Source: an uncultured Lachnospiraceae bacterium (GTDB lineage: Bacteria > Bacillota > Clostridia > Lachnospirales > Lachnospiraceae). Taken from it: a DNA stretch of 64,000 nucleotides. The notes under the pieces are model-generated. The model was given only the letters and a program-made list of their open reading frames with translations, did no database searches and had not been told where the DNA came from. The position numbers and the translations under genes are program-made. How positions within the stretch are numbered: the first letter of the stretch is position 1; the number at the start of each line of letters is the position of its first letter. The stretch covers positions 18,906 through 82,905 of the forward strand of contig CARHSH010000001.1 of the NCBI GenBank assembly GCA_948989975.1. Direction: 5' to 3'. This document shows positions 1 to 64,000 of the stretch, in pieces.

Positions 1-1207
1 TAATGATTTTATTTACATATTTAATCGGGTCAATGGACGCAGCGTTTGCTTTTGCCGACAAAGAATTTTTAAACGAATTTAGCACAGAAAATGTATTGCT
101 GATGTCGTTTGTGTCTATCGCGTCTTCAAGCATATCCCGGTCAATCGAGATTGAGCCGTTGTCATTTACAATCATGCCGACGGATTCTAGGCCGTGCCTA
201 TAGGAGAAAGAAACGCTTTTTAAATCATCTAAAAGGCGGGTTCCTTGATGTCTGTTGGAATATTGTTCTCCGGTTTTGACAAATCCATTATAAGCGGTGA
301 CTAATTCCTGAAGGTTATCCGCAACGGCATCCACGCTGGTTTTAAAACCAATCTTAGCCGGTTTATCCTCTGGGCTTATGCCATGTAAGGTTACTTCAAA
401 TACCCGGTCAATGGTAAATGTGTTTGAAAAAGAAGAATGCTCCGTTCCATCAATGAAAAAAGAAGAATTATGGGCAGGAGACGTAATCTCATGTATGCCT
501 AAAAGTTCAACTGCTTCTATGGAATTTCCCGAAGCTTTTGGCTTAATGTCAAACAGGGAAGATTCATTTGCGCTTAAACCGGTTTGTTTGGAAGTGAGCT
601 TTAATGCGCTCCGGCTTTTTTCGTCCGTAGATATTTCAGCGGTCAGGCCGACGCCTGATGTGTTGACTAACCGCATTAGCTTTTCTTGGACGGTGCGGTT
701 TGTGTCGTCTGCATTGACTGCAAATTGAAATTCATAAGAGTTTGTAGTGGTAACCAAATCAAAAGTATATTCTCCGGGGGTAAAGTCACAGGACTGGCTT
801 TCTAAATAATTTCCAAGGTTCGACTGCGGGGCGGCAAGGCTGCGCACCTCTATTTCAAATTGCTGAACCGAATTATCATCTGCTCCTCCGATATAATTTG
901 CGCTTACAATATCTTCATCAGAAGATACCGCGACTTTTTTCTGGAAAGCGCTCTCTAATCCTTCCCCGCTTTCCGATAAAGAAGAAACCACATTTTTTAT
1001 TTGACGCGCATGCTCCTTTATGTCAATTAAAAACTCCGGAATATTTTGATCATTCTTAATCTTATAAAGAGGAGATTCTTTATTGATTTTCAGAATATTA
1101 TTGTAGATACTGCGTAGTTCGCTTCTTTTGTGCGTATCATAACGAGAAACGGCAGAATTGCCATATACGCTTAAATAATAATGATAAGCGCTGCCAATGA
1201 AAGCCAT
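1..1207 (-). CDS. Hypothetical protein, truncated at the left window edge (N-terminus MAFIGSAYHYYLSVYGNSAVSRYDTHKRSELRSIYNNILKINKESP...)
   Basis: The ATG is at 1207..1205 on the minus strand, preceded by GGAGGGGG with an ~8 nt spacer. I translated the reverse complement by hand and the frame is open at several checked points (e.g. ...LMRLVNTSGV... around 650-680). The supplied track omits it because the ORF runs off the window edge. The only listed plus-strand ORFs here (3..203, 378..728) are antisense to it. Confidence 0.5.
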   Translation of the reverse strand, partial: MAFIGSAYHYYLSVYGNSAVSRYDTHKRSELRSIYNNILKINKESPLYKIKNDQNIPEFLIDIKEHARQIKNVVSSLSESGEGLESAFQKKVAVSSDEDIVSANYIGGADDNSVQQFEIEVRSLAAPQSNLGNYLESQSCDFTPGEYTFDLVTTTNSYEFQFAVNADDTNRTVQEKLMRLVNTSGVGLTAEISTDEKSRSALKLTSKQTGLSANESSLFDIKPKASGNSIEAVELLGIHEITSPAHNSSFFIDGTEHSSFSNTFTIDRVFEVTLHGISPEDKPAKIGFKTSVDAVADNLQELVTAYNGFVKTGEQYSNRHQGTRLLDDLKSVSFSYRHGLESVGMIVNDNGSISIDRDMLEDAIDTNDISNTFSVLNSFKNSLSAKANAASIDPIKYVNKII

Positions 1208-1622
1208 AAATTCCCCCTCCTTTCTTCCATGAAATCTGCGCCTGCGCGCTAAGGGTAATATAAATCCGTTTATATTATTTGAGAAATCATTAAAAAACTT
1301 ATCTTTTTATTTATATCGTAAGTTCTTAGTGATTTATTTAGGTTATTTCAGAATTTTTTTCGAATTATTTCCTGTTTTGCTGTATAAATATGTAAAGTTA
1401 TAGTTGTATGGCATGTTATTTACAGTCTCTGTTAATAATAGAGGCATTTGTATATTCATTTGAAACAGGCTGTCAGCAATCATAATATGCTAATTTTTAT
1501 TTGGAAATGAGAAGTATAATTACTCATGTTGTAATAGGGCAGTATAATTGAAAAGGAAGCAGGATGCGAAGTTCTGGAAGATACCCTCTAGTCTAACGAA
1601 AAAACGAAAGAGGGTGGCGCTG

Positions 1623-1703
1623 ATGAGTGTGATGGAAATTTTGACATTATTGCTTGTAATATTTACAGCCCTGTCTTACATAGATAATCATAAAAAGAAA
1701 TAA
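1623..1703 (+). CDS. 26-aa hydrophobic micro-protein (MSVMEILTLLLVIFTALSYIDNHKKK)
   Basis: The ATG at 1623 sits 8 nt after AGAGGG. It encodes a single predicted TM helix with a KKK tail. Its TAA stop lies inside the stem of a strong terminator hairpin. Confidence 0.3.
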   Translation: MSVMEILTLLLVIFTALSYIDNHKKK

Positions 1704-1750
1704 GCATCCCTGACCGACCAAAGTTGAGGATGCTTATTTCTTTATTATTA
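1695..1750 (+). terminator. Rho-independent terminator (15-bp stem AAGAAATAAGCATCC / GGATGCTTATTTCTT followed by TATTATT)
   Basis: A perfect 15-bp inverted repeat with a 18-nt loop, followed by a T-rich tract. Confidence 0.6.
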
Positions 1751-1990
1751 AGCTAATTCACTGAGGGCAATCGGAACTTTGTGTCCGATCAATCTTTCTG
1801 ATTAGATTATACACTAGAGCCGCTTGTATTTCAAGTGGCTCTTTTTAAGTTTTATCTATCTTTATCTCATTTTATCACACAATGCCAAAAGTTGAGTCAA
1901 AAATTGAGTCAGGGCTTGACATTTCCCCATTTTGCTTTATAATAAAACATCGAAAAAGCCCATAAAATAAAGGCTTTTCTAAAATAAAAC

Positions 1991-2033
1991 GGTGAGTTCG
2001 AGACCTTCCTCACCTAAAACAAAACTAAAGGAG
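1991..2033 (+). ncRNA. preQ1-I-type riboswitch candidate upstream of queT
   Basis: GGUGAG-UUCGAGACCUUC-CUCACC hairpin (6-bp stem) followed by the A-rich tail UAAAACAAAACUAAAGGAG. The tail overlaps the RBS of the downstream QueT-family gene. This matches the small-hairpin plus A-rich pseudoknot-tail architecture of preQ1-I aptamers. Confidence 0.55.
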
Positions 2034-2043
2034 AAAATTGAAT

Positions 2044-2535
2044 ATGAGAGACAAAAAAGTGTTGTTTACCACTCAGGCAGCTATGATTGCCGCGTTGTAT
2101 GTTGCGTTGACATTGCTTGCGAATGCGTTAGGGCTTGCGAATTATGCGGTTCAGGTGCGGTTTTCGGAAGCGCTTACGGTATTGCCGTATTTTACTCCGG
2201 CAGCAGTGCCGGGGCTTTTAGTGGGCTGCGCGCTTAGTAACCTGCTTACAGGCTGTCTGCCGCTTGATATTTTATTCGGAAGCCTTGCCACTTTACTTGG
2301 GGCAGTCGGGACATATCTTCTGCGGAAGCATAAATTTGCGGCTCCCATTCCGCCGATTGTGGCAAATACGGTGATCGTTCCGTTTGTGCTGGCTTATGTG
2401 TATAAGTTTGACGGCTCTGTGCCTTATTTTATGCTGACAGTGGGGATAGGTGAAGTGATTTCCTGTGGGGTTTTGGGAATGATTTTGCTTGGTATTTTAA
2501 ATAAATACCGGAATGTGATTTTTCGTCAGGAATAA
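2044..2535 (+). CDS. queT: QueT-family queuosine-precursor transporter (ECF-type S component)
   Basis: A ~164 aa polytopic membrane protein whose sequence is typical of QueT/COG4708. The ATG at 2044 follows AAAGGAG. The upstream TTG at 2038 given in the track is less likely to be the start. Confidence 0.55.
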   Translation: MRDKKVLFTTQAAMIAALYVALTLLANALGLANYAVQVRFSEALTVLPYFTPAAVPGLLVGCALSNLLTGCLPLDILFGSLATLLGAVGTYLLRKHKFAAPIPPIVANTVIVPFVLAYVYKFDGSVPYFMLTVGIGEVISCGVLGMILLGILNKYRNVIFRQE

Positions 2536-2662
2536 GGGGATAAGCTTTCAGGGTTGAAACAAAAAGATAAAAAGGGATTATGTTAAATTAAAAATACATA
2601 ATGATACATATAAAAATATAATCACAGAAGTAAAACAGATAGATATAAAAATTATATAAAAA

Positions 2663-2702
2663 AGAAGCGGCATCAAATTTTCCGATTTGATGCCGCTTTT
2701 AA
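2663..2702 (+). terminator. Rho-independent terminator after queT
   Basis: GAAGCGGCATCAAA...TTTGATGCCGCTTTT hairpin plus a T-run. Confidence 0.6.
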
Positions 2703-3193
2703 ACTATACTGTCCATGGGATTTACCTCCAATTTATATTTTCCGTCAGCTAGACTTAAAATAAATTTTCATTTTTTGGATTCAAACAGGAAACATATCTG
2801 AATATTGCAACTGCATCTCTGCTTGGAAATTCAAATTCATTTGTTCGTCCGAATTTGGAATCGTTACCTTTTTAATAAGGATTTTTTGGGATATTACGTT
2901 TTCTTTTTGGTGGACCGTACCTCCTGTTCTCTTAGATTTTAGAAGATGTTGTGTTTTTTGATAAATTTATTGTATTACAAAAATGGAATTATGTCAATAA
3001 AAAAATAGAAAAATATGTATAAGATTTTATAATAAAACATTTATTTTTTATAAGTGATAAAATATTCAGATAATTATGTGCTTCAGATGAAGGGTTATAC
3101 AGAATTGTAGACAGGTAATTGCGGCGATGGCTTGATTTCTTAGGCAAACTCGATTAGAATAAATTTAATTTAACCAAACGTGGAGATGAAATC

Positions 3194-4609
3194 ATGTATT
3201 TTAGTTCAATGACCTTTTTATGGATCTTTCTTCCGGCGACCTTGCTTTTATATTTGCTTGCGGAACGCTTTCAGAGGATTGCATTGGAAAATTTTGTCCT
3301 GCTGTCTGCAAGCCTTATTTTTTATGCTTGGGGAGAGCCGTTTTATATTTTCCTGTTGCTTTTCTCTGTATTGATGAATTATGTGTTTGGCAGGCTGCTT
3401 GAGGCAGAGCGGCCCCGTTTTAGAAAATGGATCTTAGCTTGCGGCGTTCTTTCAAATCTTGGTTTGCTGGCATTTTTCAAATACTTTAATTTCTTTGCGG
3501 GTTACATCAACCGTTTTTTGGGGCAGGATGCAGTTCCGCTTAGTGAGTTTACGCTGCCGCTTGGAATTTCATTTTATACGTTTCAGGCGATGTCTTATGT
3601 CATTGACGTTTACCGCAAAGAGGTAACGGCGCAGAGAAATTTCTTTTCTCTTTTGTTATATATCTCTCTGTTCCCACAGCTTGTCGCAGGGCCTATTGTG
3701 AAATATAAAGATATTGAGGAGCAAATCAAATACAGGACGAAAACGGATGCGAAACGGGCGTATGGGGTGAAACGGTTTATTTACGGGCTTGGCAAGAAAG
3801 TTTTAATTTCAAATGTGATGGGAAAATATGTGGATATGGTTTTAGCGTTTGAGACAAAACAGTTAAGCACAGGGCTGATGTGGCTGGTTATGATTATGTA
3901 TGCTTTTCAGATTTATTATGATTTTTCCGGTTATTCCGATATGGCAATCGGGCTTGGCTCTATGTTTGGGTTTGACTTTAAGGAGAATTTTCATTATCCG
4001 TATATTTCGAAATCCGTCCGTGAGTTTTGGACAAGGTGGCATATTTCCCTTTCCACTTGGTTTAAGGAGTATGTTTATATTCCCCTTGGCGGCAACCGGA
4101 ATGGGAAATGGAGGACATACCGGAATTTATTTCTCGTATTTCTTTTGACCGGATTTTGGCATGGCGCAGGATTAAATTTTGTGTTCTGGGGCATTTTCCA
4201 TGGGTGTTTTATGGTGTTAGAGCGGATTGGGTTTGGAAAACTGTTGGAAAAGAATCCGTTTAAAATTTTTAATCATATTTATATGGCCGTGACCGTTGTA
4301 TGTATCTGGACGTTTTTCCGCATTGAATCCATGCAGGCGGCAGGGGAATATTTAAAAGGAATGTTTATCTACCAGAGAGGGGAATACAATTTATTTTCCT
4401 GTATCAATTTGGAAATTATTTTGCTTCTTGTGACAGCGTTCCTCTTATGCGGCGTTTTACAGACGGCAGTTCCGAGATTAAAAGAAGCGCTTTATCAAAA
4501 AGAGAAGGTTTCCGCCGTTGAGTCGGTGGGATTGCTTGCAATATTGCTGTTATGCGTTGTTACGCTGTCAAGCAATTCATATAATCCATTTATTTATTTT
4601 CGGTTTTAA
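3194..4609 (+). CDS. MBOAT-family membrane-bound O-acyltransferase (AlgI/DltB/PatA-like)
   Basis: A 471 aa multi-TM protein with MBOAT hallmark regions (…WHISLSTWFKEYVYIPLGGNR… conserved His). Confidence 0.8.
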   Translation: MYFSSMTFLWIFLPATLLLYLLAERFQRIALENFVLLSASLIFYAWGEPFYIFLLLFSVLMNYVFGRLLEAERPRFRKWILACGVLSNLGLLAFFKYFNFFAGYINRFLGQDAVPLSEFTLPLGISFYTFQAMSYVIDVYRKEVTAQRNFFSLLLYISLFPQLVAGPIVKYKDIEEQIKYRTKTDAKRAYGVKRFIYGLGKKVLISNVMGKYVDMVLAFETKQLSTGLMWLVMIMYAFQIYYDFSGYSDMAIGLGSMFGFDFKENFHYPYISKSVREFWTRWHISLSTWFKEYVYIPLGGNRNGKWRTYRNLFLVFLLTGFWHGAGLNFVFWGIFHGCFMVLERIGFGKLLEKNPFKIFNHIYMAVTVVCIWTFFRIESMQAAGEYLKGMFIYQRGEYNLFSCINLEIILLLVTAFLLCGVLQTAVPRLKEALYQKEKVSAVESVGLLAILLLCVVTLSSNSYNPFIYFRF

Positions 4610-4620
4610 AAGGAGTAAGA

Positions 4621-5751
4621 ATGAAAAATAAATATATTTTTTATGTGTTTGTGTTGTTGTTGTCGCTCCCAGTGATTACGTTTCCGTTTATAAAGGGCCA
4701 TATAGATTCCAAAAACCATGAGAAGCGGAAATTTGCGGAGCGTCCGTCGCTTTCATTAGCGACATTGCCAGACTTTCCGGAGCAGTTTGACAACTATTTC
4801 AGCGATCATCTTCCATACAAGAACCAGCTTGTTATGGTAAATGGAATCAAGAATGAGTTGTTAGGTTCAGGCGCGACAGCGATTGAGTATTTGACAAACA
4901 CCAAGGCGATACGCGGGAAAGAGAACTGGCTGTTTTACAATGCGGTCAGTGAAGATGAAGAATCCATGCGGGATTTTCTGTGCAATAATTTATATGAAGA
5001 AAATGAGCTGTCCGAAATTTCAAAGCGCTATGTATTGCTTGAACAAAAGCTAAAGGAAATGGGGATTGAGCTGGTTGTTTTGTATGCCGCAAATAAGGAA
5101 CAAGTATATCCGGAATATATGCCGTCTACGATTGTTCCGATGGGTTCATACAGCAGGACGGATCAGCTTGTGGATTATCTGCATGAACATACTGACGTGC
5201 CCTTGATTTACACAAAAGAAGCCTTGCAGAAAGAAAAAGAGAACCATCAGGTTTTTTACAAATATGACACCCACTGGAATAATCTGGGCGGCTTTGTCGG
5301 ATGCCAGCTTCTCAATGAATATTTCCATGGGGAATATGTTTCTTTAGACGAAGTTTCTTATTCGGCTGTAAAAGACGATGAGAGCGGGGATTTGGCGGAT
5401 TTACTGTCAATGAGGAAAATTTTAAATGACGATATTGTTTGGGAAATAAACAGTTATAAGACAGACGTAAAAGAAGAAACGGTAAGGAATGACGACAACG
5501 CCTTTGAATTTGTGTCAAATGCAGAAGATAAAAGGAAAGTCCTTGTAGTTCAGGATTCGTTTGGATATGCGCTAATGGGGATTACAAAAGACTTTGCAGA
5601 GGTTACGTTTTTAAAGAATACGGAAGTGTTTAAAAAATATTGTGAAGAATGGAAGCCGGACATTTTGCTGGTGGAAATTGTCGAACGGCGTAAAAGGCCA
5701 CAAGAACAGATTTGCCAAGGGCTGTATGATTTATTAGTAAGCGGGGAATAG
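4621..5751 (+). CDS. DHHW-motif protein, the AlgJ/AlgX/PatB-like partner of the MBOAT
   Basis: N-terminal signal/TM segment; KYDTHWN (DHHW family) motif. It lies immediately after the MBOAT gene. Confidence 0.6.
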   Translation: MKNKYIFYVFVLLLSLPVITFPFIKGHIDSKNHEKRKFAERPSLSLATLPDFPEQFDNYFSDHLPYKNQLVMVNGIKNELLGSGATAIEYLTNTKAIRGKENWLFYNAVSEDEESMRDFLCNNLYEENELSEISKRYVLLEQKLKEMGIELVVLYAANKEQVYPEYMPSTIVPMGSYSRTDQLVDYLHEHTDVPLIYTKEALQKEKENHQVFYKYDTHWNNLGGFVGCQLLNEYFHGEYVSLDEVSYSAVKDDESGDLADLLSMRKILNDDIVWEINSYKTDVKEETVRNDDNAFEFVSNAEDKRKVLVVQDSFGYALMGITKDFAEVTFLKNTEVFKKYCEEWKPDILLVEIVERRKRPQEQICQGLYDLLVSGE

Positions 5752-5756
5752 AAACG

Positions 5757-6857
5757 ATGTATACGGAAGCCGGTTTAGTCAGAATTGCAAAACGGGAAAA
5801 TAATCCCAAGAGAAATTATTTAGTTGTCAACCGCCTGCAGGGAAAGCATATCCCTGTTTCTCCAACAAAAGCGTTTGAAATGTTTGACGCCCTTGCCGGA
5901 CAACTAAAGCGGGCGTATCCAAAGGAAACGTTACTCATTATTGGATTTGCTGAAACAGCGACTGCCATTGGCGCGCGGCTGGCAGCGCAGACGGATTCTT
6001 ATTATATGCAGACGACAAGAGAACAGATACCGAATGTGGAGTATATTTATTTTTCGGAAACGCACAGCCATGCAACGGAACAAAAGCTGGTCTGCAATGA
6101 TCTTGAACGGCTGATTGGGAAAATTGACCGGATTGTGTTTGCAGAAGATGAAGTGACGACAGGAAATACGATTCTGCATATGATTCAGAAATTAGAAGAA
6201 CGCTTTCCTTTAAAGACGCGGTTTTCCGTGGCTTCTTTGTTAAATGGCATGGATGCGGAGGCAAGAGAGCGTTATGCGGCAAAAGGGATTGATTTGCATT
6301 TTCTGGTGAAAACAGATCATGCTTCTTATGCCGAAAAAGCAGAGCGTTTCGCGGAGGACGGGACATACGTTTTAGCAAAGGCGGGGAACTTATATGCTTC
6401 AAAGCAGTATGTGGCGGGGAATTATGTCAATGCAAGAAGGCAGACGGCAGGAGCGGAATATACAAAAGCGTGCGAATCGCTTTGGGCGCAGATAAAAGAT
6501 TACATTTGTGAAGCGGCGTCCCAAGACATACTCGCGCTTGGAACGGAAGAATGTATGTATCCGGCGTTGTATGTAGGAGAATGTTTGGAACGGCTTGGGA
6601 ATCGCGTTTCCTGCCATGCGACGACGCGCAGTCCGATTGCGGTGAGCAGTGAGAATGAGTATCCACTGCATACGAGATATGAATTGGAGAGCGTTTACCA
6701 AGATGGCCGCAGAACGTTTCTTTATGATTTGAGACAGTATGACAAGGTCATTCTTGTTACGGATGCGCCGCAAACCCAAACGAAAGGGATCGGGACTTTA
6801 GTGGATGCTCTGGCGCGTTGTGGGAATCGGGAGATTCAGATTATTTGGTGGAGGTGA
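5757..6857 (+). CDS. Phosphoribosyltransferase (PRTase_2/TRSP-like) of the Ter-linked biosynthetic module
   Basis: Canonical PRPP-binding loop IVFAEDEVTTGNTI. Size (366 aa) and context (C-C lyase, HAD, TelA/TerD nearby) match Ter-associated PRTase proteins. Confidence 0.5.
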   Translation: MYTEAGLVRIAKRENNPKRNYLVVNRLQGKHIPVSPTKAFEMFDALAGQLKRAYPKETLLIIGFAETATAIGARLAAQTDSYYMQTTREQIPNVEYIYFSETHSHATEQKLVCNDLERLIGKIDRIVFAEDEVTTGNTILHMIQKLEERFPLKTRFSVASLLNGMDAEARERYAAKGIDLHFLVKTDHASYAEKAERFAEDGTYVLAKAGNLYASKQYVAGNYVNARRQTAGAEYTKACESLWAQIKDYICEAASQDILALGTEECMYPALYVGECLERLGNRVSCHATTRSPIAVSSENEYPLHTRYELESVYQDGRRTFLYDLRQYDKVILVTDAPQTQTKGIGTLVDALARCGNREIQIIWWR

Positions 6858-6860
6858 CGC

Positions 6861-7910
6861 ATGAGAAGTTCGTATCACAAAGACGATGTTTGTCTGCTTT
6901 TAAAAGATATTACGGGATTAGTGCAGCCCCAGCCGACAGATGAGCGGGAAAAACTGATTCAGGCAGGGCGCCATTATTGTGAAATGCTGCCAATCGAATA
7001 TGTGCCGACGGCAGAGTATATGGAAGCGTACCATGCGGCGTTAGAGCATTATGCAAAACCTACGGCGCGGGCAGTCGGGAATCTCGCGGATAAAATTATG
7101 CAGGCAAGGGGAGAAAAGACGGCGCTTGTGTCGTTGGCAAGAGCTGGGATTCCGGCTGGGATTCTTTTAAAATGGTATATTCGTTTTAAATACGGCGTGG
7201 ATTTGCCGCATTATTCAGTTTCCATTATACGGGGTAAAGGAATTGATGACAATGCAATGCAGTATTTGCTGAAACGGCATTTGCCAGAGCAGCTTTTGTT
7301 TGTAGACGGGTGGATTGGCAAGGGCGCGATTTTAAAAGAACTGCAGAAAGACATGGCGGCTTACCGCGGCGTTTCGCCTGAAATTGCCACACTTTCCGAT
7401 CCGGCAAATGTGACAGGGCTGTGTGGGACGCATCGGGATATTTTAATTCCGAGCTCTTGTTTAAATTGTACGGTTTCCGGTCTTATCAGCAGAACATTTT
7501 TGCGGGAAGACGTCATAGGAAAAGCGGATTTCCATGGCGCGGTTTATTATGAGGAATATCGGGATATGGATTTGTCCTATTCGTTTCTACATGCCATTGA
7601 AGCGGAATTTGAGAAGGATTGTAAGACCGATGACTTTTTTGTGGAAGGGTTTGGCTATGAGGAAGCGTGGGAGGTGGCAAGGGAATTTCAGATAGATGAC
7701 ATAAATTTAGTGAAGCCGGGAATTGGGGAAACGACAAGAGTCCTGCTCCGGCGGGCGCCTTTTAAAATCTTATTGGATAAACGGTATCAAAAAGATCCGT
7801 CACTGGCGCACATTTTACGTCTTGCAGAGGAAAAAGGCGTGCCAGTGGAGTTCTATCCGCTGAAGCATTATAAGGCCTGCGGAATCATAAAAAAAATGAC
7901 GGATTTATAG
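6861..7910 (+). CDS. PRTase-fold / StiP-like protein of the Ter-linked module
   Basis: A LLFVDGWIGKGAI segment resembles a degenerate PRPP loop. It is translationally adjacent to the PRTase gene. Confidence 0.35.
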   Translation: MRSSYHKDDVCLLLKDITGLVQPQPTDEREKLIQAGRHYCEMLPIEYVPTAEYMEAYHAALEHYAKPTARAVGNLADKIMQARGEKTALVSLARAGIPAGILLKWYIRFKYGVDLPHYSVSIIRGKGIDDNAMQYLLKRHLPEQLLFVDGWIGKGAILKELQKDMAAYRGVSPEIATLSDPANVTGLCGTHRDILIPSSCLNCTVSGLISRTFLREDVIGKADFHGAVYYEEYRDMDLSYSFLHAIEAEFEKDCKTDDFFVEGFGYEEAWEVAREFQIDDINLVKPGIGETTRVLLRRAPFKILLDKRYQKDPSLAHILRLAEEKGVPVEFYPLKHYKACGIIKKMTDL

Positions 7911-7917
7911 AGGTTCT

Positions 7918-8877
7918 TTATGTAATGCCGTAAGATTCGGCTAAATAGAGGATTTTTCTGGCCCAGTTGGAATGCGTTTTGCATTCGGTCATACGTTCAT
8001 TTTTGGCATTTCCGGATACCATAGAGATGGAAGTGGCGTCCCAATTAAGGATATGTTTTGCATCTGCAATGTCTTCTTTCGAAACGGCGTAGGTTTTGTT
8101 GACAAGCGGGATTTGCTTTGGGTGAATAACCGTTTTGCCAATAAAGCCTGCGCTTCTGTCGTTTTGCAGTTCCTGAAAAAGCCCGCGTTCCCAGTTGTCG
8201 CCATCATAGTATTCCCATACGGGACCGGATATTACATAGTCCATGCCAAATACAGTAATAATGTCAGAAAGGATATTTGCGACAGGGCGTATATCGTAAA
8301 TGGTTTCCGAACTGCGTCTGCGGAAGCCGAAAGCATGGCATAAATCGTTGCCGCCGACGCGGATATTTAACACAAGATCTTCAATGGCGCTTAATTTGTC
8401 TTTTATGCCATAAAGGAGTTTGTGGCGGGTTCTTAGGTCAATCAGGGACGGGCTTTCCATAATAGGCATAATATAGAAAGTCTGTGTCTGGGACTGGTTG
8501 AGCTGAACTATGGCTTTAATATAGCTGTCGGCGTTTGTCAGGTCAAATTTTGGGAGGATAAATCCGGTAAGTATGGATTTCGCTTCGTTTAACTGGCTGG
8601 CAAGACGGAGCGCTTGACCAGAGTTTCGAATGCGGATAAATATTTTTGGCAGATAAAAAGGTTTGGTTTTTAGGGCGGAATAAATTTGCCGAAGGGAGTT
8701 TAGGAGTATGGCTTCGGCTTCCGGCACGAATTGGTCGTTAATGGTGTCCTCTAAACACAGCGCCAGGGAAAATTGGCTGCCAAACCGCTGGCTTATGACA
8801 GATTCGGCAATGGATGTGTTGTTTGCCGGACAATATAGGAGAGCGCCGATACTGTAAGGCATTTGAGTGGTTTTCAT
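7918..8877 (-). CDS. HpcH/HpaI-CitE-like TIM-barrel C-C lyase (Ter-module lyase)
   Basis: 319 aa. The N-terminal segment SIGALLYCPANN resembles the CitE substrate motif. RBS AAAGGAGC. It is convergent with the PRTase genes and divergent from the protease operon. Confidence 0.45.
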   Translation of the reverse strand: MKTTQMPYSIGALLYCPANNTSIAESVISQRFGSQFSLALCLEDTINDQFVPEAEAILLNSLRQIYSALKTKPFYLPKIFIRIRNSGQALRLASQLNEAKSILTGFILPKFDLTNADSYIKAIVQLNQSQTQTFYIMPIMESPSLIDLRTRHKLLYGIKDKLSAIEDLVLNIRVGGNDLCHAFGFRRRSSETIYDIRPVANILSDIITVFGMDYVISGPVWEYYDGDNWERGLFQELQNDRSAGFIGKTVIHPKQIPLVNKTYAVSKEDIADAKHILNWDATSISMVSGNAKNERMTECKTHSNWARKILYLAESYGIT

Positions 8878-9040
8878 GTCAGGCTCCTTTTCTTATTTTC
8901 TAGCTTTTAGAATGATTTTTTGTTTGGCATAATAGCGTTTTTTTGAAATGGGTTGTTGTGGTTAAAATGCGTTTAGATTAGGATTGTTTTTATAGTTTTA
9001 TTGTATTTTTGTTGTATTTTTTCATGTTATTTTTTGTAAG

Positions 9041-9137
9041 TATTGCAATTTTGTAAGCATGGCGGCTTTTCGTGTATTGCAGTTTTGCAAGTATTGCAAT
9101 TTTGTATGTATGGCGATTTTGCGTGTATGGCAAGGGG
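9041..9137. repeat. About 6 tandem imperfect 17-nt direct repeats (consensus TATTGCAATTTTGYAWG) in the divergent intergenic region
   Basis: Read directly: tattgcaattttgtaag / catggcggcttttcgtg / tattgcagttttgcaag / tattgcaattttgtatg / tatggcgattttgcgtg / tatggcaagggg. Confidence 0.6.
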
Positions 9138-9308
9138 AGTTTATGGCGGGTGGGTCATCATTGGAATTACAAGTTTTTTGGAAACTTTTTGTTAATAATA
9201 GCATATATGGGGAATTATTGGTAGATAATTTTATGATTGTGTGGTAAAATTTAGATACTTTTAGAGTTTAACTTGTATATGTGCTTTTTACTCAGGGGGC
9301 GTTTTCAG

Positions 9309-10979
9309 ATGGACGGAATTATGCGGTTTCGGCATAATGTAATGAATATAGATTCTTTTGCTGCCTTTGAAAGTATTCGGGGCGGGGTGAATCAAGATTG
9401 CAGAGATGTTTATTTTGTCCGGTTTGTTGGGGTAAATGAGAAGATTCAATCTGATATACAGAAGATGGACGCTGATTTGCAGGAGCAGATGAGGCAGGGG
9501 CAGATCGGCTATCGGAGGACTGCCCATTTGCCGGGGATTGATTCTGGGGAGTCAGTGAAGCGTTATGTGGAACGGTATTTTGCTTGGGTGGAATCTGGGA
9601 GAATAAGTATATCCTCTGATGTTTTATCCGGTGACAAGGAGTATGAACGGGCGCTTGGCAACGCAGTTTTGAAAGTGACGGAGGTTTATTTTTCTGGGAA
9701 GCAGATGACGGAATCTATGGAAAAAAATTTTGTCGTGAAACTTTTGTTTTGGCATGATTTTTTGATGAATGGCGTTGCGCTGAATTGGAATGAAAGGGTG
9801 TCCGTTAAACTGGTTTTGGCGAATATTGTGAAAAGACAAGAGTATTTGTTTTGTTATCTGCTCACGTTGTTGGGATATGATGTGCTTTTACTGCAATGCG
9901 AAGCGGATATTTCAGCAGAAGATGCGAAGCTGGGGTATTCCCGAAAAATTGAGCTGGGGAATTTTGGGCGGATAGATTTTAAAGCTATGGAAACGGGAAA
10001 CAAGGCGGTTCCAGAATCTATAGCAACCGCAAAACTGGAATCAGCGGCAGAATCCGCAGCGGCAAGACCCGTTACGGTAACGAAGCCCGTAACAGCGGCG
10101 AAACCTGTGATGGCAACAAAGCCCGTAACGACGGCGAAACCTGTGACGGCAACAAAGCCCGTAACAGCGGCAAAACCCGTTACGGTGACGAAGCCCGTAA
10201 CGACGGCGAAACCTGTGACGGCAACAAAACCGGTAACGGCAGTAAATCCTGTGAAGGCAACGAAGCCTACAACAGCGGCGAAACCTGTGACGGCAACAAA
10301 ACCTGTATCGGCAGTAAAACCAGAGAGGGTGACGAAGCCTATAACGGCAACAAAACCAGTAACAGCGGTGAAACCTGTAATGGCAACGAAATCCGCAGGG
10401 AGCCGTGTGGAAAAAAGTTTCGAGGAGCTTGCGCTTCTTGCATCATCGGTTGTGCTGATTGCAATTCACGGCCATAATGGCGATGTGATAGGGACGGGTT
10501 CCGGTATTATGGTTGGGGCAAATGGGTATATTTTGACGAATTGCCATGTGGCAAGCGGCGGAAAATATTATTCAGTCCGGATAGAGGAAGATGAGACAGT
10601 TTACACGACAGATGAGTTAATAAAATACAATTCCGTATTGGATCTGGCAGTTCTTCGGATTGACAGGCGCTTAGAGCCGCTTACGCTTTACAGAGGGAAA
10701 CAAAAACTTGTCAGAGGGCAGAAAGTTGTGGCGATTGGAAGCCCGTTAGGGCTGTTTAATTCGGTGTCGGACGGAATTGTATCGGGATTCCGGCGGATAG
10801 ATGATGTGGATATGATTCAGTTTACGGCTCCGACTTCTCATGGAAGTTCGGGCGGAGCGGTGTTAAATATGTTTGGCGAAGTGATTGGGATTAGCACAGC
10901 GGGATTTGACAATGCGCAGAATATCAATCTTGCAGTTGGCTATGAAAGCATTAAGCCGTTTATCAGAGGGTTTACATAA
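9309..10979 (+). CDS. Three-part protein: a YceG-N-like N-terminal domain, a (KPVTxx)n tandem-repeat linker, and a C-terminal trypsin-like (S1, HtrA-like) serine protease domain
   Basis: Catalytic His (TNCHVASGG), Asp (DLAVLRID) and Ser (GSSGGAVLN) are present. The ATG at 9309 follows GGGGG; the track start at 9273 is probably too far upstream. Confidence 0.6.
   Translation: MDGIMRFRHNVMNIDSFAAFESIRGGVNQDCRDVYFVRFVGVNEKIQSDIQKMDADLQEQMRQGQIGYRRTAHLPGIDSGESVKRYVERYFAWVESGRISISSDVLSGDKEYERALGNAVLKVTEVYFSGKQMTESMEKNFVVKLLFWHDFLMNGVALNWNERVSVKLVLANIVKRQEYLFCYLLTLLGYDVLLLQCEADISAEDAKLGYSRKIELGNFGRIDFKAMETGNKAVPESIATAKLESAAESAAARPVTVTKPVTAAKPVMATKPVTTAKPVTATKPVTAAKPVTVTKPVTTAKPVTATKPVTAVNPVKATKPTTAAKPVTATKPVSAVKPERVTKPITATKPVTAVKPVMATKSAGSRVEKSFEELALLASSVVLIAIHGHNGDVIGTGSGIMVGANGYILTNCHVASGGKYYSVRIEEDETVYTTDELIKYNSVLDLAVLRIDRRLEPLTLYRGKQKLVRGQKVVAIGSPLGLFNSVSDGIVSGFRRIDDVDMIQFTAPTSHGSSGGAVLNMFGEVIGISTAGFDNAQNINLAVGYESIKPFIRGFT
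10063..10390 (+). repeat. In-frame 36-nt (12-aa KPVTAAKPVTAT) tandem repeat, about 9 copies, inside the protease gene
   Basis: Near-identical nucleotide units aagcccgtaacagcggcgaaacctgtgacggcaaca repeated in tandem. Confidence 0.7.
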
Positions 10980-11005
10980 AGTTTTCAAAGGGATAATGGG
11001 AATCT

Positions 11006-13279
11006 ATGTTTGAACATAAAATAATTCAGGATTTAGATGAATATTTTTTGAAACAGAGCGGCCGAAAAGAGACCGGCGTGTACTTTTACCGGATCAATGG
11101 GTATAGTGAGCGGATTTGTGGTTTTGTACAGAAATATTTTGATGCGGCGCGGGTTTGCGGCGTTGTGATTGAAGGGAAAATTCCAAATCCCGATGAGCGC
11201 CAGCTTGCGTATTATTCGGAAATAATGGGAGAAACGTTTCGGTTGAGTGTCGGATTTATCCGGCAGTCGCTTGCGAAATGGCTTCCGCGAATGAACGGGA
11301 ATCAGCAGGAGAATGTGGCTGTTTCTATCTATGACACGCTAAATGACATGCGCCGCATGGGCAAAAATGACAATATCCTGAAAAACACGTATATTAAGTT
11401 TATGTGCTGGCTTTATTATAAGTTTGAACGGATTGTAAATTGTTTAGGCGCAGAACAACTGCCTAAGATTTTATATGAAGGGGAAGTCAGCAATTATGAA
11501 TTAAAGCTGCTCTGCGTTTTGTCAAAAGCGGGATGTGACATTGTTCTGCTTCAATATCATGGCGATTTGGCGTATTTAAAACTTGATCCGAAGTCGGAAA
11601 CTTCTATGGAATGGACGCAGGAAGGGCTGACAGCGTTTCCGGAATGGTTTCATTTAAAGTGGATTCAGCAGGAATCGCAGAGAGAGCGGGAGAGAGAACG
11701 TCTCTACGGGGGCGCGCCGGAGTTTCTAAACGCAACGAATGTCTGGATTCAGGGAACAGGGCTTACCGACATAAAAACAGGAATCTCAGCAAGAGGAGAC
11801 GATCCAAAGCTGTTTTATAACTGTTTTATCCGCATTTGCGGCGTGGAGGATAAGCTAACGTATATGAATGAACTGTATCAATTTCAGCTTGAATTTAAAG
11901 CGGGCAAACGAAATCTTTTGGTATTGGACGGGCAGATTCCAAAGCCTTCTATGGAAGAAATTGCCGGAATCCGCAGAGGGAATTATAGCAGTTTTGATTC
12001 GATGCTGGCAGATTTATCTTCAGGCATCCAGTATAGCGCAAACCTTTCCTTGCAGAAGCTTATGCGGAAAGCTTTTTTAGACGTTATGTTTGAGGCGCAA
12101 AAACTGCCGGATATGAATGTCAACAAACTGACAAATAAAGCGGTGTATCTGCTTTGCTGGCTGAAACGCTATCAGGGTAAACTGTTTTCTAATTGGAAGT
12201 TCCCCCAAATTGGATGCGTGATTTTCTTCAATGCGTGCAAAAATGAAAATGAAGCGTTGTTTCTAAAAATGCTTGCAAGGCTTCCGGCAGATGTGCTTTT
12301 ACTTAGTCCGGATCAAAATGAGCGCTGTATCGTCAAAGATAAATTATTATATGAAATCCAATATGGAGAGTCGATGTCTGTAAAGGATTTTCCGGCGGAA
12401 GAATCGCAAATCCGTATGTCGACGGCGGCATATCAGGCGGAACGGGAGCTTGACTCGCTGATGTATGAGGATTCCGGATTGTACCGGAACAGGCAGTATG
12501 AGAAGGCGAATGCAGTTTCTTTAAAAACGACATATGAAGAAATTGCAATACTTTGGAATGAGGAATTGCAGTATCGGCCAAACTTTAGTACAATAGATGC
12601 AGCAGTGAATGCGCCTGTGTTGTTTGCGAAAGTATCCGGCGTAAAAGACGGGCAAAAACAGCAGTATTGGGCGGATATAAAGGAATTGATTACAAAAGAC
12701 GCCATTGTGGTAAAACAGGTTCCTTATATTCGCAGGGAAGATGAAAACCCCATAAAACCTTATGCAACGGAATTTTTAAAGAATGGAAAAGCGCAAAAGG
12801 CGAAGATAAAGGCGCATAAGGCATACCGTTACAGTTTTTTGCGGGAAGAAATCCAAGACTATATTTTGGATAAACTTCAGCTTTTGCTTGACCAGCGGAT
12901 TATAAAAGGGACATATGAGAATGGTACAGAGTATACGATTGTGTCTGCCGTATTAAATCTGAAACAGGAAATTATCCGTTTACTGCAAAATTTCGATTTT
13001 ACCAAAAAAAATCCGAAATTGATTTATATTCATACTTCAGAGGCGGCGCCTTCGTTGGAAGATGCGGTGATGGCGGCTTTTTTGAATCTGGCGGGCTTCG
13101 ACGTTTTGGTTTTTACGCCGACCGGATACCAGAGCATAGAAAATTTTTACACGCGTGAGATTTTAGAGGAACATCAGATCGGGGAATATATGTATGATTT
13201 AAGCGTTCCAAATTTCGACAGGCTTTCATTTGGCGCGCCCCTGTCATGGTACGAAAAAATTTTTAAGAGAGGAAGATAA
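11006..13279 (+). CDS. Large TelA-associated protein (YceG-like), with internally repeated D[IV][VL]LL modules
   Basis: 757 aa. Its N-terminal ~200 aa align with the N-terminal domain of the upstream protease (GVYFYRINGYSE / DVYFVRFVGVNE; CDIVLLQYHG / YDVLLLQCEA). It lies immediately upstream of telA, as yceG does in Bacillus. Confidence 0.35.
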   Translation: MFEHKIIQDLDEYFLKQSGRKETGVYFYRINGYSERICGFVQKYFDAARVCGVVIEGKIPNPDERQLAYYSEIMGETFRLSVGFIRQSLAKWLPRMNGNQQENVAVSIYDTLNDMRRMGKNDNILKNTYIKFMCWLYYKFERIVNCLGAEQLPKILYEGEVSNYELKLLCVLSKAGCDIVLLQYHGDLAYLKLDPKSETSMEWTQEGLTAFPEWFHLKWIQQESQRERERERLYGGAPEFLNATNVWIQGTGLTDIKTGISARGDDPKLFYNCFIRICGVEDKLTYMNELYQFQLEFKAGKRNLLVLDGQIPKPSMEEIAGIRRGNYSSFDSMLADLSSGIQYSANLSLQKLMRKAFLDVMFEAQKLPDMNVNKLTNKAVYLLCWLKRYQGKLFSNWKFPQIGCVIFFNACKNENEALFLKMLARLPADVLLLSPDQNERCIVKDKLLYEIQYGESMSVKDFPAEESQIRMSTAAYQAERELDSLMYEDSGLYRNRQYEKANAVSLKTTYEEIAILWNEELQYRPNFSTIDAAVNAPVLFAKVSGVKDGQKQQYWADIKELITKDAIVVKQVPYIRREDENPIKPYATEFLKNGKAQKAKIKAHKAYRYSFLREEIQDYILDKLQLLLDQRIIKGTYENGTEYTIVSAVLNLKQEIIRLLQNFDFTKKNPKLIYIHTSEAAPSLEDAVMAAFLNLAGFDVLVFTPTGYQSIENFYTREILEEHQIGEYMYDLSVPNFDRLSFGAPLSWYEKIFKRGR

Positions 13280-13281
13280 CT

Positions 13282-14424
13282 ATGGGCCTAGATTTTAGTA
13301 AAACGGCAGTACAGCAGCAGGCAACGGCTCCTGAGGCTAAAAATGAACTTCAAATTGCAGAAACTTATGACATCGTTTCAGACAGACAGCAGATGAATGA
13401 CGAACTAGTCAATTCCGCAGAGGTGGATGCGCTGGTCAGTACGATTGAGGTGAATAATTTAGAAACAATCGTGTCATTTGGCGCGGAAGCGGCAGAAGAA
13501 ATTTCAAAAGCGTCGGACGTAGTCTTAAACAGTATGAATATGTCGCAGATTGACGATACAAGCGTTATGCTGACGACGCTTTCAAAAATAATGTCGAAGT
13601 TTGACATCGAGGAAATACAGGAAAATCCGGGGCTGTTTGGCAAGTTATTTGGGAATATGCGCAAGCAGTTGGATAAAATCCTTGCGAAATACCATACGAT
13701 GGGCGAGGAAGTGGACAAAATTTATGTGCAGTTGAAACAGTATGAATCGGAAATCAAACAGTCAAACAGAAAATTAGACCAGATGTTTACGGCAAATGTA
13801 AATTATTATCATGAACTTGTCAAATATATACTGGCAGGCGAGCAAGGCTGTCGGGAATTGGAAGATTATATTGCGCAGCGGAGGACAGATATGGAGGCTA
13901 GCGGCGATATGTCGATCCAGTTTGAAATCCAGAGTTTGGAACAGGCGCTTATGATGCTAGAACAGCGGACGCAGGACTTACGGACGGCGGAAAGCGTGGC
14001 AATGCAGTCAGTGCCGATGATAAAGACAATGGCATTTTCCAATATGAATCTCGTACGGAAAATCAACTCTGCGTTTATCGTGACGCTTCCGGTCTTTAAA
14101 CAGGCTCTGGCTCAGGCGATTATGTTAAAACGCCAGAGGATTCAGGCGGAAGCCATGTCTGCATTAGATGAAAAAACAAATGAGATGTTAGTGAAAAATG
14201 CCAGAAATACAGTAGAACAGTCGAAAATGACGGCGCGTCTTGCATCCGGCAGTTCCATTAAAATTGAAACATTAGAGACAACTTGGAGAACGATTGTAAA
14301 CGGTATTGATGAAACAAGGCAGATTCAGGAAACGGCGAGAAAACAGCGCGTAGAGGATCAGGCAAGGCTTCAAAATATCAAAGATGAGTTCAACAGGATG
14401 TATCATATGCCCAAAAAACAATAA
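13282..14424 (+). CDS. telA: TelA/KlaA-family toxic-anion-resistance protein
   Basis: A 380 aa coiled-coil-rich protein typical of TelA (YceH-like). The gap to the upstream gene is 3 nt. Confidence 0.7.
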   Translation: MGLDFSKTAVQQQATAPEAKNELQIAETYDIVSDRQQMNDELVNSAEVDALVSTIEVNNLETIVSFGAEAAEEISKASDVVLNSMNMSQIDDTSVMLTTLSKIMSKFDIEEIQENPGLFGKLFGNMRKQLDKILAKYHTMGEEVDKIYVQLKQYESEIKQSNRKLDQMFTANVNYYHELVKYILAGEQGCRELEDYIAQRRTDMEASGDMSIQFEIQSLEQALMMLEQRTQDLRTAESVAMQSVPMIKTMAFSNMNLVRKINSAFIVTLPVFKQALAQAIMLKRQRIQAEAMSALDEKTNEMLVKNARNTVEQSKMTARLASGSSIKIETLETTWRTIVNGIDETRQIQETARKQRVEDQARLQNIKDEFNRMYHMPKKQ

Positions 14425-14449
14425 TAATAATACATAAGGAGGAATAGTT

Positions 14450-15031
14450 ATGCCAATTAATTTATCAAAAGGACAAAAGGTTGATTTAACAAAAGGAAAT
14501 CCGGGACTAAAGAAAATTATGGTGGGTCTTGGCTGGGACGTAAACCAGTTTGATTCCGGCGCGGATTTTGACTTGGATGCGGCCGCATTTATGCTGGCAG
14601 GCGCCGGAAAATGCCCGACGGAAAAAGAATTTATCTTTTATGGAAATTTAGAGCATGGCAGCGGATCCGTATTGCATATGGGCGACAACTTAACGGGAGA
14701 GGGGGAAGGCGACGATGAGCAAATCGAAGTCGACTTATCGAAAGTTCCGGCAAATATCGAACGGATCGCATTTACGGTAACGATTTATGATTCCGATGCG
14801 CGCAGGCAGAATTTCGGGCAGGTGTCTAATTCCTTTATCCGAATCGTAGATGAATCGACCGGCGCAGAATTAATCCGTTATGATTTAGGCGAAGATTTTT
14901 CTGTAGAGACAGCCGTAGTCGTTGGGGAACTCTACCGTCACAATGGAGAATGGAAATTCAATGCCATCGGAAGCGGTTTTCAGGGAGGACTTGCGGCGTT
15001 GTGCGGCCATTATGGAATCGAAGTGGCATAA
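14450..15031 (+). CDS. terD: TerD-family stress protein (Ca2+-binding)
   Basis: [15 protein letters not shown] calcium-binding motif; 193 aa. Confidence 0.8.
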
Positions 15032-15043
15032 GGAGGGTGGAAT

Positions 15044-15634
15044 ATGTCAATTAGTTTACAGAAAGGCCAGAAAGTCAGTTTGACGAAAGAAAACGCAGGG
15101 CTTTCTTCTGTGTTAATCGGACTGGGATGGGACGAAGCAAAACGAATGCGCGGCGGTTTTTTTTCGCCGAAGCCACAGCCGATTGACTGTGATGCATCCG
15201 CGCTTTTGCTAAGGGGCGGAAGGCTGATAGAACAGGCGGATATTGTGTATTTTGGAAATCTTTCGCATAAGACGGGCACAGTCCGCCATATGGGGGATAA
15301 TTTAACGGGCGCGGGGGAAGGCGACGATGAACAGATTATCGTAGACTTAGACCAGCTTCCGGCGGAATATGATAGAATTGTCATCGTTGTCAATATCTAT
15401 GAAGCAAACCAGCGTAACCAGCATTTTGGAATGATAGAAAACGCGTTTATCCGTCTGGTAGATGGAAAAACAAATCAGGAAATGTGCAAATACAATCTGT
15501 CTGAGAATTATACTGGTATGACGGCGATGATTTTTGGTGAAGTCTACCGCCATAATGGAGAGTGGAAATTCAACGCCATCGGACAGGCGACAAACGATCC
15601 GGGGTTAAGCTCTCTTGTCAACCGATACAGGTAA
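15044..15634 (+). CDS. terD: TerD-family stress protein, second paralogue
   Basis: [15 protein letters not shown] motif; 196 aa; RBS AAGGAGGG. Confidence 0.8.
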   Translation: MSISLQKGQKVSLTKENAGLSSVLIGLGWDEAKRMRGGFFSPKPQPIDCDASALLLRGGRLIEQADIVYFGNLSHKTGTVRHMGDNLTGAGEGDDEQIIVDLDQLPAEYDRIVIVVNIYEANQRNQHFGMIENAFIRLVDGKTNQEMCKYNLSENYTGMTAMIFGEVYRHNGEWKFNAIGQATNDPGLSSLVNRYR

Positions 15635-15640
15635 ACATAA

Positions 15641-15680
15641 TGTACTCCCGAAATCACAGTACATGGATTTTGGGAGTACA
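15641..15680. promoter_or_regulatory. 14-bp perfect inverted repeat (TGTACTCCCGAAAT...ATTTTGGGAGTACA) between terD and the ATPase gene
   Basis: Seen directly. No U-tract follows, so it is not a classic terminator. It is a candidate operator or RNA processing/attenuation hairpin. Confidence 0.4.
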
Positions 15681-15703
15681 AAAACGTTTCAAGGAGGAAC
15701 GAA

Positions 15704-18364
15704 ATGAAATATCAGGGACTTACAGAAAAGGAAGTGGAAGCTTCCAGAAGGCAGCATGGTTCGAATGAAATTCCAGATTCTGAACCGACGACGTTTTGGG
15801 AGGAATTTAAAGAAACATTTGGCGATCCGATGATAAAAATATTGCTTGCAATCGCGGCATTGATGATCGTTATGTTTTTCTTTGGGTATGCAGAAATCTA
15901 TGAACCGCTCGGGACGATAATTGCTGTTTTAATTGTTGCGTTTGTATCTGCAAAAACAGGCGTGGCAAGCGACACGAAATACCGTGAATTAAAAGACAGC
16001 GCGAAAAAAGACCAATGTAAGGTGTACCGTAACGGCATAGTGACAGTGATTGACGTAGATGACGTTGTTGTAGGAGATAAAGCGCTCTTACAGTCCGGCG
16101 ATAAAATACCCGCTGACGGAATCTTGGTGTCGGGCTCCCTTGCCGTGGATAATTCTGCGCTAAACGGGGAAGCGGAAGAATGTAAAAAAACAGAAGCGCC
16201 GGAACAGACAGAGCTTGCAGATGACATAACCGGAGATACTTTTGTAGACAGGCATTCCCTGTTCCGCGGCGCGGTTGTGTTTGACGGAGAAGGGGTTTTA
16301 GACGTCCGCAAAGTCGGCTTAAAGACAATGATGGGCAAAATGGCGGAAGAAATGCAGGAAGATGAGCCGGATTCCCCGTTAAAAGTCAAACTGGCAAAAC
16401 TGGCAAAACAAATTTCTACATTTGGCTATATTGGCGCGATCGTTATAGCCGTATTATATTTTGCGTATTTTATTATATCCGCAGGCGGCGTGTCTGATTA
16501 CTTTGCCAGCGGCGCAGAGCAGATTATCAAAGATCTCGTAGAAGCCGTGTCGCTTGCAGTCGTTATTATCGTCTGCGCTGTTCCGGAAGGCCTGCCGCTT
16601 ATGATTTCCTTAGTGCTTATGCAAAATACAAGCAAAATGTTAGATCACAACGTGCTGGTCCGTAAAGCGGAAGGAATTGAAACTGCGGGCTCCCTGAATA
16701 TTTTATTTAGTGACAAAACGGGAACAATTACGAAAGGAATGCTGGAAGTTGTGGATTTCTTTACGGCGGACGGCAATTCCATAGAAATACCGGACTTAAG
16801 CAAACACAGCGGAGTAAAAGGCCTTCTTGACCTTGCCATCGGCAAAAATACGCAGTCTATGTTTGACGGCGAGCATAGAGTGATAGGCGGAAACGCTACG
16901 GATCAGGCTCTCATGAAATTTATCGGTGAATCTACCTTCCGGGCGCTTGAGGCGGACAAAGAATGTAAGGTAACGAAATCGCAGAGTTTTAATTCCGCCA
17001 ATAAATTCAGTCAGGCAAGGATTGACAGCGTCGGAAAAACATTCTATAAAGGCGCGCCGGAACGGCTGCTTGCAATGGCGGGCAAATATTTAGACGGAAA
17101 CGGTGACGTGAAAACGCTAGACAAAGCCGCGCTGGACAAAAAAATCGACGCTCTTGCCGCAAAGGCTATGCGTGTTTTAGCTTTTGGCTATTCCGAGAAA
17201 GATCTCGTGGAGAACAAAATTAATGATGATGTCGTAATTATTGGTTTAGTTGGAATCCGCGATGACGTAAGGCCGGAAGCGCGTGAAGCGATAGAAGAAG
17301 TGCAAAAGGCGGGAATCCAAGTTGTAATGATAACTGGAGACCGTTTGGAAACGGCGGTTGCCATCGCAAAAGATGCGGGTCTTTTGCAGAATGATTCAGA
17401 TATTGCGCTGTCTTCTTCACAGCTCAACGAAAAGTCTGACGACGAACTGAAAAAAATTATACCGAATATCCGCGTCATTGCAAGGGCGCTTCCAACGGAT
17501 AAATCCCGTATGGTGCGTTTATGTCAGGAAATGAATCTTGTCGTAGGCATGACTGGGGACGGCGTCAACGACTCTCCCGCCCTAAAACGCGCAGACGTAG
17601 GCTTTGCAATGGGAAGCGGCACAGAAGCGGCAAAAGAAGCTGGGAAAATTGTAATATTAGATGACAATTTTAAATCCATTAAAGATGCAATCTGGTATGG
17701 CAGGACGATATACCACAATATCCTAAAGTTTTGTAAATTCCAGCTTGTCATAAATGTAGCGGCTGTCGTAGTCAGCGCAATCGCGCCGTTTTTCGGCGTA
17801 GAGGAGCCGTTAAAAGTCACCCATCTTCTGTTTGTCAATCTGGTAATGGACGGCTTGGGCGCAATTATGCTTGGCAACGAGCCGGCTCTGAAAAAATATA
17901 TGGGCGAAAAACCCAGAAGAAGGGACGAGAGCATTGTCAGCAAGAAAATGATGGCCCAGATCATTGTCATGGGCGCCTGGCTTACTTTTATCAGTTTTCT
18001 ATACTTAAAGCATCCATTTTTCAGAGGTTTATTTGATACAGAAAAACAGCATTTGACAGGTTACTTTGTTCTGTTTATTGTTAGCGCTTTGTTTAACGGA
18101 TTTAATGTTAGAGATGACAGCTTTGCTATTTTCAAAGGATTAAGCGAGAATACTGGTTTCTTAAAAGTGTTTTTTATCATTATACTTGTGCAGGCGGTCA
18201 TCGTCAATGCGGCGCTAGTCCCGTTTACGGCGTTTACATGGATTGGAAATATGTTTAGCTGTGTGCCGTTTGGGCTTACCGGCTGGGTGGCAGTGATACT
18301 TCTGGCAGTTACCATGATTCCCGTTGACCTAATCCGAAAAGCGCTGATAGGAAAAGGAAATTAA
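15704..18364 (+). CDS. P2-type cation-transporting ATPase (Ca2+-ATPase-like)
   Basis: DKTGTIT phosphorylation motif, TGDRLETA, GDGVNDSPALKRADVGFAMG hinge, 886 aa, PMCA/YloB-like N-terminus. Confidence 0.85.
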   Translation: MKYQGLTEKEVEASRRQHGSNEIPDSEPTTFWEEFKETFGDPMIKILLAIAALMIVMFFFGYAEIYEPLGTIIAVLIVAFVSAKTGVASDTKYRELKDSAKKDQCKVYRNGIVTVIDVDDVVVGDKALLQSGDKIPADGILVSGSLAVDNSALNGEAEECKKTEAPEQTELADDITGDTFVDRHSLFRGAVVFDGEGVLDVRKVGLKTMMGKMAEEMQEDEPDSPLKVKLAKLAKQISTFGYIGAIVIAVLYFAYFIISAGGVSDYFASGAEQIIKDLVEAVSLAVVIIVCAVPEGLPLMISLVLMQNTSKMLDHNVLVRKAEGIETAGSLNILFSDKTGTITKGMLEVVDFFTADGNSIEIPDLSKHSGVKGLLDLAIGKNTQSMFDGEHRVIGGNATDQALMKFIGESTFRALEADKECKVTKSQSFNSANKFSQARIDSVGKTFYKGAPERLLAMAGKYLDGNGDVKTLDKAALDKKIDALAAKAMRVLAFGYSEKDLVENKINDDVVIIGLVGIRDDVRPEAREAIEEVQKAGIQVVMITGDRLETAVAIAKDAGLLQNDSDIALSSSQLNEKSDDELKKIIPNIRVIARALPTDKSRMVRLCQEMNLVVGMTGDGVNDSPALKRADVGFAMGSGTEAAKEAGKIVILDDNFKSIKDAIWYGRTIYHNILKFCKFQLVINVAAVVVSAIAPFFGVEEPLKVTHLLFVNLVMDGLGAIMLGNEPALKKYMGEKPRRRDESIVSKKMMAQIIVMGAWLTFISFLYLKHPFFRGLFDTEKQHLTGYFVLFIVSALFNGFNVRDDSFAIFKGLSENTGFLKVFFIIILVQAVIVNAALVPFTAFTWIGNMFSCVPFGLTGWVAVILLAVTMIPVDLIRKALIGKGN

Positions 18365-18365
18365 T

Positions 18366-19121
18366 ATGATACGGTTCCATGCAGATTTAGACAATACGAT
18401 ACTGTATTCCTATAAACACGAAATTGGCGAAACTAAAAATTGCGTAGAAGTCTATCAGGGAAGGCAGATATCCTATATGACGCATGAGACTGCCCGGCTT
18501 CTAAGTGGGTTAAAAGAAAAAATGTCTATCGTCCCGACTACGACAAGGACGGTAGAACAGTACAAACGGCTGGATCTTTCCGTTATTTCCCCAAAATATG
18601 CGCTGGTATGCAATGGCGGGGCGCTGCTTGTGGACGGAGAAGAAGATATGGATTGGTATAAAGAGTCGCTTGCGCTGATTTCGGACAGTAGGGAAATGTT
18701 AAAATATGGAGAATGGCTTTTAGGGCAGGATGAAAACCGCTGTTTTGAGGTCAGGAATATCAAAGGGCTTTTCATTTTTACAAAAAGTGAAAAGCCCTTC
18801 ACTTCGGTAATGCGGTTAAAAGAGCGTTTGGACGAAAGCCTGACTGATATATTCAGTAACGGCGCGAAAGTATACATAGTGCCGAAACGGCTGAATAAAG
18901 GAATGGCGGTTTCACGGTTCCAAAAACGGTATCCTTCCGATTTAGTCATCGCGGCGGGAGACAGTGAATTTGACATACCGATGTTAAATGAAGCCCGTCT
19001 TGCAGTCGCGCCGCGCGCATTAAAAGGCGGGAAAGGAATAAAAGGCCATATTACATATATGAGAGGGAAGAAACTATTTTCTGAAGAAGGATTAGAGTAT
19101 ATAACTAATATAATAATGTAG
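18366..19121 (+). CDS. HAD-superfamily phosphatase (Ter-module HAD)
   Basis: N-terminal HADLDNTIL (DxDxT) motif; 251 aa; 1-nt gap from the ATPase gene. Confidence 0.6.
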   Translation: MIRFHADLDNTILYSYKHEIGETKNCVEVYQGRQISYMTHETARLLSGLKEKMSIVPTTTRTVEQYKRLDLSVISPKYALVCNGGALLVDGEEDMDWYKESLALISDSREMLKYGEWLLGQDENRCFEVRNIKGLFIFTKSEKPFTSVMRLKERLDESLTDIFSNGAKVYIVPKRLNKGMAVSRFQKRYPSDLVIAAGDSEFDIPMLNEARLAVAPRALKGGKGIKGHITYMRGKKLFSEEGLEYITNIIM

Positions 19122-19393
19122 GAAACAGACTGTATTTTTGCCGTATAGCGTGTCATATCATATTTTGCGCTATGCGGTTTTTATAACAGTTTTTTCGTAA
19201 CAAGGCGCTTATTAAATTGATGCGTAATTTAATACAAATTCAATATGATACAATGATATGTTTTTTTTTGTTTTGTATGATTGAACAAAAAACTATAAAA
19301 TTATATGGCAAAACAAGGCATACTGTGATATACTAAAACATATATCAAAATGGGCAATATAAAATATGCACAATTAAGAAAGGAGCATATGAT

Positions 19394-22300
19394 ATGCAGG
19401 TGAAATTTATTTCAAAAGCCCTTTCGGCGGTTTTGTCGGCAGCTATGCTGGTGACGTCTCTGCCGACAGCGGCGTTAGCGGTTCAGGCAGATGAGCCGGA
19501 AGCGGCGACAGCTCAGAAGCCAAATTTGTTAAAACTTTGGTATGATGAGCCGGCCAGCCAAGGGAAAAATATTCTCAGCTCTGGAGCTTATCAGACTTCA
19601 GCAGAGGACAATAACTGGCAGCAGCACACGCTTCCAATCGGCAACAGCTATATGGGGGCAAATGTCTATGGCGAGATAGCAAGAGAAAGGCTGACCTTTA
19701 ACCAGAAAACGATGTGGAACGGTGGACCAAGCTCGAAAAGGCCAAATTATAACGGCGGTAATAAAGATGGCATGGTGGAGCGTTACCAAAACATTGTGAA
19801 TAACTTTCTGGCAGGCAATGATGCGACGGCAAGCGAACAATGCGGAGGGCTGACAGGGGAAGGCGAGGCGCAAGGATATGGCGTTTATCAGTCATGGGGC
19901 GATTTGTATCTTGATTACAAAGATTTGGCAAATGTGACGGAAACGGAAGACTATGAACGTAATCTGGATTTAACGACAGGGATTGCAAACGTTGATTTTG
20001 TGGCTGCAAATACGGAATACCATAGAGAGTATTTTGTCAGCTATCCAGACAATGTCTTAGCGATGAAACTGACTACGGGAAAAGAAGCGGGCATGAATTT
20101 GAATGTCAGCTTCCCAATAGATAATGGCGAAAATGAATCTGAGCAAACCAGCATCATTAACGGGCAGTTAGGAAAAGAAAATTTACAGTATACAGTAGAT
20201 GCGGCGGAAGGAACGATTGTGAATGCGGGTAATATGCAGGACAACCAGCTTAAATTTAATTCTGTCCTAAAAGTGGTGACGGATAAAGGCGCGATGGCAA
20301 AAGGAGCTGACAATTCGTCACTGGATATTACAGGGGCAAAGGAAGTGGTGATTTTCCTGTCCGCGAATACGGATTATAAAAATGTATATCCGAAGTACCG
20401 TACCGGAGAAACGGCAGAGCAGCTTGCGTCAAGAGTGAAGAAAGCTGTGGATAATGCGGCAGGAAAAGGCTATGAAAGGGTAAAAACCAGATATTTAGCG
20501 GATTATCAGGCGTTATTTGGCAGAGTGGATTTAGACCTTGGCCAGGGAGCTTCTGAAAAGACGACGGACGACCTTTTGGCGGCGTATAAAGCTTCCGGTA
20601 AGGACGCTGCGACAGAACAGGAAAGACGTTTATTGGAAACCCTGCTTTACCAATATGGAAGATATTTGACGATAGCATCCTCAAGAGATGGAGATTTGCC
20701 CTCTAATTTGCAGGGCGTATGGAATAACAGGGTAGGAACCGGCAGCCATGTTCCATGGGGCAGTGATTTCCATATGAATGTAAACCTTCAGATGAATTAT
20801 TGGCCGACCTATTCTGCTAACTTGGCAGAATGCGCGACGCCGATTATTGATTATGTTAATTCATTAAGAGAGCCGGGGCGTGTGACGGCAGAGAAATATT
20901 TTGGGATTGCAAGCGAACCGGGCGAGGCAAATGGATTCAGCGCGCATACGCAGAATACGCCGTTTGGCTGGACATGTCCGGGCTGGGCTTTTAGCTGGGG
21001 ATGGTCTCCGGGAGCGGTTCCGTGGATAATCCAAAATTGTTGGGAGTACTATGAGTATACGGGCGATTTAGAGTATATGAGAACACACCTTTACCCGATG
21101 ATGAAGGAAGAGACGATCCTGTATGATAAGATTTTAATTGACAGCGGCAAAGAGATTACGCTTGCAGATGGAACCAAAAGCACCCGTCTTGTAACGGCTC
21201 CTACTTATTCTTCAGAGCATGGTCCGTATACGATGGGCAATACATATGAAAACAGTCTGGCATGGCAGTTATATGACGATACGATTACGGCTGCAAAATT
21301 GTTGGGCGTTGATTCAGATCTTGTAACGCGTTGGGAAAAGACAAGAGAGAGGCTTGTGCCTGTTGAAATTGGGGACAGCGGGCAGATTAAAGAATGGTAC
21401 ATTGAAGGGGAATACGGCAAGACGGAATCGGGTGAGAATATCAGCTCATTTGAGAGAGGCCACCGCCATATGTCCCATATGTTAGGGCTGTTCCCGGGAG
21501 ATTTGATTTCGGTAGAAGATACAGATCTGTTGAATGCGGCAGTCGTGTCTTTAGAGGATCGCGGATATACCAGCACAGGCTGGGGAATGGGTCAGCGCAT
21601 TAACGCATGGGCAAGAACGGGAAACGGCAATACGGCGTACCGTTTGATTCAGAATTTGTTTAAAGGCGGGATATACCCAAATCTCTGGGACGCCCATCCG
21701 CCATTCCAGATTGACGGGAACTTTGGTTACACTTCAGGCGTCAATGAAATGCTGATGCAGAGCAATATGGGATATATCAATATTTTACCGGCGCTTCCGG
21801 AGGTATGGGAGAACGGTTCTGTAAATGGAATCTTAGCAAGGGGGAATTTTGAAATTGGCATCGATTGGACGAATGGGACGGCAGATGAAATTCGGATCTT
21901 GTCGAAGAATGGCGGGGAATGCGCGGTACAGTATCCGGGCATTGCTACAGCGGTAATTAAAAATTCTTCAGGCAGTGTGGTTGCCTCTAATGTGGTATCT
22001 GGAAAAGAAAACAGAATTACATTTAATACAACAAAAGGAGAGGCATATACGATTCAAAGTATGTCGGCGGCTCCGGAAAACTGTAAGGCAGTGGCGGCTG
22101 AGACGGGCGTAACGCTTACATGGGACGCCGTGGAAGGAGCAACTTCTTATAATGTGTATAGTAAGGTCAGGGCGATTGAAACAAAAATCGGCGCAGTTTC
22201 GTCGGCTTCGTATACAGATACGAAAAAGTATGAAGATGTGTACGCAGTGGAATATTCTGTTGCCGCGGTGAAAGACGGCAAAGAGGGAAGGCGTTCGAAT

Positions 22301-25300
22301 CGGTTTCGGGCTCCAGAGCCGGAGTCTTTGATTGAATTGGTGGACGATGGAGATGCAAGAATTAAATATTCTGATGGGTGGGGCACATGGTCAGATTCAG
22401 GTCATTATGGCGGAGGAATCCATTTTATAGAAACAACGAACGGAGAGGAGAGCGTAGAGTTACCGTTTGAAGGAACGGGAATTGAAATTATAGCCAGAAA
22501 AAACAGTGGAAAGTATGCTGCAAGCTGGAAAGTGCTCATAGATGGCGCAGATGCGGGGACTGCAAATTGCGCCGGAAGCGGCGAATACCGCAACGCGGTT
22601 TTCTCGAATTATGATTTGCCAGACGGGAAGCATACGATTAAATTGGTGACGGAAGGAAATACAAATAAGAAGATAGAGTTTGATGCATTTTTCGTTTATA
22701 AAGAAAAAGATCCGGATATTACGGTTTCTTTCAGTTTAGGCGGCAAAGAGGGGGAAGCTCCCGCTTCAAAAAAAGGAAAGTTCAGGGGTTCGGTTACGCT
22801 TCCGGCTTGTAACGTGGAGGGTTTTACAGGCTGGAGTGACGGCAGTGGAGTTTATAATGCCGGAGCGGCTTATGTGGTTCCTTATAAGGACATTAAGTTG
22901 ACTGCCCAGTATGAAGAAGAAGAACCGGAGCCTCCAGTAAACACAACGGATGAGTATTTGCCGATTGACGCCCCCAAAACATCATGGACTGCTGCTGCTG
23001 GAAGTCAACAGAATAGCGGGACTGACGGACCGGCAAGCAGCGCGATAGATGGGAACTTGAATACATGGTGGCATAGCAATTATAGTGGAGTGAATGAACC
23101 GTCATTTGGCGAAAATGGAGTGAACAATGACTTTACGATTGACTTCGGTAAGACAGTTCAAGTTGATAAGCTTGAGTATGTTCCACGTAACAATGAGAAT
23201 GCAAATGGATTTATCACTCAATATAAAATATTTTATTCTGCAACTACAGATGGAGCTTTTACGGAATGCGCAAGTGGTGAATGGACGGATTGCGCAACAA
23301 ACCGGACTGCGAAATCAGCGATATTTGATTCGACGGTGTCAGCGCGCAGGATTCAAATTAAGGCGATTGCAGTAGACAATGCTCCGGGAGGAAACAGCAA
23401 TAGGAAATTTATCCACGCGGCAGAGTTTAATGTATACAAAAAGAATCCGAATTGCACGCCATTGACCGGAATAAGTGTAGATTCTTCCCTTACGTTAAAT
23501 CAGGGAGAAAGTGAAAGTCTGACAATCACTTATCAGCCGGAGAATGCAACGGATAAGAAATTAACTTATGCAAGTTCGGATGTGAATATTGCAACAGTTT
23601 CTCCGAAGGGCGTTGTGATGGCAAGCGCATATAAATCAGGAACAGCCACAATTACGATTGCTTCAGCTAACAAACCGGAAATTACGCAGACAGTCACTGT
23701 AACGGTGAACCCGCCAACAGAGACTCCGGTTACAAGCGTTACGTTAGAAAGAAAGAGAATCCTTTTAAAGGTAGAGGATTCGGCAACGCTTGATGCGGCG
23801 ATTCAGCCGTATTTTGGGACAAATAAAAGCCTGACATGGGAAAGCGGCGATTCATCCATTGCGACTGTAACGGACGGAACGATAACGGCTGTTGCCACAG
23901 GGAAAACGACAATTACGGTTAAGGCAGCAAGTGACAATACTAAATCGGATACATGTGAGGTATTAGTTGCCGCTAAGGGCGAAGAACCGGATAGGACGGA
24001 ATTGCTGGGTTTGGTTAGTGAACTTCAGACACAGTACAGTGATTTGACAGGATATGGGCAAGACACAGCCGCAGCATTTGAAACAGCGTTAGCAAAAGCG
24101 CAGGAAGTATTGGCTTACAGAAACGATGTTTTACAGTCAGAACTGGACGAAGCGTTAGATGGTTTAAATACAGCAAAAAAAGGGTTGATGAAAGAAGACC
24201 TTACGAAAAAAATTGCGGAAGCGGACGGGATCACAGAAAATAACTATGCGCAGAGCTCTGTAGACGCATTAAAAGCGGCAAAAGCGGCGGCGCAAACAGT
24301 TGCAAATGACACAGAGGCAACGGTAGATGAAATAGATGCGGCGTTATTTGATTTGGCTTTGGCGCTGAAGAATTTGGAAGCGCCGGGAGACCCTTCGGAT
24401 TTGCAGGAGCTGCTTACCGAAGCAGGAGGCATCAATACGCAAGGATCATCTGCGGAAGCGATAGCTGAATTTGAAGCGGCGAAGACTGCCGCTCAGACGG
24501 TTGTGGCTGGCAGGCCGACGCAATCTGAGATCGATGCCGCATTAAGAAGATTAGAGCGGGCGATTTCTGAAGTAAAGATATTTACTGTGCGGTTTGATAA
24601 AAATGCCGGAAGTGACAACGTGACAGGGATGCCGGAAAATAAGACGGGCAGAAAAGGCGAGCAAGTCACTTTGCCGACGGGATCTCCGCAAAGAACAGGT
24701 TATATTTTTAGTGGATGGAGTTTAGAGCCGGATGGGGAAATTTTGACGGAAGGTCCGACAATCCATAATACAGATCTCACTGTATATGCAATTTGGGAGG
24801 TCACCTGCATTTGCGAGATTGAAACATTGACGGTTGAGGGCGGTTCTGTCAACATTGCGGCAGATGAATCAAGCAAAACATTTCCGCTTTCTCCTGAAGC
24901 GGCGCTGAAAGCAGGATGTAAGGTTCCAAATCATCCGGCGGGCAATCGCATTACTTACTCTTACACAGTGAAAAACGCAGACGGCACAGGGGCGGAAGTA
25001 GATGCGGATGGCATAGTGACGGTAAAAGCGAAGGGAACGGCTGTGATTACAGTGACGGCCCAAATCGCAACTGGAGCCGATGGAAAGAAATCGAAATCCG
25101 AAGATGTGGAAATTGAAGTGACGAAATCAGAGCCGGAAGAGCCGGATACAGTTAAAATCACTTTTGAAGCGAACGGAACAAGCGTGACAAATCTGCCAGA
25201 GGAAGAAACGGTGGAAATCGGGGCGGCATTCCCGAAACCGTCGAAAATCCCGGTACGGGCAGGCTATACGTTTAAAGGCTGGAGCAAGACGGCATCTGGA

Positions 25301-27127
25301 GCTGTCATTACAGAATGGCCTCAGACAATCGATTCTAATACAACGTTTTATGCGATTTGGGAAGAAGAAGTGAATGAGTGTGCCTGTGAAATTGAGTCGT
25401 TGACAGTGGAAGGCGGATCTATCCTGATTCCTGCTGCGGCGCAAGACGCTAATTTCCGGCTTAATCCGGTAGCGGTTTTTAAAAAAGACGTTTGCCATGT
25501 GGCAAATCACCCGACTGGAAATGAGATTACATATTCGTTTGAGATTACTGATTCAGGCGATACGGGAGCCGAAGTAAGTGATGACGGGCTTGTGACCGCA
25601 AGCAGGGAAGGTAAAGTAACGATTAAAGTGACAGCCGAAATTGCAAGCGGCGCAGAAGGCAAGAGAATAAAAACTCAAACAGTGGAAATTGAAGTGACGA
25701 AATTAAAAGAAGGATATTGCTTCGTGAAGTTTGAGGCGAATGGAAGCGGCGTGACAAATATGCCGGAGAATGTGTCGGTGGAAGAAGGCGGGACAGTAGC
25801 GAAACCGTCGGGAGCGCCGGAGCGGGCAGGCTATACATTTAAAGGATGGAGCAAGACAGAGTCCGGCGCAGTCATTGCAGATGACGAATGGCCTCAGACA
25901 ATTAATGAAGACACAACGTATTATGCAGTTTGGGAAAAGATCTCAGGCGGGGAACTTACGCAGGAAGAAGCGGAGGCGGCAGTGGCTGAAGCAATTTCAG
26001 AGGCAAGCGAAACGCATGAGAAAGGAAAAGGAGATTATTCAAGCGCGACATGGAACGCATTTGTAACGGCTTATCAAGCGGCGCAGAATCCGAAAGAAGG
26101 CATTACGCCAGAAGAATTGAAGCAGTTAGCGGATAATTTGGAGAAAGCCAGAGAAGACTTAAAACTTCTTGACAGAAAACAAATTATCAATGATGCAAAC
26201 GGTGTGGTGAATCGAGCAAAAAGCGCGATTAATAAGAAGAATACAAAGTATACGGCTGTAAGCTGGAATGCGTATAAGGCGGCGTATGACGCTTTAGTGA
26301 GTGAAATAAATAAGGGCGCGAAGGCTGACTTAGAAAAAGTGATTCAATTACAGAAAGCATTTGGGCAGAAAAAGCTTGTGACGGATACCACATGGGAAAA
26401 AGCAAAGAACGCATTGAATCTGGCGTTAAAAAATGCAAAAACAAAATACGCCGCAGGCCAGAAGAACTATACGAAAGAGACATGGGATGCATTTGCCAGA
26501 GCATATGCTGCAGCAAATAAACAGAGTAATGCAATAGCCGGAAACAGCGCAGCGGCGAACTTAAATAATCTGGCAAAGGCGTTAAATACAGCCCTTGGAA
26601 AATTGAAGGAGAGCCTGTTAAACGCATCTGTTGTAAAGGACGGAATTTGCTATGTAGTAACAGATGAAACAAATAAAACGGCGGCCGCTTATGGCGAAGT
26701 TTCAAAGAAAAGCTCCTTAAAGAAAGTTGTTATTCCGGATACAATTACGATACAGGGAACTGAGTGCGCCGTTACGGAAATCAAGGCAAAAGGATTTTCC
26801 AAATTTAAGAAAATTACACAAGTGACAATCGGCAAAAATGTTAAAAAAATCGGAGCGCAGGCATTTAAGGGCTGTGCGGCGGTTACGAAATTGACGGTAA
26901 ACGGAGAGGTAAAGACATTTGACAAACAGTGCTTTAACGGTTGTAAGAAATTGAAAAAAATCACTTTCAAAGGCAAGAAAGCGCCGGCCTTTAAGTCAGG
27001 CGCGTTTAAAGGAACAAATGCAAAAGCGGTAGTGAAACTTGCGAAGAAAATGAGTAAGAAAGACAAAAATAAGATGAAGACGAGGCTGAAAAAAGCAGGC
27101 ATCAGCAAAAAAGCAAAAATCAGTTAG
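19394..27127 (+). CDS. Giant secreted multidomain glycoside hydrolase. Domain order: signal peptide, GH95 alpha-L-fucosidase domain, FN3/discoidin (F5/8-C) domain, Big_2 Ig domains, three Listeria-Bacteroides (Flg_new) repeat units, FIVAR domains, BspA-type LRR and a Lys-rich tail
   Basis: Signal peptide (MQVKFISKALSAVLSAAMLVTSLPTAALA). GH95 N-terminal motif (LPIGNSYMGANVYGEIARERLTFNQKTMWNGGP). IDGNLNTWWHSNYSG discoidin segment. Repeated RAGYTFKGWSKT units. C-terminal LRR; 2577 aa. Confidence 0.65.
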   Translation: MQVKFISKALSAVLSAAMLVTSLPTAALAVQADEPEAATAQKPNLLKLWYDEPASQGKNILSSGAYQTSAEDNNWQQHTLPIGNSYMGANVYGEIARERLTFNQKTMWNGGPSSKRPNYNGGNKDGMVERYQNIVNNFLAGNDATASEQCGGLTGEGEAQGYGVYQSWGDLYLDYKDLANVTETEDYERNLDLTTGIANVDFVAANTEYHREYFVSYPDNVLAMKLTTGKEAGMNLNVSFPIDNGENESEQTSIINGQLGKENLQYTVDAAEGTIVNAGNMQDNQLKFNSVLKVVTDKGAMAKGADNSSLDITGAKEVVIFLSANTDYKNVYPKYRTGETAEQLASRVKKAVDNAAGKGYERVKTRYLADYQALFGRVDLDLGQGASEKTTDDLLAAYKASGKDAATEQERRLLETLLYQYGRYLTIASSRDGDLPSNLQGVWNNRVGTGSHVPWGSDFHMNVNLQMNYWPTYSANLAECATPIIDYVNSLREPGRVTAEKYFGIASEPGEANGFSAHTQNTPFGWTCPGWAFSWGWSPGAVPWIIQNCWEYYEYTGDLEYMRTHLYPMMKEETILYDKILIDSGKEITLADGTKSTRLVTAPTYSSEHGPYTMGNTYENSLAWQLYDDTITAAKLLGVDSDLVTRWEKTRERLVPVEIGDSGQIKEWYIEGEYGKTESGENISSFERGHRHMSHMLGLFPGDLISVEDTDLLNAAVVSLEDRGYTSTGWGMGQRINAWARTGNGNTAYRLIQNLFKGGIYPNLWDAHPPFQIDGNFGYTSGVNEMLMQSNMGYINILPALPEVWENGSVNGILARGNFEIGIDWTNGTADEIRILSKNGGECAVQYPGIATAVIKNSSGSVVASNVVSGKENRITFNTTKGEAYTIQSMSAAPENCKAVAAETGVTLTWDAVEGATSYNVYSKVRAIETKIGAVSSASYTDTKKYEDVYAVEYSVAAVKDGKEGRRSNRFRAPEPESLIELVDDGDARIKYSDGWGTWSDSGHYGGGIHFIETTNGEESVELPFEGTGIEIIARKNSGKYAASWKVLIDGADAGTANCAGSGEYRNAVFSNYDLPDGKHTIKLVTEGNTNKKIEFDAFFVYKEKDPDITVSFSLGGKEGEAPASKKGKFRGSVTLPACNVEGFTGWSDGSGVYNAGAAYVVPYKDIKLTAQYEEEEPEPPVNTTDEYLPIDAPKTSWTAAAGSQQNSGTDGPASSAIDGNLNTWWHSNYSGVNEPSFGENGVNNDFTIDFGKTVQVDKLEYVPRNNENANGFITQYKIFYSATTDGAFTECASGEWTDCATNRTAKSAIFDSTVSARRIQIKAIAVDNAPGGNSNRKFIHAAEFNVYKKNPNCTPLTGISVDSSLTLNQGESESLTITYQPENATDKKLTYASSDVNIATVSPKGVVMASAYKSGTATITIASANKPEITQTVTVTVNPPTETPVTSVTLERKRILLKVEDSATLDAAIQPYFGTNKSLTWESGDSSIATVTDGTITAVATGKTTITVKAASDNTKSDTCEVLVAAKGEEPDRTELLGLVSELQTQYSDLTGYGQDTAAAFETALAKAQEVLAYRNDVLQSELDEALDGLNTAKKGLMKEDLTKKIAEADGITENNYAQSSVDALKAAKAAAQTVANDTEATVDEIDAALFDLALALKNLEAPGDPSDLQELLTEAGGINTQGSSAEAIAEFEAAKTAAQTVVAGRPTQSEIDAALRRLERAISEVKIFTVRFDKNAGSDNVTGMPENKTGRKGEQVTLPTGSPQRTGYIFSGWSLEPDGEILTEGPTIHNTDLTVYAIWEVTCICEIETLTVEGGSVNIAADESSKTFPLSPEAALKAGCKVPNHPAGNRITYSYTVKNADGTGAEVDADGIVTVKAKGTAVITVTAQIATGADGKKSKSEDVEIEVTKSEPEEPDTVKITFEANGTSVTNLPEEETVEIGAAFPKPSKIPVRAGYTFKGWSKTASGAVITEWPQTIDSNTTFYAIWEEEVNECACEIESLTVEGGSILIPAAAQDANFRLNPVAVFKKDVCHVANHPTGNEITYSFEITDSGDTGAEVSDDGLVTASREGKVTIKVTAEIASGAEGKRIKTQTVEIEVTKLKEGYCFVKFEANGSGVTNMPENVSVEEGGTVAKPSGAPERAGYTFKGWSKTESGAVIADDEWPQTINEDTTYYAVWEKISGGELTQEEAEAAVAEAISEASETHEKGKGDYSSATWNAFVTAYQAAQNPKEGITPEELKQLADNLEKAREDLKLLDRKQIINDANGVVNRAKSAINKKNTKYTAVSWNAYKAAYDALVSEINKGAKADLEKVIQLQKAFGQKKLVTDTTWEKAKNALNLALKNAKTKYAAGQKNYTKETWDAFARAYAAANKQSNAIAGNSAAANLNNLAKALNTALGKLKESLLNASVVKDGICYVVTDETNKTAAAYGEVSKKSSLKKVVIPDTITIQGTECAVTEIKAKGFSKFKKITQVTIGKNVKKIGAQAFKGCAAVTKLTVNGEVKTFDKQCFNGCKKLKKITFKGKKAPAFKSGAFKGTNAKAVVKLAKKMSKKDKNKMKTRLKKAGISKKAKIS
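24575..25930 (+). repeat. About 2.5 tandem copies of a ~560-nt coding repeat (Flg_new plus Ig-like unit) inside the giant gene
   Basis: Repeated protein blocks VKITFEANGTSVTN...YTFKGWSKT...CEIESLTVEGGS...VEIEVTK. Confidence 0.6.
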
Positions 27128-27151
27128 CCGTCGTAGGACAGTGTTTTTTGA

Positions 27152-27186
27152 CGGGAGGGCTCCATTTGGAACCCTCCCGTTTTCCG
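27152..27186 (+). terminator. Rho-independent terminator after the giant gene
   Basis: CGGGAGGGCTCCA-TT-TGGAACCCTCCCG stem followed by TTTTCC. Confidence 0.65.
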
Positions 27187-27220
27187 TTCATATAAAGCGC
27201 TTCAAAATTCAAGAATAGGC

Positions 27221-27248
27221 TAATGAATTTCCAAAAACAACCGATAAA
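27221..27248 (+). promoter_or_regulatory. Possible sigma28 (FliA/SigD)-type promoter for the flgM operon (TAAT-N15-ACCGATAA)
   Basis: Three mismatches to the TAAA-N15-GCCGATAT consensus. Its position ~70 nt upstream of flgM is appropriate. Confidence 0.3.
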
Positions 27249-27314
27249 TAGTTTAGGAGCGATGAATATAGTAAATACTTACTATAATTTTCAAGGAAGA
27301 AAGGGGATGCTGTC

Positions 27315-27596
27315 ATGCGTATAGAAACATATAATCAGGTAGCTCAATTATATAAAGGGAGCAAGTCAGGAAAAACACAGCAGCCATACGGCGCTGCCGC
27401 GGGACGGGATGAGCTGACAATATCACAGGCAGGCTACGATTATCAAATTGCAAAAAAGGCAGTAGCGGAAACTTCAGATATCAGGGAAGATAAAGTCGCC
27501 AGCTTGAAAACAAGAGTGGAGTCAGGGAATTATAAAGTTGATTCTGGGGATTTTGCCAGCAAACTGTTAGAGAGATACAATGCTCTGCAGAAATAA
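27315..27596 (+). CDS. flgM: Anti-sigma-28 factor FlgM
   Basis: 93 aa; C-terminal DKVASLKTRVESGNYKVDSGDFASKLL typical of FlgM. Confidence 0.75.
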   Translation: MRIETYNQVAQLYKGSKSGKTQQPYGAAAGRDELTISQAGYDYQIAKKAVAETSDIREDKVASLKTRVESGNYKVDSGDFASKLLERYNALQK

Positions 27597-27619
27597 GTGT
27601 GTAGAAATGAGGAACGCCA

Positions 27620-28132
27620 GTGGCTAGTTTAATGGATAATCTTGTAGAAGTCCTAGAGCAGGAAAATAATTGGTATGAGCAGCTTGTGGAATTGTCAAAA
27701 GACAAGAAACAGGCAATTATCAACGGAGATGTTCAGACATTAGAGCATATTACGGAACAGGAGCAGGAGATTTCAAGCGCACTTCGGAATCTGGATATCA
27801 AACGAGACGCCGTATTAAAAGATATGTCAGACGTACTTGGAAAGAATTTTGAGGAGATGACCATTACAAGGCTCATTGGTTATCTGGGGCAGCAACCGCA
27901 GGAACAGGAGCGTTTATCGAAGATACGCGCGAAAATCCTGACAACCGGAAAAGAAATGCAGGAATGGAATAAGCGGAATGAAGTCCTTCTACAGCAAGCG
28001 CTAGAAATGGTAGAATTCGATCTCACCTTGTTTAAGAGTATGCGTCAGGCGCCTGAAACGGCGAATTATGACAAGAATGCCTATAATACAGGTGATTTGC
28101 TCGGAAGCGGCGGGTTTGACGCGAAACAGTAA
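27620..28132 (+). CDS. flgN: FlgN-like flagellar chaperone
   Basis: A 170 aa helical protein located between flgM and flgK, as B. subtilis yvyG/flgN is. Confidence 0.5.
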   Translation: MASLMDNLVEVLEQENNWYEQLVELSKDKKQAIINGDVQTLEHITEQEQEISSALRNLDIKRDAVLKDMSDVLGKNFEEMTITRLIGYLGQQPQEQERLSKIRAKILTTGKEMQEWNKRNEVLLQQALEMVEFDLTLFKSMRQAPETANYDKNAYNTGDLLGSGGFDAKQ

Positions 28133-28158
28133 GAATGGCAGGATGAGGAGGAAGAATT

Positions 28159-29904
28159 ATGGCCAATTCAATGGGAAGTTTATTTATCGGGGTATCGGGG
28201 CTTAAGACAAGCCAGAATGCCTTGAATACGACAGCAAACAACCTTGCGAATGTAGACACAAAAGGCTATGTGCGCCAACGTGTGTTACAGGAAGACAGGC
28301 ATTATATGAATTTAGACCCGACAACAGCCGTAGGGCCGCAGCAGTCGGGACTTGGCGTCGGGATTGGCGACGTCATACATGCAAGGGAAATCTTTTTAGA
28401 TAAAGTCTACCGTACCCATGCAGGGCGGTATGGGTTTTATTCTTCCACTTATGAGACAATATCGGAAGTGGAGACATTTTTTGGGGAATTAGAGGGGACG
28501 GCGTTTCAGGATGTTTTGACGGGAAATGATGGCCTTTGGGTTGCGTTTCAGGAATTTGCCAAAGATCCGTCGGATCGGCTCAACCAAAATCTTGTGATTG
28601 AAAAAGCGAATCTTTTCATCAGCAGATCGCAGGAGGTTTATAAGGGGCTGCAAAAATACCAGCATAATTTGAATGAGCAGATTTCAGATGCGATAGATGA
28701 CATAAACGAATTAGGCGCAACGATTAAACAGTTAAATATTGACATTATGAAAGTGGAAGCCGGCGGCGTGGAAACGGCGATGAATCTCCGTGATGCAAGG
28801 GATTTAGCGATTGACAGGCTCGCGGAATACGGGGCGGTGACATATAAGGAATTGCCAAATGGAGTTGTAAAAGTCAATTTTGAGCATGTTTCTTTTGTAG
28901 ACGAACATCATGTCTATGAAATTGCGAAACAGGTGGATAAGGTGACAGGTTTTGTTACGCCGTATTGGAACCATCTTTCCAATACGTCAAAAGGCCAGTA
29001 TTATAAAGTGTACGATCAGGGAGAAAGCATTTCCACTGCCAAGAAAAATGACATTGGCCAGTTAAAAGCCCTCTATTTGGCGAGAGGGGATAAATATACA
29101 AATTATCTTGATGTTGAGGGGATTTCCATGAAGGACTATGACGATACGCTTGGAAATTCCGTTATGATGAATATAGAAGCTGAATTTGACTTGCTGGTGC
29201 ATGCGGTTGTGACAAGGGTAAACGACTTATTTGCTCCAAATATCAGTTCAAAGACGGCGATTTCAGGAATAGATGAAAATGGCAATACCGTAAATTACCC
29301 GGCGGGGACGAAAATCCTTGATGTAGAGAATTGCTGTGTGGGCGCAGATGAAGCCCTGCCTCCTCAGGAATTGTTCGTGCGCACCGGATGTTCCCGATAT
29401 ACGACTGTAACGGGAAATGACGGGAAAACGTATTATGTATTTAATGAGGAAGATCCGTCGGATACAGCTTTGCAGTATACGTCAAAAGGCGTTCAGATTA
29501 ATCCGAAATTGTTAGAAAGCGAATCGCTTCTTCCGGCGTTTAAGCAAAACGGCAAGCCGGGCGAACTTCCAGTAGCGTATGAGATGGCAGAAGCGATTCG
29601 GGATCTTTGGGAAAATGAAGATTTATACTTAAGCCCGCATGACACTACGCCATGTACATTCGGTGAATACTATGCGAAGATGACGAGCGAGCTTGCGTTG
29701 CTGGGCGATGTGTTTCAGTCAACCGCGGACGGCCTTCAGGGGACGAAATTGGAAACGGATAACGGAAGACAGCAGGTAATTGGCGTTTCGGCGGACGAAG
29801 AATTGACGAATATGGTCAAATTCCAAAGCGCATATAACGCGTCCAGCCGTTTTATGAATGTGGTAAGCGAAATGATTGAGACCATCATTAACCAGATGGG
29901 CTGA
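28159..29904 (+). CDS. flgK: Flagellar hook-associated protein FlgK-like (first paralogue)
   Basis: N-terminal flg_bb_rod motif (NTTANNLANVDTKGY) and FlgK-type C-terminus (MVKFQSAYNASSRFMNVVSEM). Confidence 0.65.
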   Translation: MANSMGSLFIGVSGLKTSQNALNTTANNLANVDTKGYVRQRVLQEDRHYMNLDPTTAVGPQQSGLGVGIGDVIHAREIFLDKVYRTHAGRYGFYSSTYETISEVETFFGELEGTAFQDVLTGNDGLWVAFQEFAKDPSDRLNQNLVIEKANLFISRSQEVYKGLQKYQHNLNEQISDAIDDINELGATIKQLNIDIMKVEAGGVETAMNLRDARDLAIDRLAEYGAVTYKELPNGVVKVNFEHVSFVDEHHVYEIAKQVDKVTGFVTPYWNHLSNTSKGQYYKVYDQGESISTAKKNDIGQLKALYLARGDKYTNYLDVEGISMKDYDDTLGNSVMMNIEAEFDLLVHAVVTRVNDLFAPNISSKTAISGIDENGNTVNYPAGTKILDVENCCVGADEALPPQELFVRTGCSRYTTVTGNDGKTYYVFNEEDPSDTALQYTSKGVQINPKLLESESLLPAFKQNGKPGELPVAYEMAEAIRDLWENEDLYLSPHDTTPCTFGEYYAKMTSELALLGDVFQSTADGLQGTKLETDNGRQQVIGVSADEELTNMVKFQSAYNASSRFMNVVSEMIETIINQMG

Positions 29905-29928
29905 TAAATTAGAAAGAGGTGATTTGAT

Positions 29929-31782
29929 ATGCCATCTACATTTTTTGGGTTAAATATTGCGTCTTCTGCAATGAACGCATTTCAGATAGCGACAAATACG
30001 ACAGCGAATAATATATCAAATGTACAGACGAAGGGGTACAGCAAGCAAGTGGCGTACCGTGAGGCTTCCGACGCCCTTAGGGTTTACCAGAAGTTTGGAT
30101 GCGCCGGCAGCGGCGTAAAGACGACTTCCATTAAGTCAGTAAGGAATACATACTATGATACAAAATATTGGGAAAATCAGGCGTATGTCGGCCATTATAA
30201 CCAGAAGTTGACCCATTTGCAGCAGATTGAAAATTATTTCGTAGACGAGGGCGCGGCGCAGCCGGGATTTTCCACGATATTTGCCAATATGTTCAATCAG
30301 ATGAATGCGCTGGTGTCGGATGCAGGGAATGAAAACAGGCGTAAGAATTTCATTAGCGAAGCGCAGGTGTTTACGACTTATTTCCATAATGTGGCAAGCG
30401 GGCTTGCGGATATCCAGAAAGACTGTAACGATCAGATTAAAGTCTTTGTGGAAAATATTAATTCCGGCGCGGCGAAAATTGCGGCGCTGACGAAGCAGAT
30501 TAACGAGATAGAGATGCAGGGCGGCACGGCAAATGAGCTGAGGGATCAAAGAGCGCTGGTGTTGGACGGATTATCTGAAATTGTCCCAATTTCCGTAGAA
30601 GAAACTCCGGTGGAAAACAGCAATTTTCCGGGTATGTATGTAGGCGGAACCAATTATGTCGTAAAAGTGGACGGACAGACGATTGTCAGCACATATGAAT
30701 ACCGTTCTTTAAAATGTGTTCCAAGAGAGAATAAAGTGAACCAGTCCGACGTCGAAGGTTTGTATGATGTTGTCTGGCAGGACACCAGAATGGATTTTAA
30801 GATCAGTTCGAAATCCATGGAAGGCACGTTAAAAGCCCTTCTTGAAATCAGGGACGGAAATAACAATGAAAACTTCCAAGGCAATATTAAAACAGTAACG
30901 CCAAAGAGCATAGTAGTGGAACCTTCCACGATGAAGACCATAGAGTCGATGTCAATGGCGGCGGAAGGAATTATCACGATAAAGAATAAAGATTATCATT
31001 ATACCGGATTTAAGGCGGAATTAGACGAAAATGGAAAGATCATTTCATATACGTTTGATTTGGAAGACAGCATTGACGTAGATACGATGAATGCAATCCA
31101 AGGCGCATCTGTAAGAATAGGGGATACGATAGACGCGATGGGGATTCCTTACTATATGAGCCAGATGAATGAATTTATCCGTTCTTTTTCTGAGCGGTTC
31201 AATGCTTACCAGCAGAGCGGCGTGGATTTAAACAACAACCCAATGGGGGCGTTCTTTATTGCGACAAACTATGACGGTAAAGAAATGGATTTTGCAGATC
31301 AAAGCGTAAATACAGACGGCCTGACAGATGGCGCTAAATCCGTAATCACATCGACGTCAAACAGTTATTATCTTTTGACGGCGGCAAATTTCAATGTAGC
31401 GGACGCAAGCGTCCGGGATTCTTCGATTTTCGCTACGGCATCGGATCTTTCTGACGGGAAAATAGACAGAAGCGATATTGTAAAAGCGATGCAGGATCTT
31501 CAAGAGAAGGTCAAAATGTTCCGTGGCGGAAGCGCAAAAGATTTCCTGCATTGTATTTATTCTGATATTTCGATTGATACAAAGAGATCAGAGCTGTTTC
31601 AGGAAAACTTTACGGATATAGCCGCTTCAATTACAAATCAGCGGCTTTCCGTTTCCGGCGTAGACGAAGATGAAGAAGCGTTAGACATTGTAAAATTCCA
31701 GAATGCTTATAATCTGGCTTCACGAATGATCCAGTGTATGTCGGAATTGTACAATAAATTGATTAATGAGACTGGAGTATAG
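29929..31782 (+). CDS. flgK: Flagellar hook-associated protein 1 FlgK (second paralogue)
   Basis: MPSTFFGLNIASSAMNAFQIATNTTANNISNVQTKGYSKQ N-terminus; C-terminus IVKFQNAYNLASRMIQ. Confidence 0.7.
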   Translation: MPSTFFGLNIASSAMNAFQIATNTTANNISNVQTKGYSKQVAYREASDALRVYQKFGCAGSGVKTTSIKSVRNTYYDTKYWENQAYVGHYNQKLTHLQQIENYFVDEGAAQPGFSTIFANMFNQMNALVSDAGNENRRKNFISEAQVFTTYFHNVASGLADIQKDCNDQIKVFVENINSGAAKIAALTKQINEIEMQGGTANELRDQRALVLDGLSEIVPISVEETPVENSNFPGMYVGGTNYVVKVDGQTIVSTYEYRSLKCVPRENKVNQSDVEGLYDVVWQDTRMDFKISSKSMEGTLKALLEIRDGNNNENFQGNIKTVTPKSIVVEPSTMKTIESMSMAAEGIITIKNKDYHYTGFKAELDENGKIISYTFDLEDSIDVDTMNAIQGASVRIGDTIDAMGIPYYMSQMNEFIRSFSERFNAYQQSGVDLNNNPMGAFFIATNYDGKEMDFADQSVNTDGLTDGAKSVITSTSNSYYLLTAANFNVADASVRDSSIFATASDLSDGKIDRSDIVKAMQDLQEKVKMFRGGSAKDFLHCIYSDISIDTKRSELFQENFTDIAASITNQRLSVSGVDEDEEALDIVKFQNAYNLASRMIQCMSELYNKLINETGV

Positions 31783-31823
31783 TCTTTGAAAGAGACTGCA
31801 ATGTATTTACAGGAGGGAATAAT

Positions 31824-33392
31824 ATGAGAATCACCAATAACATGATGATTAATAATACATCGATGAATATCAACAACAATAAAATAAATTTTATGTTCAC
31901 CAATACGCAGATGTCATCGCAAAAGAAAATATCCCGTCCTTCGGACGATCCAGTTATTGCAATCCGGTCTTTGCGGCTTCGTTCTTCTTTGAGCCAGATT
32001 AATCAGTATTGCAAGAAAAACATTCCGGATGCGTGGACGTGGCTTGAGACGACGGAAACGGCATTGACAAATATGAATAAAATTTTGACGGACGTCAAAA
32101 CCCAGTGCAATACAGGAACAAACTCCTACTTAACGCCGGAAGACAGGGATACGATATTAAAGAGCCTGACAGCGTTGCAAAAACAGCTCTATAGTGAAGG
32201 AAATTCCGACAATACGGGACGGAATATCTTTACCGGATATAAAACCAATTCCCAGCTTGCCTTTATGGAAGATGAGAAAGAAACTTCATATGAGATTACG
32301 CAGAAATTTACATATAAAGACATTAATGAATACACCTATTACAGCGGCAATATTGATATGCCGAAAACCGTGACGGAAGTCCAGAATACGGCAAATATCG
32401 GCGACATTGCCAAGGACAGCCATGAGCGTATCCGCTTAGCGTATGACAAGATAGAGGATATGGAAAGCTTCAGCTATAAAACAGACGCCGGAACAGTGAC
32501 GTTTACCAAAAACAATGCCGGCGGCTACGATGCAGTAGATGAAAATGGAAATCCTGTAGCGAATGCGCCAAACGTTACCGTATATGATTCGGAAGAAGAT
32601 TGGGAAGATGCGTTGAACCGGAAAACGATTGGCGATAATGACATTATTATCGTGAAAAATACGGGAGACGTCGTGCTGGGCAAGGAATTAAGCAACGGAT
32701 TAAAGACGAACAAAGCTTCCTTTGAAATAAACTATAAAAAGACAGGGTTTGAAAAAGGAGAGCTGCGTCCGGAATATTATTATAATTGTACGGACGTTAC
32801 GGCAAGCAACCCGAAACCGATTGTCTACACCAAGTATAGGGAAGACGGCTCGAAGGTTTACGAAGACATTAATTACACCATCGCAGTAAACCAGACGTTA
32901 AAAGTCAATATGCACGCAGATGAATTGTTTGACATGAATATTTATCAGGACGTGACAGAGCTGATAGACGCTGTGCAAAATGCGATTGATGCGCATGAAA
33001 AAGTAGACAAATTAAAAGAGATGAAAAACGAAGCGCAGTATGTTGATTGTCAGGAAGAAATCCAACAATGGATAGATGCGGCGCAGAAAGAAGCGGATTA
33101 TGCGGATCACCGCCTGACCGAGCTTTACAGCGCCGGAATCGGTAAATTTGACAAGTATATGGATACGCTTAATAGAGCGATAACGGAAGTTGGCGCAAGG
33201 GGCGAACAGCTTACAATGACGGAAACGAGAATTGGCAACCAGCAGCTTACCGTAGAAGACTTAAAATCCACAAATGAAGATGAGGAAATTTCCAATATTA
33301 TTATAAATTACACTGCGGCATATAACGCGTACCAAGCATCGCTTATGGCGGCGTCGAAAATTGAGAAGCAGACATTATTGGATTATATTTAA
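31824..33392 (+). CDS. flgL: Flagellar hook-associated protein 3 FlgL (enlarged, 522 aa)
   Basis: MRITNNMM... N-terminus, KKISRPSDDPVIAIRSLRLRSSL motif, flagellin-like C-terminus. Confidence 0.7.
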   Translation: MRITNNMMINNTSMNINNNKINFMFTNTQMSSQKKISRPSDDPVIAIRSLRLRSSLSQINQYCKKNIPDAWTWLETTETALTNMNKILTDVKTQCNTGTNSYLTPEDRDTILKSLTALQKQLYSEGNSDNTGRNIFTGYKTNSQLAFMEDEKETSYEITQKFTYKDINEYTYYSGNIDMPKTVTEVQNTANIGDIAKDSHERIRLAYDKIEDMESFSYKTDAGTVTFTKNNAGGYDAVDENGNPVANAPNVTVYDSEEDWEDALNRKTIGDNDIIIVKNTGDVVLGKELSNGLKTNKASFEINYKKTGFEKGELRPEYYYNCTDVTASNPKPIVYTKYREDGSKVYEDINYTIAVNQTLKVNMHADELFDMNIYQDVTELIDAVQNAIDAHEKVDKLKEMKNEAQYVDCQEEIQQWIDAAQKEADYADHRLTELYSAGIGKFDKYMDTLNRAITEVGARGEQLTMTETRIGNQQLTVEDLKSTNEDEEISNIIINYTAAYNAYQASLMAASKIEKQTLLDYI

Positions 33393-33413
33393 TATAAGAA
33401 ATGAGGGTACAAA

Positions 33414-33863
33414 ATGAAAGCGGATACAAGAATGTTTGGGAAAATTGAGATAGAGGATTCCAAAATAATCACATTAGAACAAGGCATTATCGGATTTCCT
33501 GACATAAAGAATTTTGCGTTGATTTTTGATTCAGACAAAGGGGAGGAAACGGCCATTAAATGGTTTCAGTCTATGGACGATCCGGTGTTTGCCATGCCAG
33601 TCGTAGATCCTTTTCTGTTTGTGGAAGATTATGCGCCGACAATTAGTGACGAGCTTTGCAATTCACTGGGCGGGCTGACCGGCGAAAATTCATTTGTGCT
33701 TACGACTGTAACAGTACCCACTGACATAAAGAAAATTTCCATCAATTTAAAAGCGCCGATTATTATCAATACGGATAATAATCAGGCAGTGCAGTTGATT
33801 GTAGAGGAGGATTATCCCGTAAAATATCAGATTTATGACAAGCTGAAAAAGGAAGGGGAATAG
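33414..33863 (+). CDS. fliW: Flagellar assembly factor FliW
   Basis: 149 aa; FliW-type sequence (GIIGFPDIKNFALI...). Confidence 0.8.
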   Translation: MKADTRMFGKIEIEDSKIITLEQGIIGFPDIKNFALIFDSDKGEETAIKWFQSMDDPVFAMPVVDPFLFVEDYAPTISDELCNSLGGLTGENSFVLTTVTVPTDIKKISINLKAPIIINTDNNQAVQLIVEEDYPVKYQIYDKLKKEGE

Positions 33864-33865
33864 AA

Positions 33866-34081
33866 ATGCTCGCATTGACAAGGCGGAAAGGCGAAGCGCT
33901 GATTATCAACAATAACGTAGAGATTGACATATTAGAGATTCGCGGAGATCAGGTTAAAATCGGCATTTCTGCGCCAAAGGAAGTCCCGATTTACCGCAAA
34001 GAGGTATATTTGCAGATACAAAACGAAAATAAGCAGTCGACAAATACAGATGGAATGGCGGCATTGAAAAAATTATTCTAA
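33866..34081 (+). CDS. csrA: Carbon storage regulator CsrA
   Basis: MLALTRRKGEALIINNNVEIDILEIRGDQVKIGISAPKEVPIYRKEVY; 71 aa. Confidence 0.9.
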   Translation: MLALTRRKGEALIINNNVEIDILEIRGDQVKIGISAPKEVPIYRKEVYLQIQNENKQSTNTDGMAALKKLF

Positions 34082-34148
34082 TAATTTATTGGAAATGTAC
34101 CGATATAGTATACAATAAACAATTTAAAACCATACGGAGGTGGTTGCA

Positions 34149-34580
34149 ATGGCAATAGAAGCAGCATTAATTACGGCCGTGGCAAATCAGGGAGGAAAGC
34201 CGGGACCGAAAGCGCCGCAGAAGAAAGTGGAAATTGCGGAAAAAAGCAATACTGCAGCTATGGCGAAAAGTGAAAAGCGTGTAGCGGACACAAACGCTGC
34301 GGCGCAAAAAGACGAGGGTTCCCCAATACGGATTCAAGAAGAAAATATGCTTCCGCAGGCAGGGACGGAGAGCTTGAAAAAAGCTTTAGAGGAGCTAAAC
34401 AAGAACGTGCATAATTCTGAGATTGCTTTCGGAATCCATGACGCAACCCATCGTGTAACAATCAAAATTATTGACAAAGACACCAAAAAAGTCCTTAAAG
34501 AATACCCGCCTGAGAAAACGCTTGACATGATAGCGAAGGTATGGGAAATGGCAGGGCTGATGGTAGACGAAAAAGGTTAG
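34149..34580 (+). CDS. flaG: FlaG-family flagellar protein
   Basis: C-terminal IAFGIHDATHRVTIKIIDKDTKKVLKEYPPEK is typical of FlaG. The ATG at 34149 follows GGAGG; the track's GTG at 34140 lies within the RBS. Confidence 0.7.
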   Translation: MAIEAALITAVANQGGKPGPKAPQKKVEIAEKSNTAAMAKSEKRVADTNAAAQKDEGSPIRIQEENMLPQAGTESLKKALEELNKNVHNSEIAFGIHDATHRVTIKIIDKDTKKVLKEYPPEKTLDMIAKVWEMAGLMVDEKG

Positions 34581-34592
34581 GAGGAGAAAAAA

Positions 34593-36854
34593 ATGCCAAT
34601 TAGAATCACAGGAATGAATTCAGGATTAGATACAGAAGCGTTAGTTCAGGAACTTGTATCCGCATACCGCAAGAAATCTGAGAAATACACAAAAGCGCAG
34701 ACAAAGCTTTCATGGAAACAAGATGCGTGGAAAGATCTGAATACAAAAATCAATAAATTTTATGGCAATATCAGAAGCTTGAAATATTCATCTGCGTATA
34801 ACTCGAAAAAAGCGACAGTTTCTAATTCAAATAAAGCATCCGTTTCAGTAAAAAGCACAGTCGCTACAGGCACATATTCGTTAAAAATTAACAGTGTGGC
34901 GAAATCCGGTTATCTGACTGGCGCAAAACTGAACAATAATATTAATGAAAACAGTTCCATGGCAGAGTTAGGCTATACGGGCACTGACGGCAGAATCAGC
35001 GTGACAAGCGGCGGCAAGACGACAGATATTGCTATAACCGGCCAGACAAAAGTTTCTGATTTTATTAAATCTTTAAACGATGCCGGAGTAAATGCAAGTT
35101 TTGACTCTGCAAATCATAGAATTTTTATCAGCGCAAAGAAATCCGGCAAAGAAAATGACTTTACATTGACTGGCACGAACTTAAACGGCAATAACGCTTT
35201 ATCAAAATTAGGCTTAAGCGTTGACAGTCAGGCAGAAATGAATATTTATAAAGAATATGCAAAGTATGCGAAAAACACTGCCGGAGGAAGTTATTTTGAG
35301 ATTGATCCCGCGACGGGCGAGATTAAGTTCGATGCAAATGGAAAAGCAATTACTAACGGACAGTACAGCCCGGCAGAGACGCAGAAAAATATTGAAGACA
35401 TAAAAGCGCTGCTTTCCAGCAGTTCAGCGGCAGTTACGAAGGCAAATGTGCAGATTAGTTATGCGAAAGCATATCGGACTGTTCAAGATGTGGATAAGAC
35501 GTCAATGTCGGCGGCTGATAAAGAGCTCTTAAAAGAACTGGGTGGAAAAGGCGATCTGAGCAATGTTTATGTTGGCGCAGATAATACTGTTTATGAAAAG
35601 CAATCAGACGGCACATATGTAAAGAAAGCGGCCGATGGCACAGCGGTTACAGTTACGCAGGCTGAATTAGATGCGGCAGGTGGGGCGGTTTCCGGCAGCA
35701 GCAGGCTTTCCGCTTTAGAGACGGCGGCAGGCGTAACAGGCGCAGAATATGCAGCCGCTCATGCTACGTTAGATCAGTATTCCAGTATGCAGGCAGATTA
35801 TGATTTGAATGATATAGCTGTGGAATACGCAAATGGGACATTGGACACTTACATTGCCACAAAAGGAACAGAACTGAATACAGCGCAGGCAGTGATTAAT
35901 CAGAACAAGCTTCTGATGGAAGATTCCAGCAGCGCCGCAGTTTTCACTACGAAAGTATATAACGCTGCAAGCATTTTAGACGGGACTACAAAATTAGATC
36001 CAAATGCTGGCGCAAAACGTATCTATGGATCAGATACGGAAATTGAGTTAAATGGAGCAGTATTTACCGGAACCGGCAATGAAATCACAGTTAATGGGCT
36101 GACGATTAACGCAATGAATGTGACGGAGCCGGGAGAAACCATTTCCATCGGCGTGACGAATGATTCACAGGGAATGTATGATAAAATTAAGGGCTTCATA
36201 AAAGAATACAATGAAATAATCAATGAAATGACGTCATTGTTTAATGCAGATTCAGCAAAAGGCTATGAACCGCTGACAAAAGATGAAAAAGAAGCAATGA
36301 CGGATAAAGAAATCGAGGAATGGGAGAAAAAGATTAAAGGTTCCATTCTTAGGAGAGATGAAAGCGTAAATCAGATGATGAGCGTAATGAAGAATGCCAT
36401 GTTTAAGACTTATACGGTAAATGGCAAGAATTATTCACTTTCCAGTTTTGGGATTTCTACAATAGGAATCTTAAATGCAACGAAAAATCAAGAAAATGCG
36501 TTCCATATTGACGGAGATTCTGAGGATGCGGAAGTGTCAGGCAAGGAAGATAAGCTTTTGGCGGCATTGCAGGACGATCCGGATTCCGTAGCAGATTTTA
36601 TGATGCAGCTTGCGACGGGCTTATACGATGCAATCGGTACAAAGATGAGTTCTTCCACATTGAGCAGTTTCGGCGTTGTATACAACGACAAAGAAATGGC
36701 TAGGGAATATAGCGATTATACAAAGACAATCAGCAAATGGGAAGAAAAATTAAAAGATATTGAAGAATCTTACTACAAAAAGTTTGCCGCAATGGAATCT
36801 GCGTTGGCAAAATTACAGAGCCAGCAGTCTTCATTGGCGAATCTGTTTGCATAA
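34593..36854 (+). CDS. fliD: Flagellar filament cap protein FliD (enlarged, 753 aa)
   Basis: MPIRITGMNSGLDTEALVQELVSAYR N-terminus; coiled-coil C-terminus. Confidence 0.8.
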   Translation: MPIRITGMNSGLDTEALVQELVSAYRKKSEKYTKAQTKLSWKQDAWKDLNTKINKFYGNIRSLKYSSAYNSKKATVSNSNKASVSVKSTVATGTYSLKINSVAKSGYLTGAKLNNNINENSSMAELGYTGTDGRISVTSGGKTTDIAITGQTKVSDFIKSLNDAGVNASFDSANHRIFISAKKSGKENDFTLTGTNLNGNNALSKLGLSVDSQAEMNIYKEYAKYAKNTAGGSYFEIDPATGEIKFDANGKAITNGQYSPAETQKNIEDIKALLSSSSAAVTKANVQISYAKAYRTVQDVDKTSMSAADKELLKELGGKGDLSNVYVGADNTVYEKQSDGTYVKKAADGTAVTVTQAELDAAGGAVSGSSRLSALETAAGVTGAEYAAAHATLDQYSSMQADYDLNDIAVEYANGTLDTYIATKGTELNTAQAVINQNKLLMEDSSSAAVFTTKVYNAASILDGTTKLDPNAGAKRIYGSDTEIELNGAVFTGTGNEITVNGLTINAMNVTEPGETISIGVTNDSQGMYDKIKGFIKEYNEIINEMTSLFNADSAKGYEPLTKDEKEAMTDKEIEEWEKKIKGSILRRDESVNQMMSVMKNAMFKTYTVNGKNYSLSSFGISTIGILNATKNQENAFHIDGDSEDAEVSGKEDKLLAALQDDPDSVADFMMQLATGLYDAIGTKMSSSTLSSFGVVYNDKEMAREYSDYTKTISKWEEKLKDIEESYYKKFAAMESALAKLQSQQSSLANLFA

Positions 36855-36884
36855 CAGAATGATGTCATTGGACAGGGAGGTTAA

Positions 36885-37283
36885 ATGATGACAAATACCC
36901 ATGGATATACAGCATATGCGAATAACAGGATTATGACAGCTTCACCGGCGGAATTGACTTTAATGCTATACGAAGGCGCGATTAAATTCTGCAACATTGC
37001 GATTGCTGCTATTGAGAAAAGGGATATAGAAAAAGCGCATAACAATATTGTAAAAGTGGAAAATATTATTACTGAGTTTCAATCTACGTTGGATCACAAA
37101 TATCCGGTTGCGAAAGATTTCGATAATGTCTACCGCTATTTGCAAGAGAGGCTTTTAGAAGCGAATTTAAAAAAAGACAAAGAAATCTTAGAAGAAATTC
37201 TAGGGCATCTCCGTACAATGCGTGATACATGGAAAGAAATTATGCAGAAAGCAAATGTAGACGGACGCAAGCATGTATCCTAA
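36885..37283 (+). CDS. fliS: Flagellin-specific export chaperone FliS
   Basis: 132 aa; sequence typical of FliS. Confidence 0.8.
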   Translation: MMTNTHGYTAYANNRIMTASPAELTLMLYEGAIKFCNIAIAAIEKRDIEKAHNNIVKVENIITEFQSTLDHKYPVAKDFDNVYRYLQERLLEANLKKDKEILEEILGHLRTMRDTWKEIMQKANVDGRKHVS

Positions 37284-37324
37284 TGAAATAGACGCAGTTT
37301 TGGCGTTATAGACAGGAGAATGGA

Positions 37325-37801
37325 ATGGAAGCGGATTATATACGGATTATGGCTGAAAGCCTTGAAAAAAAGAAAGATATTTTAGATCGGATCATCGAAT
37401 TAAACCGACAGCAGAAATTTCTATTGCAGGATCCGAATCTTTCGCCGGAAGATTTTGAGCAGAACATGAAATTTAAAGGTGAACTGATAGAACAGTTGAA
37501 TTTTCTGGACGATGGATTTGAGGAGTTGTTTGGGCGTGTGCGTGATGCGTTGAATACGAACCGGCAGCAATATGCAGATGAGATTACGCAGATTCAGGGG
37601 CTGATTCGGGATATTATGACGCGGACTACTGAAATTCAGGCTCAAGAAGCCAGAAACCATGAAAGCGCTGTCAAAAAATTTTCAACTGTACGCAGTCAGG
37701 TGCGCGGCGTTCGCAACAGTCAGAAAGTCGTGAAACAATATTACGATAATATGATGAGCCATCGGAGCGCAGAAGCGCAGACGATTGACAATAAAAAATA
37801 A
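37325..37801 (+). CDS. FliT-like flagellar chaperone (helical, 158 aa)
   Basis: Its position after fliS matches the fliD-fliS-fliT order. It is helical and charged. Confidence 0.4.
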   Translation: MEADYIRIMAESLEKKKDILDRIIELNRQQKFLLQDPNLSPEDFEQNMKFKGELIEQLNFLDDGFEELFGRVRDALNTNRQQYADEITQIQGLIRDIMTRTTEIQAQEARNHESAVKKFSTVRSQVRGVRNSQKVVKQYYDNMMSHRSAEAQTIDNKK

Positions 37802-37803
37802 AA

Positions 37804-37846
37804 AGCTCCCGGATGCGGTTTGCCGTATCTGGGAGTTCTTTTATTT
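37804..37846. terminator. Bidirectional terminator between the late flagellar operon and the convergent GT gene
   Basis: GCTCCCGGATGCGG-TTTG-CCGTATCTGGGAGTTCTTTTATTT. Confidence 0.6.
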
Positions 37847-37939
37847 CTTACAGAATAAATATAATAAGGGAATACAGAGATTTATTGTGACATATTTGCT
37901 TCTATTTCGCTGTAAATCATAGAAGCGTAACAGGTTTCA

Positions 37940-39469
37940 TTAGAGTTTAAGATTTGTCATGCTTAATAATAAATTTCCCATGATTGCCCTGCATTGTATC
38001 GAAAATAATTCGGGAATATGTTCAAGGTTTTCTGTATCTTTACAATGCAAAGAATGTTCAATATAAGGAGAGAGTTCCAATCCGTCCAAATGATTTGAAA
38101 ATTGCTGTTGGAATCTTCTGAAACATTCAGACAGTAAAGCAATTTCCTTTTGGGAAATATGCTCCGTTTGACATAAATCATCAGATGCCAATACCGACAT
38201 TCGATTTAGTTGGTAAATCGCATCTAAAATAAGCGTCTGTTTATCAGGGTATTCAATTTGAAAATCCAGTTCCTCACCTTCCCCGTCTTGGATAAAAGAA
38301 ACATGGAATGTAGTTTCCAGTTCTCTTAACATATCATGCGCGCGGGAATGCCATGTATGGTTCTGTATTTTTTTGTGTCCGTTTTCGGCAATTTGCATCG
38401 CAGTTTGTGGGTTTGCCAGCAAATCTTTGAGGCGGTTTGCAAGTGAATCCAAATCTTTTAAAGAATAAATGATTATATTTTCATTATTCTCAAAATTTTC
38501 GACGATATATTTGCTTTCGTCTGTGACAGCAACTGCTTTGCTTAACATGGCGGAAGCAATTCTTTCCTGAAAGGCGTCTTTAAACCACGGCATTATATTT
38601 AATGAAAGTTTTGCGTTTGCCAAAGCTTTGCAGGCGGCATAAGGGCCTCCTTTATGGATCGTCAGGTTTTGTTTACAGTCAAAGTTAAAATTTTCCCAGC
38701 CATTTCCAAAAACGTCTATTTTTAAGCCGGCGGATAAAAGAGCGCAGAGCGCTTTTTCCCGATAGTAAAAGCGGGCATAAAAATCCACTTTTGTAAAATC
38801 CTCCACTAATTCTTCAAACTCAGCATCACTGACAGAGACATTGTATTTTTTTAAAATTCTGGCAAGGCATTCCGGCAATGTGTATTGTGGGTTTGTAATG
38901 CTGTCTTCCATTAGATCCTCTGCAAATTTTGTTAGTGTGGCGTTGTCTTTGAATTGGTTAAGCAGGTCATTTTTATAGACCTCCGGACTTGTGTAGGTTC
39001 CCGTAAAGATAATGTCTGTCTGGCGGTTTTCATAGGGCGCGCATTCGGGATAAGAGCTTCCCGACAAAGGAATGAAAGCCGCATGTTTTACGCTGGGATA
39101 ATAGCGGAGGATATAGTCGCGGAAATGTTTGTCACAGGCGAATATGACGGTTCGTTCATCCGCTTGGGCATATAGAGTTTTAAAAGCGGAAGGCGGATCG
39201 CAAAGATACGTCACATAGATTGTTTCAGGCGGCAGGCATTTTGTCACATTCCATGAACTGAGGATGCCGTTTACGTCGATTACTGCGTCGAATTGATAAG
39301 TTGAAATAATGTGGTTATATAAAGTGGGCTGTGCGAGAGACCATGCATCTAATACACATGTGTTACAGCCGAATTTTCGCATGGAGCAGGCCCATTCGTC
39401 GATATATCTGTTTAGTGAATTATAACGGGAAACAGTTTTTACTAATAGAATGTTCTTTCGTTTATCCAT
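37940..39469 (-). CDS. CgeB-like / GT-B-fold glycosyltransferase-like protein (flagellar-locus associated)
   Basis: 509 aa; C-terminal half resembles the GT1 C-terminal fold; RBS AAAGGAGAA. Confidence 0.3.
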   Translation of the reverse strand: MDKRKNILLVKTVSRYNSLNRYIDEWACSMRKFGCNTCVLDAWSLAQPTLYNHIISTYQFDAVIDVNGILSSWNVTKCLPPETIYVTYLCDPPSAFKTLYAQADERTVIFACDKHFRDYILRYYPSVKHAAFIPLSGSSYPECAPYENRQTDIIFTGTYTSPEVYKNDLLNQFKDNATLTKFAEDLMEDSITNPQYTLPECLARILKKYNVSVSDAEFEELVEDFTKVDFYARFYYREKALCALLSAGLKIDVFGNGWENFNFDCKQNLTIHKGGPYAACKALANAKLSLNIMPWFKDAFQERIASAMLSKAVAVTDESKYIVENFENNENIIIYSLKDLDSLANRLKDLLANPQTAMQIAENGHKKIQNHTWHSRAHDMLRELETTFHVSFIQDGEGEELDFQIEYPDKQTLILDAIYQLNRMSVLASDDLCQTEHISQKEIALLSECFRRFQQQFSNHLDGLELSPYIEHSLHCKDTENLEHIPELFSIQCRAIMGNLLLSMTNLKL

Positions 39470-39585
39470 TTGAGGTTCTCCTTTTAAATTTATGAAGTAA
39501 AAAATATAAGTTCAATAGCTTCATTATAAGAAAAGAGACTAATTTGCACAAGTTGAAATTTGCTAAAAAAATTTAAAATTTAGGC

Positions 39586-39612
39586 TAAAGTTTTCCAGTA
39601 GAGGGACGATAT
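39586..39612 (+). promoter_or_regulatory. Sigma28-type promoter for flagellin 1 (TAAA-N15-GACGATAT)
   Basis: One mismatch to TAAA-N15-GCCGATAT. Confidence 0.55.
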
Positions 39613-39712
39613 ATAATGTGAGTAAACAAAAACAATATTGTTACTTACTGACACAGTTCCAAATGAAGCGTACGGTCATTGGGGATTGCGTCGTATAGCA
39701 AATCAAAATTAT

Positions 39713-39744
39713 GCAGCAAGGAAGCTGCAGTAAATTCAAGGAGG
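39713..39744 (+). promoter_or_regulatory. CsrA-binding leader elements: BS1 hairpin GCAGC-AAGGAA-GCTGC and BS2 AAGGAGG overlapping the SD
   Basis: A GGA in a hairpin loop plus a GGA in the SD, matching the B. subtilis hag CsrA-site architecture. fliW and csrA are in the same window. Confidence 0.5.
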
Positions 39745-39753
39745 AAAAATATT

Positions 39754-40866
39754 ATGGCAATGGTAGTACAGCACAACCTTACAGCAATGAACGCAAACCG
39801 TCAGTTAGGCGTTACAACAAGCGGACAGTCCAAATCAACAGAGAAATTATCCACAGGTTACAGAATTAACCGCGCAGGCGATGACGCAGCAGGATTAAAA
39901 ATCTCTGAGAAAATGAGAAGCCAGATCCGCGGATTGAACAAAGCTTCTTCCAACGCGCAGGACGGCGTATCCCTTATCCAGACAGCAGAAGGCGCATTAA
40001 ACGAAGCGCACAGCATCCTTCAGAGAATGAATGAGCTTGCAGTTCAGGGCGCAAACGACACAAACCAAGGCATCGACCGTGACGCAATCAACCAGGAGTT
40101 AAGCGCGTTGACAGAAGAGCTTGACCGTATTTCTGAAACGACACAGTTCAATAAGCAGAGCCTGTTAGACGGAAGCTTCACAGGAAAGAACCTTCAGGTA
40201 GGCGCAAACCAGAACCAGAAGATTACAATCAACATTGCGGCAATGAACGCAGTGGCAATCGGAATCAAACCGACAGGCGTTGGCGGAACATCCGGATACC
40301 TGACAACAAATGAAGTTGTTAAGAATCAGAAGGTTGGCGTTGACAATTCTGCCGCTCTTAGAGGATCCATTGGTAAATTGGCAGCATGCAATGCTCAGGT
40401 AGCTCCAATCTACTCAGCAAACGCAGCAGGCAAACCATACTTCAAGACAGCAAATGGAACAATCACAACTGATTCTTCTGTAGTAAGAGCATCTGTTGAG
40501 AACTTGGCAAAATGCGCTGCGCAGATCTTCAAAGTGGCAACAAAGGCTGCAACAACAGTCAGCACGCCAAACGTAAGGGATTACCAGCAGGCAACAGGTA
40601 CCATCACAATGGTACAGAACGCAATCAACAATGTATCCAGCCAGAGATCCGCTCTTGGCGCATTACAGAACAGATTAGAGCACACGATTGCAAACTTAGA
40701 CAACGTATCTGAGAATACACAGGCAGCAGAATCCCGTATCCGTGATACAGATATGGCTTCTGAAATGGTAGAATACAGCAAGAACAACATTCTTGCGCAG
40801 GCTGGACAGTCTATGTTAGCTCAGGCAAACCAGTCAAATCAGGGTGTATTATCATTATTACAGTAA
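39754..40866 (+). CDS. fliC: Flagellin (FliC/Hag), copy 1
   Basis: MAMVVQHNLTAMNANRQLG... flagellin N and C domains. The ATG at 39754 follows AAGGAGGAAAAA. The track ORF start at 39679 is an upstream in-frame extension. Confidence 0.9.
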   Translation: MAMVVQHNLTAMNANRQLGVTTSGQSKSTEKLSTGYRINRAGDDAAGLKISEKMRSQIRGLNKASSNAQDGVSLIQTAEGALNEAHSILQRMNELAVQGANDTNQGIDRDAINQELSALTEELDRISETTQFNKQSLLDGSFTGKNLQVGANQNQKITINIAAMNAVAIGIKPTGVGGTSGYLTTNEVVKNQKVGVDNSAALRGSIGKLAACNAQVAPIYSANAAGKPYFKTANGTITTDSSVVRASVENLAKCAAQIFKVATKAATTVSTPNVRDYQQATGTITMVQNAINNVSSQRSALGALQNRLEHTIANLDNVSENTQAAESRIRDTDMASEMVEYSKNNILAQAGQSMLAQANQSNQGVLSLLQ

Positions 40867-40883
40867 TATTGAATTATTTAATA

Positions 40884-40916
40884 AAAAGAGCCGATGGAAA
40901 TCGGCTCTTTTTTTCA
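40884..40916 (+). terminator. Terminator after flagellin 1
   Basis: GAGCCGA-TGGAAA-TCGGCTC plus T8. Confidence 0.7.
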
Positions 40917-40927
40917 TATTTTTGATA

Positions 40928-40954
40928 TAAAGTATTTTATAAAATGCCCGATAT
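40928..40954 (+). promoter_or_regulatory. Sigma28-type promoter for flagellin 2 (TAAA-N15-CCCGATAT)
   Basis: TAAAGTATTTTATAAAATGCCCGATAT. Confidence 0.6.
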
Positions 40955-41047
40955 AATAAATAGGTGACAGAAATCATGTTACTTATTAAAGAGTGGGTTT
41001 TTGAATGGAGCGTACGGCCGGAAAAAAACACTATGAATCAAAATCAT

Positions 41048-41079
41048 GCAGCAAGGAAGCTGCAGTAAATTCAAGGAGG
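41048..41079 (+). promoter_or_regulatory. CsrA-binding leader elements (BS1 hairpin plus BS2/SD) of flagellin 2
   Basis: Identical to the copy 1 leader. Confidence 0.5.
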
Positions 41080-41087
41080 AAAAAATT

Positions 41088-42200
41088 ATGGCAATGGTAG
41101 TACAGCACAACCTTACAGCAATGAACGCAAACCGTCAGTTAGGCGTTACAACAAGCGGACAGTCCAAATCAACAGAGAAATTATCCACAGGTTACAGAAT
41201 TAACCGCGCAGGCGATGACGCAGCAGGATTAAAAATCTCTGAGAAAATGAGAAGCCAGATCCGCGGATTGAACAAAGCTTCTTCCAACGCGCAGGACGGC
41301 GTATCCCTTATCCAGACAGCAGAAGGCGCATTAAACGAAGCGCACAGCATCCTTCAGAGAATGAATGAGCTTGCAGTTCAGGGCGCAAACGACACAAACC
41401 AAGGCATCGACCGTGACGCAATCAACCAGGAGTTAAGCGCGTTGACAGAAGAGCTTGACCGTATTTCTGAAACGACACAGTTCAATAAGCAGAGCCTGTT
41501 AGACGGAAGCTTCACAGGAAAGAACCTTCAGGTAGGCGCAAACCAGAACCAGAAGATTACAATCAACATTGCGGCAATGAACGCAGTGGCAATCGGAATC
41601 AAACCGACAGGCGTTGGCGGAACATCCGGATACCTGACAACAAATGAAGTTGTTAAGAATCAGAAGGTTGGCGTTGACAATTCTGCCGCTCTTAGAGGAT
41701 CCATTGGTAAATTGGCAGCATGCAATGCTCAGGTAGCTCCAATCTACTCAGCAAACGCAGCAGGCAAACCATACTTCAAGACAGCAAATGGAACAATCAC
41801 AACTGATTCTTCTGTAGTAAGAGCATCTGTTGAGAACTTGGCAAAATGCGCTGCGCAGATCTTCAAAGTGGCAACAAAGGCTGCAACAACAGTCAGCACG
41901 CCAAACGTAAGGGATTACCAGCAGGCAACAGGTACCATCACAATGGTACAGAACGCAATCAACAATGTATCCAGCCAGAGATCCGCTCTTGGCGCATTAC
42001 AGAACAGATTAGAGCACACGATTGCAAACTTAGACAACGTATCTGAGAATACACAGGCAGCAGAATCCCGTATCCGTGATACAGATATGGCTTCTGAAAT
42101 GGTAGAATACAGCAAGAACAACATTCTTGCGCAGGCTGGACAGTCTATGTTAGCTCAGGCAAACCAGTCAAATCAGGGTGTATTATCATTGTTACAGTAA
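41088..42200 (+). CDS. fliC: Flagellin (FliC/Hag), copy 2, identical to copy 1
   Basis: Protein identical to copy 1 from MAMVVQ onward. The duplicated unit is ~1334 bp. Confidence 0.9.
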   Translation: MAMVVQHNLTAMNANRQLGVTTSGQSKSTEKLSTGYRINRAGDDAAGLKISEKMRSQIRGLNKASSNAQDGVSLIQTAEGALNEAHSILQRMNELAVQGANDTNQGIDRDAINQELSALTEELDRISETTQFNKQSLLDGSFTGKNLQVGANQNQKITINIAAMNAVAIGIKPTGVGGTSGYLTTNEVVKNQKVGVDNSAALRGSIGKLAACNAQVAPIYSANAAGKPYFKTANGTITTDSSVVRASVENLAKCAAQIFKVATKAATTVSTPNVRDYQQATGTITMVQNAINNVSSQRSALGALQNRLEHTIANLDNVSENTQAAESRIRDTDMASEMVEYSKNNILAQAGQSMLAQANQSNQGVLSLLQ

Positions 42201-42217
42201 TATTGAATTATTTAATA

Positions 42218-42250
42218 AAAAAGAGCCGGCGTTTGCCGGTTCTTTTTTAT
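42218..42250 (+). terminator. Terminator after flagellin 2
   Basis: GAGCCGGC-GTTT-GCCGGTTC plus T6. Confidence 0.65.
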
Positions 42251-42258
42251 ATAAAATC

Positions 42259-42392
42259 TAAAGTTTTTGTATGTATGTCCGATATATACTATAATGAAAT
42301 CAACATTTTTAAAATCTATTGTAGCAAGGAAGCTGCGCCAAATTCAGGGAGGAAAATTCATGGCATTCAAAATCTGGAATTATTTTACCTAA
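42259..42392 (+). pseudogene. Remnant of a third flagellin gene: intact sigma28 promoter (TAAA-N15-TCCGATAT), degenerate CsrA leader, and an ATG followed by a 10-codon frame
   Basis: Alignable to the flagellin leaders (gcaaggaagctgc..aaattcagggaggaaaat..atggca). The ORF collapses after MAFKIWNYFT. Confidence 0.5.
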
Positions 42393-42425
42393 GTATAATT
42401 GAACATTGAATAAGAAAAATATAGG

Positions 42426-42453
42426 TTGACAAATGTCAGCTTTTTATTATAAT
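42426..42453 (+). promoter_or_regulatory. Consensus sigmaA-type promoter (TTGACA-N16-TATAAT) upstream of the maf operon
   Basis: Perfect hexamers, read directly. Confidence 0.45.
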
Positions 42454-42491
42454 ACAAAAAAATATTGCTGGGCAATATGGAGGGGTATAGT

Positions 42492-42833
42492 ATGGAGGAA
42501 TTTTCAAATTTATTGTGGCACAATATTGAAATTGTTCAGTGCATTTGTAATAAAATCGAGAATCAGGAAGCGTACATTGAGGATATTCGGGGATACCTTC
42601 CTTCTCTTAATCAAATGATTACATCAATATTTACAAATATGCAGCAAGGGCAAATTTCTTTGGAATTGAATCAAGGCTTTATTATTCAGGCGCTAAATGA
42701 TATTCTATATGGAATAGAAAATGAAGATTCTGTATTTTTGCTTGATGTATTGCGATATGGGTTATTAGAAATTTATGGATACATAAGTAGTGAACTGCAA
42801 AGTGAGGGCTGTTATGAATCAGTTAATATATAA
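42492..42833 (+). CDS. Hypothetical small protein upstream of and overlapping maf
   Basis: ATG at 42492 after GGAGGGG; 113 aa; no recognisable motif. Confidence 0.35.
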   Translation: MEEFSNLLWHNIEIVQCICNKIENQEAYIEDIRGYLPSLNQMITSIFTNMQQGQISLELNQGFIIQALNDILYGIENEDSVFLLDVLRYGLLEIYGYISSELQSEGCYESVNI

Positions 42834-44712
42834 AAAAAATCTGGAGGCGTTAAATGCGAAATATCCTATATGGGCGGCTCTTATAGACGGGGTAAAACGT
42901 AAAAAACGAAATTTCAATGTTGAAGCAGAGCAGAGTTTCATGGGAGAAACTATTTTGAAAGTAACTCAAGATGGGAAAATGCGTTACTTAAATGGAAAAT
43001 ATGCTCCTTCGGCAGTAGTGGAACGTTGGTTTGAAAAACAGGGAAAAATAGAAGAATACGCGCCAATTGTGATAATAGGCATTTCAAATGGAGAACATAT
43101 ACGACAAATTATAGAACGCTCCCCAAAGACTTCTAATATTTTAATTTATGAGCCATCTTTTGAATTATTCCGCAGGGCGATGCAAGAAGTGGATTTAACA
43201 TTTCTCTTTGAGATGGATATTCCGGTAGGGATTATTGTTGAGGGATTAAATGAAGATGAGTTAGAAGCTTTCCTTTATTTATTTATATCTTATGACAATA
43301 TGGCTTTTCTTCGGTGGTATATTTCAGGGAATTATCAGGAATTATTTCCAAAAGAAGTGGAAGAATTTGTAGGACGTTTAAAGAATCATGTGTCACAAAT
43401 CCATATTGGCTGGAATACAAAATTACGTTATACAAATGTCAGGGCAGTAAATGTATTTGTCAATCTGCCATATTTAGCAGATGGATACAGCATTCGGGAA
43501 TTGTATGGAATGCTTCCGGAAGACGTTCCGGTTATTGTCGTTTCAGCAGGCCCATCTTTAAATAAAAACATTATGGAATTGAAAAAAGCAGTCGGGAAAG
43601 CCTGTATTATTTCAACAGATACTGCGATAAAGCCTCTCTTAAATGCAGGAATCGTGCCGAATTTCTTTATTATTATAGATGGGTTAAAGCCGGAAGTGCT
43701 ATTTCAACATAAGGATATATCTAAAGTTCCTATGGTGACTATGACGGCGGTTTCCACAGAGCCGATGTCATGCCATAAAGGGAAAAAATTCTTTTATGGC
43801 GCGGAGTCTGCATTTGAAGATGAACTTACGGGAGATATAAAGAGGAGCCGTGACGAAGACAGTGACAGAGTGATACCGTTTCTTGTAACTGGCGGTTCTG
43901 TTGCGACTTCGGCATATGCGCTGGGTTTAAATATGGGAGCTAAGACAGTGATATTAGTGGGTCAGGATCTTGCAATGACCGGGAATAAAACGCATGCAGA
44001 CGGTACATTTCAGGCGCAGATGGATCAGATTGACAAAAATAGCGGCGAATACTTTGAAGTGGAAGCTATAGATGGCGGCAAGGTTTTGACGAGACTTGAT
44101 TTTGATATGTACCGTAAATGGTTTGAAGACCATTTTAAGCAGTGGAATCATGTCACAGTCGTAGATGCGACAGAAGGCGGAGCATTAATTCATGGAACGA
44201 AAGTAATGACTTTAAAAAAGGCAGTTCAAAAATATTGTGTGCATGAATTTAATGTAAAGTGGCATACGGATCGCTGCAAAAAATTATTTCAAGATGAACA
44301 GCGGGAAGTTGTGTTGGATTATTTTGCAAATTCCCTAAAAAAATTACAGGAAGTGAAGAAAAAAGCGACAGAAGGGATTCGTTTCTATGAACGTCTGGAG
44401 AAGATGGCGAAAAAAAGCTCGGTATCAGATCAGGAGCTTGGAAAGGCTTTGAAAAAAATCAAGAAATTAAATCATTATATGGAAACTGACTATATGGCGC
44501 GCACTGTTATGGATAGTTTAGATGGTCTAAATTTTACGTTAAGGCCGCTTGCTTATCAATTAAGAGAGGATAAACGGAGCGAGCTTTTAGATGTGGCTAG
44601 TCAGGGAAAAGTGCTACTTTACGGGGTGGCAGTTGCAGTAGATGAAGTATCTGAGATAGCGGAAAAGACGATTGTGCAGTACGCCAATTCCAACAGGACG
44701 AAACGGAAATAA
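42814..44712 (+). CDS. maf: Motility accessory factor Maf (DUF115 / MptE-like), a putative flagellin nonulosonic/heptose glycosyltransferase
   Basis: VIVVSAGPSLNKNI...ISTDTA core typical of DUF115. It lies directly downstream of the flagellins. Confidence 0.6.
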   Translation: MNQLIYKKNLEALNAKYPIWAALIDGVKRKKRNFNVEAEQSFMGETILKVTQDGKMRYLNGKYAPSAVVERWFEKQGKIEEYAPIVIIGISNGEHIRQIIERSPKTSNILIYEPSFELFRRAMQEVDLTFLFEMDIPVGIIVEGLNEDELEAFLYLFISYDNMAFLRWYISGNYQELFPKEVEEFVGRLKNHVSQIHIGWNTKLRYTNVRAVNVFVNLPYLADGYSIRELYGMLPEDVPVIVVSAGPSLNKNIMELKKAVGKACIISTDTAIKPLLNAGIVPNFFIIIDGLKPEVLFQHKDISKVPMVTMTAVSTEPMSCHKGKKFFYGAESAFEDELTGDIKRSRDEDSDRVIPFLVTGGSVATSAYALGLNMGAKTVILVGQDLAMTGNKTHADGTFQAQMDQIDKNSGEYFEVEAIDGGKVLTRLDFDMYRKWFEDHFKQWNHVTVVDATEGGALIHGTKVMTLKKAVQKYCVHEFNVKWHTDRCKKLFQDEQREVVLDYFANSLKKLQEVKKKATEGIRFYERLEKMAKKSSVSDQELGKALKKIKKLNHYMETDYMARTVMDSLDGLNFTLRPLAYQLREDKRSELLDVASQGKVLLYGVAVAVDEVSEIAEKTIVQYANSNRTKRK

Positions 44713-44792
44713 TAGGATCACATGATACAGGGCATTACAAAAAGCAGCGGGCGGCTGAAAATCAAATTTCAGCCGCCCGCGTTATGTATCTT

Positions 44793-45776
44793 TTATTTTA
44801 GGTACTTGAACCAATCTTCCGTGGCATCGACAATGGTATCCGGCGTCCATACAGGAGCTTTCCGCCAATAGTCAATGTTTTCAAGGACTTTGCTAACGCC
44901 ATCTTCAAATGAGATTTTAGGCTCCCATCCCAGAACATCATGAATTTTTGAAGTGTCAGCAAATGTGCAGTCGGGTTCTCCGGGTCTTTTTGGGATATTT
45001 GTGATTTCACCGCCCAATAGTTCACACAGCCTGTTTATAGAGTAGGTTCCTCCGCTTCCAACGTTGAATGTGTCTTGTTTGATATCCGACATAGCGGCTG
45101 TATAAAAAGCGTCGACAATATCTGTTACATATGTAAAGTCCCTTGTTTGAGTTCCATCTCCTACAACGGTAAATGGTTTGTTGGCTAGTTTTTGGGCTAA
45201 AAATACGCCAAATACAGCCCCATAAGTGCCGGAAGTCCTCGATCTTGTGCCATATACGTTGAATAGTCTCAAAGTAATCACAGGAAGACCGTAGACTTGC
45301 CCCCAGTGCAAGATGGTTTCTTCCCCTAATCTTTTTGTAAGGGCATAAGGATACTGTGGCCTGATTTCGGCTGTTTCTCTGGTAGGGTATTGGTCAGGAA
45401 TGCCATAACAGGAAGATGAAGCGGCATAAAGCAGCTTTTTGATATTTGTGTTTTTCGCGCATTCCACTACATTAAACGTTCCTAGGACATTAGAGGAGTA
45501 ATAATCTTGAGGCCTCTGAATAGATGGAACGATGTCGGCTAATGCCGCAAAGTGGAAAATGTAGTCCACATCTTTAAAAATAGGCTGGATTTCCTCCTTA
45601 TTTCGAATGTCCATTTGATAGATGCTGAGATTTTTGTGGCCTTTGAGGTGATCTAGGTTTTCTAATCTTCCAGTGCTTAAATTATCAATTACGCGGACGT
45701 CATGCCCTTCAGATAAAAGCCTATCCACCATATGGGAGCCAATAAATCCGCACCCGCCTGTAACCAGTGACGTCAT
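44793..45776 (-). CDS. NAD-dependent SDR epimerase/dehydratase (nucleotide-sugar)
   Basis: TGGCGFIGSH Rossmann motif, YALTK catalytic dyad, VIDNLSTG. Confidence 0.7.
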   Translation of the reverse strand: MTSLVTGGCGFIGSHMVDRLLSEGHDVRVIDNLSTGRLENLDHLKGHKNLSIYQMDIRNKEEIQPIFKDVDYIFHFAALADIVPSIQRPQDYYSSNVLGTFNVVECAKNTNIKKLLYAASSSCYGIPDQYPTRETAEIRPQYPYALTKRLGEETILHWGQVYGLPVITLRLFNVYGTRSRTSGTYGAVFGVFLAQKLANKPFTVVGDGTQTRDFTYVTDIVDAFYTAAMSDIKQDTFNVGSGGTYSINRLCELLGGEITNIPKRPGEPDCTFADTSKIHDVLGWEPKISFEDGVSKVLENIDYWRKAPVWTPDTIVDATEDWFKYLK

Positions 45777-46336
45777 ATACTGTTTCCTTCCTTTCTTTCT
45801 AATATTTTAATAAAGTCCCTCAAATCTTTCAATGTATAATCGGGAACTACTATTTCTTCTAGGCGCGCAACTCCATAACCGGAATCAAGCAATACCGTTT
45901 TTAAGTTCGCATTTTCGCCAAGCCGTATATCACATGCGCGATCTCCAACTACATAAGAGCCATTCATAGTTATTTGAAAATCTGAACAGGCTTTTTCTAA
46001 CATACCTATAGCGGGTTTGCGGCAATTACAATTAAAGGCATAGCCTTGTATCACGCCTTTTTGATGATGTGGGCAGTAATACACAGCATCAACTCCTGTC
46101 TCTTGTATGAGATATTGATTCATGGAGAGAAGCGTTTCTTCCGTGAAATAACCGCGCGCAATCCCGCTTTGGTTAGAAACGACAATCGCATAGTAACCAT
46201 AAGTATGTATTTTTTCTATACAGCTTTTGGAGTATGGGAAAATTTCCAGCTCATTTGTGGAACGGATATAGCTTTTTTCTTTAGTAAGAACGCCATCTCT
46301 ATCAAGGAAAATAGCGGGTTTTGCTTTCTTTTTCAA
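45773..46336 (-). CDS. gmhB: D-glycero-D-manno-heptose 1,7-bisphosphate phosphatase GmhB (HAD-IIIA)
   Basis: IFLDRDGVL DxDxT motif; 187 aa; overlaps neighbours by 4 nt. Confidence 0.65.
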   Translation of the reverse strand: MKKKAKPAIFLDRDGVLTKEKSYIRSTNELEIFPYSKSCIEKIHTYGYYAIVVSNQSGIARGYFTEETLLSMNQYLIQETGVDAVYYCPHHQKGVIQGYAFNCNCRKPAIGMLEKACSDFQITMNGSYVVGDRACDIRLGENANLKTVLLDSGYGVARLEEIVVPDYTLKDLRDFIKILERKEGNSI

Positions 46337-46914
46337 ATGGATGCCCCTTCACTTTCTAATATCATATCTACTATTTGTTGTAAAATTAAATTATGGGCTG
46401 ATTCCACAATGCCATATTTACTGCAAGGAGTATAGACGTTAATATCGCCTAATTGCCTTGCCTTATTGTCAGGGCTAAAACCTGTAAATGTAATGACTTT
46501 TGCATTTTTTGCTTTGGCTGTTTGAATTGCATTGATAATATTTTGTGAATTGCCTGAACTGCTGATTGCCACGACTAAATCATCTTTTTTTACAAGAAAA
46601 TCCATTGGTTTTGAAAATATATATTCATAACCATAATCGTTGCCAATGCAGGTTGTCAAAGCGTTATCATACAGGTTATATGCGTTCATTTTTCCGTTTT
46701 TCATAAAATCTGCCGCCATATGGCTGGCAATGGCAGCGCTGCCGCCGTTTCCTACGAAAAAGAGATTTGAGCAGAAACGTTTATGTTCAAGAAAAACATC
46801 AAAAAGCATTTGGATGCCTTCTGTGTAGGTTTCGTGGTATGAACCGTCTTTTTTTTGTATTTTCGTTGATTCTAATGTTTGTATAAATGTGTTAATATAA
46901 TTATTTTGCAGCAT
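46333..46914 (-). CDS. gmhA: Sedoheptulose-7-phosphate isomerase GmhA (SIS domain)
   Basis: 193 aa; SIS motif FFVGNGGSAAIASHMAADF. Confidence 0.7.
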   Translation of the reverse strand: MLQNNYINTFIQTLESTKIQKKDGSYHETYTEGIQMLFDVFLEHKRFCSNLFFVGNGGSAAIASHMAADFMKNGKMNAYNLYDNALTTCIGNDYGYEYIFSKPMDFLVKKDDLVVAISSSGNSQNIINAIQTAKAKNAKVITFTGFSPDNKARQLGDINVYTPCSKYGIVESAHNLILQQIVDMILESEGASI

Positions 46915-47523
46915 AATAATCGCTTCTTTCTGATAATTATTTATAATGTATTAGTATATCACAGGAGTATAGCATGTAACAAGAATTTTTTGTAATGATT
47001 CCTGTTATTGATTTCTGTTATAAATAATAGAAATGGTTAGAATGAAATAATTCGTAAATGATTGTATTTAATATGTATAAAGTTAAATTAAGGATAAGCC
47101 GATAAAAAGAATAAGAGTTAAATTGCGTTTTCTATCAGCATGGAAGCTGTATTTTATTCAGGGAGGAAGAAGAAATGACGAAAAGGAAAGACATGCAGCG
47201 AAAAATTGCATGGGGGGGGAAAATCAGAATCTACTAAAAAGTGGAAAAAAATTCAAACTTTATATGGATTATCTCAAGAGACGTTAGGGGCAATTTTTTT
47301 GTTGCCTTTTTTTTGGTGTCTGCCGTTTGATCCGGTTATGGCTTGTAAAGGATATAAGTGTGTTGGGATAAGAATGGATAAGAATTGTTGGAAGGACGCC
47401 TATGTTTGAAACAAAGACAGCATGGGAAACGCAGTGAATATACTACAATTCTTTTTTTGCGTTTTATAACATTTTTTGCAACAGAAGATAATATGCCAAA
47501 ATAGCTGGGAAGAAGGAATTAAA

Positions 47524-49104
47524 ATGAATTTAGAAGCTGAATTTGAACGGTTAAAAACATGTTCCCGTATTTTGATTTGGGGCGGCGGTTATCATACGAA
47601 AGAGGCGCTAAGGTTTTATAAATCTTTTTTTAGGGAACGGGACATACAGATTGTAGATAAGAATAAGGCAGGCCAAAGCATAGAAGGATATAAAATTATT
47701 GCTTCAGATGAAGCAGATTATTCGATTGATTATGTTGTGATTATGTCGTCAATATACCATGATGAAATTGAATATGCTTTGCGGAACAGACATGGTTATC
47801 AAGGGGCAGTGATAGGTTTATATGCGTTTCGGAGAGTTCTTTTAAAACTGGATTCATATGAAGAATGTATTGGGCATATGGAAGATTTTGTGTCTCATAT
47901 GGAACAAGGCATAGCAAGTTATTCTTACGACTATATATTTCAAGAAAACTATAGCGTATATAAAAAAATAAGGCTATATGCGTTTTGGGCGTCTTCTATT
48001 GGTGAATCAGTCCGGTATTTATCGGCATATTATGAAACTGTTTTTAAGGATAAGGCAGAAGATGAATACTGCCTGTTAATTCCCTATATAAAAGGGAATG
48101 ATTTCGCGAATGGGCAATTTATAGAGGTTGTTTCCCGTACAGTTCCTATGGTTACATATTGCAACTGTCATTTTTGGGAGTATGCGGTGAAAAAGTACAG
48201 AGAGCGTTTTGATTTGACGTCTTATAATGAATTTAACGGTATTTTAGTGGATGCATATAATCAATTTGATGAACGGATTATAAACAGGACGTTTTGTGAT
48301 AAAAAGTTTCCTTTGATTGCCTATACGCCGGAAGAACGTAAGATGGCGGAATATAAATTAAGGCAAATGGGCGTTTTTGGAGATTTCGTGTGTATATTTG
48401 CAAGAGATAACCACTATTTGCAGCATCAGTATGGACAGGCTTATGGAATTAATGAAATAAGAAATATGGATATCAATTCTTTTAAATCTGCAGTGGATTA
48501 TTTGGAGGGACAGGGAGTAAAGGCAGTCCGCATGGGAAAAGTTGTCAACGGGCCGGTCAATCTGCCAAACTGCATAGATTATGCGGCGGATTTCCATAGC
48601 GACTTTATGGATTTATATTTATGCGGTAATTGCAAGTTTTATGCAGGGAGTTTGTCTGGGATTGTTGCGCTTGCCCAGCTTCAAAGCGCGCCTGTGGTTT
48701 TGCTCGGGGTGGTTCAGCTGGGGATTCACAATTCAATACCATATAGGAGCAGAGATATTTACGTCCCAAAGAAAATATATGACAAAAATAAGAAACGTTT
48801 TTTAAATTTTACGGAAATATGGGATGCGGAAATGGCCGCTAAGGACAAAATATCAAAATATTATGGGGAACACGGGCTTGAGTTTATAGAGCTTGGCAAA
48901 GAAGAAATAAAAGAAGCGATAGTGGAGATGAACGATAAATTAGATGGAGTGTATCAGGAAGACGAACAGGAAAAAGAACTTCAAAAGAAATATCATTTGC
49001 TGTTGGAAAACTGGATATTAGAGAATGGATACCAGTATTCTTATTTCTTGCATATTGACATAAGCGGCAGTTTTATTAAAAAGAATACATTTATGCTTGC
49101 ATAG
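47524..49104 (+). CDS. Hypothetical glycan-biosynthesis protein (526 aa; possible unusual glycosyltransferase)
   Basis: First gene of a long plus-strand operon. N-terminal ILIWGGGYHTKEAL...IVD Rossmann-like segment. The more likely start is MNLEAEFERL at 47524. Confidence 0.3.
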   Translation: MNLEAEFERLKTCSRILIWGGGYHTKEALRFYKSFFRERDIQIVDKNKAGQSIEGYKIIASDEADYSIDYVVIMSSIYHDEIEYALRNRHGYQGAVIGLYAFRRVLLKLDSYEECIGHMEDFVSHMEQGIASYSYDYIFQENYSVYKKIRLYAFWASSIGESVRYLSAYYETVFKDKAEDEYCLLIPYIKGNDFANGQFIEVVSRTVPMVTYCNCHFWEYAVKKYRERFDLTSYNEFNGILVDAYNQFDERIINRTFCDKKFPLIAYTPEERKMAEYKLRQMGVFGDFVCIFARDNHYLQHQYGQAYGINEIRNMDINSFKSAVDYLEGQGVKAVRMGKVVNGPVNLPNCIDYAADFHSDFMDLYLCGNCKFYAGSLSGIVALAQLQSAPVVLLGVVQLGIHNSIPYRSRDIYVPKKIYDKNKKRFLNFTEIWDAEMAAKDKISKYYGEHGLEFIELGKEEIKEAIVEMNDKLDGVYQEDEQEKELQKKYHLLLENWILENGYQYSYFLHIDISGSFIKKNTFMLA

Positions 49105-49153
49105 CATTCTGGCGGGAACAAAATTTGATGAATAAACAGGGGGAATTTGAATT

Positions 49154-50215
49154 ATGGCAGATAAAATCCGAATGGATTCGCACAAATTAATTTATCATCC
49201 AGAGAGGGTTGCGGCTTGGAAGCGTGGAGAAAATATATATCCGATTGAATTGGAAATAGGATTAACAAACGCCTGTAATCATAGATGCATTTTTTGCGCA
49301 GTGGATTATACAGGTTACAAACCGACAATGCTTGAGGCGGATCTTTTAAAATTAAGGATCAGTGAGTTTGCAGAAAAAGGAGTGAAATCTATTATATATG
49401 CCGGAGAAGGGGAACCGCTTTTAAATAAAGACGCGGCAGATATTATTAATTTCACGAAAAAAAGCGGAATAGATGCGGCGTTATCTACAAATGGAGCATT
49501 GCTTACGCCGGAAGCATCGAGAGACTGTCTGGCTTCTTTGACATGGATTCGTTTTAGTACGGCCGCAATTAGAGAAAAAACGTATGAGAAAATCCATCAA
49601 TGCCGGAAAGGAGAGCTTAAAACTGTTTTAAATAATATTCAGGAAGCAGTCCGGACGAAAAAAGATCAAGGGCTCAAAACGACGATTGGCGCGCAATTAT
49701 TGCTTCTGCCGGATAATAAAGATGAAGTTGTGGAGATGGCGAAGGAAATGAAAAAAATAGGAGTGGATTATTTTACGGTAAAACCATTTTCGCAGCATCC
49801 GTCAAGCGGCAATATCTTGCAAGTGGATTATCAGGAATTACTGGAATTGGAACGGGAATTAGAAGGAATTGGAACGGAAGAATTTAAAATATATTTCCGG
49901 GCGCATTCTATGAAGAAATTGGCATGTGAGCGCGGTTATAAGCAATGTCTGGCGCTGCCATTTATGGTATACATTGATGCGAAGGGGAATTTATGGCCCT
50001 GTATTGTGTTTATGGGGCAGGAACAGTTTAGTTATGGAAATTTATATAATGCATCATTTGAAGAAATATGGGAAGGAGAGCGGAGGAAGAAGCTGATTCA
50101 AGAGTTTTCCCAGATGGATTTAGAGAAAAATTGCAGGGAGTTGTGCAGGCTGGATGAAATGAATAAGTATCTCAATGATTTGAGAAATCCCGGACTTCAT
50201 GTAAATTTTATATAG
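49154..50215 (+). CDS. Radical SAM enzyme with Cys-rich (SPASM/twitch-like) C-terminus, paralogue A
   Basis: CNHRCIFC CX3CX2C motif; C-terminal CLALPFMVYIDAKGNLWPC. Confidence 0.7.
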   Translation: MADKIRMDSHKLIYHPERVAAWKRGENIYPIELEIGLTNACNHRCIFCAVDYTGYKPTMLEADLLKLRISEFAEKGVKSIIYAGEGEPLLNKDAADIINFTKKSGIDAALSTNGALLTPEASRDCLASLTWIRFSTAAIREKTYEKIHQCRKGELKTVLNNIQEAVRTKKDQGLKTTIGAQLLLLPDNKDEVVEMAKEMKKIGVDYFTVKPFSQHPSSGNILQVDYQELLELERELEGIGTEEFKIYFRAHSMKKLACERGYKQCLALPFMVYIDAKGNLWPCIVFMGQEQFSYGNLYNASFEEIWEGERRKKLIQEFSQMDLEKNCRELCRLDEMNKYLNDLRNPGLHVNFI

Positions 50216-50265
50216 TATCCGTTTATTCCAATAGGAGAATAAATTTTAAGAGTTAGGAGAGAACG

Positions 50266-51111
50266 ATGGATTTAAAAGAGCGGGCGGCTGAAATAAGAAA
50301 AATGATTTTTAAAATGGCATACCGGGGAGGGAGCGGGCATTTGGCATCGGCTTTTTCGATTGTGGAAATTTTAACGGTTTTATATTTTGGGGGAATTTTA
50401 AATATAGATCCGAAAAATCCGGATTGGGCGCAAAGGGATAAATTGATATTAAGCAAGGGACACGCGAGTTTGGCATTATATAGTGTATTGGGTATGAAGG
50501 GATTTTTTCCACAAAAAGAGTTACAGACTTTTTGCAAGCCGGGTTCAGAATTCGGAGGAGAACCCAGAATGGGGCATATACCGGGCGTAGAGGCGACTAC
50601 AGGCTCGCTTGGGCATGGGCTTTCATTTGGCGTGGGGATTGCAATGGCGCATAAGATGAATGGGGAAGCGAACAGGACATATGTGATAATTGGAGATGGC
50701 GAATGCCAAGAAGGAAGTATATGGGAAGCTGTAATAGCGGCGCCGCACCACAAACTAGACAATTTGACAGTGATTTTAGATAATAACAGGCTACAGGCAA
50801 TGGGGAAAGTGGAGGATATTCTTGCGTTGCGCCGCCTGCGGGAAAGCTGGGAAAATTTCGGCTGGGGCATCGCAACAGTAGATGGGCACGATATAGAAAA
50901 GCTTTGTAAATGTCTGGATAAGGACAGACAAACGGAAGATGGCAGACCGCATTTAATTTGTGCGGATACAGTGAAAGGAAAAGGCGTTTCCTTTATGGAA
51001 AGCGAGCCCATCTGGCATTATCGGATGCCGAATGAACAGGAATTAGAAATTGTATTGCAAGATTTGGGCATGACAAGAGAGGAGCTGATTCAATGCGAAA
51101 TGAATATTTAG
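50266..51111 (+). CDS. tktA: Transketolase, N-terminal (TPP-binding) subunit
   Basis: GSGHLASAFS, GHASLALY, IIGDGECQEG motifs; 281 aa. Confidence 0.8.
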   Translation: MDLKERAAEIRKMIFKMAYRGGSGHLASAFSIVEILTVLYFGGILNIDPKNPDWAQRDKLILSKGHASLALYSVLGMKGFFPQKELQTFCKPGSEFGGEPRMGHIPGVEATTGSLGHGLSFGVGIAMAHKMNGEANRTYVIIGDGECQEGSIWEAVIAAPHHKLDNLTVILDNNRLQAMGKVEDILALRRLRESWENFGWGIATVDGHDIEKLCKCLDKDRQTEDGRPHLICADTVKGKGVSFMESEPIWHYRMPNEQELEIVLQDLGMTREELIQCEMNI

Positions 51112-52016
51112 CGGAACTATATCATCTTGCAAAAAATGATCGGAATGTGCTTTCTTTAGTGTCCGATAATGGCATGATTGTATATGATGAATTTCGGGCG
51201 GCTTTTCCAGAGCAATATTTTAATTTTGGCATTTCAGAATGCCATATGATTGCGGCGGCGGCAGGAATGGCGACATGTGGGAAAATTCCTTTTGCATATA
51301 CAATTAGTTCATTTTTGGCGTACCGGGCATACGAATTTTTAAGGCTGGACGTATGTCTGGAAAATTTGAATGTAAAGATAGTTGGAATAGGCACAGGCGT
51401 ATCTTATGGCTATTTAGGCCCTACGCATCATACGACAGAGGATTTGGCTCTTTTGCGATCACTGCCTAATTTGACTATATTTTCTCCGGCAAGCCCAATG
51501 GAAGCGCGCGAGGCGGTACGGGCTGCATATCAAATAAAGGGACCTGTCTATATCCGGCTTGGCAGCAGCGGGGAACCGGAGGTTCATACGGAAAAATTTT
51601 CTTTTGAAATTGGGAAAGGGCAGGTCATATTTGACGGGCATGACATTGCGCTGATAACTTCAGGGGCAATCACGGCTGAAGTGAAAATAGCGGCGGAGCG
51701 GCTTATGGAAGAAGGAATATCAGTTAAGCTGATTAGTATGCACACGATAAAGCCTTTTGATGAGGATCTTATAGCAAAAACGGCTGAAAAGGTTTCTAAA
51801 TTAGCTGTAATAGAAGAACATAATATTATCGGCGGGTTAGGAAGCGCAGTGGCTGAGACATTAGCAGACAGGCAGATTGCAATTCCTTTTTATAGAATTG
51901 GGTTATATGATCAATTTGCAAAAGGCTATGGAACGGGACAACAGGTACGGATGCAAAATAGGCTGGACAGTGAAGGGATTTATCAACAAATCAGCCAATA
52001 TGTAAAGGAAGGATGA
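51093..52016 (+). CDS. tktB: Transketolase, C-terminal (pyrimidine/C-terminal domain) subunit
   Basis: 307 aa; overlaps the N-subunit gene by 19 nt, typical of split tkt. Confidence 0.8.
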   Translation: MRNEYLAELYHLAKNDRNVLSLVSDNGMIVYDEFRAAFPEQYFNFGISECHMIAAAAGMATCGKIPFAYTISSFLAYRAYEFLRLDVCLENLNVKIVGIGTGVSYGYLGPTHHTTEDLALLRSLPNLTIFSPASPMEAREAVRAAYQIKGPVYIRLGSSGEPEVHTEKFSFEIGKGQVIFDGHDIALITSGAITAEVKIAAERLMEEGISVKLISMHTIKPFDEDLIAKTAEKVSKLAVIEEHNIIGGLGSAVAETLADRQIAIPFYRIGLYDQFAKGYGTGQQVRMQNRLDSEGIYQQISQYVKEG

Positions 52017-53131
52017 CAAAAATGGAGTCAGAAAAATTAATATTAGACGGCAGTAAAGTATTATGGCACAAAGATAGAATAGAGCAATGGAAAAAGGGGG
52101 AGCGTTTTGCGCCTGTTACGATTGATTGCGCGCTGACTACGAAATGCAGTTACCGCTGTGTGTATTGTTATGGAAAAATGCAGTGCATAAACCAGTCGGA
52201 TAATCTTGACGAAGAAACAATTTTACGCTTTTTAGAGGATGCGGCGGAAATAGGAGTAAAAGCGGTTAGTTTTGTAAGCGATGGAGAAAGCACATGTAAC
52301 CCACATTTGAAAAAAGCGGTTTTACATGGCAAGAGCCTTGGATTAGATATGGCTCTTGGCACAAATGGCTTTTTGTTAAAAGATGAGGAATTAGAGGAAA
52401 TTTTGCCGGCGCTTACTTATTTGCGTTTTAATATATCGGCTGGGGAGAGGGAACGATATGCCGAAATTCATGGCTGCGCCTTAAAATGCTATGATAAAGT
52501 AATTGAAACGATGAAAAAAGCGGTAGATATTAGGGAGAAGAAAGATCTGGCGGTTACAATTGGAATGCAAATGGTTTTAATGCCAGATTTTGCAGATCAG
52601 ATTCTTCCGCTTACAAAGTTAGGCAGAGAGATTGGCGTGGATTATCTCGTGATTAAACATTGCAGTGATGATGAGGAAGGCACGCTTGGCGTAAATTACG
52701 AAAAATATGATGCCGTGATTCCGGTTTTAAAGGAAGCGGAAACTTATTCTACGGATAAGTATCAGGTTTCGGCAAAATGGTCAAAGATTTTAAGCCATGG
52801 GAAGAAAAGTTACTGTAAGTGTTTTGGAGCCCCCTTTATTCTTCAAATGTCGGGTACGGGCCTTGTGGCTCCTTGTGGAATGTTTTTCAATGAGAAATAT
52901 AGTAAATACCATATTGGAAATATTAAGGAAAAGAGATTTAAAGAGATATTTGAAAGCGACAGGTATTGGGAAGTTATGAAAATGATAACAGACGAAACTT
53001 TTGATCCAAACCGCGATTGCGGTACGCTCTGTCTTCAGCATAAAACAAATGAGGCATTGTGGAAGATCTATCAAACAGGGACAATTCCAAAGAGTCCGGA
53101 AATTGAACCGAATCATATTAATTTTATATAA
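52013..53131 (+). CDS. Radical SAM enzyme, paralogue B of the 49154 gene
   Basis: CSYRCVYC motif; the N-terminus HKDRIEQWKKGE parallels HPERVAAWKRGE of paralogue A; ATGA overlap with tktB. Confidence 0.7.
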   Translation: MTKMESEKLILDGSKVLWHKDRIEQWKKGERFAPVTIDCALTTKCSYRCVYCYGKMQCINQSDNLDEETILRFLEDAAEIGVKAVSFVSDGESTCNPHLKKAVLHGKSLGLDMALGTNGFLLKDEELEEILPALTYLRFNISAGERERYAEIHGCALKCYDKVIETMKKAVDIREKKDLAVTIGMQMVLMPDFADQILPLTKLGREIGVDYLVIKHCSDDEEGTLGVNYEKYDAVIPVLKEAETYSTDKYQVSAKWSKILSHGKKSYCKCFGAPFILQMSGTGLVAPCGMFFNEKYSKYHIGNIKEKRFKEIFESDRYWEVMKMITDETFDPNRDCGTLCLQHKTNEALWKIYQTGTIPKSPEIEPNHINFI

Positions 53132-53170
53132 ATTTCAGAAATCTGGAAAAATAAGCATGGAGGCTGAAAA

Positions 53171-54700
53171 ATGGCACTTGTTGTGACAAAAGCGGAATTT
53201 AGGAATATAAGAAAGGAATTGCGGGCGGAAGGGAAGAAAGTGGTTCTCTGCCATGGCGTATTTGATTTAGTGCATCCCGGCCATATCATTCATTTTGAAG
53301 AAGCAAAAAAGATGGGGGACGTTTTAGTGGCGTCTGTCACGGCGGCAAAATATGTGAGAAAAGGTCCGGATAGGCCGTATTTTGGAGATGAGATGCGTCT
53401 GAAATTTTTATCTTCGATTGCGTATATTGATTATATTCTTTTGTCAGAGGGCTTTACTGTAGATGATATTATTGAAGCGGCGGAGCCGGACTTGTATGTA
53501 AAAGGCTCGGAGTATCAGGCGCAAGAAGATGACATTACCGGAAAGATTGCCGGAGAAATAGAGCTGGTCCGTAAACATGGAGGGGAAATTGCTTATACAG
53601 GCGGGCAGGTGTTTAGTTCAACGAAACTAATCAACCATGCTTTTCCATCACTTTCTGAGGAAGTGAAACAATTTATGAAATCATTTTCAGATAAGTATAG
53701 TTTATCTGAAATCAGAGCGCTGGCGGAAAAAATTTCGGGCTTTAAGATAGCGGTAATTGGAGACGTAATTATAGATGAATATATTTATTGCAATGTACAG
53801 GGGTTAATGTCGAAAGACAGGGGATATTCTGCCCGTTATAGATATGTGGAGCAGTATTTAGGCGGTTCGTTAGCCGTGGCGAGGCATATTGCCTCATTTT
53901 GTGACGACGTCACTCTTTTGAGCGTTGTAGGGAAAGAGGAGGCGGTACATAGCCGGATGTTAGACGAACTTGGCGATAAGATGAGGATAGACGTAACGTT
54001 TAGCGATGTTTTTGAAACCATTATAAAAACACGGTACGTTTCCATGAATGAAAAACGGGAAGAGCTTGATAAAATTTTCGCTGTAAATAACCTTCCTGTA
54101 TATATGCGCATTGATAAACCTGCATTAGATAAGTTTAAAGAAAAAATAAAAGAGAAAATAGAACAGTGTGACGTGGTTATTTTGTGTGATTTTGGGCATG
54201 GGCTGATAGATGAAGAAGTGATGGATTTGATTCAGTCTAAGGCGAAGTTTTTAGCGTTGAACTGCCAGACTAATTCATCGAATTATGGAAAAAATTTAAT
54301 TACAAAATATAAACGGGCAGATGTATTTGCGATTGACCAGAAAGAATTGGGGCTGGCATTTGCGAATTACCGTTTAGATGAGCAAGAGCTTCTTCAGAAG
54401 TTAGAAAAACATTTGGACTGCCATGGGTGGCTGACACAGGGATCCCAAGGGGCAGTTTCGATTGAAGATGGAGAAATAAAACATTGTCCGGCATTTGTTT
54501 TAAAAGTGAAAGACACCATTGGAGCAGGGGATGCGTTCTTTTCCATTGCAAGCTTATTTGCGGCAGCAGGCGCTTCCATGGAGATGGGAACATTTATGGG
54601 AAATATTGCGGGGGCATTGGCGACAAATATCGTAGGAAACAAAAAAGGCATTGATAAAGTAGATGTACTGAAGTACGCTTCTACTTTACTTAATATATGA
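53171..54700 (+). CDS. hldE: Bifunctional heptose-1-phosphate adenylyltransferase (N-terminal) and PfkB-family heptose-7-phosphate kinase (C-terminal). It is HldE/RfaE-like with reversed domain order.
   Basis: The N-terminus VLCHGVFDLVHPGHIIHFEEAKKMGDVLV...PDLYVKGSEY aligns with E. coli RfaE domain II. The C-terminus carries the GAGDAFFSIASLFAAAG PfkB signature. Confidence 0.6.
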   Translation: MALVVTKAEFRNIRKELRAEGKKVVLCHGVFDLVHPGHIIHFEEAKKMGDVLVASVTAAKYVRKGPDRPYFGDEMRLKFLSSIAYIDYILLSEGFTVDDIIEAAEPDLYVKGSEYQAQEDDITGKIAGEIELVRKHGGEIAYTGGQVFSSTKLINHAFPSLSEEVKQFMKSFSDKYSLSEIRALAEKISGFKIAVIGDVIIDEYIYCNVQGLMSKDRGYSARYRYVEQYLGGSLAVARHIASFCDDVTLLSVVGKEEAVHSRMLDELGDKMRIDVTFSDVFETIIKTRYVSMNEKREELDKIFAVNNLPVYMRIDKPALDKFKEKIKEKIEQCDVVILCDFGHGLIDEEVMDLIQSKAKFLALNCQTNSSNYGKNLITKYKRADVFAIDQKELGLAFANYRLDEQELLQKLEKHLDCHGWLTQGSQGAVSIEDGEIKHCPAFVLKVKDTIGAGDAFFSIASLFAAAGASMEMGTFMGNIAGALATNIVGNKKGIDKVDVLKYASTLLNI

Positions 54701-54738
54701 TGATTCTAAAGATATATTTATAAAATGGAGGGTAAGAA

Positions 54739-56379
54739 ATGAAGATTTTGTTGGTGGTTCCGCAATACTATAGCCGGAAAGAACGATATTATCAAATGCC
54801 ATTAGGCTTAGCGTATGTGAATGCAGCTCTGCGGGAAGCAAATTTAGATGTGCAATGCCTGAATATGAACCATATTGAAGCAGAAGACGCCTATTCAGTT
54901 TTAGCTGAACGGGTAGTAAATTCCAATATTGACGTTGTCCTTTGCGGCGGAATAAGCCCGCTTTGGAAAACGATTAAAAAAGTGTTTGATACAGTTAAAA
55001 GGGCAAAAGCTTCCATAATTACTGTGGGGGGGGGTGGAGCCTTTACGTCGGAGCCTCTTATTTCAGCGGAACTTCTTGAAGTAGATTATGCTGTAATTGG
55101 AGAAGGGGAGATTACAGATGTAGAGCTTATTCAAACGTTGATGGCGAATCAGAATGTAAGCAATGTAAAAGGAATTGTATATAAAACGCCGGACGGATAT
55201 AGGCAGACGGCTCCGAGGGAAGAAATTGCCGATGTGGATTCCATTCCATTTCCATGCTATGAGGGGTTTGACATGGATTTATATTTAGAAAATCAAATGG
55301 TGAGCGATGAATATTATTCTTTTTATTCGGACAAGCCGAGAATTATGCCGATGATTTTAGGCAGGTCATGCCCTTATCAATGCAAATTTTGTTTTCACCC
55401 TATAGGAAATAAATACAGGGTGCGAAGTCTGGATAATTTTTTTATGGAACTGGATCAATGGAAGAATAAGTATGCTCCAACCTGTATTTTGATATTAGAT
55501 GAATTATTTAGCGCAAGCGTTGAAAGAGTGTATGAGTTTTGTGAAAGAATAAAAGGATATGAGATAAAATGGATTGTCCAAATGCGGGTGGATATTATCA
55601 CGAAAGAGTTATTGCAGACAATGCGGGACGCCGGATGCCTCAGCATCAGTTATGGACTTGAAAGTTTTAGCCCTGCAGTTTTGAAAAATATGAGAAAACA
55701 TATCTCTTTAGCAGACATAGAAAACGCTTTAAAATTGACTTATGAAGCAAAAATAGACATTCAGGGCAATTTTATTTTTGGAGACGAGTTAGAAAATGAG
55801 CATACGATATATGAAACATTGCGGTTTTGGTTTCAGCATCCAGAATATAAAATTAATTTGGGGTGGATAGAGACATATCCGGGATGCGGCTATTATCGGG
55901 AATTATCGAAAAATTGGAGCGTTGAGGAGAAAAAAGCATTTTTAGAAATGAGTGAATGGCTGACAAATTTAACAAAGATGCCAGATGAAGAATATGGGAA
56001 ATATAAAGTTGTGATTCAACTGCTTACATTTTATTATAACCCAGATTGTGTGAAAGAAAAAGAGACGCGGACAGACGAAAATGGCGATGGGATTATTGAA
56101 GCGAAGTGCGTGCATTGCGGTTCGGTAAATCGGTGGGCAGGAGTTAAAAAATATCTGCTAAATCAATCGTATTTTAAATTATGCTGCCGGAAATGCAATC
56201 ATAGGAATGTGATTTACAGCAGGAAAGAAAGGTTAAAAAATTGGGATTTAATTCTGCCATTATGTGAGAAAATGGCTTTGGCAACAAAGGAAGATGAATT
56301 TATTAAAGCGGTAAACGCTTTATATGAGACGTATATGGTGACGCATGACCCAGAAAATCCATTTCCTGTTTTGTTTTAG
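54739..56379 (+). CDS. B12-binding-domain radical SAM enzyme (class B, probable sugar C/O-methyltransferase or rearrangement enzyme)
   Basis: N-terminal cobalamin-binding-like domain; CPYQCKFCFHP CX3CX2C motif; 546 aa. Confidence 0.65.
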   Translation: MKILLVVPQYYSRKERYYQMPLGLAYVNAALREANLDVQCLNMNHIEAEDAYSVLAERVVNSNIDVVLCGGISPLWKTIKKVFDTVKRAKASIITVGGGGAFTSEPLISAELLEVDYAVIGEGEITDVELIQTLMANQNVSNVKGIVYKTPDGYRQTAPREEIADVDSIPFPCYEGFDMDLYLENQMVSDEYYSFYSDKPRIMPMILGRSCPYQCKFCFHPIGNKYRVRSLDNFFMELDQWKNKYAPTCILILDELFSASVERVYEFCERIKGYEIKWIVQMRVDIITKELLQTMRDAGCLSISYGLESFSPAVLKNMRKHISLADIENALKLTYEAKIDIQGNFIFGDELENEHTIYETLRFWFQHPEYKINLGWIETYPGCGYYRELSKNWSVEEKKAFLEMSEWLTNLTKMPDEEYGKYKVVIQLLTFYYNPDCVKEKETRTDENGDGIIEAKCVHCGSVNRWAGVKKYLLNQSYFKLCCRKCNHRNVIYSRKERLKNWDLILPLCEKMALATKEDEFIKAVNALYETYMVTHDPENPFPVLF

Positions 56380-56396
56380 GAAAAGGATTTCCGCCA

Positions 56397-57092
56397 TTAA
56401 ATTGTGACATTAAAGTATTGTTGGGCCTTACAGTATTTTTTCTGCCTGTTTCTGATTAAGACACTGCCGTCAGGGTTACGCAGCACAACGGAATCATCGG
56501 AGACCGGCTGTCCATATACAAACGCATCTACTCCAATGGATACACGGTTTCCGATTGGTTCATTGCCTATAATTTTAGCTCCGGCGGCTAAGTAGAGCCC
56601 TTTTCCGAGTTTTGGGACAGTTTCGCCGACAGGGCTTTCACCGGTATTGATGGTGACATTTTGGCCTATTACAAGAAAATCACTGTAAGCTGCATTGCCA
56701 ATTACGCTTCCTACCGGATGTGTAAGGAAGAATATTTCCGGCAGTTTGCCTTTGTAAGAGATAAAAAAACTATGTAAAGTTTTATTCAAGTAAATTAATT
56801 TGTCACAGACAGATTTGTTTGCGGAAAGCTCCCACAGTGAGTTAGCCCAAAAATATAAAAACTGGGCATACTGGTCAGAATGCAGATGCGAGAAAAATGT
56901 TTCGCCTTGGTTATCTGAATATGCGGAATTTTTAATAAAACGGAAGCAATGCTCTGTCCGTTCTAAGGCGCGTTCAAAAGCGGCGTCAACGTCGCTGCCT
57001 TTTAGAGTATGAGTATTGCGATCCGGAAAAAAAAGCTCTAACTGATGCAGCGTATATGTTTGAAGTTCTTGTTTCGGTAATGATAGGTTCAT
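56397..57092 (-). CDS. Hexapeptide-repeat (LbH) acetyltransferase
   Basis: C-terminal left-handed-helix repeats (GSVIGNAAYSDFLVIGQNVTIN...IGNRVSIGVDAFV). The ATG at 57092 overlaps the upstream stop (ATGA). Confidence 0.55.
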   Translation of the reverse strand: MNLSLPKQELQTYTLHQLELFFPDRNTHTLKGSDVDAAFERALERTEHCFRFIKNSAYSDNQGETFFSHLHSDQYAQFLYFWANSLWELSANKSVCDKLIYLNKTLHSFFISYKGKLPEIFFLTHPVGSVIGNAAYSDFLVIGQNVTINTGESPVGETVPKLGKGLYLAAGAKIIGNEPIGNRVSIGVDAFVYGQPVSDDSVVLRNPDGSVLIRNRQKKYCKAQQYFNVTI

Positions 57093-58061
57093 TTCTTCTT
57101 CCTTTTTTGAATATAAATTGGCTCTAAAATAAAACGTGGGAGAATTGCGTATGGCCATACATGGAACCATATCGTAGGATATTTGTATGTATTTAAAAAT
57201 AATATCCATTTATCGTCCATATCATACTGATTATCCTCTACGCTGTATTTTAGGATAGAATCTTTAATAAATCCTTTCATGTCAGTAAGAAAGATTTTTT
57301 TCATCTGGCTTTTTGGAAAACCGGCTTTTACGGCTGTTTGGAGCAAAAGTCTTTTATATTGCTTTACCCAGACTTCAAATAAATTAAATCCGCCGCTGTT
57401 ATTATTTTTTGCGGCTAAATAGGGGGCTTTTGTCAGGATCATTTTAGTATTTTTGCCTGAGAGAATGTGAAATACGATATGCGCGTGTAGAAAATGGGTT
57501 CCAAAATATTTCTCAGGATGCTTTATTTGTTTAAATTTGCTCATTTTCAGAACGGTTGCAGATATATACGTTACATAAACGCCAATGTAATTCATCAGAA
57601 GGGTTTTATCGTAAGTAATCAGATCGTTTGTTTCCCTAAGTTTTATTCTTGGCGCTTTTCTAATGTCCGGATTGAATGTCTGTGTTGAATATGTAAAAGA
57701 ATTTATATTAATATAGGCTGGTCTTTCTGTTTTTATCAGATATAATATTTTTTTTATCGCTCCGGGCAGCAATATGTCATCGTCCGAGAGAAACTGTATA
57801 TATTCGCCGTTCGCTTTTTGGAAACAGTTAAAAAAATTTTTATCCATACCCAAATTTTTTGAATTACGATAATAACGTATCTTATGTTCTTTGCAATATT
57901 TTTTCATTACTTTTGGGGTCTCGTCTGTGGAAGCGTTATCTGATACAAGGATTTCAACGCCGTCTTCCAACTGCCCTAGCGCGCTTTCTAATGACTGGCA
58001 TAATAAATGACAGCGGTTATAGGTAGGGATAGCGACTGTCAGTATAATTTTTTGTCCCATG
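57089..58061 (-). CDS. GT2-family glycosyltransferase
   Basis: ILTVAIPTYNR...ILVSDNASTD GT-A motifs; start at MGQKI with RBS GAGG. Confidence 0.7.
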
Positions 58062-58064
58062 ATC

Positions 58065-58997
58065 TTACCTCTTTCTTTTGGTTTCATAATACTGGATTGT
58101 TTTTTGGATGCCTTCTTCAAAGGGAATTTCAGGCTTCCAGCCGGTATCTCTTGTAAGAGGTTCAATATTGATACAAGAACTTGGCATTATGCCGGGGGAG
58201 CTGATTTTTCTTTCGGGAGGGGGAGTTTTTTCTCCAATGCCTAAAGGAAGCGATGGGTTTATCATGTCCCGAATAGTTAAGACGTATTCCCGAAGTGTTT
58301 TGTGCGTTCCGCTTCCTATTCCATATGTAATATTATGCCTGCCTTTCTCTCCAATTTTAATAATTGCTTTTGCTACATCTGATACATAGACAAAATCCCA
58401 ATTAGACTGGAGATTGCCATAGACAGGGTATTTGCCATCTAAAAGAGTGGTAATCGTATAAGTCAGGATATTGTCTTCTGTTCTTCCTTCCCCATATGTG
58501 CTTGGAAGAACAGTCCAAATCATATCCTGCCCTAATTGCGCGGCAACGGCTTCTAACAGATAGTGGACGGAAGTTTTTGTGGCTCCATAGATGTCAATGG
58601 GCGTCTGTTTCCTTGAAAAATCAATGACGCATTCATTATAAACATATTCTGCCACTGTGCCTGCGGCCAGAAATAGTTTGCATTTTAAATATTTAGAGAG
58701 ACGTAACATATCCAGAGAAGTTTCGATATTGCTTAATTGCAAAGGAATGTTGTTTTTTTCTTTCCCAGAAACGCCTGCCCAGCCAAGATGATAAAATATA
58801 TCATATGTTTTTCCAGACAGCCTTTGCGCCAGTTCTTTAAATTGATAGCCGGCAGTTATTGTTTTTACGGAAGAATTATGAAATGGCATAGAGGAGGGGG
58901 AGGAGGTCAGGACGGTTACGTTAGCGCCTGATTTTAATAATTCCGCAACAACATATCTGCCGATAAATCCGGTTCCTCCTGTAAGAATGGCTTTCAT
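58065..58997 (-). CDS. NAD(P)-dependent SDR nucleotide-sugar epimerase/reductase
   Basis: TGGTGFIGRYV; YGATK dyad; 310 aa. Confidence 0.65.
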   Translation of the reverse strand: MKAILTGGTGFIGRYVVAELLKSGANVTVLTSSPSSMPFHNSSVKTITAGYQFKELAQRLSGKTYDIFYHLGWAGVSGKEKNNIPLQLSNIETSLDMLRLSKYLKCKLFLAAGTVAEYVYNECVIDFSRKQTPIDIYGATKTSVHYLLEAVAAQLGQDMIWTVLPSTYGEGRTEDNILTYTITTLLDGKYPVYGNLQSNWDFVYVSDVAKAIIKIGEKGRHNITYGIGSGTHKTLREYVLTIRDMINPSLPLGIGEKTPPPERKISSPGIMPSSCINIEPLTRDTGWKPEIPFEEGIQKTIQYYETKRKR

Positions 58998-59007
58998 ATT
59001 CTTCCTC

Positions 59008-60021
59008 CTACTGTTCCATGCGTTTTAGAATGATGTCTGCATAGCTGTCTATATCGTCGGTTGTATTCGCCGACAGGCTTTCGCAATGTCTGCAGATTGG
59101 TATATCGTCTTTCCTCTTTTTTAAGTGGAGTTTTTGGTACTGGCAAAGTTTTTCGCCATTCCAAATATCCGCAATTTTTTCGGTTTTTAAATCGCCTAAA
59201 ATATATTCTGTTTTCCAGTCTACACAGCACAGATGCGCAATGCCGGAATGGTTTATTACCATCGTAGTAAATAAAAATGGGCAGACTTCTTTTGGTTGTA
59301 GCTCCTGGCCGTAAGTGCCTTTATGGGCGTTGTTTATTTTTGCGCCGATATTTGTGTCCTGCCAAAGGGTGGAAGAAATGGTTTCTACAAATATTTCGTC
59401 AGACACTTTTTCAAATGTCTGGTAAAAATTCTGTTTTTCTGTTTCGGTATAACCAATATCGCTGTATTTAATAAAGATTTTACAATTCTGTTTATTTTTA
59501 TAGAAAAACTCGATTTTTTTATAGAAATCCTGAAAGTCCATTTCGTATTGGCATACGTCTTTGTACTGTTGTTCATTAATTCCATTTACTGAAATATTTA
59601 ATATGTCAAGACCTGCCTCAATAAGCTCAAGGCTGAGCGTTTCGTTTAGAAGCGTGCCGTTGGTCGTGATTTCAATACATTCTGCGGCCTCTGCTTTTTT
59701 GGCATAGGCTGCCATTTGGGCAATCTTGGGATTCATCAAGGGCTCTCCGATTTTAAACAGCCTTAATTTTTTGATTTTTTGTCTGCCCCAGCAAGAGACA
59801 ATGTCGTCTATGATTTTTTGGAAAAGTTCCAAAGACATTGCGCCAAATGTTACATTAGATTTTTTTATGGTTTCCATGTCTGAGTGGAAACAAAAATTGC
59901 ATTTTAAATTACAGGCGCTGCATACGTCAATTTGAATTGCAAAGGGCGCGGAAAGCGGCAGAACTTCCTGTAACGGGGTTCTTTCCCTTGCGTAAATTTT
60001 GGCTCTTCTTATTGCGCTCAT
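59008..60021 (-). CDS. Radical SAM / SPASM-domain enzyme
   Basis: CNLKCNFC motif and C-terminal Cys cluster (CPF...HLCCVDW...CRHC). Confidence 0.7.
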   Translation of the reverse strand: MSAIRRAKIYARERTPLQEVLPLSAPFAIQIDVCSACNLKCNFCFHSDMETIKKSNVTFGAMSLELFQKIIDDIVSCWGRQKIKKLRLFKIGEPLMNPKIAQMAAYAKKAEAAECIEITTNGTLLNETLSLELIEAGLDILNISVNGINEQQYKDVCQYEMDFQDFYKKIEFFYKNKQNCKIFIKYSDIGYTETEKQNFYQTFEKVSDEIFVETISSTLWQDTNIGAKINNAHKGTYGQELQPKEVCPFLFTTMVINHSGIAHLCCVDWKTEYILGDLKTEKIADIWNGEKLCQYQKLHLKKRKDDIPICRHCESLSANTTDDIDSYADIILKRMEQ

Positions 60022-60047
60022 CGTTGTACCTCCGTGTGGTCTGCTTT

Positions 60048-61832
60048 TTAAGGCAGCATAAGTTTTTTTATTTCATCTTCTTCTAAGAAAGGATACATAT
60101 CATGTAAAGCGGGAGTTTTCATTTTGCCGTTTTCATCTATGCGTGACATGACTTTTGGAATAACAGGATCGTCAAATGCCTGCAATACTTCCAGTATCAT
60201 ATGCTTTGTTGTCTGCATAAAAGCATGTAAGCAGGAATCCACTTCGCCATTATTATGGCAGCAAAGATATTTAAACCCGAATGTGTCTGCAATTTTTTTA
60301 AAATCAGGGAAACTTACTCCGGTATCCGGCGTACAGCCAATGTATTCTCCTTGAAAGAAGTTTTTTGAAGTCTGCCGGATTGCCCCATAACCTTCATTTG
60401 AAAAGATAACGATTGAAATTGGAAGATCGTACTGGGCAATCGTTTGAAGTTCTTGTAGGTTCATCATTATGCTTCCGTCTCCTGTAATGCAGTATACGCC
60501 GGATTTGGAGGAGATGGCGGCGCCTATGGCCGCGGGAATATCGTATCCCATAGATCCGCAAGTATAATTTGTAAGAATCCGTTGGTTTCTCTTTTGGGTT
60601 CCAATTTGTAATTTTGCAGTATTTGCGCTGTTGTTACCAAGCGCTAAAATGCTGTTATCCGGTTCATGTGAATGGAACTGTTTCCAAAAATAGTAGGAAG
60701 AAACCCTGTCTGACAAATGAACGCCATGCCGGATTGCTTCATATGGAGAAAAGCGTTCTTTTAGGTTTTGGCAGTAGGAAAGCCATTCTTTATGCGGCAT
60801 ACAGGGGATGACGCTCTGTCTGGCAGTTTCAAAAAACTGATTTAGGTCTATATGGAGGCTCTTTTGGATTTTAAGCCCCGGTTTTAGGGCTTCGTTTTTG
60901 TCAGCGTCTATCATATAGATTTTTGCATTTGGGGCGAAGCCGTCTTGGTTAAACCCTGTCTGCCGGAATCCCAAACTATTTCCTAAAGTTAAGATTGCAT
61001 CTGCGTTTTGCAAAATAAAATTTCCGGATCTTGATCCCACATTTCCGGAGGAGCCGAAATAAAGAGGATGCTCCATATAGAGGTTATCGGCTACCCATGC
61101 GCCTCCAATTACAGGGAGCCGCATAGAATCAATAAAACTTAAAAACGCTTCCATACAGTTTCCGCTTCTAATGCCGGAGCCTGCAAGGATGCAAGGGCGT
61201 TTTGCAGACTGGAATTGTTGCAGAACAGATTCTATATCTTCTTTGGGAAGATGAGGGAGGGCGCTTTGATATTCTTCCGGTTCATATAATTCGCTTTCTT
61301 CGATATTTGCGCTCTGGATATCCTGTGGGACGTCTAACCAAACGGGTCCCCGCCTTCCGTCCATAGCGATATGAATTGCTTTAACCAATTCTCTCTTTAC
61401 GGCGTATGGATCAGTCAGCATTGTGGCATATTTAGTCATATTTTGAACAGATGGGATAATTTCAAATTCTTGCAAGCCACGATAACGTAAAGGAAGGCCT
61501 GATTTTGGGACGGAAATTTCATAACGGACTTGTCCAGACAACACAATCATGGGCAGACTGTCCTGCCATGCTCCCATCACGCCTGTTATGGCGTTGGTGG
61601 AACCGGGGCCAGAGGTGACGCAGACCGCCGCCATTTTTCCGCTGTATCTTGCATAGGCTTCTGCCGCCATGGCGCACGCCTGTTCGTGGTGGTTAAAGTA
61701 TTTATTCATTTTCGGACATTTTAGCAAAGCGTTGTCTAAAAACATCGCGCCTCCGCCAACGACAGCAAAACAGTCTATAATTCCGTATTCTGTCAGTGTG
61801 TCCATAATGATGTCAGCCACTCGTTTTAACAT
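60048..61832 (-). CDS. Thiamine-diphosphate enzyme of the acetolactate-synthase large-subunit / YerE-like family
   Basis: 594 aa; TPP-enzyme N-terminal and C-terminal domains (GGGAMFLDNA..., ITGDGSIMMNLQEL). Confidence 0.65.
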   Translation of the reverse strand: MLKRVADIIMDTLTEYGIIDCFAVVGGGAMFLDNALLKCPKMNKYFNHHEQACAMAAEAYARYSGKMAAVCVTSGPGSTNAITGVMGAWQDSLPMIVLSGQVRYEISVPKSGLPLRYRGLQEFEIIPSVQNMTKYATMLTDPYAVKRELVKAIHIAMDGRRGPVWLDVPQDIQSANIEESELYEPEEYQSALPHLPKEDIESVLQQFQSAKRPCILAGSGIRSGNCMEAFLSFIDSMRLPVIGGAWVADNLYMEHPLYFGSSGNVGSRSGNFILQNADAILTLGNSLGFRQTGFNQDGFAPNAKIYMIDADKNEALKPGLKIQKSLHIDLNQFFETARQSVIPCMPHKEWLSYCQNLKERFSPYEAIRHGVHLSDRVSSYYFWKQFHSHEPDNSILALGNNSANTAKLQIGTQKRNQRILTNYTCGSMGYDIPAAIGAAISSKSGVYCITGDGSIMMNLQELQTIAQYDLPISIVIFSNEGYGAIRQTSKNFFQGEYIGCTPDTGVSFPDFKKIADTFGFKYLCCHNNGEVDSCLHAFMQTTKHMILEVLQAFDDPVIPKVMSRIDENGKMKTPALHDMYPFLEEDEIKKLMLP

Positions 61833-61924
61833 CTTAACGCCCCTCCAAATTTAGCTTTCGATAATTCATAACATAATTTTATATTGTTATATGGGAATTG
61901 TAAATATATATTTCTGAAAATTGT

Positions 61925-62812
61925 TTAATAGAGTAACTGGAATAAATCTATTTCATCTTCATGTTCCAAATACCATTGATATAACTGGCGGACGGAATCT
62001 TCTATAGGCGTATATTCAAAACCGGTAAGTTCTTCCATTAAACGGGCGTTTGAAGCGGTATATTCTTTTGCCAGCCCTTCTTTACAAATGTAAATGGGGA
62101 GCTCTTTTCCGCTGATTTTTAGGACAAGGCGGCAGAGCTTTTCTAAACTGATTTTCTTTCCCGAGACGGCGTTATAGGTATGGCGGGTTGGGGCGTGATG
62201 CAAAAAATATTCTATGATCCGGCAAAAGTCTTCTACCCAGATGTAATCGAAATACACATTCTGCCGTATAGATAACGGCAGGTTTTTTATCGCTTTACAG
62301 CAGATATTTGAAATGAACTTCACGGGATAATATTCATATTTCCCGAATATTCCGAAAAGCCGGAAGTTATAAACATTGTCTGATTTTTCAATTAATTCCC
62401 CTATTGTATATTTCATCAAACCGTATTGGTCAGTCGGAAGGCTTTTGCCTAAATCTGTTTCCGCTACATTGGCAATGTCGAACCGTTTGTCATATTCTGC
62501 GCCTGAGCCAGAATAATACATCCTGCTAAAGAGATGGGAATTTTTATAGAAATTTAAAAAGATCCGCATATTATATTCAAATATTTTCGAACCGTCTTTC
62601 GATTTGTCTATGCTGTCGCCATATGAGGCAAAATGGAGGATGTAATCAAATCTGTGGGCTTTTAAATATTGTAATGTTTCCGTTTCTTCTATGCAGTTTA
62701 GCTCTTTGCTTGACGGAGTGTATATATCATAATTACGGTCGTTTTTCTGGAGATATTCTTTTACGTTTCTGCCAACAAAACCGCTGGCTCCGGTAATTAA
62801 TATTTTTGGCAT
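61925..62812 (-). CDS. SDR-family nucleotide-sugar 4-reductase/epimerase
   Basis: ITGASGFVGRNV; YGLMK dyad; 295 aa. Confidence 0.6.
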   Translation of the reverse strand: MPKILITGASGFVGRNVKEYLQKNDRNYDIYTPSSKELNCIEETETLQYLKAHRFDYILHFASYGDSIDKSKDGSKIFEYNMRIFLNFYKNSHLFSRMYYSGSGAEYDKRFDIANVAETDLGKSLPTDQYGLMKYTIGELIEKSDNVYNFRLFGIFGKYEYYPVKFISNICCKAIKNLPLSIRQNVYFDYIWVEDFCRIIEYFLHHAPTRHTYNAVSGKKISLEKLCRLVLKISGKELPIYICKEGLAKEYTASNARLMEELTGFEYTPIEDSVRQLYQWYLEHEDEIDLFQLLY

Positions 62813-62972
62813 AATGTCCTCTTTTCCGAATATACAATTTTAGTTACATTTAGGGGGATGCAGCAATTAAAAAACCCTAATACTATATCGGCAATTTTTG
62901 GGGAAACATGAGAAGCGGTTGTTACGGAAAAGTTATATTTGTCCGATATAAAAATAAAGTATGGGAAAGGAT

Positions 62973-64000
62973 GAGGGGGAAAATGAGAGAAGATGAGCTT
63001 TTAGAATATGGAATACAGCAGTTTGAGAAAGAAATATACGAGGAAGCTTTAGAAGCGTTCGTTTTATTACATATGAGAGGATATAACCAAGAGGAAATCT
63101 TAAAGAATATCTATTCGTGTTATATGGAAGGGAATGAGGGGCAGTTTCGGGAGACATATGGACGTTGTAGTATTTTTAAGGAGATTCCCTATGAAGAATG
63201 TTTGCTCGATTTTGTTCCATATAAAGAAGGGGAATATTTTATTTATGATAAATTAAAAAGGGGGTTTTTGGGAACTTTTTCTTTGCCTGAAATTGAGCGT
63301 GAAAAAGAGCTGAATAGAGAATTTGATGATATTGCGGTAGAACTTGACTGGGACTGGCGGTTGTTTAAGCCTGCTTTGAAGTGGACGGGCAAACATAAAC
63401 TATACGCCATATGCCATGACAAACGGCGCTCGGTTTCATTCTGTAAGATCCCTGAAATGGAAAAATATTTTCAGAAGGTGTTTGCGTTTGGGGATCGAGA
63501 AGAATACCGGCAATATTTCCATACAAATACCAGCGTATTTTTGCCACGTTTTTTTTGGGGGAATCAGGATGACAAACTTGCTTTGGCGCATATATGGGAG
63601 GAGGAGCACGCTTACCGTCTTACGCCTCAGGGAAGGAATACAGAGAATGTTGTGTTGTCAATCGGGATACCGACGCATGACCGTGGGAATTTAGCTTTGG
63701 AAAAAGTGGTAAATTTGCTGACGATGTGTTATGACGCAGAAATAGAAATACTGGTTTCTAAAAATGGTATGGCGTTATATCAAGAGGAATATCGTAAAAT
63801 TGCCGCAATTTCTGATGCGAGGCTTCGTTATGTGGATCATAATAAGGAACTGACGGCGGATATTTCATGGATAAAAACGGTTGAGCTGTCGAAAGGACGG
63901 TTTACGTTGCTGGTCAGTGATGAGGATAGTGTGATTATTGAAGCGCTTGATCACTATCTTTCAATGCTTTTGGAAAATCCGGAATTGATTTTTGTAAGGG
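62973..64000 (+). CDS. Multidomain protein with a GT2 glycosyltransferase domain, truncated at the right window edge
   Basis: ATG at 62973 (MRGKMREDELLEYG...). A GT2 N-terminal motif VLSIGIPTHDRGNLALEKVVNLL lies near 63650. The frame is open to the window end. The track omits it because it is edge-truncated. Confidence 0.5.

Follow-up and report, generated by a model that had tools for sequence, protein, structure and literature searches.

The Bacillus 'cluster 2' ter locus, as found in B. altitudinis 3W19, consists of three terD genes followed by terC and by genes for a lyase, a phosphoribosyltransferase (PRTase), StiP, a HAD protein, yceG and yceH/telA (PMC11994780). Enterobacterial ter islands, such as that of Klebsiella pKPN-262 (L088), combine terZABCDEF with an ATP-grasp-PRTase-StiP-lyase block and a TerY/PP2C/kinase set. 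The underlying biosynthetic module and the roles of TerD and TelA are taken here from the summaries of Anantharaman et al. 2012 in PMC7824862 and PMC11994780; the five-enzyme version includes an ATP-grasp amide ligase, and a variant without it has already been described in Bacillus (PMC11994780). Genomes of jumbo gut phages combine paralogous TerDs with a P2 ATPase of the Ca2+ type, which the searched passages of PMC12880540 present as separate, unlinked findings, and Ter genes occur in other jumbo phages as well (PMC7824862). Our literature search, which did not extend to Anantharaman, Iyer and Aravind 2012 itself, returned no report linking a TerD/TelA operon to a Ca2+ ATPase.

Here we describe a cluster that brings these elements together within 13.4 kb, at positions 5757-19121 of a 64-kb stretch of DNA (the window), whose ORFs were assigned by Pfam and NCBIfam profile searches. 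Like Bacillus cluster 2, also from Bacillota, it encodes TerDs with a Ca2+ motif, YceG, TelA, lyase, PRTase_2, StiP and HAD and no ATP-grasp, and its TerDs, YceG and TelA share one cluster as in Bacillus yceCDEFGH (reference arrangement in L086). Unlike both Bacillus arrangements, it has no TerC (YceF), and a P2B Ca2+-ATPase is its only membrane transporter. Its YceG protein has three domains and 757 aa, against about 540 aa in the Bacillus records; YceG and TelA precede the TerDs; HAD stands apart from the other enzymes, after the pump; and a fusion of a YceG domain to an S1 protease is added to the Bacillus-type set, most relatives adding a rhomboid. With the Klebsiella island the window shares a metabolite arm beside the TerDs, its PRTase (25% identical over nearly the full length), StiP (36%) and lyase (31%), all three as full-length homologues, and TerD1 (55%) all having homologues there. 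It lacks the enterobacterial TerA/Z/F, TerB, TerC, TerY-type vWA protein, kinase/phosphatase pair and ATP-grasp, whereas the island lacks TelA, YceG, the pump and the protease. Among the cluster ORFs scanned with Pfam, no TerB, TerC or TerA/TerZ/TerF-type protein was found, only plain TerD-domain proteins, and neither the window nor any of 84 related loci was matched in a tblastn search with Bacillus TerC.

The gene order of the window was found again in 80 other species-level genomes, so the arrangement is beyond chance; all 80 bacterial loci were retrieved as the top matches of a single query, belong to a single clade made up mostly of Lachnospiraceae and cannot count as independent samples. 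Among the 67 related species genomes with sufficient downstream DNA, all 67 carry, in unchanged order, YceG, TelA, two to four TerDs and a P2 ATPase, and the HAD gene is found in 64 of them as well. Among the 58 loci with sufficient upstream DNA, the lyase is present in 51, StiP in 49, the PRTase in 42, the S1 protease in 47 and a rhomboid protease in 32. The survey of gene neighbourhoods thereby upheld the co-conservation on which an earlier note on this DNA had staked its reading. That note had also seen no ATP-grasp gene, and we likewise found no ATPgrasp_Ter (PF15632) in the whole 64 kb, even at E<=1. Its suggestion that the pump and protease stand there instead was wrong: ATP-grasp, pump and protease occur together in 11 of the 58 loci, and the presence of ATP-grasp varies independently of the other two. 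The architecture is the standard Lachnospiraceae form, neither rare nor a one-off, and the window carries a reduced version of it, lacking both ATP-grasp and rhomboid and having two TerDs.

The ORFs of the cluster are located where the earlier note had put them, and profile searches bore out each of its gene identities, including the assignment of the proteins encoded from 5757, 6861 and 7918 to the Ter-linked PRTase_2/TRSP, StiP/PELOTA and PF15617 lyase families. The first of these, a PRTase_2 plus TRSP phosphoribosyltransferase on the plus strand (5757-6857; Pfam, 151 and 74 bits), has its PRPP-binding loop, IVFAEDEVTTGNT, at residue 126. It is followed on the same strand (6861-7910) by a PRTase-like StiP with a PELOTA_1 (L7Ae-like) C-terminal domain (Pfam, 326 and 100 bits), which is 48% identical to Alkaliphilus StiP and whose C-terminal domain weakly matches L7Ae structures. 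The Ter-type TIM-barrel C-C lyase (CitE/HpcH-like; 7918-8877, minus strand) matches C-C_Bond_Lyase PF15617 over the full model at 324 bits, points towards StiP and away from the protease operon, finds weak CitE/malyl-CoA lyase matches in the PDB and has full-length matches to ter clusters on 2530 plasmids. Together with these three and their linkage to TerD and TelA, the biosynthetic module is represented by a HAD-IIB (Cof/S6PP-like) phosphatase at the far end of the cluster (18366-19121, plus strand; Pfam and NCBIfam), with DLDNT as motif I. The HAD protein is 28-30% identical to the Ter-linked HAD of an Alkaliphilus plasmid; no match to it could be detected in the Klebsiella ter cluster, and it may therefore belong to a different HAD lineage.

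Upstream of the PRTase lie two context genes on the plus strand, assigned by Pfam: an MBOAT O-acyltransferase (3194-4609) and, 11 nt further on, an AlgX-like SGNH protein (4621-5751). Because the PRTase begins 5 nt downstream of this pair, PRTase and StiP form a separate plus-strand unit. Among related loci the MBOAT/AlgX-like pair is found only in this species and in L004, and is therefore probably not part of the module core. PRTase and StiP thus belong to another transcription unit than the pump, an observation that counts against the explanation we favour below. The locus itself is chromosomal, in a conserved position and of uniform composition, with housekeeping, surface and flagellar genes as neighbours.

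The main operon opens with the protease fusion (9309-10979, plus strand; YceG_bac 29 bits against a cut-off of 25, Trypsin_2 92 bits). A TTG at 9273 was rejected as its start in favour of the ATG at 9309, which gene callers chose in identical contigs and which is probably the correct one. At its N terminus the protein carries a YceG-type domain, which a repetitive KPVTA(T/A) linker connects to an HtrA-like S1 serine protease at the C terminus, with the His/Asp/Ser triad in the motifs NCHV, LDLAV and GSSGG. The linker is encoded by an 18/36-nt tandem repeat (10057-10391, plus strand) whose length varies among strains, the window having sixteen hexapeptide units and a protein of 556 aa, L083 ten units and a protein of 515 aa. 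A hydropathy scan revealed no signal peptide and no membrane or hydrophobic segment, and the protease is predicted to be cytoplasmic. Matches to HtrA families in NCBIfam are partial, neither Pfam nor NCBIfam finds a PDZ domain, and the protein ends just past the protease domain; it shares with HtrA/DegP (S1C) the protease domain only, not family membership. The next gene encodes a 757-aa protein with three YceG_bac stretches (11006-13279, plus strand; Pfam, 439 bits), with each of which the N-terminal domain of the protease aligns; the YceG domain's fold provided no clue to its function. A protease and a YceG-like protein, previously listed as separate items, are both present, and they are related through the protease's own YceG-type domain.

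Downstream on the same strand follow TelA (13282-14424; toxic anion resistance, YceH-like; Pfam, 341 bits), 76-93% identical in 67 of 67 relatives, and the two TerDs (14450-15031 and 15044-15634; Pfam, 284 and 253 bits). Both TerDs carry the motif GDNLTG[EA]GEGDDE, one copy reading GDNLTGAGEGDDE, which we take to be the Ca2+-binding signature of Klebsiella TerD. From the protease to HAD, all on one strand, the gaps are 26, 2, 25, 12, 69 and 1 nt; the spacing of 36 nt or less claimed before applies to all of them except the 69-nt gap between TerD2 and the ATPase. Co-transcription of these genes would fit this layout. The pump lies between the TerDs upstream and HAD, a gene of the biosynthetic module, downstream, and is therefore bracketed by Ter genes.

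This pump (15704-18364, plus strand) is a P-type ATPase of the P2B (PMCA) type, scoring 564 bits against TIGR01517 (cut-off 507); the NCBI pipeline has given a near-identical protein the same PMCA-type name. Its best PDB matches are plant ACA8 (8qmp) and Listeria LMCA1 (6zhf/9euq), with which it aligns over the full length and shares ten hydrophobic segments, DKTGT, the M4 glutamate of PEGL, the M5 Asn and the M6 Asn/Asp, as in single-site P2 Ca2+ pumps; GDGxND is intact as well. It differs from both in having its gene inside a Ter operon and, clade-wide, in its A-domain motif. In place of TGES, the window's pump and 59 of 65 orthologues have LNGEA, with the Glu retained, and NGEx is found in 62 of the 113 nearest cluster representatives. 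The replacement of TGES by NGEA could alter the catalytic cycle. Orthologues 78-92% identical to the pump occupy the slot in 61 of 67 relatives, and in the remaining six it is taken by a second P2 lineage with LNGES as its A-domain motif. The two lineages are 34% identical and both score best against the PMCA-type model, and the occurrence of two such divergent lineages in one position is evidence for selection on pump function. ATPases of the NGE clade also occur without Ter neighbours, and the pump family is therefore not Ter-specific. Ion specificity is not readable from sequence, and the pump is a putative Ca2+ exporter; the earlier argument that a Ca2+ pump suits an operon encoding Ca2+-binding TerD holds, in that both TerDs carry the motif and the pump has the Ca2+-site residues.

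We consider it fairly probable that the region is a reduced Lachnospiraceae form of the Ter/TelA/YceG stress system, best read as a Ca2+-centred envelope-stress or phage-conflict module. PRTase, StiP-PELOTA, the CitE-like lyase and HAD would constitute a small-molecule arm, making a ribonucleotide-like compound that would then be dephosphorylated to a nucleoside-like signal. TelA, the triple-YceG protein and the two Ca2+-binding TerDs would form a soluble, membrane-proximal arm, and the P2B ATPase would export Ca2+ in place of the TerC of Bacillus and enterobacterial clusters. The YceG-type domain of the protease may dock the HtrA-like domain on a YceG/TelA assembly through the flexible linker. 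When phage, bacteriocins or xenobiotics damage the membrane, Ca2+ would leak in and be bound by the TerDs as sensor or buffer; TelA and YceG would organize the membrane response, the tethered protease would provide a regulated output, and the pump, presumably co-transcribed downstream of the TerDs, would extrude Ca2+ and so reset the system.

Pump and TerD are also paired elsewhere, which likewise speaks for selection on pump function. P2 ATPases 31-33% identical to that of the window adjoin Ter genes in the Alkaliphilus plasmid, in the order lyase-PRTase-StiP-HAD-TerD-TerD-AIM24-ATPase, and in a Bacillus thuringiensis record, where three TerDs, TerC, YceG and TelA are followed by a convergent ATPase. 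Among 79 large IMG/VR contigs encoding pump relatives (34-62% identical), 71 have TerD within 5 kb, and alongside TerD there is TelA in 15, YceG in 10 and the lyase/PRTase/StiP/HAD set in two; these viral loci amount to roughly nine identity groups, and IMG/VR calls for contigs of 100-355 kb can be wrong. Gene content was examined in two of the contigs: L102, with the order ATPase, vWA-TerF-like, three TerDs and PspA-like, is clearly phage-like, and L094 consists mostly of ORFans. Metagenome contigs show ATPase-TerD-TerD-YceG-TelA amid phage-like genes. Most phage versions differ from the window in having no YceG, TelA, protease or biosynthetic enzymes. The pairing of TerD and pump in gut bacteria and large gut phages suggests that Ter stress proteins work through calcium.

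These viral loci bear directly on a tentative alternative, possible but rather doubtful in our estimate, in which the cluster serves mainly in phage conflict, in bacteria and large phages alike, with Ca2+ and a nucleoside-like signal mediating abortive infection or superinfection exclusion, and general envelope-stress tolerance is a side effect. A role for Ter systems against phages and in competition between phages has been proposed before (PMC7824862), and in Jug phages the genes for TerD and the Ca2+-ATPase are highly transcribed (PMC12880540). The protease domain is similar to the protease in PADLOC's retron-type RT-protease model, but no other protein of the cluster matches any PADLOC defence model, and the chromosomal locus, conserved in position and uniform in composition, lies outside any defence island.

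Another alternative, which we regard as unlikely, keeps the transporter central and changes its ion: the pump would export Mn2+ or another divalent metal as a non-orthologous replacement for TerC, and the cluster would have to do with supplying or detoxifying metal at the membrane and not with Ca2+ signalling. Eukaryotic PMR1-type pumps carry Mn2+ as well as Ca2+, and PMR1 is the second-best NCBIfam model for the pump; its score of 415 bits, however, is far under the cut-off of 798, whereas the PMCA-type cut-off is passed. Neither the window nor any related locus has TerC, while a P2 ATPase is always found there, and in Bacillus-type clusters TerC occupies the equivalent transporter position (PMC11994780); TerC-family proteins of Bacillus load secreted enzymes with metal and export Mn2+, for which PMC12054061 cites its references 35 and 44. 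The coexistence of TerC with a nearby P2 ATPase in the B. thuringiensis record argues against simple replacement, and the retention of the Ca2+-binding signature in both TerDs argues for the Ca2+-centred reading.

It is improbable that the pump and HAD are housekeeping genes left beside a Ter cluster by inherited synteny in one family, with no functional tie. The single clade from which all 80 bacterial loci come and the existence of related NGE-type ATPases without Ter neighbours would agree with this, but the genes lie on one strand with gaps of 1-69 nt, the slot is kept despite the swap to a 34%-identical lineage, and other P2 lineages have independently come to adjoin Ter genes in Alkaliphilus, B. 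thuringiensis and many viral contigs. That the cluster truly confers resistance to tellurite or toxic anions, as the family names and the tellurite phenotypes reported for ter, telA, yceGH and stiP in other bacteria (PMC11994780, PMC12054061) would have it, is very improbable, given that tellurite would be an unlikely selective agent in the presumed gut habitat, that no reductase or methyltransferase is present and that what is conserved alongside is a pump of Ca2+ type together with TerDs that bind Ca2+.

The non-coding parts of the cluster hold several candidate regulatory features. The divergent intergenic region between lyase and protease (8878-9308), in which no Rfam family was found, contains a species-specific array of six 17-nt units (9032-9133) and, upstream of the protease operon, a promoter-like site at 9222-9250 (TAGATA-17-TAAAAT with TG). 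The 69-nt gap between TerD2 and the ATPase contains a stable hairpin (15641-15680, plus strand; -29.5 kcal/mol, z = -8.1) with no U-tract, a candidate intra-operon processing, stabilizing or attenuating element; comparable hairpins occur in the TerD-ATPase gap of about 25-33 of 66 relatives, mostly where it is at least 80 nt long. Downstream of HAD, a terminator-like hairpin followed by a U-run (19140-19185, plus strand; -28 kcal/mol over 19122-19200, z = -5.9), missed by a consensus scan because of its 13-nt loop, marks the probable end of the operon.

The recurrence of TerD genes beside a Ca2+ pump, including on contigs of large gut phages, is the most useful lead from this locus. The gene list put forward in the earlier note was borne out by the ORF map and by Pfam and NCBIfam scans, and comparison of loci likewise confirmed what had been observed. 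Seven genes form a plus-strand block: a fusion of a YceG-type domain to an S1 protease (9273/9309–10979), a 757-aa protein in which the YceG_bac domain occurs three times (11006–13279), TelA (13282–14424), two TerDs (14450–15031 and 15044–15634), a P-type ATPase (15704–18364) that matches the PMCA-type Ca2+-ATPase model TIGR01517 with 564 bits (cut-off 507), and a HAD-IIB phosphatase (18366–19121). The gaps between them are 26, 2, 25, 12, 69 and 1 nt; they had been put at 36 nt or less, which fails at the junction of TerD2 and the ATPase. Upstream lie plus-strand genes for PRTase_2+TRSP (5757–6857) and StiP+PELOTA_1 (6861–7910), and a minus-strand gene for a Ter-type C–C lyase (PF15617; 7918–8877), convergent with StiP and divergent from the protease gene. 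Directly 5′ of the PRTase gene, with gaps of 11 and 5 nt, stand an MBOAT O-acyltransferase and an AlgX-like SGNH protein (3194–5751), a pair typical of systems that O-acylate polysaccharides or the cell wall, seen only in the species of the window and in L004, a mouse-gut MAG locus that is the closest relative of the cluster. The pair is probably co-transcribed with the PRTase gene, which starts 5 nt past it, so that the PRTase and StiP genes would form a transcription unit apart from that of the pump.

The proposed interpretation, in which a Ter/TelA-type stress module is linked to a biosynthetic set for a nucleoside-like metabolite, is supported by module tests and by co-conservation, and stands with corrections. 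Every component sought for the Ter-linked biosynthetic set was found except ATP-grasp, and a set lacking it is a described variant (PMC11994780). Identity to the Klebsiella ter proteins is 25% for the PRTase, 36% for StiP and 31% for the lyase; a classical PRPP loop is present in the PRTase and a DxDxT motif in the HAD protein, and PDB sequence searches with PRTase_2, StiP and TelA returned no informative solved relatives. TerD, YceG and TelA are shared with the Bacillus yceCDEFGH type, from which the window differs in having no TerC, and the TerA/B/C/Z/F and TerY–kinase–phosphatase parts of the enterobacterial island are missing. In the open literature, searched without a 2012 comparative survey, no TerD/TelA operon was tied to a Ca2+ ATPase, a rhomboid or an S1 protease. 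As a Lachnospiraceae variant of the Ter/TelA/YceG system, the cluster is common and has so far received little discussion.

The triple-YceG protein has more than 4,000 homologues, with relatives encoded in at least 527 GTDB species genomes, and the exact protein occurs in 334 blocks of an indexed assembly collection. Conservation was scored by mapping every window protein onto the best 80 of these species-genome loci, which are almost all from Lachnospiraceae and represent one clade picked as the best matches to one query. Where 9 kb or more of downstream sequence is available (67 loci), TelA, TerD and a P2 ATPase at the same position are present in all 67 and the HAD gene in 64; TerD has three copies in 58 loci, two in five and four in four. 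Upstream genes were scored in the 58 loci that extend 7 kb or more on that side (lyase 51/58, StiP 49/58, PRTase 42/58, protease fusion 47/58); a rhomboid protease stands between the S1 protease and YceG in 32 of them, and in 11 StiP and the lyase are separated by a Ter-type ATP-grasp. A more distant locus, L081 (YceG 46% identical), keeps the same order minus the protease. No ATP-grasp, rhomboid or TerC was found in the window, even at E ≤ 1, nor was TerC detected in any of 84 related loci; the window cluster, with only two TerDs, is thus a pared-down form of a cluster that is standard across the family. About 25 relatives carry an extra divergent TerD-domain gene, absent from the window, on the opposite strand just 3′ of HAD (for example, 19935–20768 on the minus strand of L024, a related locus; 277 aa, ~35% identical to TerD1), followed by a 293-aa protein without an NCBIfam match.

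Both TerDs contain GDNLTG[EA]GEGDDE, which we take to be the Ca2+-binding signature of Klebsiella TerD, and the pump has DKTGT, the PEGL glutamate, the M5 Asn and the M6 Asn/Asp, the same single-site residue arrangement as LMCA1 and PMCA-type pumps. Ca2+-motif TerDs and a Ca2+-type pump are a near-obligate pairing in the scored Lachnospiraceae-type genomes (67/67). The A-domain motif of the pump (residues ~153–157) is LNGEA rather than TGES. Since NGEA is kept in 59 of 65 orthologues, NGES occurs in a second Ter-linked pump lineage, and NGEx/NGE[STA] is found in 62 of the 113 nearest cluster representatives, including ATPases without Ter neighbours, this is a trait of the clade and no defect of this gene. 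The NGE-type ATPases look like a subclade of P2 pumps, found in bacteria and phages, that is so far uncharacterised.

As TerC, the transporter of Bacillus clusters (PMC11994780), was undetected here, it is reasonable, by analogy, to read the pump as standing in its place. The main rival to Ca2+ as the substrate, Mn2+, draws on the same analogy, because TerC-family proteins, possibly replaced here by the pump, are Mn2+ exporters according to references cited in PMC12054061. Composition, motifs and co-conservation are what was observed; the mechanism inferred here takes its frame from the summaries of the Ter system in PMC7824862 and PMC11994780. In it, the enzymes would make a ribonucleotide-like compound that the HAD protein would dephosphorylate, the TerDs would bind Ca2+, TelA and YceG would work beneath the membrane, the YceG-type domain would bring the protease to the complex, and the pump would clear Ca2+ entering through a damaged membrane.

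An alignment-based scan of IMG/VR gave 106 viral contigs that encode relatives of the pump, from which 79 loci were kept (L094–L172); these fall into about nine identity groups, and not every IMG/VR assignment of a very large contig is secure. In 71 of the 79, TerD is no more than 5 kb away from the ATPase; 15 loci have TelA and 10 have YceG, and two (L139 and L162) have the lyase/PRTase/StiP/HAD set too. Some contigs also carry vWA–TerF-like and PspA-like genes, as does the commonest type (represented by L102), in which a small ORF, the ATPase, a vWA (TerF-like) gene, three TerDs and a PspA-like gene are surrounded by an integrase, an HNH endonuclease, nucleotidyltransferases and PHROG families. 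A single-protein scan of viral contigs with P0155, one of the representative ATPases nearest to the pump, gave no match. Loci of the L102 type resemble the jumbo gut phages of PMC12880540; in the passages searched, that paper describes strong transcription of TerD genes and, apart from it, a Ca2+ ATPase. A primarily anti-phage role of the bacterial cluster is compatible with the model of Ca2+ clearance.

The pump is 78–92% identical to that of the window in 61 of the 67 loci, and is far more conserved than YceG (58–65%) or the enzymes (~50–65%). In the other six the slot holds a different P2 ATPase, 34% identical to the window pump, whose best score is against the PMCA-type model (454 bits, under the cut-off of 507); this second lineage follows the TerD genes in the related loci L024, L036, L064, L069, L070, L071 and L077. 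Other P2 pumps, 31–34% identical to that of the window and to each other, occur on an Alkaliphilus megaplasmid (lyase–PRTase–StiP–HAD–TerD–TerD–AIM24–P-type ATPase) and in a Bacillus thuringiensis record labelled as a plasmid (NZ_CP151872, L086), where three TerDs, TerC, YceG and TelA are followed by a convergent P2 ATPase. The latter (9003–11669) faces TelA at the end of the cluster and has a canonical TGES. Among four nearest representative ATPases whose contigs were looked up, Ter genes adjoin two, P0154 (HAD...AIM24–ATPase...TerD–TerD) and P0155 (a phage-like stretch with ATPase...TerD...TerD–YceG–methylase–TelA), and no Ter neighbours were found for P0151 and P0152. Mere synteny would account for a pump that happens to sit beside Ter genes, and is unlikely, because the slot outlasts a swap of lineage and further P2 lineages show the adjacency again. 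Ecology makes a genuine tellurite function unlikely.

Ter, TelA and YceG genes occur widely, in pathogens and commensals as well as on plasmids and in phages, and for decades it has been unclear how they act. We tentatively propose, with somewhat less than even confidence, that TerD and a P2 Ca2+ pump constitute a portable unit of two parts, a cytosolic Ca2+ sensor or buffer and an extruder, which gut Bacillota keep in Ter/TelA/YceG clusters and large gut phages use for control of host Ca2+ in the course of infection or for competition with other phages. If so, the primary job of TerD 'tellurite resistance' proteins would be to handle Ca2+ transients after a membrane breach, and the downstream outputs in Lachnospiraceae would be a YceG-tethered protease, joined in most relatives by a rhomboid, and a nucleoside-like signal. 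The pairing in 67/67 genomes, the swaps of pump lineage and the 71/79 viral contigs turn this into a testable hypothesis, namely that Ca2+ flux is sensed and corrected, and the pairing would join the TerD and Ca2+ ATPase findings that stand separately in the searched passages of the 2026 jumbo gut phage paper (PMC12880540).

The S1 protease, together with the rhomboid of most relatives, also draws attention to proteolysis as a conserved arm of the cluster in a bacterial family that is abundant in the gut. The His, Asp and Ser motifs of the S1 protease are present; profile and hydropathy scans found no PDZ domain, signal peptide or membrane segment, and the absence of the last two points to a cytoplasmic protein. 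Only the catalytic domain is shared with HtrA, and this domain alone among the cluster proteins was matched by PADLOC models. Over its first 230 residues the protein gives a weak alignment to every one of the three YceG repeats, and this domain exceeds the Pfam cut-off for YceG_bac (29 bits in the window, as many as 54 in relatives). The KPVTA(T/A)-type linker between the two domains stems from an 18/36-nt tandem repeat (10057–10391), with 16 hexapeptide units in the window and in the same-species loci L082 and L084 (556 aa) and 10 in a third, L083 (515 aa). As unit number differs by strain, the tether between the YceG-type domain and the protease is of strain-variable length.

A 40-nt hairpin without a U-tract (15641–15680; −29.5 kcal/mol, z = −8.1) occupies the 69-nt gap between TerD2 and the pump gene; comparable hairpins occur in ~25–33 of 66 relatives, chiefly those with a gap of at least 80 nt. 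The hairpin may set the ratio of TerD to pump expression. A hairpin with a U-run just 3′ of HAD looks, from its sequence, like the operon terminator; a consensus terminator scan, whose output was at chance level, missed it. Upstream of the protease gene, a promoter-like site with an extended −10 (9222–9250) has a −35-region k-mer found in about nine relatives. A sigmaW-like GAAAC-N16-CATA motif at 9181 was dropped, because among 52 equivalent intergenic regions just 1 contains it. The divergent intergenic region of lyase and protease also holds six tandem 17-nt units (TTTTGYRWGYATKGCRR; 9032–9133), an array scored at five matches against 0.19 expected by chance. It is limited to the species of the window (L082–L084) and differs among strains, L083 having a single exact copy, and was therefore rejected as a conserved operator. 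Rfam gave no family at gathering score across the window, and an E-value search of positions 1–20000 gave a weak PreQ1 match outside the cluster as its sole result, so no known riboswitch governs the operon. The PreQ1 match (1987–2034; 24.2 bits against a gathering score of 39, E = 0.41) is sub-threshold, and is likely to be real because it lies directly upstream of a QueT transporter gene (2038–2535).

Beyond the HAD gene, a 2,577-aa protein (19394–27127) combines GH95 (fucosidase-type) catalytic domains with F5/8-C, Big_2, FIVAR, Listeria–Bacteroides repeat and BspA-type LRR domains, and by this composition looks like a giant surface-anchored glycan-degrading enzyme. It is followed by a flagellar late-gene cluster (27620–37283) encoding FlgN, two FlgK-like paralogues, a flagellin-domain protein, FliW, FlaG, FliD and FliS, which points to a flagellated Lachnospiraceae-like bacterium.

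Follow-up and report, generated by a model that had tools for sequence, protein, structure and literature searches.

Gene clusters that combine Ter, TelA and YceG proteins are widespread and have been tied to tellurite, oxidative, envelope and phage stress. To our knowledge, YceG has neither an assigned activity nor a solved structure, and we know of no established mechanism for Ter/TelA/YceG systems. The name YceG refers here to the Bacillus family PF14266, which we take to be unrelated to the YceG/MltG protein of E. coli. Proteases of the HtrA/DegP/DegS family (MEROPS S1C), such as E. coli DegS and plant Deg1, carry a C-terminal PDZ domain and are extracytoplasmic, with either a signal peptide or a membrane anchor. 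Allosteric control and a trimer-based oligomer are typical of HtrA proteases, and DegS is activated by OMP peptides that act through its PDZ domain. In B. subtilis and B. anthracis, YceG is encoded by yceGH, beside TelA/YceH, and according to work cited in PMC11994780 the B. anthracis yceGH genes are tied to tolerance of tellurite and H2O2. A full-text literature search, outside which the main comparative-genomic survey of Ter systems lies, returned no report joining YceG with a trypsin-like protease and tellurite.

We analysed a 64,000-nucleotide window of contig CARHSH010000001.1 from an uncultured gut Lachnospiraceae bacterium, in which a single gene joins these two protein families. An intact ORF on the forward strand (9309..10979), with the ribosome-binding site AGGGGG preceding its ATG at 9309, encodes a 556-aa protein composed of a YceG_bac domain (PF14266), a linker and an HtrA-like serine protease domain (PF13365). 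Gene calls for the identical product exist on 120 public contigs; both domains are already auto-annotated in databases and the protein itself is annotated generically as ‘serine protease Do’ or ‘trypsin-like serine protease’. The trypsin-like catalytic domain anticipated in the original prediction was recovered by Pfam as Trypsin_2 at residues 397–528 (E=9e-26), within an HtrA/DegS-type (S1C) domain at 10398..10976 on the forward strand that has the chymotrypsin fold and His-Asp-Ser triad of the S1C family. The triad, formed by His413 (10545–10547), Asp445 (10641–10643) and Ser514 (10848–10850), is invariant in an alignment of 87 sequences, as are many further columns, and the catalytic domain is apparently a conserved, active S1C protease.

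Several features set this protein apart from the HtrA family. No PDZ domain was matched in Pfam or NCBIfam scans of the 556-aa protein, which ends five residues past the last protease helix, and full-length NCBIfam models fall far under their cut-offs (TIGR02037, 103 bits against 416; DegS and HtrA equivalog models, 72–99 bits against 408–470). The accessory domain, the only folded part besides the catalytic one, is instead N-terminal, belongs to YceG_bac and is set off by a 130-aa disordered repeat linker; the placing of the two domains relative to each other in the AF2 model is not confident (pTM 0.54). A crude hydropathy test, used in place of a dedicated predictor, gave no signal peptide and a non-hydrophobic N-terminus, and a similarly crude Kyte-Doolittle scan found no hydrophobic segment of transmembrane length in the protease, the highest 19-residue score (1.6) lying inside the folded beta-alpha-beta core. 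Since it has neither signal peptide nor membrane anchor by these measures, the protein is predicted to be cytoplasmic, in contrast to the extracytoplasmic HtrA proteases. The S1C domain of RsgI9, an anti-sigma-I factor of Clostridium thermocellum, lies outside the cell and is presumed non-catalytic. In what the entry PDB 7sjy describes, this domain is paired with an NTF2 domain; unlike RsgI9, the window protease has an intact, invariant triad and no detected transmembrane segment.

The first ~230 residues of the protease had been proposed to align with the N-terminal domain of the next gene product. This neighbour is a 757-aa YceG (11006..13279, forward strand) with more than 4000 homologues, in which Pfam analysis of the whole protein and of fragments identifies three YceG_bac stretches (47.9, 207 and 199 bits), in keeping with the three D[IV][VL]LL modules attributed to it at the outset. 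These correspond to repeat 1 (11006–11740), repeat 2 (11741–12505) and repeat 3 (12506–13276), which have the same order of elements in the AF2 model (pLDDT 81.8). In the protease, Pfam, hhalign and AF2 define a diverged YceG_bac domain at 9309..9998 on the forward strand (residues 1–230, or ~4–230). The Pfam match spans residues 33–201 at 29.2 bits (E=8.7e-7) and rises to 32 bits when the N-terminal 250 residues are scanned alone, above the gathering score of 25, whereas repeats 2 and 3 of the neighbour each reach ~200 bits; PF14266 is also already annotated on most relatives of the protease. The N-terminal domain and Bacillus YceG are members of one domain family. YceG proteins consist of three to four tandem YceG_bac copies (three in the neighbour and four in P0016), whereas the protease has one diverged copy fused to a catalytic domain. 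The true YceG of the locus is the neighbour, which alone of the two is built from tandem YceG_bac copies only.

Pairwise BLASTP of the N-terminal 240 residues against the adjacent YceG returned one HSP to repeat 1 (E=0.024), which corresponds to the alignments quoted in the original prediction, and a second to repeat 2 (E=0.017). Both values are just over the threshold of 0.01 on which the prediction had been staked, so the pairwise result is marginal and the homology call is based on other tests; repeats 2 and 3 of YceG are likewise undetectable by BLASTP against each other, although both are clear in Pfam. Profile-profile comparison with hhalign, using profiles of 54 N-domains and 40 YceG repeat-1 sequences, aligned the N-domain with repeat 1 over 171 columns (probability 93.7%, E=1.8e-7) and with repeat 2 over 163 columns (probability 94.6%, E=7e-8), comparable to the yardstick of repeat 1 against repeat 2 (E=2.2e-7). 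The proposed likeness to the N-terminal domain of YceG therefore holds but extends with equal strength to the second repeat. Against repeat 3 the match was limited to 36 columns (E=0.009), and full-length alignments compared in the same way gave E=2.2e-5. The N-domain is modelled by AF2 with a pLDDT of ~90 as an alpha/beta fold, beta-alpha-beta, a helical insert of 3–4 helices and a further beta-alpha-beta, with the terminal motif QEYLFCYLLTLLGYDVLLLQ, and this order of elements is common to all three YceG repeats when the models are compared without superposition. The motifs VYFxR, NFxxKxxxW and QEYLF...DVLLLQ are shared with repeats 1 and 2. Chance or mere composition might account for BLASTP values on the wrong side of the threshold, but the gathering score is passed, the two profiles align collinearly across ~170 columns, the predicted order of secondary structure is identical, and column-shuffled profiles scored no higher than 25.9 (E at best 0.0056) and a reversed profile 13.8, compared with 54–57 for the real profiles. 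We consider an origin by chance extremely improbable and discarded it on the basis of the profile comparison and shuffle controls. Since the Pfam gathering score, the profile-profile E-values of ~1e-7 and the matching AlphaFold element order agree, the N-terminal domain of the protease is homologous to the YceG_bac repeats of the neighbouring YceG.

In the window and in most relatives, the protease gene heads a row of YceG, TelA and TerD genes, so that, as with Bacillus YceG, the YceG_bac domain is found in a Ter cluster beside TelA. A gap of 26 nt, in which no terminator-like site was predicted, separates it from the YceG gene, and the gene for the toxic anion resistance protein TelA (13282..14424, forward strand; PF05816, E=1e-101) starts 2 nt past the YceG stop codon. 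Two TerD paralogues follow on the same strand (14450..15634; 14450–15031 and 15044–15634), assigned from their ORFs, synteny and PF02342 in the orthologues of locus L001. Further downstream are a P-type Ca2+-ATPase-like pump (15704–18364, forward strand), assigned by synteny and by the Pfam families of loci L001, L058 and L060, and a HAD phosphatase (18366–19121, forward strand), assigned by Pfam match and synteny, both of which are conserved members of the cluster. Upstream lies the so-called ‘biosynthetic module’ (5757..8877, mixed strands), identified by Pfam and conserved on this side of the protease gene at most loci, which comprises PRTase_2+TRSP (5757–6857) and StiP+PELOTA_1 (6861–7910) on the forward strand and a C-C_Bond_Lyase (7918–8877) on the reverse strand. 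Rfam detected no regulatory RNA in the 430-bp region upstream of the protease gene or elsewhere in the window. A 17-bp tandem repeat in the upstream region is not conserved at orthologous loci and was therefore not counted into the system.

Whether the fusion is conserved across genomes was a check set with the original prediction, and it is conserved. An initial word-indexed search with the N-domain gave only 14 matches, a severe undercount that was superseded by a genome scan, a profile search and an exhaustive HMMER search. At least 53 species genomes, almost all from Lachnospiraceae, contain the fusion, with an intact ORF in each of the 53 genomic copies; cultivable carriers include Petralouisia muris (locus L055) and Clostridium sp. 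MCC353 (locus L013), and the HMMER search with the N-domain yielded 225 clusters at 50% identity. Among the top 150 clusters the N-domain almost always starts within the first ~40 residues, and most sequences are 440–630 aa long, the remainder being shorter. Trypsin_2 was found in all ten distant representatives tested, and this N-domain subfamily appears to be essentially exclusive to the protease fusion architecture. At 47 of the 53 species loci the protease gene adjoins Ter-cluster genes, the YceG gene being detected at 40 of these; apart from truncated loci, the Ter-linked loci run on into TelA-TerD. The usual order, found in most of the 53 species, is PRT-StiP-lyase(−)-protease-[rhomboid]-YceG-TelA-TerD-CaATPase, with an adjoining rhomboid protease in more than half of the related clusters, and the window agrees with L001, L058 and L060 in cluster content. 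The gene has stayed next to YceG in the large majority of species, although N-domains within the family have diverged deeply, to 35–50% identity. The proposed link to the TelA system is thus supported, with all of the evidence coming from gene neighbourhood, and it is tempered by three exceptions: an otherwise identical cluster (L059) has no protease gene, implying that the protease is accessory; in six of the 53 genomes the gene lies away from Ter genes; and in one lineage several assemblies carry a frameshifted copy.

From domain architecture and gene neighbourhood, we infer that this may be a cytoplasmic, PDZ-less HtrA-type protease dedicated to the Ter (YceG-TelA-TerD) module and docked or gated via its YceG-like domain, a reading to which we assign a probability of roughly 0.45. 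The YceG-like domain would fill the job of the PDZ domain in DegS and DegP, namely recognition or gating, and would most likely dock the protease on a YceG/TelA assembly through contacts between YceG domains, with the Lys/Pro/Thr/Ala-rich linker setting the reach of the tethered enzyme. The protease could then process or remove one component of the assembly (YceG, TelA or TerD), and this cleavage might switch the stress response on or off. A more speculative and rather doubtful elaboration is that the YceG-like domain acts as a system-specific sensor, taking the place that PDZ has in a DegS-type switch, and reads the ligand-bound or oligomeric state of YceG-TelA; the protease would then initiate or terminate the response by cleaving a Ter component, together with the rhomboid protease in those clusters, over half, that encode one. 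If the sensor reading were true, it would give the poorly understood Ter/TelA systems of stress and phage resistance their first defined signalling step. A protease with a copy of the YceG domain also offers an experimental handle on YceG-domain binding and on the turnover of cluster proteins, and is a clear case of an HtrA-type protease whose PDZ module has given way to a pathway-specific domain.

Other functions can be envisaged for the same architecture. The YceG-like domain might bind the same small molecule as YceG, for example the nucleoside-like compound that the PRTase/StiP/lyase/HAD module has been proposed to make, and thereby activate the protease allosterically, as OMP peptides do for DegS. 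Such ligand gating would fit the position of the protease gene, with the ‘biosynthetic module’ on one flank and YceG-TelA on the other, the motifs that the N-domain has in common with repeats 1 and 2 of YceG, and the allosteric habit of HtrA proteases. However, YceG_bac has no known ligand, a motif check of the protease sequence turned up neither Walker A nor any other nucleotide motif, and fold matches for the YceG_bac domain, for which the P-loop NTPase/AAA+ class was considered, are weak. The shared motifs, moreover, sit in predicted beta-strand and helix elements and may therefore be structural rather than pocket residues, and on balance we find this reading unlikely.

The exceptions in the neighbourhood, together with the generic public annotation, would also be compatible with a general cytoplasmic quality-control protease, in which the N-domain serves oligomerisation or stability only and the position among Ter genes is an accident of domain duplication. 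The near confinement of the N-domain subfamily to the fusion and the retention of YceG adjacency despite N-domain divergence argue against this, and we judge it distinctly unlikely. As a conflict or abortive-infection effector, the protease would be freed after the Ter module has detected an attack by phage or xenobiotics, and would degrade cell targets. Its catalytic domain does resemble the trypsin-like protease fused to defence reverse transcriptases in the PADLOC RT-Protease model (UG/Abi class XI; RT-Protease_XI, E=1.4e-15), but only profile positions 326–505, the generic protease part, are matched, the window protein has no RT domain and the other cluster proteins gave no PADLOC match. 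Because the match is limited to the protease domain, we dropped the assignment to a defence system; the locus, in addition, lies on the chromosome, is syntenic and occurs widely within one family, unlike a variable defence island, which makes an effector role a long shot. Dedication to the Ter module remains our preferred reading.

The ~130-aa linker between the N-domain and the protease domain (9999..10397, forward strand; residues 231–363) is disordered in the AF2 model (pLDDT <50). Unit counts and TRF identify 18 tandem KPVTAx hexapeptides (10065..10388, forward strand), equivalent to nine 12-aa units, which agrees with the ‘about nine copies’ counted originally; the TRF arrays span 10057–10391 with DNA periods of 18, 36 and 108 nt. 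A PERDRRT motif present in the linker of approximately one third of the family is absent from the window's protein and was left out of the mechanism. Linker length ranges from 44 to 192 aa amongst the 53 orthologues. Copy number, whose variation between strains was to be checked, does differ: relatives whose flanking sequences are identical or almost so have 5, 6, 11, 14, 17 or 18–19 units, as counted from assemblies in which repeats may have collapsed. The linker thus provides an example of repeat number differing among closely related gut strains, and its repeat expansion has arisen independently in several lineages.

The protease gene (9309-10979, plus strand) is an intact open reading frame encoding 556 aa, with an AGGGGG ribosome-binding site ahead of its ATG. 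Gene calls for exactly this protein exist on 120 public contigs, under generic names such as 'serine protease Do' and 'trypsin-like serine protease [Eubacterium sp.]'. It lies within a Ter-type stress cluster that also comprises genes for PRTase_2+TRSP (5757-6857), StiP+PELOTA_1 (6861-7910), a C-C bond lyase (7918-8877, minus strand), the 757-aa Bacillus-type YceG (11006-13279), TelA (13282-14424), two TerD proteins (14450-15634), a P-type Ca-ATPase-like pump (15704-18364) and a HAD phosphatase (18366-19121). Since the gap between the protease gene and YceG is just 26 nt (10980-11005) and lacks any predicted terminator-like site, and the next gap, from YceG to TelA, is 2 nt, these three genes are likely to be co-transcribed. 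Six tandem 17-bp units (9032-9133, consensus TTTTGCAAGTATTGCAA), which could be an array of regulator-binding sites, occupy part of the 430 bp between the divergently oriented C-C lyase and protease genes. No such units were found upstream of the orthologues in 53 other genomes, and neither the array nor the 430-bp upstream region matched Rfam.

The original prediction that the N-terminal domain of the protease is homologous to YceG was borne out by Pfam, by profile-profile comparison with controls and by the order of structural elements in AlphaFold models. Pfam detects YceG_bac (PF14266, gathering score 25) at aa 33-201 of the whole protein (29.2 bits, E=8.7e-7) and in the N-terminal fragment alone (32 bits), and finds three YceG_bac stretches in the neighbouring YceG (repeats 1-3; 47.9, 207 and 199 bits), which match the three D[IV][VL]LL modules read from the sequence. 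The N-terminal alignments quoted originally do exist and correspond to the BLASTP HSP to YceG repeat 1. A pairwise E-value above 0.01 had been named as refuting the homology, and here BLASTP narrowly fails (E=0.024 to repeat 1 and 0.017 to repeat 2); pairwise BLAST was therefore not relied on, and it is the profile homology that stands. Profile-profile comparison, using 54 N-domains and 40 YceG sequences from genomes, aligned the N-domain with repeat 1 (probability 93.7%, E=1.8e-7, 171 columns) and repeat 2 (94.6%, E=7e-8, 163 columns), and repeats 1 and 2 with each other (93.5%, E=2.2e-7, 177 columns); repeat 3 gave a low probability (E=0.009, 36 columns). The similarity to repeat 2 is as strong as that to the N-terminal repeat 1 originally named. 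Real scores of 54-57 compare with a best score of 25.9 (E>=0.0056) from 25 column-shuffled profiles and 13.8 from reversed profiles, and hhalign, applied to full-length alignments, matched repeat 1 at E=2.2e-5. AlphaFold models the N-domain with a pLDDT of approximately 90, and the N-domain and all three YceG repeats have the element order beta-alpha-beta, 3-4-helix insert, beta-alpha-beta, the last of which closes with a D-V-L-L-L strand in each case. As the controlled profile comparisons and the AlphaFold element order agree, we consider the homology real, and assign the architecture together with the homology a probability of about 0.9. Repeats 2 and 3 of YceG show no mutual similarity by BLASTP or hhalign, yet each scores approximately 200 bits against one Pfam model, which suggests that the YceG_bac model mixes two domain subtypes. 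Domain number also varies, with four YceG_bac stretches in a 1022-aa relative (P0016).

The catalytic part of the protein is a Trypsin_2 domain (aa 397-528, E=9e-26, Pfam), matched among PDB sequences by phmmer to RsgI9 (E=5e-22) and to HtrA1/2 and DegS (1e-16 to 1e-18). His413, Asp445 and Ser514 do not vary among 87 family members, nor does much of the rest of the domain. No PDZ domain was detected with Pfam or curated HtrA/DegS models, the chain stopping just past the protease fold, and scores against curated full-length HtrA and DegS models were far under their cut-offs. The protein probably works like members of the HtrA family without being a canonical one. Neither a signal peptide nor a hydrophobic stretch of transmembrane length was found in its sequence, and it is predicted to be cytoplasmic, the location expected of YceG and TelA. 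It is apparently an active, cytoplasmic, PDZ-less HtrA-type protease and, compared with PDZ-bearing enzymes of this type, carries a pathway-specific domain in place of the PDZ.

The intervening linker (aa 231-363), which AlphaFold predicts to be disordered, holds 18 KPVTAx hexapeptides, equivalent to nine dodecamers, in agreement with the 'about nine' copies first estimated. Amongst 53 orthologues the linker is of low complexity and 44-192 aa long, different lineages having expanded unrelated tandem repeats within it. Repeat number differs even between close relatives, with 5-18 units counted. A related protein with flanks 100% identical to those of the window protein (P0135) has 14 units, as does a fragment (P0010) via another deletion, and counts of 17, 11, 6 or 5 occur in a sister lineage whose protease domain is 99.5% identical. 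All of these differences are in frame, and members of the window protein's 90% cluster are 484-556 aa long. The 18-unit allele occurs on 120 contigs; part of the variation could reflect short-read assembly collapse. Around one-third of members carry a linker motif, h-x-h-R-[IVR]-P-[ED]-R-D-R-R-T-x-E-x-L, also written V-x-V-R-[IV]-P-E-R-D-R-R-T-x-E-M-L (for example at loci L018, L032, L012 and L014 and in proteins P0158 and P0175), which might serve in docking, as a pseudo-substrate or as the target of autocleavage; the window protein retains only 'VKPERVTKP' (about nt 10314-10340).

Genome scanning, profile searching, HMMER and a domain scan of distant members all indicate that the fusion is kept across genomes. 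Scanning one genome per GTDB species located the full architecture at 53 loci, all with intact ORFs and nearly all from Lachnospiraceae, and the profile search listed at least 120 clusters (90% identity) with scores over 677 bits, almost all of them already annotated as PF13365+PF14266. HMMER, run exhaustively on 1.84 billion representatives with just the N-domain as query, gave 225 clusters, 135 of them at E<=1e-10. In the best 150 of the 225, the domain almost always lies inside the first ~40 residues and most proteins are 440-630 aa, the remainder being shorter sequences; Trypsin_2 was present in 10 of 10 distant representatives scanned. Since no 750-aa YceG protein occurs among these best 150 matches, the N-domain forms a distinct YceG_bac subfamily, essentially confined to this architecture. 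Both domains are already auto-annotated publicly; neither the fusion nor its Ter-cluster link turned up in any description that we found, and no paper in the searchable literature joins YceG with a trypsin-like protease.

The protease gene adjoins Ter-cluster genes in 47 of the 53 species loci, several of the 53 ending early at contig ends, and the commonest order is PRT-StiP-lyase(-)-protease-YceG-TelA-TerD(x2-4)-CaATPase. YceG was detected in 40 of those 47, divergently oriented in two. A gene for a ~200-aa rhomboid intramembrane protease (PF01694) lies between protease and YceG in 23 of the 40 (L013:9458-10045, L058:6397-6987, L060:6401-6985 and others in the range L010-L057), so that many such clusters hold two proteases side by side; it is missing in the window's subclade. 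In six of the 53 genomes (L018, L028, L032, L033, L045 and L050) the protease gene has housekeeping neighbours unrelated to it (RF-1, Dus, BirA, FeoB and others), and locus L059 has an otherwise identical Ter cluster with no protease between lyase and YceG. In one lineage (L001:11100-11180, also L002-L004) an extra G in a G-run (LVRG/QKVV), just before the catalytic-serine segment, splits the gene into 384-aa and 83-aa ORFs. The same split occurs in four to five independent assemblies from four samples, and could be a genuine pseudogene, a slippage site or a recurrent homopolymer error. The six unlinked copies and the protease-free cluster mark the protease as an accessory, movable component, and the lineage with the split gene likewise shows it to be accessory.

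In B. anthracis, according to work cited in PMC11994780, yceGH contribute to tolerance of tellurite and H2O2, and Ter systems are thought to join a nucleoside-like signal, the ligand binders TerB/TerD and sub-membrane TelA structures (PMC7824862). The sole other folded module of the protease is a single paralogous YceG_bac domain, joined to it by a flexible tether of variable length, and adjacency to YceG-TelA-TerD is conserved. By analogy with PDZ in DegS and DegP, the YceG-like domain may serve as a recognition or gating module. We tentatively favour, at somewhat less than even odds, a mechanism in which it would dock the enzyme on a YceG/TelA assembly via YceG-domain contacts, and the tethered protease would then process or remove a cluster component. 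The chief alternative has the YceG-like domain sensing the same small ligand as YceG and allosterically activating the protease; docking and ligand sensing are not mutually exclusive, and these data cannot separate the two. A role in general quality control is less likely, as is that of a conflict-system effector, a reading that draws only on the match of the protease domain in PADLOC. We do not propose a categorically new system; the protease would nevertheless offer a handle on what YceG and TelA do.

Immediately upstream of the Ter cluster are genes for an MBOAT O-acyltransferase (3194-4609) and an AlgX-like SGNH protein (4621-5751), which are probably outside the system because the AlgX-like gene was matched in only one of 53 related loci (L023). 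At 19394-27127 in the window, a 2577-aa ORF encodes a giant surface glycosidase of a kind typical for gut Lachnospiraceae and unrelated to the protease; it combines a GH95 (fucosidase-type) catalytic domain with Big_2, F5/8-type-C, FIVAR, Listeria-Bacteroides repeat and BspA-LRR domains.

Follow-up and report, generated by a model that had tools for sequence, protein, structure and literature searches.

In Bacillus subtilis, the flagellin gene hag is transcribed from a SigD promoter of the form TAAA-N15-(G/T)CCGATAT, and its leader, which carries two GGA sites, one in the loop of a hairpin and the other overlapping the Shine-Dalgarno (SD) sequence, is controlled by SigD, CsrA and FliW, with csrA and fliW nearby (PMC3720852, PMC6529632). 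Two GGA stem-loop sites are also found in the 5′UTR of Campylobacter jejuni flaA, a dual-function mRNA that can act as an RNA antagonist of CsrA and serves as a model for a decoy (PMC4894983). In C. difficile, the glycosylation genes downstream of fliC are SigD-dependent and apparently co-transcribed with it, on the flagellin SigD promoter (PMC3865298). Short sigma28-driven RNAs derived from the UTRs of flagellar operons have been reported in E. coli and C. jejuni, and are described as acting on flagellar gene expression, by base-pairing in E. coli (PMC10578931, PMC11187230).

The element that we describe here, which we call the remnant, lies at 42259–42447 on the + strand of the window (the whole 64-kb stretch of DNA analysed). 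It has the same form of promoter and leader as hag, with csrA and fliW likewise nearby, but differs from hag in that its leader opens a non-conserved 10-codon ORF, that its transcript would run on into glycosylation genes, and that its CsrA sites are predicted ones. The flaA leader of C. jejuni, which belongs to a different phylum, heads a complete flagellin mRNA, whereas the leader RNA of the remnant is a predicted one that has lost its flagellin CDS. The C. difficile arrangement, which involves no gene remnant, follows the same logic as that of relatives of our organism that lack the element; here, in contrast, the promoter-bearing flagellin copy has no CDS and its terminator is weakened. 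An RNA made from the remnant would, like the UTR-derived RNAs of E. coli and C. jejuni, be short and sigma28-driven, but we propose no base-pairing target for it. Some Gram-positive mRNAs carry 5′ stabiliser SDs of the STAB-SD type, strong SD sequences near the 5′ end that serve no functional protein; the remnant likewise has a strong SD without a functional protein, and differs in its conserved start codon and in the overlap of its SD with a CsrA-type site. We found no description of such an element in the literature searched.

Late-flagellar genes and genes for flagellin glycosylation are grouped in one region of the window. On the + strand, the order is fliW, csrA, flaG, fliD, fliS, a gene for an unknown 158-aa protein and two flagellin genes, with a glycosyltransferase gene on the minus strand between the 158-aa gene and the flagellin genes; flagellin 2 is followed by the remnant, a gene for a 113-aa hypothetical protein (hyp), a Maf-family gene (maf) and about 18 kb of sugar-modification genes. 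The pair formed by fliW (33414–33863, + strand; PF02623, 4.7e-36) and csrA (33866–34081, + strand; a 71-aa ORF starting MLALTRRKGEALII that by eye resembles CsrA) is a partner-switch that would act on flagellin-type leaders. The hyp gene (42492–42833, + strand) belongs to a Lachnospiraceae family in which none of the 142 homologues has a known function and some match DUF8042 weakly, and it is always located 5′ of maf (20 genome loci). AF2 predicts a four-helix bundle (pLDDT 89.9) for its protein, and a structure search of the PDB returned no significant match, FliS appearing only among weak four-helix-bundle matches. The maf gene (42814–44712, + strand) encodes a Maf-family putative flagellin glycosyltransferase (PF01973 MptE-like, 1.3e-34), with a further weak match to Maf_flag10_N and a match to the NCBIfam PseD domain that, at 107.7 bits, is below the cutoff.

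Both flagellin genes are on the + strand. Flagellin gene 1 (39586–40866; Flagellin_N and Flagellin_C domains) begins with a sigma28 promoter found by pattern search (39586–39612), followed by a long 5′UTR that ends in a GGA hairpin and SD (39708–39753), and by the CDS (39754–40866). Flagellin gene 2 (40928–42248) comprises a sigma28 promoter (40928–40954), a leader, a CDS (41088–42200) and a terminator (42217–42248; −19.1 kcal/mol). The two CDSs differ at 1 of 1113 nt, and the near-identical tract to which they belong (39699–40893 versus 41036–42228, with 4 differences) starts about 55 nt 5′ of the ATG and ends within the terminator stem. Promoters, distal leaders and terminator loops lie outside this tract and are far less similar, accounting for most of the 101 differences in the alignment. 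Because the CDSs and the tract are near-identical while their flanks are much less alike, we conclude that the two copies are old and are kept alike by gene conversion.

We propose that the remnant is a further flagellin copy after internal deletion of almost its entire CDS, with five parts that would have survived: a sigma28 (FliA/SigD-type) promoter, the proximal 5′UTR, the start codon, a few codons and a weakened terminator. The promoter (42259–42285, + strand) consists of TAAA (42259–42262), a 15-nt spacer and TCCGATAT (42278–42285), and in a pattern search it has the same form as both flagellin promoters of the window, the pattern TAAA-N16-SCGATA having 4 matches in the window against 0.49 expected. 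It also fits the Butyrivibrio/Roseburia sigma28 consensus quoted in PMC3720852. We infer a transcription start near 42292, which gives a predicted leader RNA (42292–42359, + strand) with two CsrA-type sites, namely a hairpin with a GGA-containing hexaloop (42321–42336, + strand; GUAGC-AAGGAA-GCUGC) and the SD AGGGAGG (42346–42352, + strand), which contains GGA and lies 7 nt 5′ of the ATG. From the ATG at 42360, a 10-codon ORF, MAFKIWNYFT, runs to a TAA at 42390–42392 (42360–42392, + strand).

The remnant leader is about 85% identical to the proximal flagellin 5′UTR over about 50 nt, and local alignment of the remnant from promoter to ATG with the flagellin-2 upstream region gives z = 12.8, a score that 0 of 1000 shuffles matched. 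A pattern combining hairpin loop, 3′ arm and SD occurs 4 times in the window, where 0.00 occurrences are expected. A covariance model (R1) built from 20 flagellin-type leaders and run with filters off over the 64 kb made exactly four matches, which are the two flagellin leaders (74.5 and 71.2 bits, the latter for flagellin 1), the remnant leader (42316–42366; 54.8 bits, E about 1e-15) and a further leader at 47130 (55.9 bits) that is described below; the next best match scored 13.5 bits. We placed the remnant by pairwise local alignment and pattern searches, as a three-way MAFFT alignment misplaced its promoter. Flagellin-like coding homology ends about 2–5 codons past the ATG (ATGGCA...), and the rest of the 10-codon ORF bears no detectable likeness to flagellin (z = 0.4). 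The distal flagellin 5′UTR, including the GGAGCGTACGGCC block, is absent from the remnant, and a tblastn search for a flagellin fragment between 42200 and 42492 found none in any relative. A permissive Rfam scan of 33000–45000 returned no family that covers the leader, only terminator look-alikes far below gathering scores, and the overall fold of the predicted 163-nt RNA is not more stable than those of shuffles (z = −0.02), its two local hairpins alone standing out.

Across 23 leaders, 93.5% of cells in the GGA hairpin pair, 4 of the 6 pairs show compensatory double changes, and a paired fraction this high was reached by 0 of 500 shuffles; judged by this pairing, the hairpin is a real conserved RNA structure. 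In its two-site form, the leader thus resembles the CsrA targets of flagellin mRNAs (B. subtilis hag, C. jejuni flaA). A GGA in the loop of the hairpin and another that overlaps the SD are the only GGA sites of the remnant RNA, unlike an RNA of the many-hairpin CsrB/RsmZ type. The ORF that it opens is not a flagellin and has just ATGGCA in common with one. CsrA control of the remnant leader is plausible, and we infer that ribosomes and/or CsrA still bind it at the conserved hairpin, SD and start codon.

At its 3′ end, the remnant has a terminator-like hairpin, AGGUUGAC-AAAU-GUCAGCUU, followed by the U-run UUUUUAUUAU (42423–42447, + strand). Its 8-bp stem includes 2 G.U pairs and has a stability of −8.9 kcal/mol, versus −18 to −19 kcal/mol for the flagellin terminators of the window; more broadly, remnant hairpins (−9 to −11 kcal/mol) are about half as stable as true flagellin terminators (−13 to −20 kcal/mol). 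The hairpin is probably a decayed flagellin terminator and a leaky one. In two relatives, the 3′ hairpin region resembles the organism's own flagellin 3′UTR and terminator, with z = 6.5 in L002, where none of 2000 shuffles scored as well, and z = 4.8 in L008, where 3 of 2000 did; the hairpin also resembles the terminator GAGUUGGCA...UGCCAACUC that lies directly 5′ of hyp in the relic-less loci L017, L019, L014 and L047. In the window itself, the match of the remnant's 3′ part to the flagellin 3′ ends is not significant (z = 1.7 and 1.4), so the evidence for a terminator origin is that of the relatives. Because the 3′ hairpin and T-run match flagellin terminators there, we read the remnant as a whole flagellin gene minus its CDS. 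Aligned over seven sequences, the 3′ hairpin pairs in 56 of 56 cells with a single compensatory change, C-G to U-A, and its covariation, based on these seven sequences and one double change, is weak, since 86 of 500 shuffles score at least as high. Two of its pairs are G.U, one in 7/7 and the other in 6/7 sequences, consistent with a structure formed by + strand RNA. A reading of the palindrome TGACA-N-TGTCA as a DNA operator is unlikely, because relatives retain these G.U pairs, which are mismatches in DNA.

A sigmaA-type promoter (42426–42453, + strand), with TTGACA at 42426–42431, a 16-nt spacer and TATAAT at 42448–42453, overlaps the weak hairpin and T-run. It is semi-conserved in relatives as TTGGCA, TTGGTA or TTGACA, a spacing of 15–18 nt and a TATnAT-like box. 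The 5′ arm of the 3′ hairpin doubles as the sigmaA −35, which could account for some of the arm's conservation, and this perfect promoter could by itself suffice for expression of hyp-maf. A transcript begun at the sigmaA start would not include the hairpin, which could be transcribed from an upstream promoter only, and the G.U pairs, which suit + strand RNA alone, are therefore indirect, if statistically weak, evidence of transcription from the sigma28 promoter. Further downstream, a hairpin read from the sequence (AUAUUGC-UGG-GCAAUAU) precedes the hyp SD, GGAGGGG (42462–42485, + strand), an arrangement that recurs in L002 and L008; the sigmaA transcript would begin at this hairpin, which may act as a 5′ stabiliser.

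A preliminary description of this DNA had already recognized much of the above. The TAAA-N15-TCCGATAT sigma28 promoter (4 pattern matches in the window versus 0.49 expected) and the flagellin-like leader with AAGGAA and AGGGAGG motifs (z = 12.8, 54.8 bits) are present as it described them, hyp (42492–42833) and maf (42814–44712) do follow directly downstream, and its perfect sigmaA promoter has 12 of 12 hexamer positions, with a spacer of 16 nt and not 17. The ATG and ORF that it reported exist, but coding homology does not extend to the 10 codons after which it placed the loss, ending instead at about 2–5 codons; similarly, its range of 42259–42833 holds the element but also takes in the entire hyp gene. 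Its origin from a third flagellin gene agrees with the position as tandem third copy, the leader, SD and start codon, and the 3′ hairpin, whereas its view that just the start region remains has to give way, since a weakened terminator was kept as well.

The remnant has a counterpart elsewhere in the window, a whole second module at 47078–47317 (+ strand) located 5′ of a TIGR04372 glycosyltransferase operon. Specifically, it comprises a promoter, TAAA-N16-GCCGATAA (47078–47105), a hairpin, CAGC-AUGGAA-GCUG (47136–47149), an SD (47160–47166), a 20-codon ORF (47175–47237) and a terminator-like hairpin with T-run (47286–47317), all on the + strand, and its leader is the fourth covariance-model match mentioned above. 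The module is of the remnant class, with CAGGGAGGAAG present and a start, ATGACGAAA, like those of L009 and L033. The downstream operon begins at 47524 with the TIGR04372 glycosyltransferase gene (2.3e-51), followed by radical-SAM and transketolase genes, and this other glycosylation operon is perhaps under the same control. So far, the second module has been found in this organism only and in no other, and the homologous TIGR04372 glycosyltransferase operons (L039–L042) have no leader and no intergenic sigma28 match.

At least nine diverged lineages of gut Lachnospiraceae have a remnant-type element 5′ of hyp-maf (element-bearing loci L008, L009/L030, L011/L036, L020, L033/34, L043/44, L045/46 and L048), among them Eubacterium sp. 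14-2, a cultured isolate, and KK002 (Lachnospiraceae bacterium), which make up L009/L030. Their parts follow a common order of sigma28 promoter, GCAUGGAAGC hairpin, CAGGGAGGAAG, ATG or GTG, short ORF, hairpin GUUGGCnnnnGUCAGC and six U. Pairwise identities in an alignment of seven elements are 1.00 for the −35, 0.96 for the −10, 0.98 for the hairpin and 0.98 for the SD, with a mean of 0.40 over the 68 other columns between −35 and SD. TAAAGT and CCGATA are invariant in 7/7 aligned elements, and L002, L043, L045 and L048 have the same sigma28 promoter, while the hyp proteins across the element-bearing lineages are just 50–75% identical. The element is found with choline/BCCT genes upstream and no flagellin within 8 kb in L009/L030, and with an insertion of about 0.8 kb between it and flagellin in L020. 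The L002–L007 lineage has kept the promoter and 3′ hairpin and lost the leader and short ORF, so binding by CsrA or ribosomes would be an optional layer. A metagenome scan with a remnant-specific pattern returned two loci only, the first belonging to the source organism of the window and the other being of L009 type, and no new lineages.

Every leader-bearing lineage has a start codon, ATG or GTG, at an SD spacing of 5–8 nt, and there have been several switches between ATG and GTG. The peptides of the short ORFs are 10–31 aa long and not conserved in sequence, and we rejected a conserved micro-protein on the grounds of this variation. We likewise rejected ribosome-controlled attenuation, in which translation of the short ORF would melt the hairpin: the distance from ORF stop to hairpin ranges from 10 to 86 nt and the short ORF of the L043/45/48 clade reads through the 3′ hairpin, so no consistent attenuation geometry exists. 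In L045, the module's start codon is in frame with hyp. Remnant-class leaders are set apart by CAGGGAGGAAG and a shorter SD-to-start spacing, derived states that are absent from 13/13 flagellin leaders. Additionally, CAGGGAGG is present in all remnant leaders except that of L020, and GGAAG occurs in 6/10 remnant leaders, with GGAAA in window copy 1 and the L043/45/48 clade. The derived states common to the remnant leaders indicate one old origin.

In relic-less relatives (L012, L014, L017–L019, L021–L025 and L047), which are more distant, the gap between flagellin and hyp is 70–115 nt, mostly terminator, contains no sigma28 match and leaves no space for a promoter. Given so short a gap and the order flagellin, terminator, hyp, maf, it is probable that hyp-maf has always used the flagellin promoter by read-through, and in these species such read-through is the simplest way in which hyp-maf would be expressed. 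The remnant would then have persisted because hyp-maf transcription depended on it. The preliminary description had suggested that the relic was co-opted for maf regulation; its retention is borne out indirectly by its presence in at least nine lineages, including L009/L030 and L020 where hyp-maf no longer adjoins flagellin, and by blocks that are 96–100% identical versus 40% elsewhere, but "inherited" fits better than "co-opted". Together, the loci provide a natural comparison series, with the full module, the leader-less form (L002–L007), the relic-less form and the form whose start is in frame with hyp (L045).

In the mechanism that we propose, deletion of the CDS from the last flagellin copy would have preserved the read-through arrangement for hyp-maf. 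During late flagellar assembly, sigma28 RNA polymerase would start near 42292, and a fraction of the transcripts would pass the weak hairpin and U-run into hyp-maf, with the supply of glycosyltransferase therefore expected to rise alongside flagellin, while the sigmaA promoter over the old terminator would give a basal hyp-maf level. Binding of the leader by ribosomes or CsrA could modulate stability or read-through, or titrate some CsrA. Acting as a sigma28 promoter with an attenuated leader for hyp-maf is the best-supported function of the remnant, one that we consider reasonably probable, and the remnant most likely ties expression of the glycosylation enzymes to that of flagellin.

The remnant might instead specify a stand-alone sigma28-dependent sRNA of about 150 nt, or about 200 nt from the second copy, that mimics the flagellin leader, binds CsrA and perhaps ribosomes as a decoy and tunes the FliW-CsrA-flagellin circuit, with hyp-maf expressed from the sigmaA promoter. 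We judge this unlikely. Such an RNA would suit the conservation of both CsrA-type sites and the start codon but not of the protein, as well as that of a terminator-like hairpin and U-run 5′ of the sigmaA start, and both window copies end in a terminator-like hairpin; the C. jejuni flaA leader, moreover, is able to titrate CsrA (PMC4894983). Yet two GGA sites per RNA are what an mRNA target has, not a multi-site sponge, and the flagellin mRNAs, which come from two gene copies and carry the same sites, should far outnumber it. Termination would probably be partial at a hairpin this weak (−9 kcal/mol) with an interrupted U-run; in the L043/45/48 clade, the short ORF crosses this hairpin, and what L002–L007 lost is precisely the part with the CsrA sites, promoter and hairpin being retained. 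A distinctly unlikely extension is that both modules (42259–42447 and 47078–47317) make sigma28-dependent sRNAs that mimic the flagellin leader and are CsrA antagonists in a Firmicute, RNAs that would stem from flagellin genes shedding their CDS, with the leakiness of the terminator setting the share that enters the glycosylation genes. To our knowledge, the FliW protein is the sole CsrA antagonist known in Firmicutes.

Quite improbable, in our view, is that the element was never a flagellin gene and is the glycosylation operon's own sigma28 promoter with a CsrA-regulated leader, its likeness to flagellin leaders arising from the common constraints of the same sigma factor, CsrA and the ribosome. 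Loci L010, L015, L013 and L026, which have a sigma28-like promoter and/or a GGA hairpin directly 5′ of hyp without a short ORF, would fit this, as would the diagnostic positions at which the remnant class differs from flagellin leaders and the missing distal flagellin 5′UTR with its GGAGCGTACGGCC block. However, the match to the flagellin leader (about 85% over about 50 nt) covers positions between the motifs and continues through the start into ATGGCA(A), the 3′ hairpin matches flagellin 3′UTRs and terminators, no conserved protein depends on the SD and start codon, and the element comes last in a tandem flagellin array, following a flagellin-type terminator-promoter junction like the one that separates genes 1 and 2. 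Since the flagellin genes, whose CDSs differ at 1 nt, often recombine and undergo gene conversion, partial copies are to be expected as by-products, and the remnant could then be neutral debris of a decaying tandem array, with hyp-maf transcribed from the sigmaA promoter only. Neutrality would sit well with the non-conserved short-ORF peptides and the loss of the leader in one lineage, but we regard it as very improbable, as the functional blocks are 96–100% identical against 40% for neighbouring columns and only 50–75% for the hyp proteins, the start codon is present in every leader-bearing lineage despite ATG/GTG switches, the hairpins show compensatory changes, and the element stays where hyp-maf and flagellin are apart.

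Under our preferred reading of the remnant as an inherited sigma28 promoter and attenuated leader for hyp-maf, it would represent a concrete case in which a gene, having shed its coding part, became a regulatory element, and in which promoter, leader and terminator survived because the downstream genes depended on them. It leads to the prediction that gut Lachnospiraceae tie the glycosylation of their flagellins to the late flagellar programme through sigma28 and possibly CsrA-FliW. The flagellins of gut Lachnospiraceae are major immune targets in the gut, and the coupling of their glycosylation to their expression could therefore bear on how flagellin is presented to the host.

The two flagellin genes of the window differ at a single position in their coding sequences (1/1113 nt), and the near-identical tract extends beyond these to the proximal leader and the 3′UTR (39699–40893 vs 41036–42228; 4 differences in about 1195 nt). 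The promoters and distal leaders lie outside this tract, and this pattern indicates that the flagellin copies are old and that gene conversion between them is ongoing. The terminators of the two genes (40883–40912 and 42218–42247) share a stem architecture, but their inner stems and loops differ, reading GCCGAU-GGAA-AUCGGC in the former and GCCGGC-GUUU-GCCGGU in the latter. The flagellin 5′UTRs are long, at about 140 nt, and contain a conserved AUGRAGCGUACGGYC block (39663–39677 and 41005–41019), which is also found in the flagellin leaders of two related loci, L008 and L011, and is absent from the leaders of the remnant elements, the probable flagellin gene copies without a CDS. More distant relatives have a CCUAGG-centred conserved block at a similar place in the 5′UTR, and no Rfam family matched the AUGRAGCGUACGGYC block.

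The 113-aa hypothetical protein (hyp, 42492–42833) is predicted with high confidence to form a four-helix bundle (pLDDT 89.9), and its gene lies upstream of the putative flagellin glycosyltransferase gene maf in every case. A structure search returned no significant match, with FliS chaperones among the weak hits only; hyp may play an accessory role in association with flagellin or Maf. Immediately adjoining its Shine-Dalgarno sequence, where the sigmaA transcript is predicted to begin, is a small conserved hairpin (AUAUUGC-UGG-GCAAUAU, 42462–42485) with equivalents in the related loci L002 and L008, which may act as a 5′ stabiliser of that transcript. In another relative, L045 (311–760), the former flagellin start codon, a GTG, is in frame with hyp with no intervening stop, and therefore an N-terminally extended protein of 149 aa could start from the flagellin-type ribosome-binding site. 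Several hyp homologues of 125–140 aa in databases may likewise be extended calls of this type.

A second, complete remnant-type module, comprising a sigma28 promoter, GGA hairpin, Shine-Dalgarno sequence, 20-codon ORF and terminator-like hairpin (47078–47317), sits 5′ of a TIGR04372 glycosyltransferase/radical-SAM operon, and was seen in this organism only. Among the relatives, L020 carries an insertion of about 0.8 kb (6903–7718) that separates the flagellin gene from the remnant element and contains small ORFs, one of which, judged by eye, resembles an AbrB/MazE-type antitoxin. In Eubacterium sp. 14-2 and KK002 (L009/L030), hyp-maf and its remnant leader instead lie downstream of a cluster encoding a sulfatase, choline kinase, nucleotidyltransferase and BCCT transporter, which takes the place of the flagellin genes. 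This arrangement hints at a phosphocholine-type modification pathway tied to the flagellin glycosylation locus in these organisms.

Follow-up and report, generated by a model that had tools for sequence, protein, structure and literature searches.

A flagellin-associated island with a heptose-type sugar cassette in an uncultured gut Lachnospiraceae bacterium

Introduction

When a large block of sugar-biosynthesis genes lies beside flagellin genes, which sugar does it make, and which enzyme transfers that sugar to the flagellum? The question is raised by a 64-kb stretch of DNA (hereafter, the window) from a common, uncultured gut bacterium of the Lachnospiraceae, labelled "Eubacterium sp." as a metagenome-assembled genome. 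A sequence-only reading had proposed that there is no nonulosonic acid pathway here and that a single Maf was recruited to transfer a heptose-derived, branched or methylated sugar to flagellin. The joint explanation that we favour, and consider rather likely although well short of certain, is that the region is a flagellin glycosylation island, soluble and partly phase-variable, making a heptose-derived sugar that is transferred by TIGR04372/Glyco_trans_1_2 enzymes.

Results

Layout of the island

In window-equivalent coordinates, the island starts at 37.9 kb and ends at about 74.8 kb, a length of about 37 kb. The window covers its first two-thirds, and about 11 kb more lie past the window end. 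Flagellar genes bracket it on one side, and profile searches identify FlgN, two copies of FlgK, FlgL, FliW, FlaG, FliD, FliS, the two flagellins and Maf in this context. The features are as follows.

37940-39469, minus strand: 509-aa glycosyltransferase with a Glyco_trans_1_2 domain, upstream of the flagellins (PF13524, 56.8 bits)
39679-40866, plus strand: flagellin A, presumed glycosylation target (Flagellin_N and Flagellin_C)
41046-42200, plus strand: flagellin B, presumed glycosylation target (Flagellin_N and Flagellin_C)
42790-44712, plus strand: Maf (motility-associated factor) glycosyltransferase, MptE-like/DUF115 (called form 632 aa, start 42814)
44793-45776, minus strand: SDR1, extended SDR (GalE / UXS / 4,6-dehydratase-like), core
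45773-46336, minus strand: GmhB-like HAD-IIIA phosphatase, core
46333-46914, minus strand: GmhA-like SIS isomerase, divergent subfamily, core
47212-47219, plus strand: poly-G tract (G8), within a very short leader ORF some 300 nt before the TIGR04372 operon
47286-47309: terminator-like hairpin
47524-49104, plus strand: TIGR04372-family glycosyltransferase, opening the plus-strand operon (174 bits; cut-off 45)
49154-50215, plus strand: rSAM1, radical SAM/SPASM, core (profile match)
50266-51111, plus strand: split transketolase, N half, core
51093-52016, plus strand: split transketolase, C half, core
52013-53131, plus strand: rSAM2, radical SAM/SPASM, core (profile match)
53171-54700, plus strand: fusion of a nucleotidyltransferase (residues 14-155) and a PfkB heptose-kinase-like domain (186-490), core
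54739-56379, plus strand: B12-binding radical SAM enzyme, accessory, holding a G9 tract (55026-55034)
56397-57209, minus strand: CysE/EpsC-like (LbH, left-handed beta-helix) acetyltransferase, accessory
57089-58165 (323-aa form 57089-58060), minus strand: GT2 glycosyltransferase, holding a T8 tract (57748-57755)
58065-58997, minus strand: SDR2, epimerase/dehydratase family, accessory (profile match)
59008-60021, minus strand: rSAM3, radical SAM/SPASM, accessory (profile match)
60048-61832, minus strand: YerE-like ThDP carboligase, accessory
61925-62812, minus strand: SDR3, RmlD / heptose-epimerase-like, accessory (profile match)
62983-64000, plus strand: 5' part of a GT2-like gene (full length 561 aa) running off the window end (weak WcaA/GT2 matches, E 4e-5); complete in L001 and L003

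The genes listed in the sequence-only reading were all recovered in place, at the family level only, every equivalog match falling below its curated cut-off. Profile searches bear out its three SDRs, GT2 glycosyltransferase and four radical SAM enzymes (three SPASM and one B12), as well as the position of the block directly beside Maf and two flagellins, which are tandem copies with 97% identity. Because at least seven other species (L006, L007, L008, L009, L015, L016 and L106, the last being Butyrivibrio sp. NC2002) show the same gene order next to flagellin and Maf, the layout is not due to chance. Isolates that carry the cassette include NC2002 and Lachnospiraceae bacterium XBB1006.

The heptose-type core

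As judged from sequence, the core of the cassette combines a GmhA-like isomerase, a nucleotidyltransferase-kinase fusion, a GmhB-like phosphatase and a split transketolase with an SDR (short-chain dehydrogenase/reductase) and two radical SAM enzymes of the SPASM type. All four nucleotide-heptose-type enzymes are present, with GmhA, HldA, HldC and GmhB as best family and PDB matches. The proposed nucleotide-heptose pathway thus stands as a set of GmhA-, GmhB- and HldE-like proteins, but the best matches to the GmhA, HldE, GmhB and transketolase families remain below the NCBIfam curated equivalog cut-offs. The GmhA-like protein reaches 90.8 bits on TIGR00441, whose cut-off is 209. The 13 best of its 15 PDB matches are GmhA, and its catalytic and zinc residues are altered (E65 to D, Q172 to E, H180 to Q) in a manner kept in all aligned Lachnospiraceae homologues, so that its substrate may differ. 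The GmhB-like protein scores 149.5 bits against 178 for NF006506, and clears the domain models for HAD-IIIA and histidinol-phosphatase. In the fusion protein, the nucleotidyltransferase precedes the PfkB kinase, the reverse of the order in E. coli HldE; the HxGH and GAGD motifs are seen directly in the translation. Promiscuous heptose nucleotidyltransferases (STTR5) carry the motif (F/L)xxGRSTT (PMC11573728), which is not present as such in the fusion protein, where the sequence reads ...GGQVFSSTK....

SDR1 and rSAM2 are the most conserved core enzymes. Identity of SDR1 is 76-85% in Lachnospiraceae loci and 54-59% in SAR11 and Omnitrophica; in the cross-phylum comparison, the ranges are 54-84% for SDR1, 53-72% for rSAM2 and 46-61% for rSAM1, and in most related loci rSAM1 is 47-80% identical. 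The two core SPASM enzymes share 27% identity over their full length. A search with rSAM2 returned 4650 clusters at E<=1e-40, the best 120 of which are all at least 65% identical and include one Omnitrophica member. The AlphaFold model of rSAM2 (pLDDT 83.8) has as nearest folds DesII and BlsE, which are sugar-modifying radical SAM enzymes; the fold neighbours, among them anSME, are only 14-16% identical, and the chemistry that they suggest for the radical SAM enzymes is tentative.

The cassette in other genomes

Outside the flagellar setting, the cassette was found in Omnitrophica, SAR11 and Elusimicrobia, where no flagellin gene is in view. Neither a flagellin gene nor Maf lies in the 10-kb flanks of L107-L110, and L021 and L023 show no flagellin match and no Maf match. 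Given its occurrence without a flagellin gene within these flanks, the cassette is, on sequence grounds, not intrinsically flagellar. The Omnitrophica version is a minimal six-gene cassette. GmhA and GmhB, both present in the Lachnospiraceae cassette, were not seen in the SAR11 and Omnitrophica locus flanks examined; diderms usually carry housekeeping copies of both.

Maf and the candidate transferases

Maf itself is a clear family member (MptE-like/DUF115, 119.8 bits against a cut-off of 34.6; NCBI name, motility-associated factor glycosyltransferase), with a partial PseD-like match (107.6 bits against 670). The earlier statement that Pse/Neu enzymes are absent is true inside the 64-kb window, where profile searches found none, but is an artefact of where the window ends: 3.6 kb further on lies a bona fide PseB (507 bits; cut-off 408), and it and a reductase just beyond the window belong to the island. 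Leg/Neu genes (NeuC, LegC or NeuB) occur downstream of Maf in L009, L015, L016 and L106. Taken together, the PseB and these related islands imply that Maf may still transfer a nonulosonic acid.

Recruitment of Maf to the heptose-derived sugar is accordingly a doubtful but serious alternative. It gains from the absence of PseC, PseH, PseG, PseI, PseF, NeuB and CMP-synthetase in the window and in the approximately 11 kb that complete the island, whereas in relatives genes of this kind lie downstream of Maf; from the inability of PseB without an aminotransferase to yield pseudaminic acid; and from the three Maf paralogues directly upstream of the cassette in Butyrivibrio. Against it stand, besides PseB, the cassettes without Maf (L107-L110, L021 and L023) and the constant presence of the cassette's own transferase. 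The Mafs characterised so far, to our knowledge, all take CMP-nonulosonic acids as donors.

Glyco_trans_1_2 or TIGR04372 transferases always travel with the cassette: proteins of about 700 aa sharing the Glyco_trans_1_2 C-terminal domain accompany it in at least 12 related loci, and TIGR04372 homologues are found in Elusimicrobia and SAR11 cassette loci. Because the cassette exists without Maf in view and always with these enzymes, they are most likely the better candidates for transfer of its sugar. In L012, a TagF-like glycerophosphotransferase-family protein occupies the transferase position.

The split transketolase

A dedicated split transketolase had been proposed as a source of sedoheptulose-7-phosphate. 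The enzyme is present: the best PDB match of the C half is the Carboxydothermus split transketolase (6yaj, E 2e-66), and, summed over both halves, the NF004559 score comes to about the cut-off. Of the 20 genome loci compared, 14 have the enzyme, SAR11 L023 included, as do all five further loci; in Omnitrophica and SAR11 its second subunit is reduced to the pyrimidine domain (in L107, a short C-half gene). Because these streamlined cassettes keep it, simple precursor supply is not the only reading.

An improbable alternative is that the product goes beyond a heptose, the transketolase and a SPASM-made aldehyde or keto group changing the carbon skeleton, either by joining NDP-heptose and a C2 unit into a nine-carbon sugar or through an octulose phosphate activated by the GmhA-, HldE- and GmhB-like enzymes, as in the lincosamide octose pathway. 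A redundant sedoheptulose-7-phosphate supplier would be unexpected in a streamlined genome, another ThDP carboligase takes the place of the missing transketolase in L007 and L021, and the conserved change in the GmhA-like active site and the anSME neighbour of rSAM2 point the same way, anSME-type SPASM enzymes being known to oxidise alcohols to aldehydes. However, the window's halves resemble ordinary split transketolases, the alternation with a carboligase comes from two loci only, and no sequence feature examined separates sugar-phosphate from NDP-sugar acceptors.

Accessory enzymes and homopolymer tracts

Comparison of loci places four kinds of enzyme outside the core, as variable accessories: the B12 radical SAM enzyme, the YerE-like enzyme, the extra SDRs and the acetyltransferase. 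The likeness to YerE itself holds, the nearest solved relative of the ThDP enzyme being JanthE (8rph, E 2.6e-100, full length), a YerE-like carboligase (PMC12188165); the GDG ThDP motif is present. The B12 enzyme is of a probable methyltransferase class. The LbH acetyltransferase was supported in part, by CysE/EpsC NCBIfam matches that are weak (E ~1e-11), with no Pfam match in profile searches; homologues (48-55%) occur in L017, L108 and L109. Among the loci compared, an rSAM3 homologue (69%) is found in L017 only.

Only two G/C runs of at least 7 occur in the 64 kb, both within the island, and these and the T8 run are the sole indel differences among 99.98%-identical strains. The poly-G tract at 47212 is G8 here and G10 and G11 in such strains. 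As tract lengths come from metagenome assemblies, part of these length differences between strains could be assembly artefact. In L002, G8 in place of G9 splits the B12 enzyme into 114 and 413 aa, and T7 instead of T8 shortens the GT2 to 107 aa. Among the cluster members listed, about 105 contigs carry the 413-aa form of the B12 enzyme and about 300 the 546-aa form (15 of 45 members), while 191 contigs carry the 107-aa form of the GT2 and about 248 the 323-aa form (15 of 30). Of the 16 related Lachnospiraceae genome loci, 8 contain G or C runs of at least 8, and so does L109. Tract-length changes are predicted to turn both the B12 enzyme and the GT2 on and off; two transferase operons are probably switched likewise.

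Discussion

The results translate into a scheme whose core steps follow family membership. A GmhA-like isomerase would turn a ketose phosphate into the aldose, sedoheptulose-7-phosphate being the most likely substrate; the PfkB domain would phosphorylate C1, the GmhB-like phosphatase would remove the distal phosphate, and the N-terminal nucleotidyltransferase would yield NDP-beta-heptose. SDR1 and the two DesII/BlsE-like SPASM enzymes might then oxidise, dehydrate or deoxygenate the NDP-heptose. The split transketolase would supply sedoheptulose-7-phosphate or move a two-carbon unit in a ThDP-dependent step of the pathway itself. Strain-specific accessories may decorate the product further or contribute a second sugar: C-methylation by the B12 radical SAM enzyme, a two-carbon branch on a keto sugar by the YerE-like carboligase, and contributions from the acetyltransferase, the extra SDRs and radical SAM enzymes, and PseB and the reductase outside the window. 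Transfer would fall most likely to the TIGR04372 and/or Glyco_trans_1_2 enzymes.

Each island protein has at most one membrane-like segment, and no profile match to lipid-carrier transferase, flippase, polymerase or ABC exporter families was found across the island. This absence of multi-TM proteins and export machinery fits cytoplasmic protein glycosylation; with all island proteins predicted to be soluble, the nucleotide sugars would be made in the cytoplasm and put straight onto both flagellins before export. That the block instead serves to make a glycan of the capsule, S-layer or wall, next to unrelated flagellar genes, is very improbable, the cassettes without flagellin (L107-L110, L021 and L023) and the TagF-like protein of L012 being outweighed by the lack of membrane components, an initiating polyprenyl-phosphate transferase included, by the flagellin and Maf synteny conserved in at least seven species, and by the flagellar genes on one side of the island.

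A literature search, with most subscription journals outside its scope, found no glycan or flagellin mass data for the host or its relatives. Under the favoured explanation, the flagellum of this bacterium is probably decorated with an undescribed seven-carbon-derived sugar. The strain-variable G and T tracts of the island are newly reported here, and the switching that they suggest would yield phase-variable flagellar glycoforms.

Results

Layout and extent of the island

Combining the ORF listing with profile searches of the window, we recovered all the gene classes named in the sequence-only reading, each where that reading had placed it. A late flagellar operon precedes the island and encodes FlgN, two FlgK, FlgL, FliW, FlaG, FliD and FliS, all from profile searches. 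The island has the following layout, in window coordinates or their extrapolation past the window end (window-equivalent).

37940-39469 (-): Glyco_trans_1_2 transferase
39679-40866: flagellin A
41046-42200: flagellin B, 97% identical to flagellin A
42790-44712: Maf, MptE-like (119.8 bits)
minus-strand genes downstream of Maf: SDR1, GmhB-like, GmhA-like
plus-strand operon: TIGR04372 transferase, the SPASM radical SAM enzyme rSAM1, split transketolase, the second SPASM enzyme rSAM2, nucleotidyltransferase-kinase fusion, B12 radical SAM enzyme
minus-strand operon: SDR3, ThDP enzyme, rSAM3, SDR2, GT2, acetyltransferase
window end: a further GT2-like gene, which runs off
past the window, in order: the rest of that gene, whose product is a 561-aa GT2-like protein; G14 tract; 571-aa GT2-like protein; 293-aa SDR; PseB; three paralogues; a fifth radical SAM/SPASM enzyme; a methyltransferase with a ROK tail
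68.6-73.8 kb window-equivalent: the three paralogous proteins, of 485, 476 and 409 aa (L003:2742-4199(-), L003:1319-2749(-) and L046:299-1528(+), on contigs of the same organism)

Contigs encoding the window's own proteins, together with one short metagenome contig, extend the island to about 74.8 kb window-equivalent; the latter, the 3-kb L046, was the sole contig of this organism that a metagenome scan past the window end returned. The three distal paralogues have zero family matches in Pfam and NCBIfam. They have in common a 'GYFNLxxGxHR' motif and an N-terminal '...GFIDKRAxEI' Rossmann-like segment that is also found at the N-terminus of the TIGR04372 transferase. At L046:1494-2510, an in-frame fusion joins a class I methyltransferase to the C-terminal ~80 residues of a ROK-family kinase; judging by its sequence, the fusion looks like an island boundary or insertion scar, or else a chimeric assembly.

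The window proteins are identical to MCI9426216-236 of an NCBI MAG labelled "Eubacterium sp.", where they bear only generic names. The index of the assembly collection lists the fusion protein in 762 blocks, and the organism is therefore common; contigs assembled from other samples match the window at 99.98% identity.

None of the island proteins, in or past the window, has more than one membrane-like segment, and none matches the profiles of lipid-carrier transferase, flippase or polymerase families, which argues for direct cytoplasmic protein glycosylation rather than polysaccharide synthesis. The island contains six transferases (Maf, TIGR04372, Glyco_trans_1_2, GT2 and two GT2-like proteins), which suggests an oligosaccharide or several glycans.

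Elsewhere, the window encodes a QueT transporter (2038-2535) and an MBOAT and AlgX-like SGNH protein (3194-5751) that look like a polysaccharide O-acylation pair. A Ter-type stress-response cluster occupies 5757-15634 (PRTase_2/TRSP, StiP/PELOTA_1, a C-C bond lyase, two YceG_bac proteins, one of which carries a trypsin-like domain, TelA and two TerD). The 2577-aa surface protein at 19394-27127, which combines a GH95 fucosidase catalytic domain with F5/8 type C, Big_2, FIVAR, Listeria-Bacteroides repeat and BspA-type LRR domains, fits a gut lifestyle. Tandem genes at 28159-31782 encode FlgK-like hook-associated proteins of 581 and 617 aa.

Heptose-type enzymes and transketolase

The GmhA, HldE, GmhB, transketolase and acetolactate synthase assignments were upheld at the level of family, these families being the best and highly significant matches, but all scores fell below the NCBIfam equivalog cut-offs. 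The GmhA-like protein scores 90.8 bits on TIGR00441 (sedoheptulose-7-phosphate isomerase, cut-off 209.45), and GmhA enzymes account for all of its 13 best matches among solved structures. The catalytic and zinc residues of GmhA (H61, E65, Q172 and H180 in E. coli numbering) correspond to H, D, E and Q in this protein, so that E65, Q172 and H180 are replaced by D, E and Q; the same pattern is common to all Lachnospiraceae homologues aligned, and the phosphate loop SSSGNS is kept. By its sequence, the GmhA-like protein belongs to a distinct subfamily, the substrate of which may or may not be sedoheptulose-7-phosphate.

The fusion protein scores 150.5 bits on the HldE model NF008454 (cut-off 521) and has the reverse domain order, with the transferase at residues 14-155 and the kinase at 186-490. 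Heptose enzymes are the nearest known relatives of both domains (rfaE_dom_I, E 1.3e-34; rfaE_dom_II, E 4.9e-26). The best solved relative of the kinase is the Burkholderia heptose-7-phosphate kinase HldA (PDB 4e84). The transferase is closest to PDB 5x9q, deposited as a putative cytidylyltransferase and presumably the Burkholderia HldC, and to TagD-type cytidylyltransferases. In the translation, the catalytic motifs HPGH (HxGH) and GAGD are intact, and the STTR5 motif, which marks CTP/UTP promiscuity, does not occur there in its exact form. The GmhB-like protein passes the HAD-IIIA domain models and scores below the cut-offs of the models for GmhB, the heptose 1,7-bisphosphate phosphatase, with 149.5 bits on NF006506 (cut-off 178) and 127.1 on TIGR00213 (cut-off 149.6). 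In the split transketolase, the Pfam N, Pyr and C domains are distributed over two polypeptides, which score 265 and 200 bits on NF004559 (the cut-off, set for a fused enzyme, is 488); the C half best matches a split transketolase characterised from Carboxydothermus (6yaj, E 2e-66).

Radical SAM and ThDP enzymes

The AlphaFold model of rSAM2 (pLDDT 83.8) is closest in fold to DesII and BlsE, followed by SPASM peptide maturases, anSME and viperin. The rSAM2 family comprises 4650 clusters, and its Omnitrophica members are still 65% identical to the window protein. Like B12-dependent radical SAM methyltransferases of the GenK, Fom3 and PhpK class, the B12 enzyme combines an N-terminal B12-binding domain (PF02310) with a radical SAM domain (PF04055); it reaches no NCBIfam equivalog cut-off. 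The ThDP enzyme (60048-61832) aligns over its full length with JanthE (PDB 8rph), a YerE-like aldehyde-ketone carboligase, at E 2.6e-100; its match to the best acetolactate synthase is weaker (E 2e-72), and it reaches no NCBIfam acetolactate synthase equivalog cut-off.

Conservation of the cassette across species

We compared 20 loci from GTDB species genomes that encode a relative of the fusion protein, and 5 further loci reached through rSAM2 homologues. No fusion-protein match in the GTDB genome collection exceeds 80% identity. Within Lachnospiraceae, identity to the window proteins is 65-80% for the fusion, 76-85% for SDR1, 52-64% for the GmhA-like protein, 34-57% for the GmhB-like protein where present, 47-80% for rSAM1 and 40-64% for the split transketolase; the second SPASM enzyme is either rSAM2, at 64-83%, or a divergent substitute. 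The cassette adjoins flagellin and Maf genes in six Lachnospiraceae loci (L006, L007, L008, L009, L015 and L016) and in the isolate Butyrivibrio sp. NC2002, where three Maf genes precede the cassette and a NeuB-family gene follows it.

Beyond this family, the cassette of an Omnitrophica locus consists of just six genes (SDR1, fusion, rSAM1, both transketolase halves and rSAM2). SAR11 (L023) encodes SDR1, the fusion, transketolase, rSAM2 and TIGR04372 transferases. The Elusimicrobia locus (L021) encodes the fusion, rSAM2, TIGR04372 transferases and a ThDP carboligase, with no match to SDR1 or transketolase. The YerE-like enzyme, rSAM3, SDR2, SDR3 and GT2 have almost no counterparts outside the window's species, and the B12 enzyme and the acetyltransferase recur sporadically among related loci.

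Transferases that accompany the cassette

The Maf gene lies 590 nt downstream of flagellin B, an arrangement that recurs in relatives. Its product has the MptE-like/DUF115 domain (PF01973, cut-off 34.6), and scores below the cut-off for the N-terminal domain (PF20157, 21.1 bits vs 23.5) and far below that of the full-length PseD-type model (NF050051, 107.6 bits vs 670). Proteins of ~700 aa with a C-terminal Glyco_trans_1_2 domain accompany the cassette in at least 12 loci; the gene usually heads the cassette operon, and in Butyrivibrio it follows the GmhA-like gene. In the window and in two Lachnospiraceae loci (L014 and L017), the operon-head position is held by a TIGR04372 transferase, and the window retains a Glyco_trans_1_2 gene on the far side of the flagellins. 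The transferases that co-vary with the cassette are the Glyco_trans_1_2 and TIGR04372 families, not Maf. In one relative (L012:6491-8959), the transferase position is filled by a protein of 823 aa that has a CDP-glycerol glycerophosphotransferase domain of TagF-like type, a hint at a CDP-linked activated sugar or at transfer in the form of a sugar phosphate.

Nonulosonic acid genes

The sequence-only reading had based its case for an unusual sugar in part on the absence of Pse and Neu enzymes. No such enzyme is encoded in the window (SDR1 reaches only 43 bits on the PseB model), but a genuine gene for PseB, which catalyses the first step of pseudaminic acid synthesis, lies just past its end, at L003:4210-5211(-), window-equivalent 67602-68603, with 507.5 bits on TIGR03589 against a cut-off of 407.75. 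The sequence-only interpretation is partly supported: the locus is an island for flagellin glycosylation whose pathway is unusual, being of heptose type and rich in radical SAM enzymes, but the argument from missing Pse/Neu enzymes hangs on the window edge. PseB is the sole Pse/Neu gene of the island, with no aminotransferase, NeuB/PseI-type synthase or CMP-synthetase anywhere in it; L046, which reaches the putative island end, contains no further Pse genes.

In relatives, such genes are found a few genes downstream of Maf: NeuC in L009 (373 bits vs 236) and L015 (65% identical to that of L009), LegC (451 bits vs 420) with LegB-like and PtmE-like genes in L016, and NeuB in Butyrivibrio. As a rule, therefore, the cassette is accompanied by a nonulosonate pathway, and the window's species is unusual in that this pathway is missing from its island.

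Probable phase variation

Only two G or C runs of at least 7 nt occur in the window, G8 at 47212-47219 and G9 at 55026-55034, both inside the island. The indels between the window and two 99.98%-identical contigs are confined to these runs and a T8 run at 57748-57755. Among strains, tract lengths are G8/10/11 at 47212, G9/8 at 55026, T8/7 at 57748 and G14/10 at L003:8039-8052 (window-equivalent ~64761-64774). With G8 instead of G9, the B12 enzyme is split into 114 and 413 aa, and with T7 instead of T8, GT2 is shortened to 107 aa; these changes inactivate both enzymes. Among the 15 cluster members listed for each, shortened and full forms occur on ~105 and 300 contigs, respectively, for the B12 enzyme and on 191 and ~248 for GT2, and both shortened forms are present on many long contigs. 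In the other species represented by L109, the B12 radical SAM enzyme is also split (12883-14801), into pieces of 114 aa (B12-binding) and 525 aa.

The tract at 47212 lies inside a tiny ORF (47176-47238; 20 aa with G8, 78 aa with G10) that has a good ribosome-binding site and is followed by a terminator-like hairpin (47286-47309), with the TIGR04372 operon starting ~300 nt downstream. From their sequence and position, the tiny ORF and hairpin may form a leader or attenuator. A coding frameshift in the TIGR04372 gene is ruled out because tract length leaves that ORF unchanged; the tract belongs to the tiny upstream ORF or to the promoter region. The G14/G10 tract is likewise upstream of a gene, that of the 571-aa transferase. 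The Rfam search of the window yielded no RNA family at gathering score, and no riboswitch or leader.

Among the 16 related Lachnospiraceae genome loci, 8 have runs of at least 8 G or C, as does L109, against ~0.1 per locus expected from composition, an excess that suggests phase variation as a general trait of these islands. The G runs of 8-14 nt lie at the following positions; genes are assigned by position.

L006:18039
L009:6972
L011:4709
L013:14165
L014:12265, in the B12 radical SAM gene
L015:8953
L016:10684, in the fusion gene
L017:9038
L109:3717, in the fusion gene
L109:10569, in the rSAM2 gene

Discussion

A close parallel to this locus is provided by the flagellin loci of Campylobacter jejuni and Helicobacter pylori (maf, pse/ptm), where a sugar island likewise adjoins the flagellins and a Maf-family transferase, glycosylation is cytoplasmic and requires no lipid carrier, as predicted here, and homopolymeric G tracts toggle island genes, as in the Campylobacter poly-G contingency loci. 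However, those loci encode a Pse/Leg pathway, whereas the present island, in a Gram-positive gut commensal, encodes a nucleotide-heptose-type cassette with radical SAM, B12 and ThDP enzymes and has PseB alone, outside the window. Maf is at most a candidate for transferring the heptose sugar.

From gene content, synteny, family assignments and the absence of membrane or export functions, which are observed directly, we infer the following reaction steps. A ketose phosphate, most likely sedoheptulose-7-phosphate, would be isomerised, phosphorylated at C1, dephosphorylated at the distal position and nucleotidylated to yield an NDP-beta-heptose, which SDR1 and the SPASM enzymes would remodel by oxidation, radical dehydration or deoxygenation. 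The transketolase could supply the precursor or perform a ThDP-dependent C2 transfer inside the pathway. Among the accessory enzymes, the B12 enzyme would C-methylate the sugar, the acetyltransferase would acetylate it, and the YerE-like enzyme would place a two-carbon branch on a keto sugar, possibly a 4-keto sugar formed by an SDR or by PseB. We consider the heptose origin of the sugar moderately likely and the detailed chemistry speculative.

The lincosamide octose pathway, in which the transaldolase LmbR is followed by LmbN, LmbP, LmbK and LmbO, also uses a C-C-bond enzyme of pentose-phosphate type to feed GmhA-, kinase-, phosphatase- and nucleotidyltransferase-like enzymes. The logic is similar, but transketolase, a PfkB kinase and a cytidylyltransferase-fold domain here take the place of transaldolase, a GHMP kinase and a GDP transferase. 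The resemblance to the ADP-L-glycero-beta-D-manno-heptose pathway of the LPS core (NDP-heptose enzymes are surveyed in PMC11573728) extends to the same four enzyme families as a set, with GmhA, HldA, HldC and GmhB as the best family or PDB matches. The present version differs in its sub-equivalog scores, in a fusion that begins with the nucleotidyltransferase, in the replaced catalytic and zinc residues of GmhA, in its monoderm host devoid of LPS and in the coupling to radical SAM enzymes and transketolase.

The accessory ThDP enzyme resembles YerE of the YerE/YerF (yersiniose A) system and JanthE in its full-length match and in the SDR gene on each side of its neighbourhood, comparable to YerF for YerE; however, it has the usual GDG motif in place of the CDG of JanthE and is an accessory present in few relatives. 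The structures nearest to the rSAM2 model belong to DesII (a TDP-sugar radical SAM lyase/dehydrogenase) and BlsE (a radical SAM enzyme of blasticidin S), whose substrates are sugars linked to a nucleotide or nucleoside, but rSAM2 is only 14-16% identical to these enzymes and has its own C-terminal Cys pattern.

The most far-reaching reading of these results, which we regard as a long shot, is that the cassette (the reversed HldE-like fusion, SDR1, both SPASM radical SAM enzymes and the split transketolase, joined in monoderms by the GmhA- and GmhB-like enzymes) is an undescribed cross-phylum nucleotide-sugar pathway in which radical SAM oxidation and transketolase-type C2 transfer turn NDP-heptose into a higher-carbon (for example, nine-carbon) or rearranged sugar that, in gut Lachnospiraceae, would replace or accompany nonulosonic acids on flagellin and vary by slipped-strand switching. 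Flagellin glycosylation islands and the NDP-heptose pathway are known in themselves, and the novelty lies in the core enzymology and the phase-variable control, neither of which has been described. In the accessible literature, we found no description of the cassette, of Lachnospiraceae flagellin glycans, or of heptose, radical SAM or transketolase enzymes in flagellin glycosylation, and a study of Roseburia and Eubacterium motility genes (Neville 2013) does not mention glycosylation; a literature match on C. butyricum proved irrelevant.

The cassette, with two SPASM radical SAM enzymes and a transketolase around an NDP-heptose pathway, is conserved, widespread and wholly uncharacterised, and it offers new enzymology. 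Because it has cultured carriers, Butyrivibrio sp. NC2002 (GCA_000702265.1) and Lachnospiraceae bacterium XBB1006, the prediction is directly testable. Lachnospiraceae flagellins, which are dominant among commensal antigens, are ligands of TLR5 and, in Crohn's disease, targets of serum IgG (for example, PMC10441350). The on/off tracts of the island suggest variation of the flagellar surface in a gut commensal, in the manner of Campylobacter.
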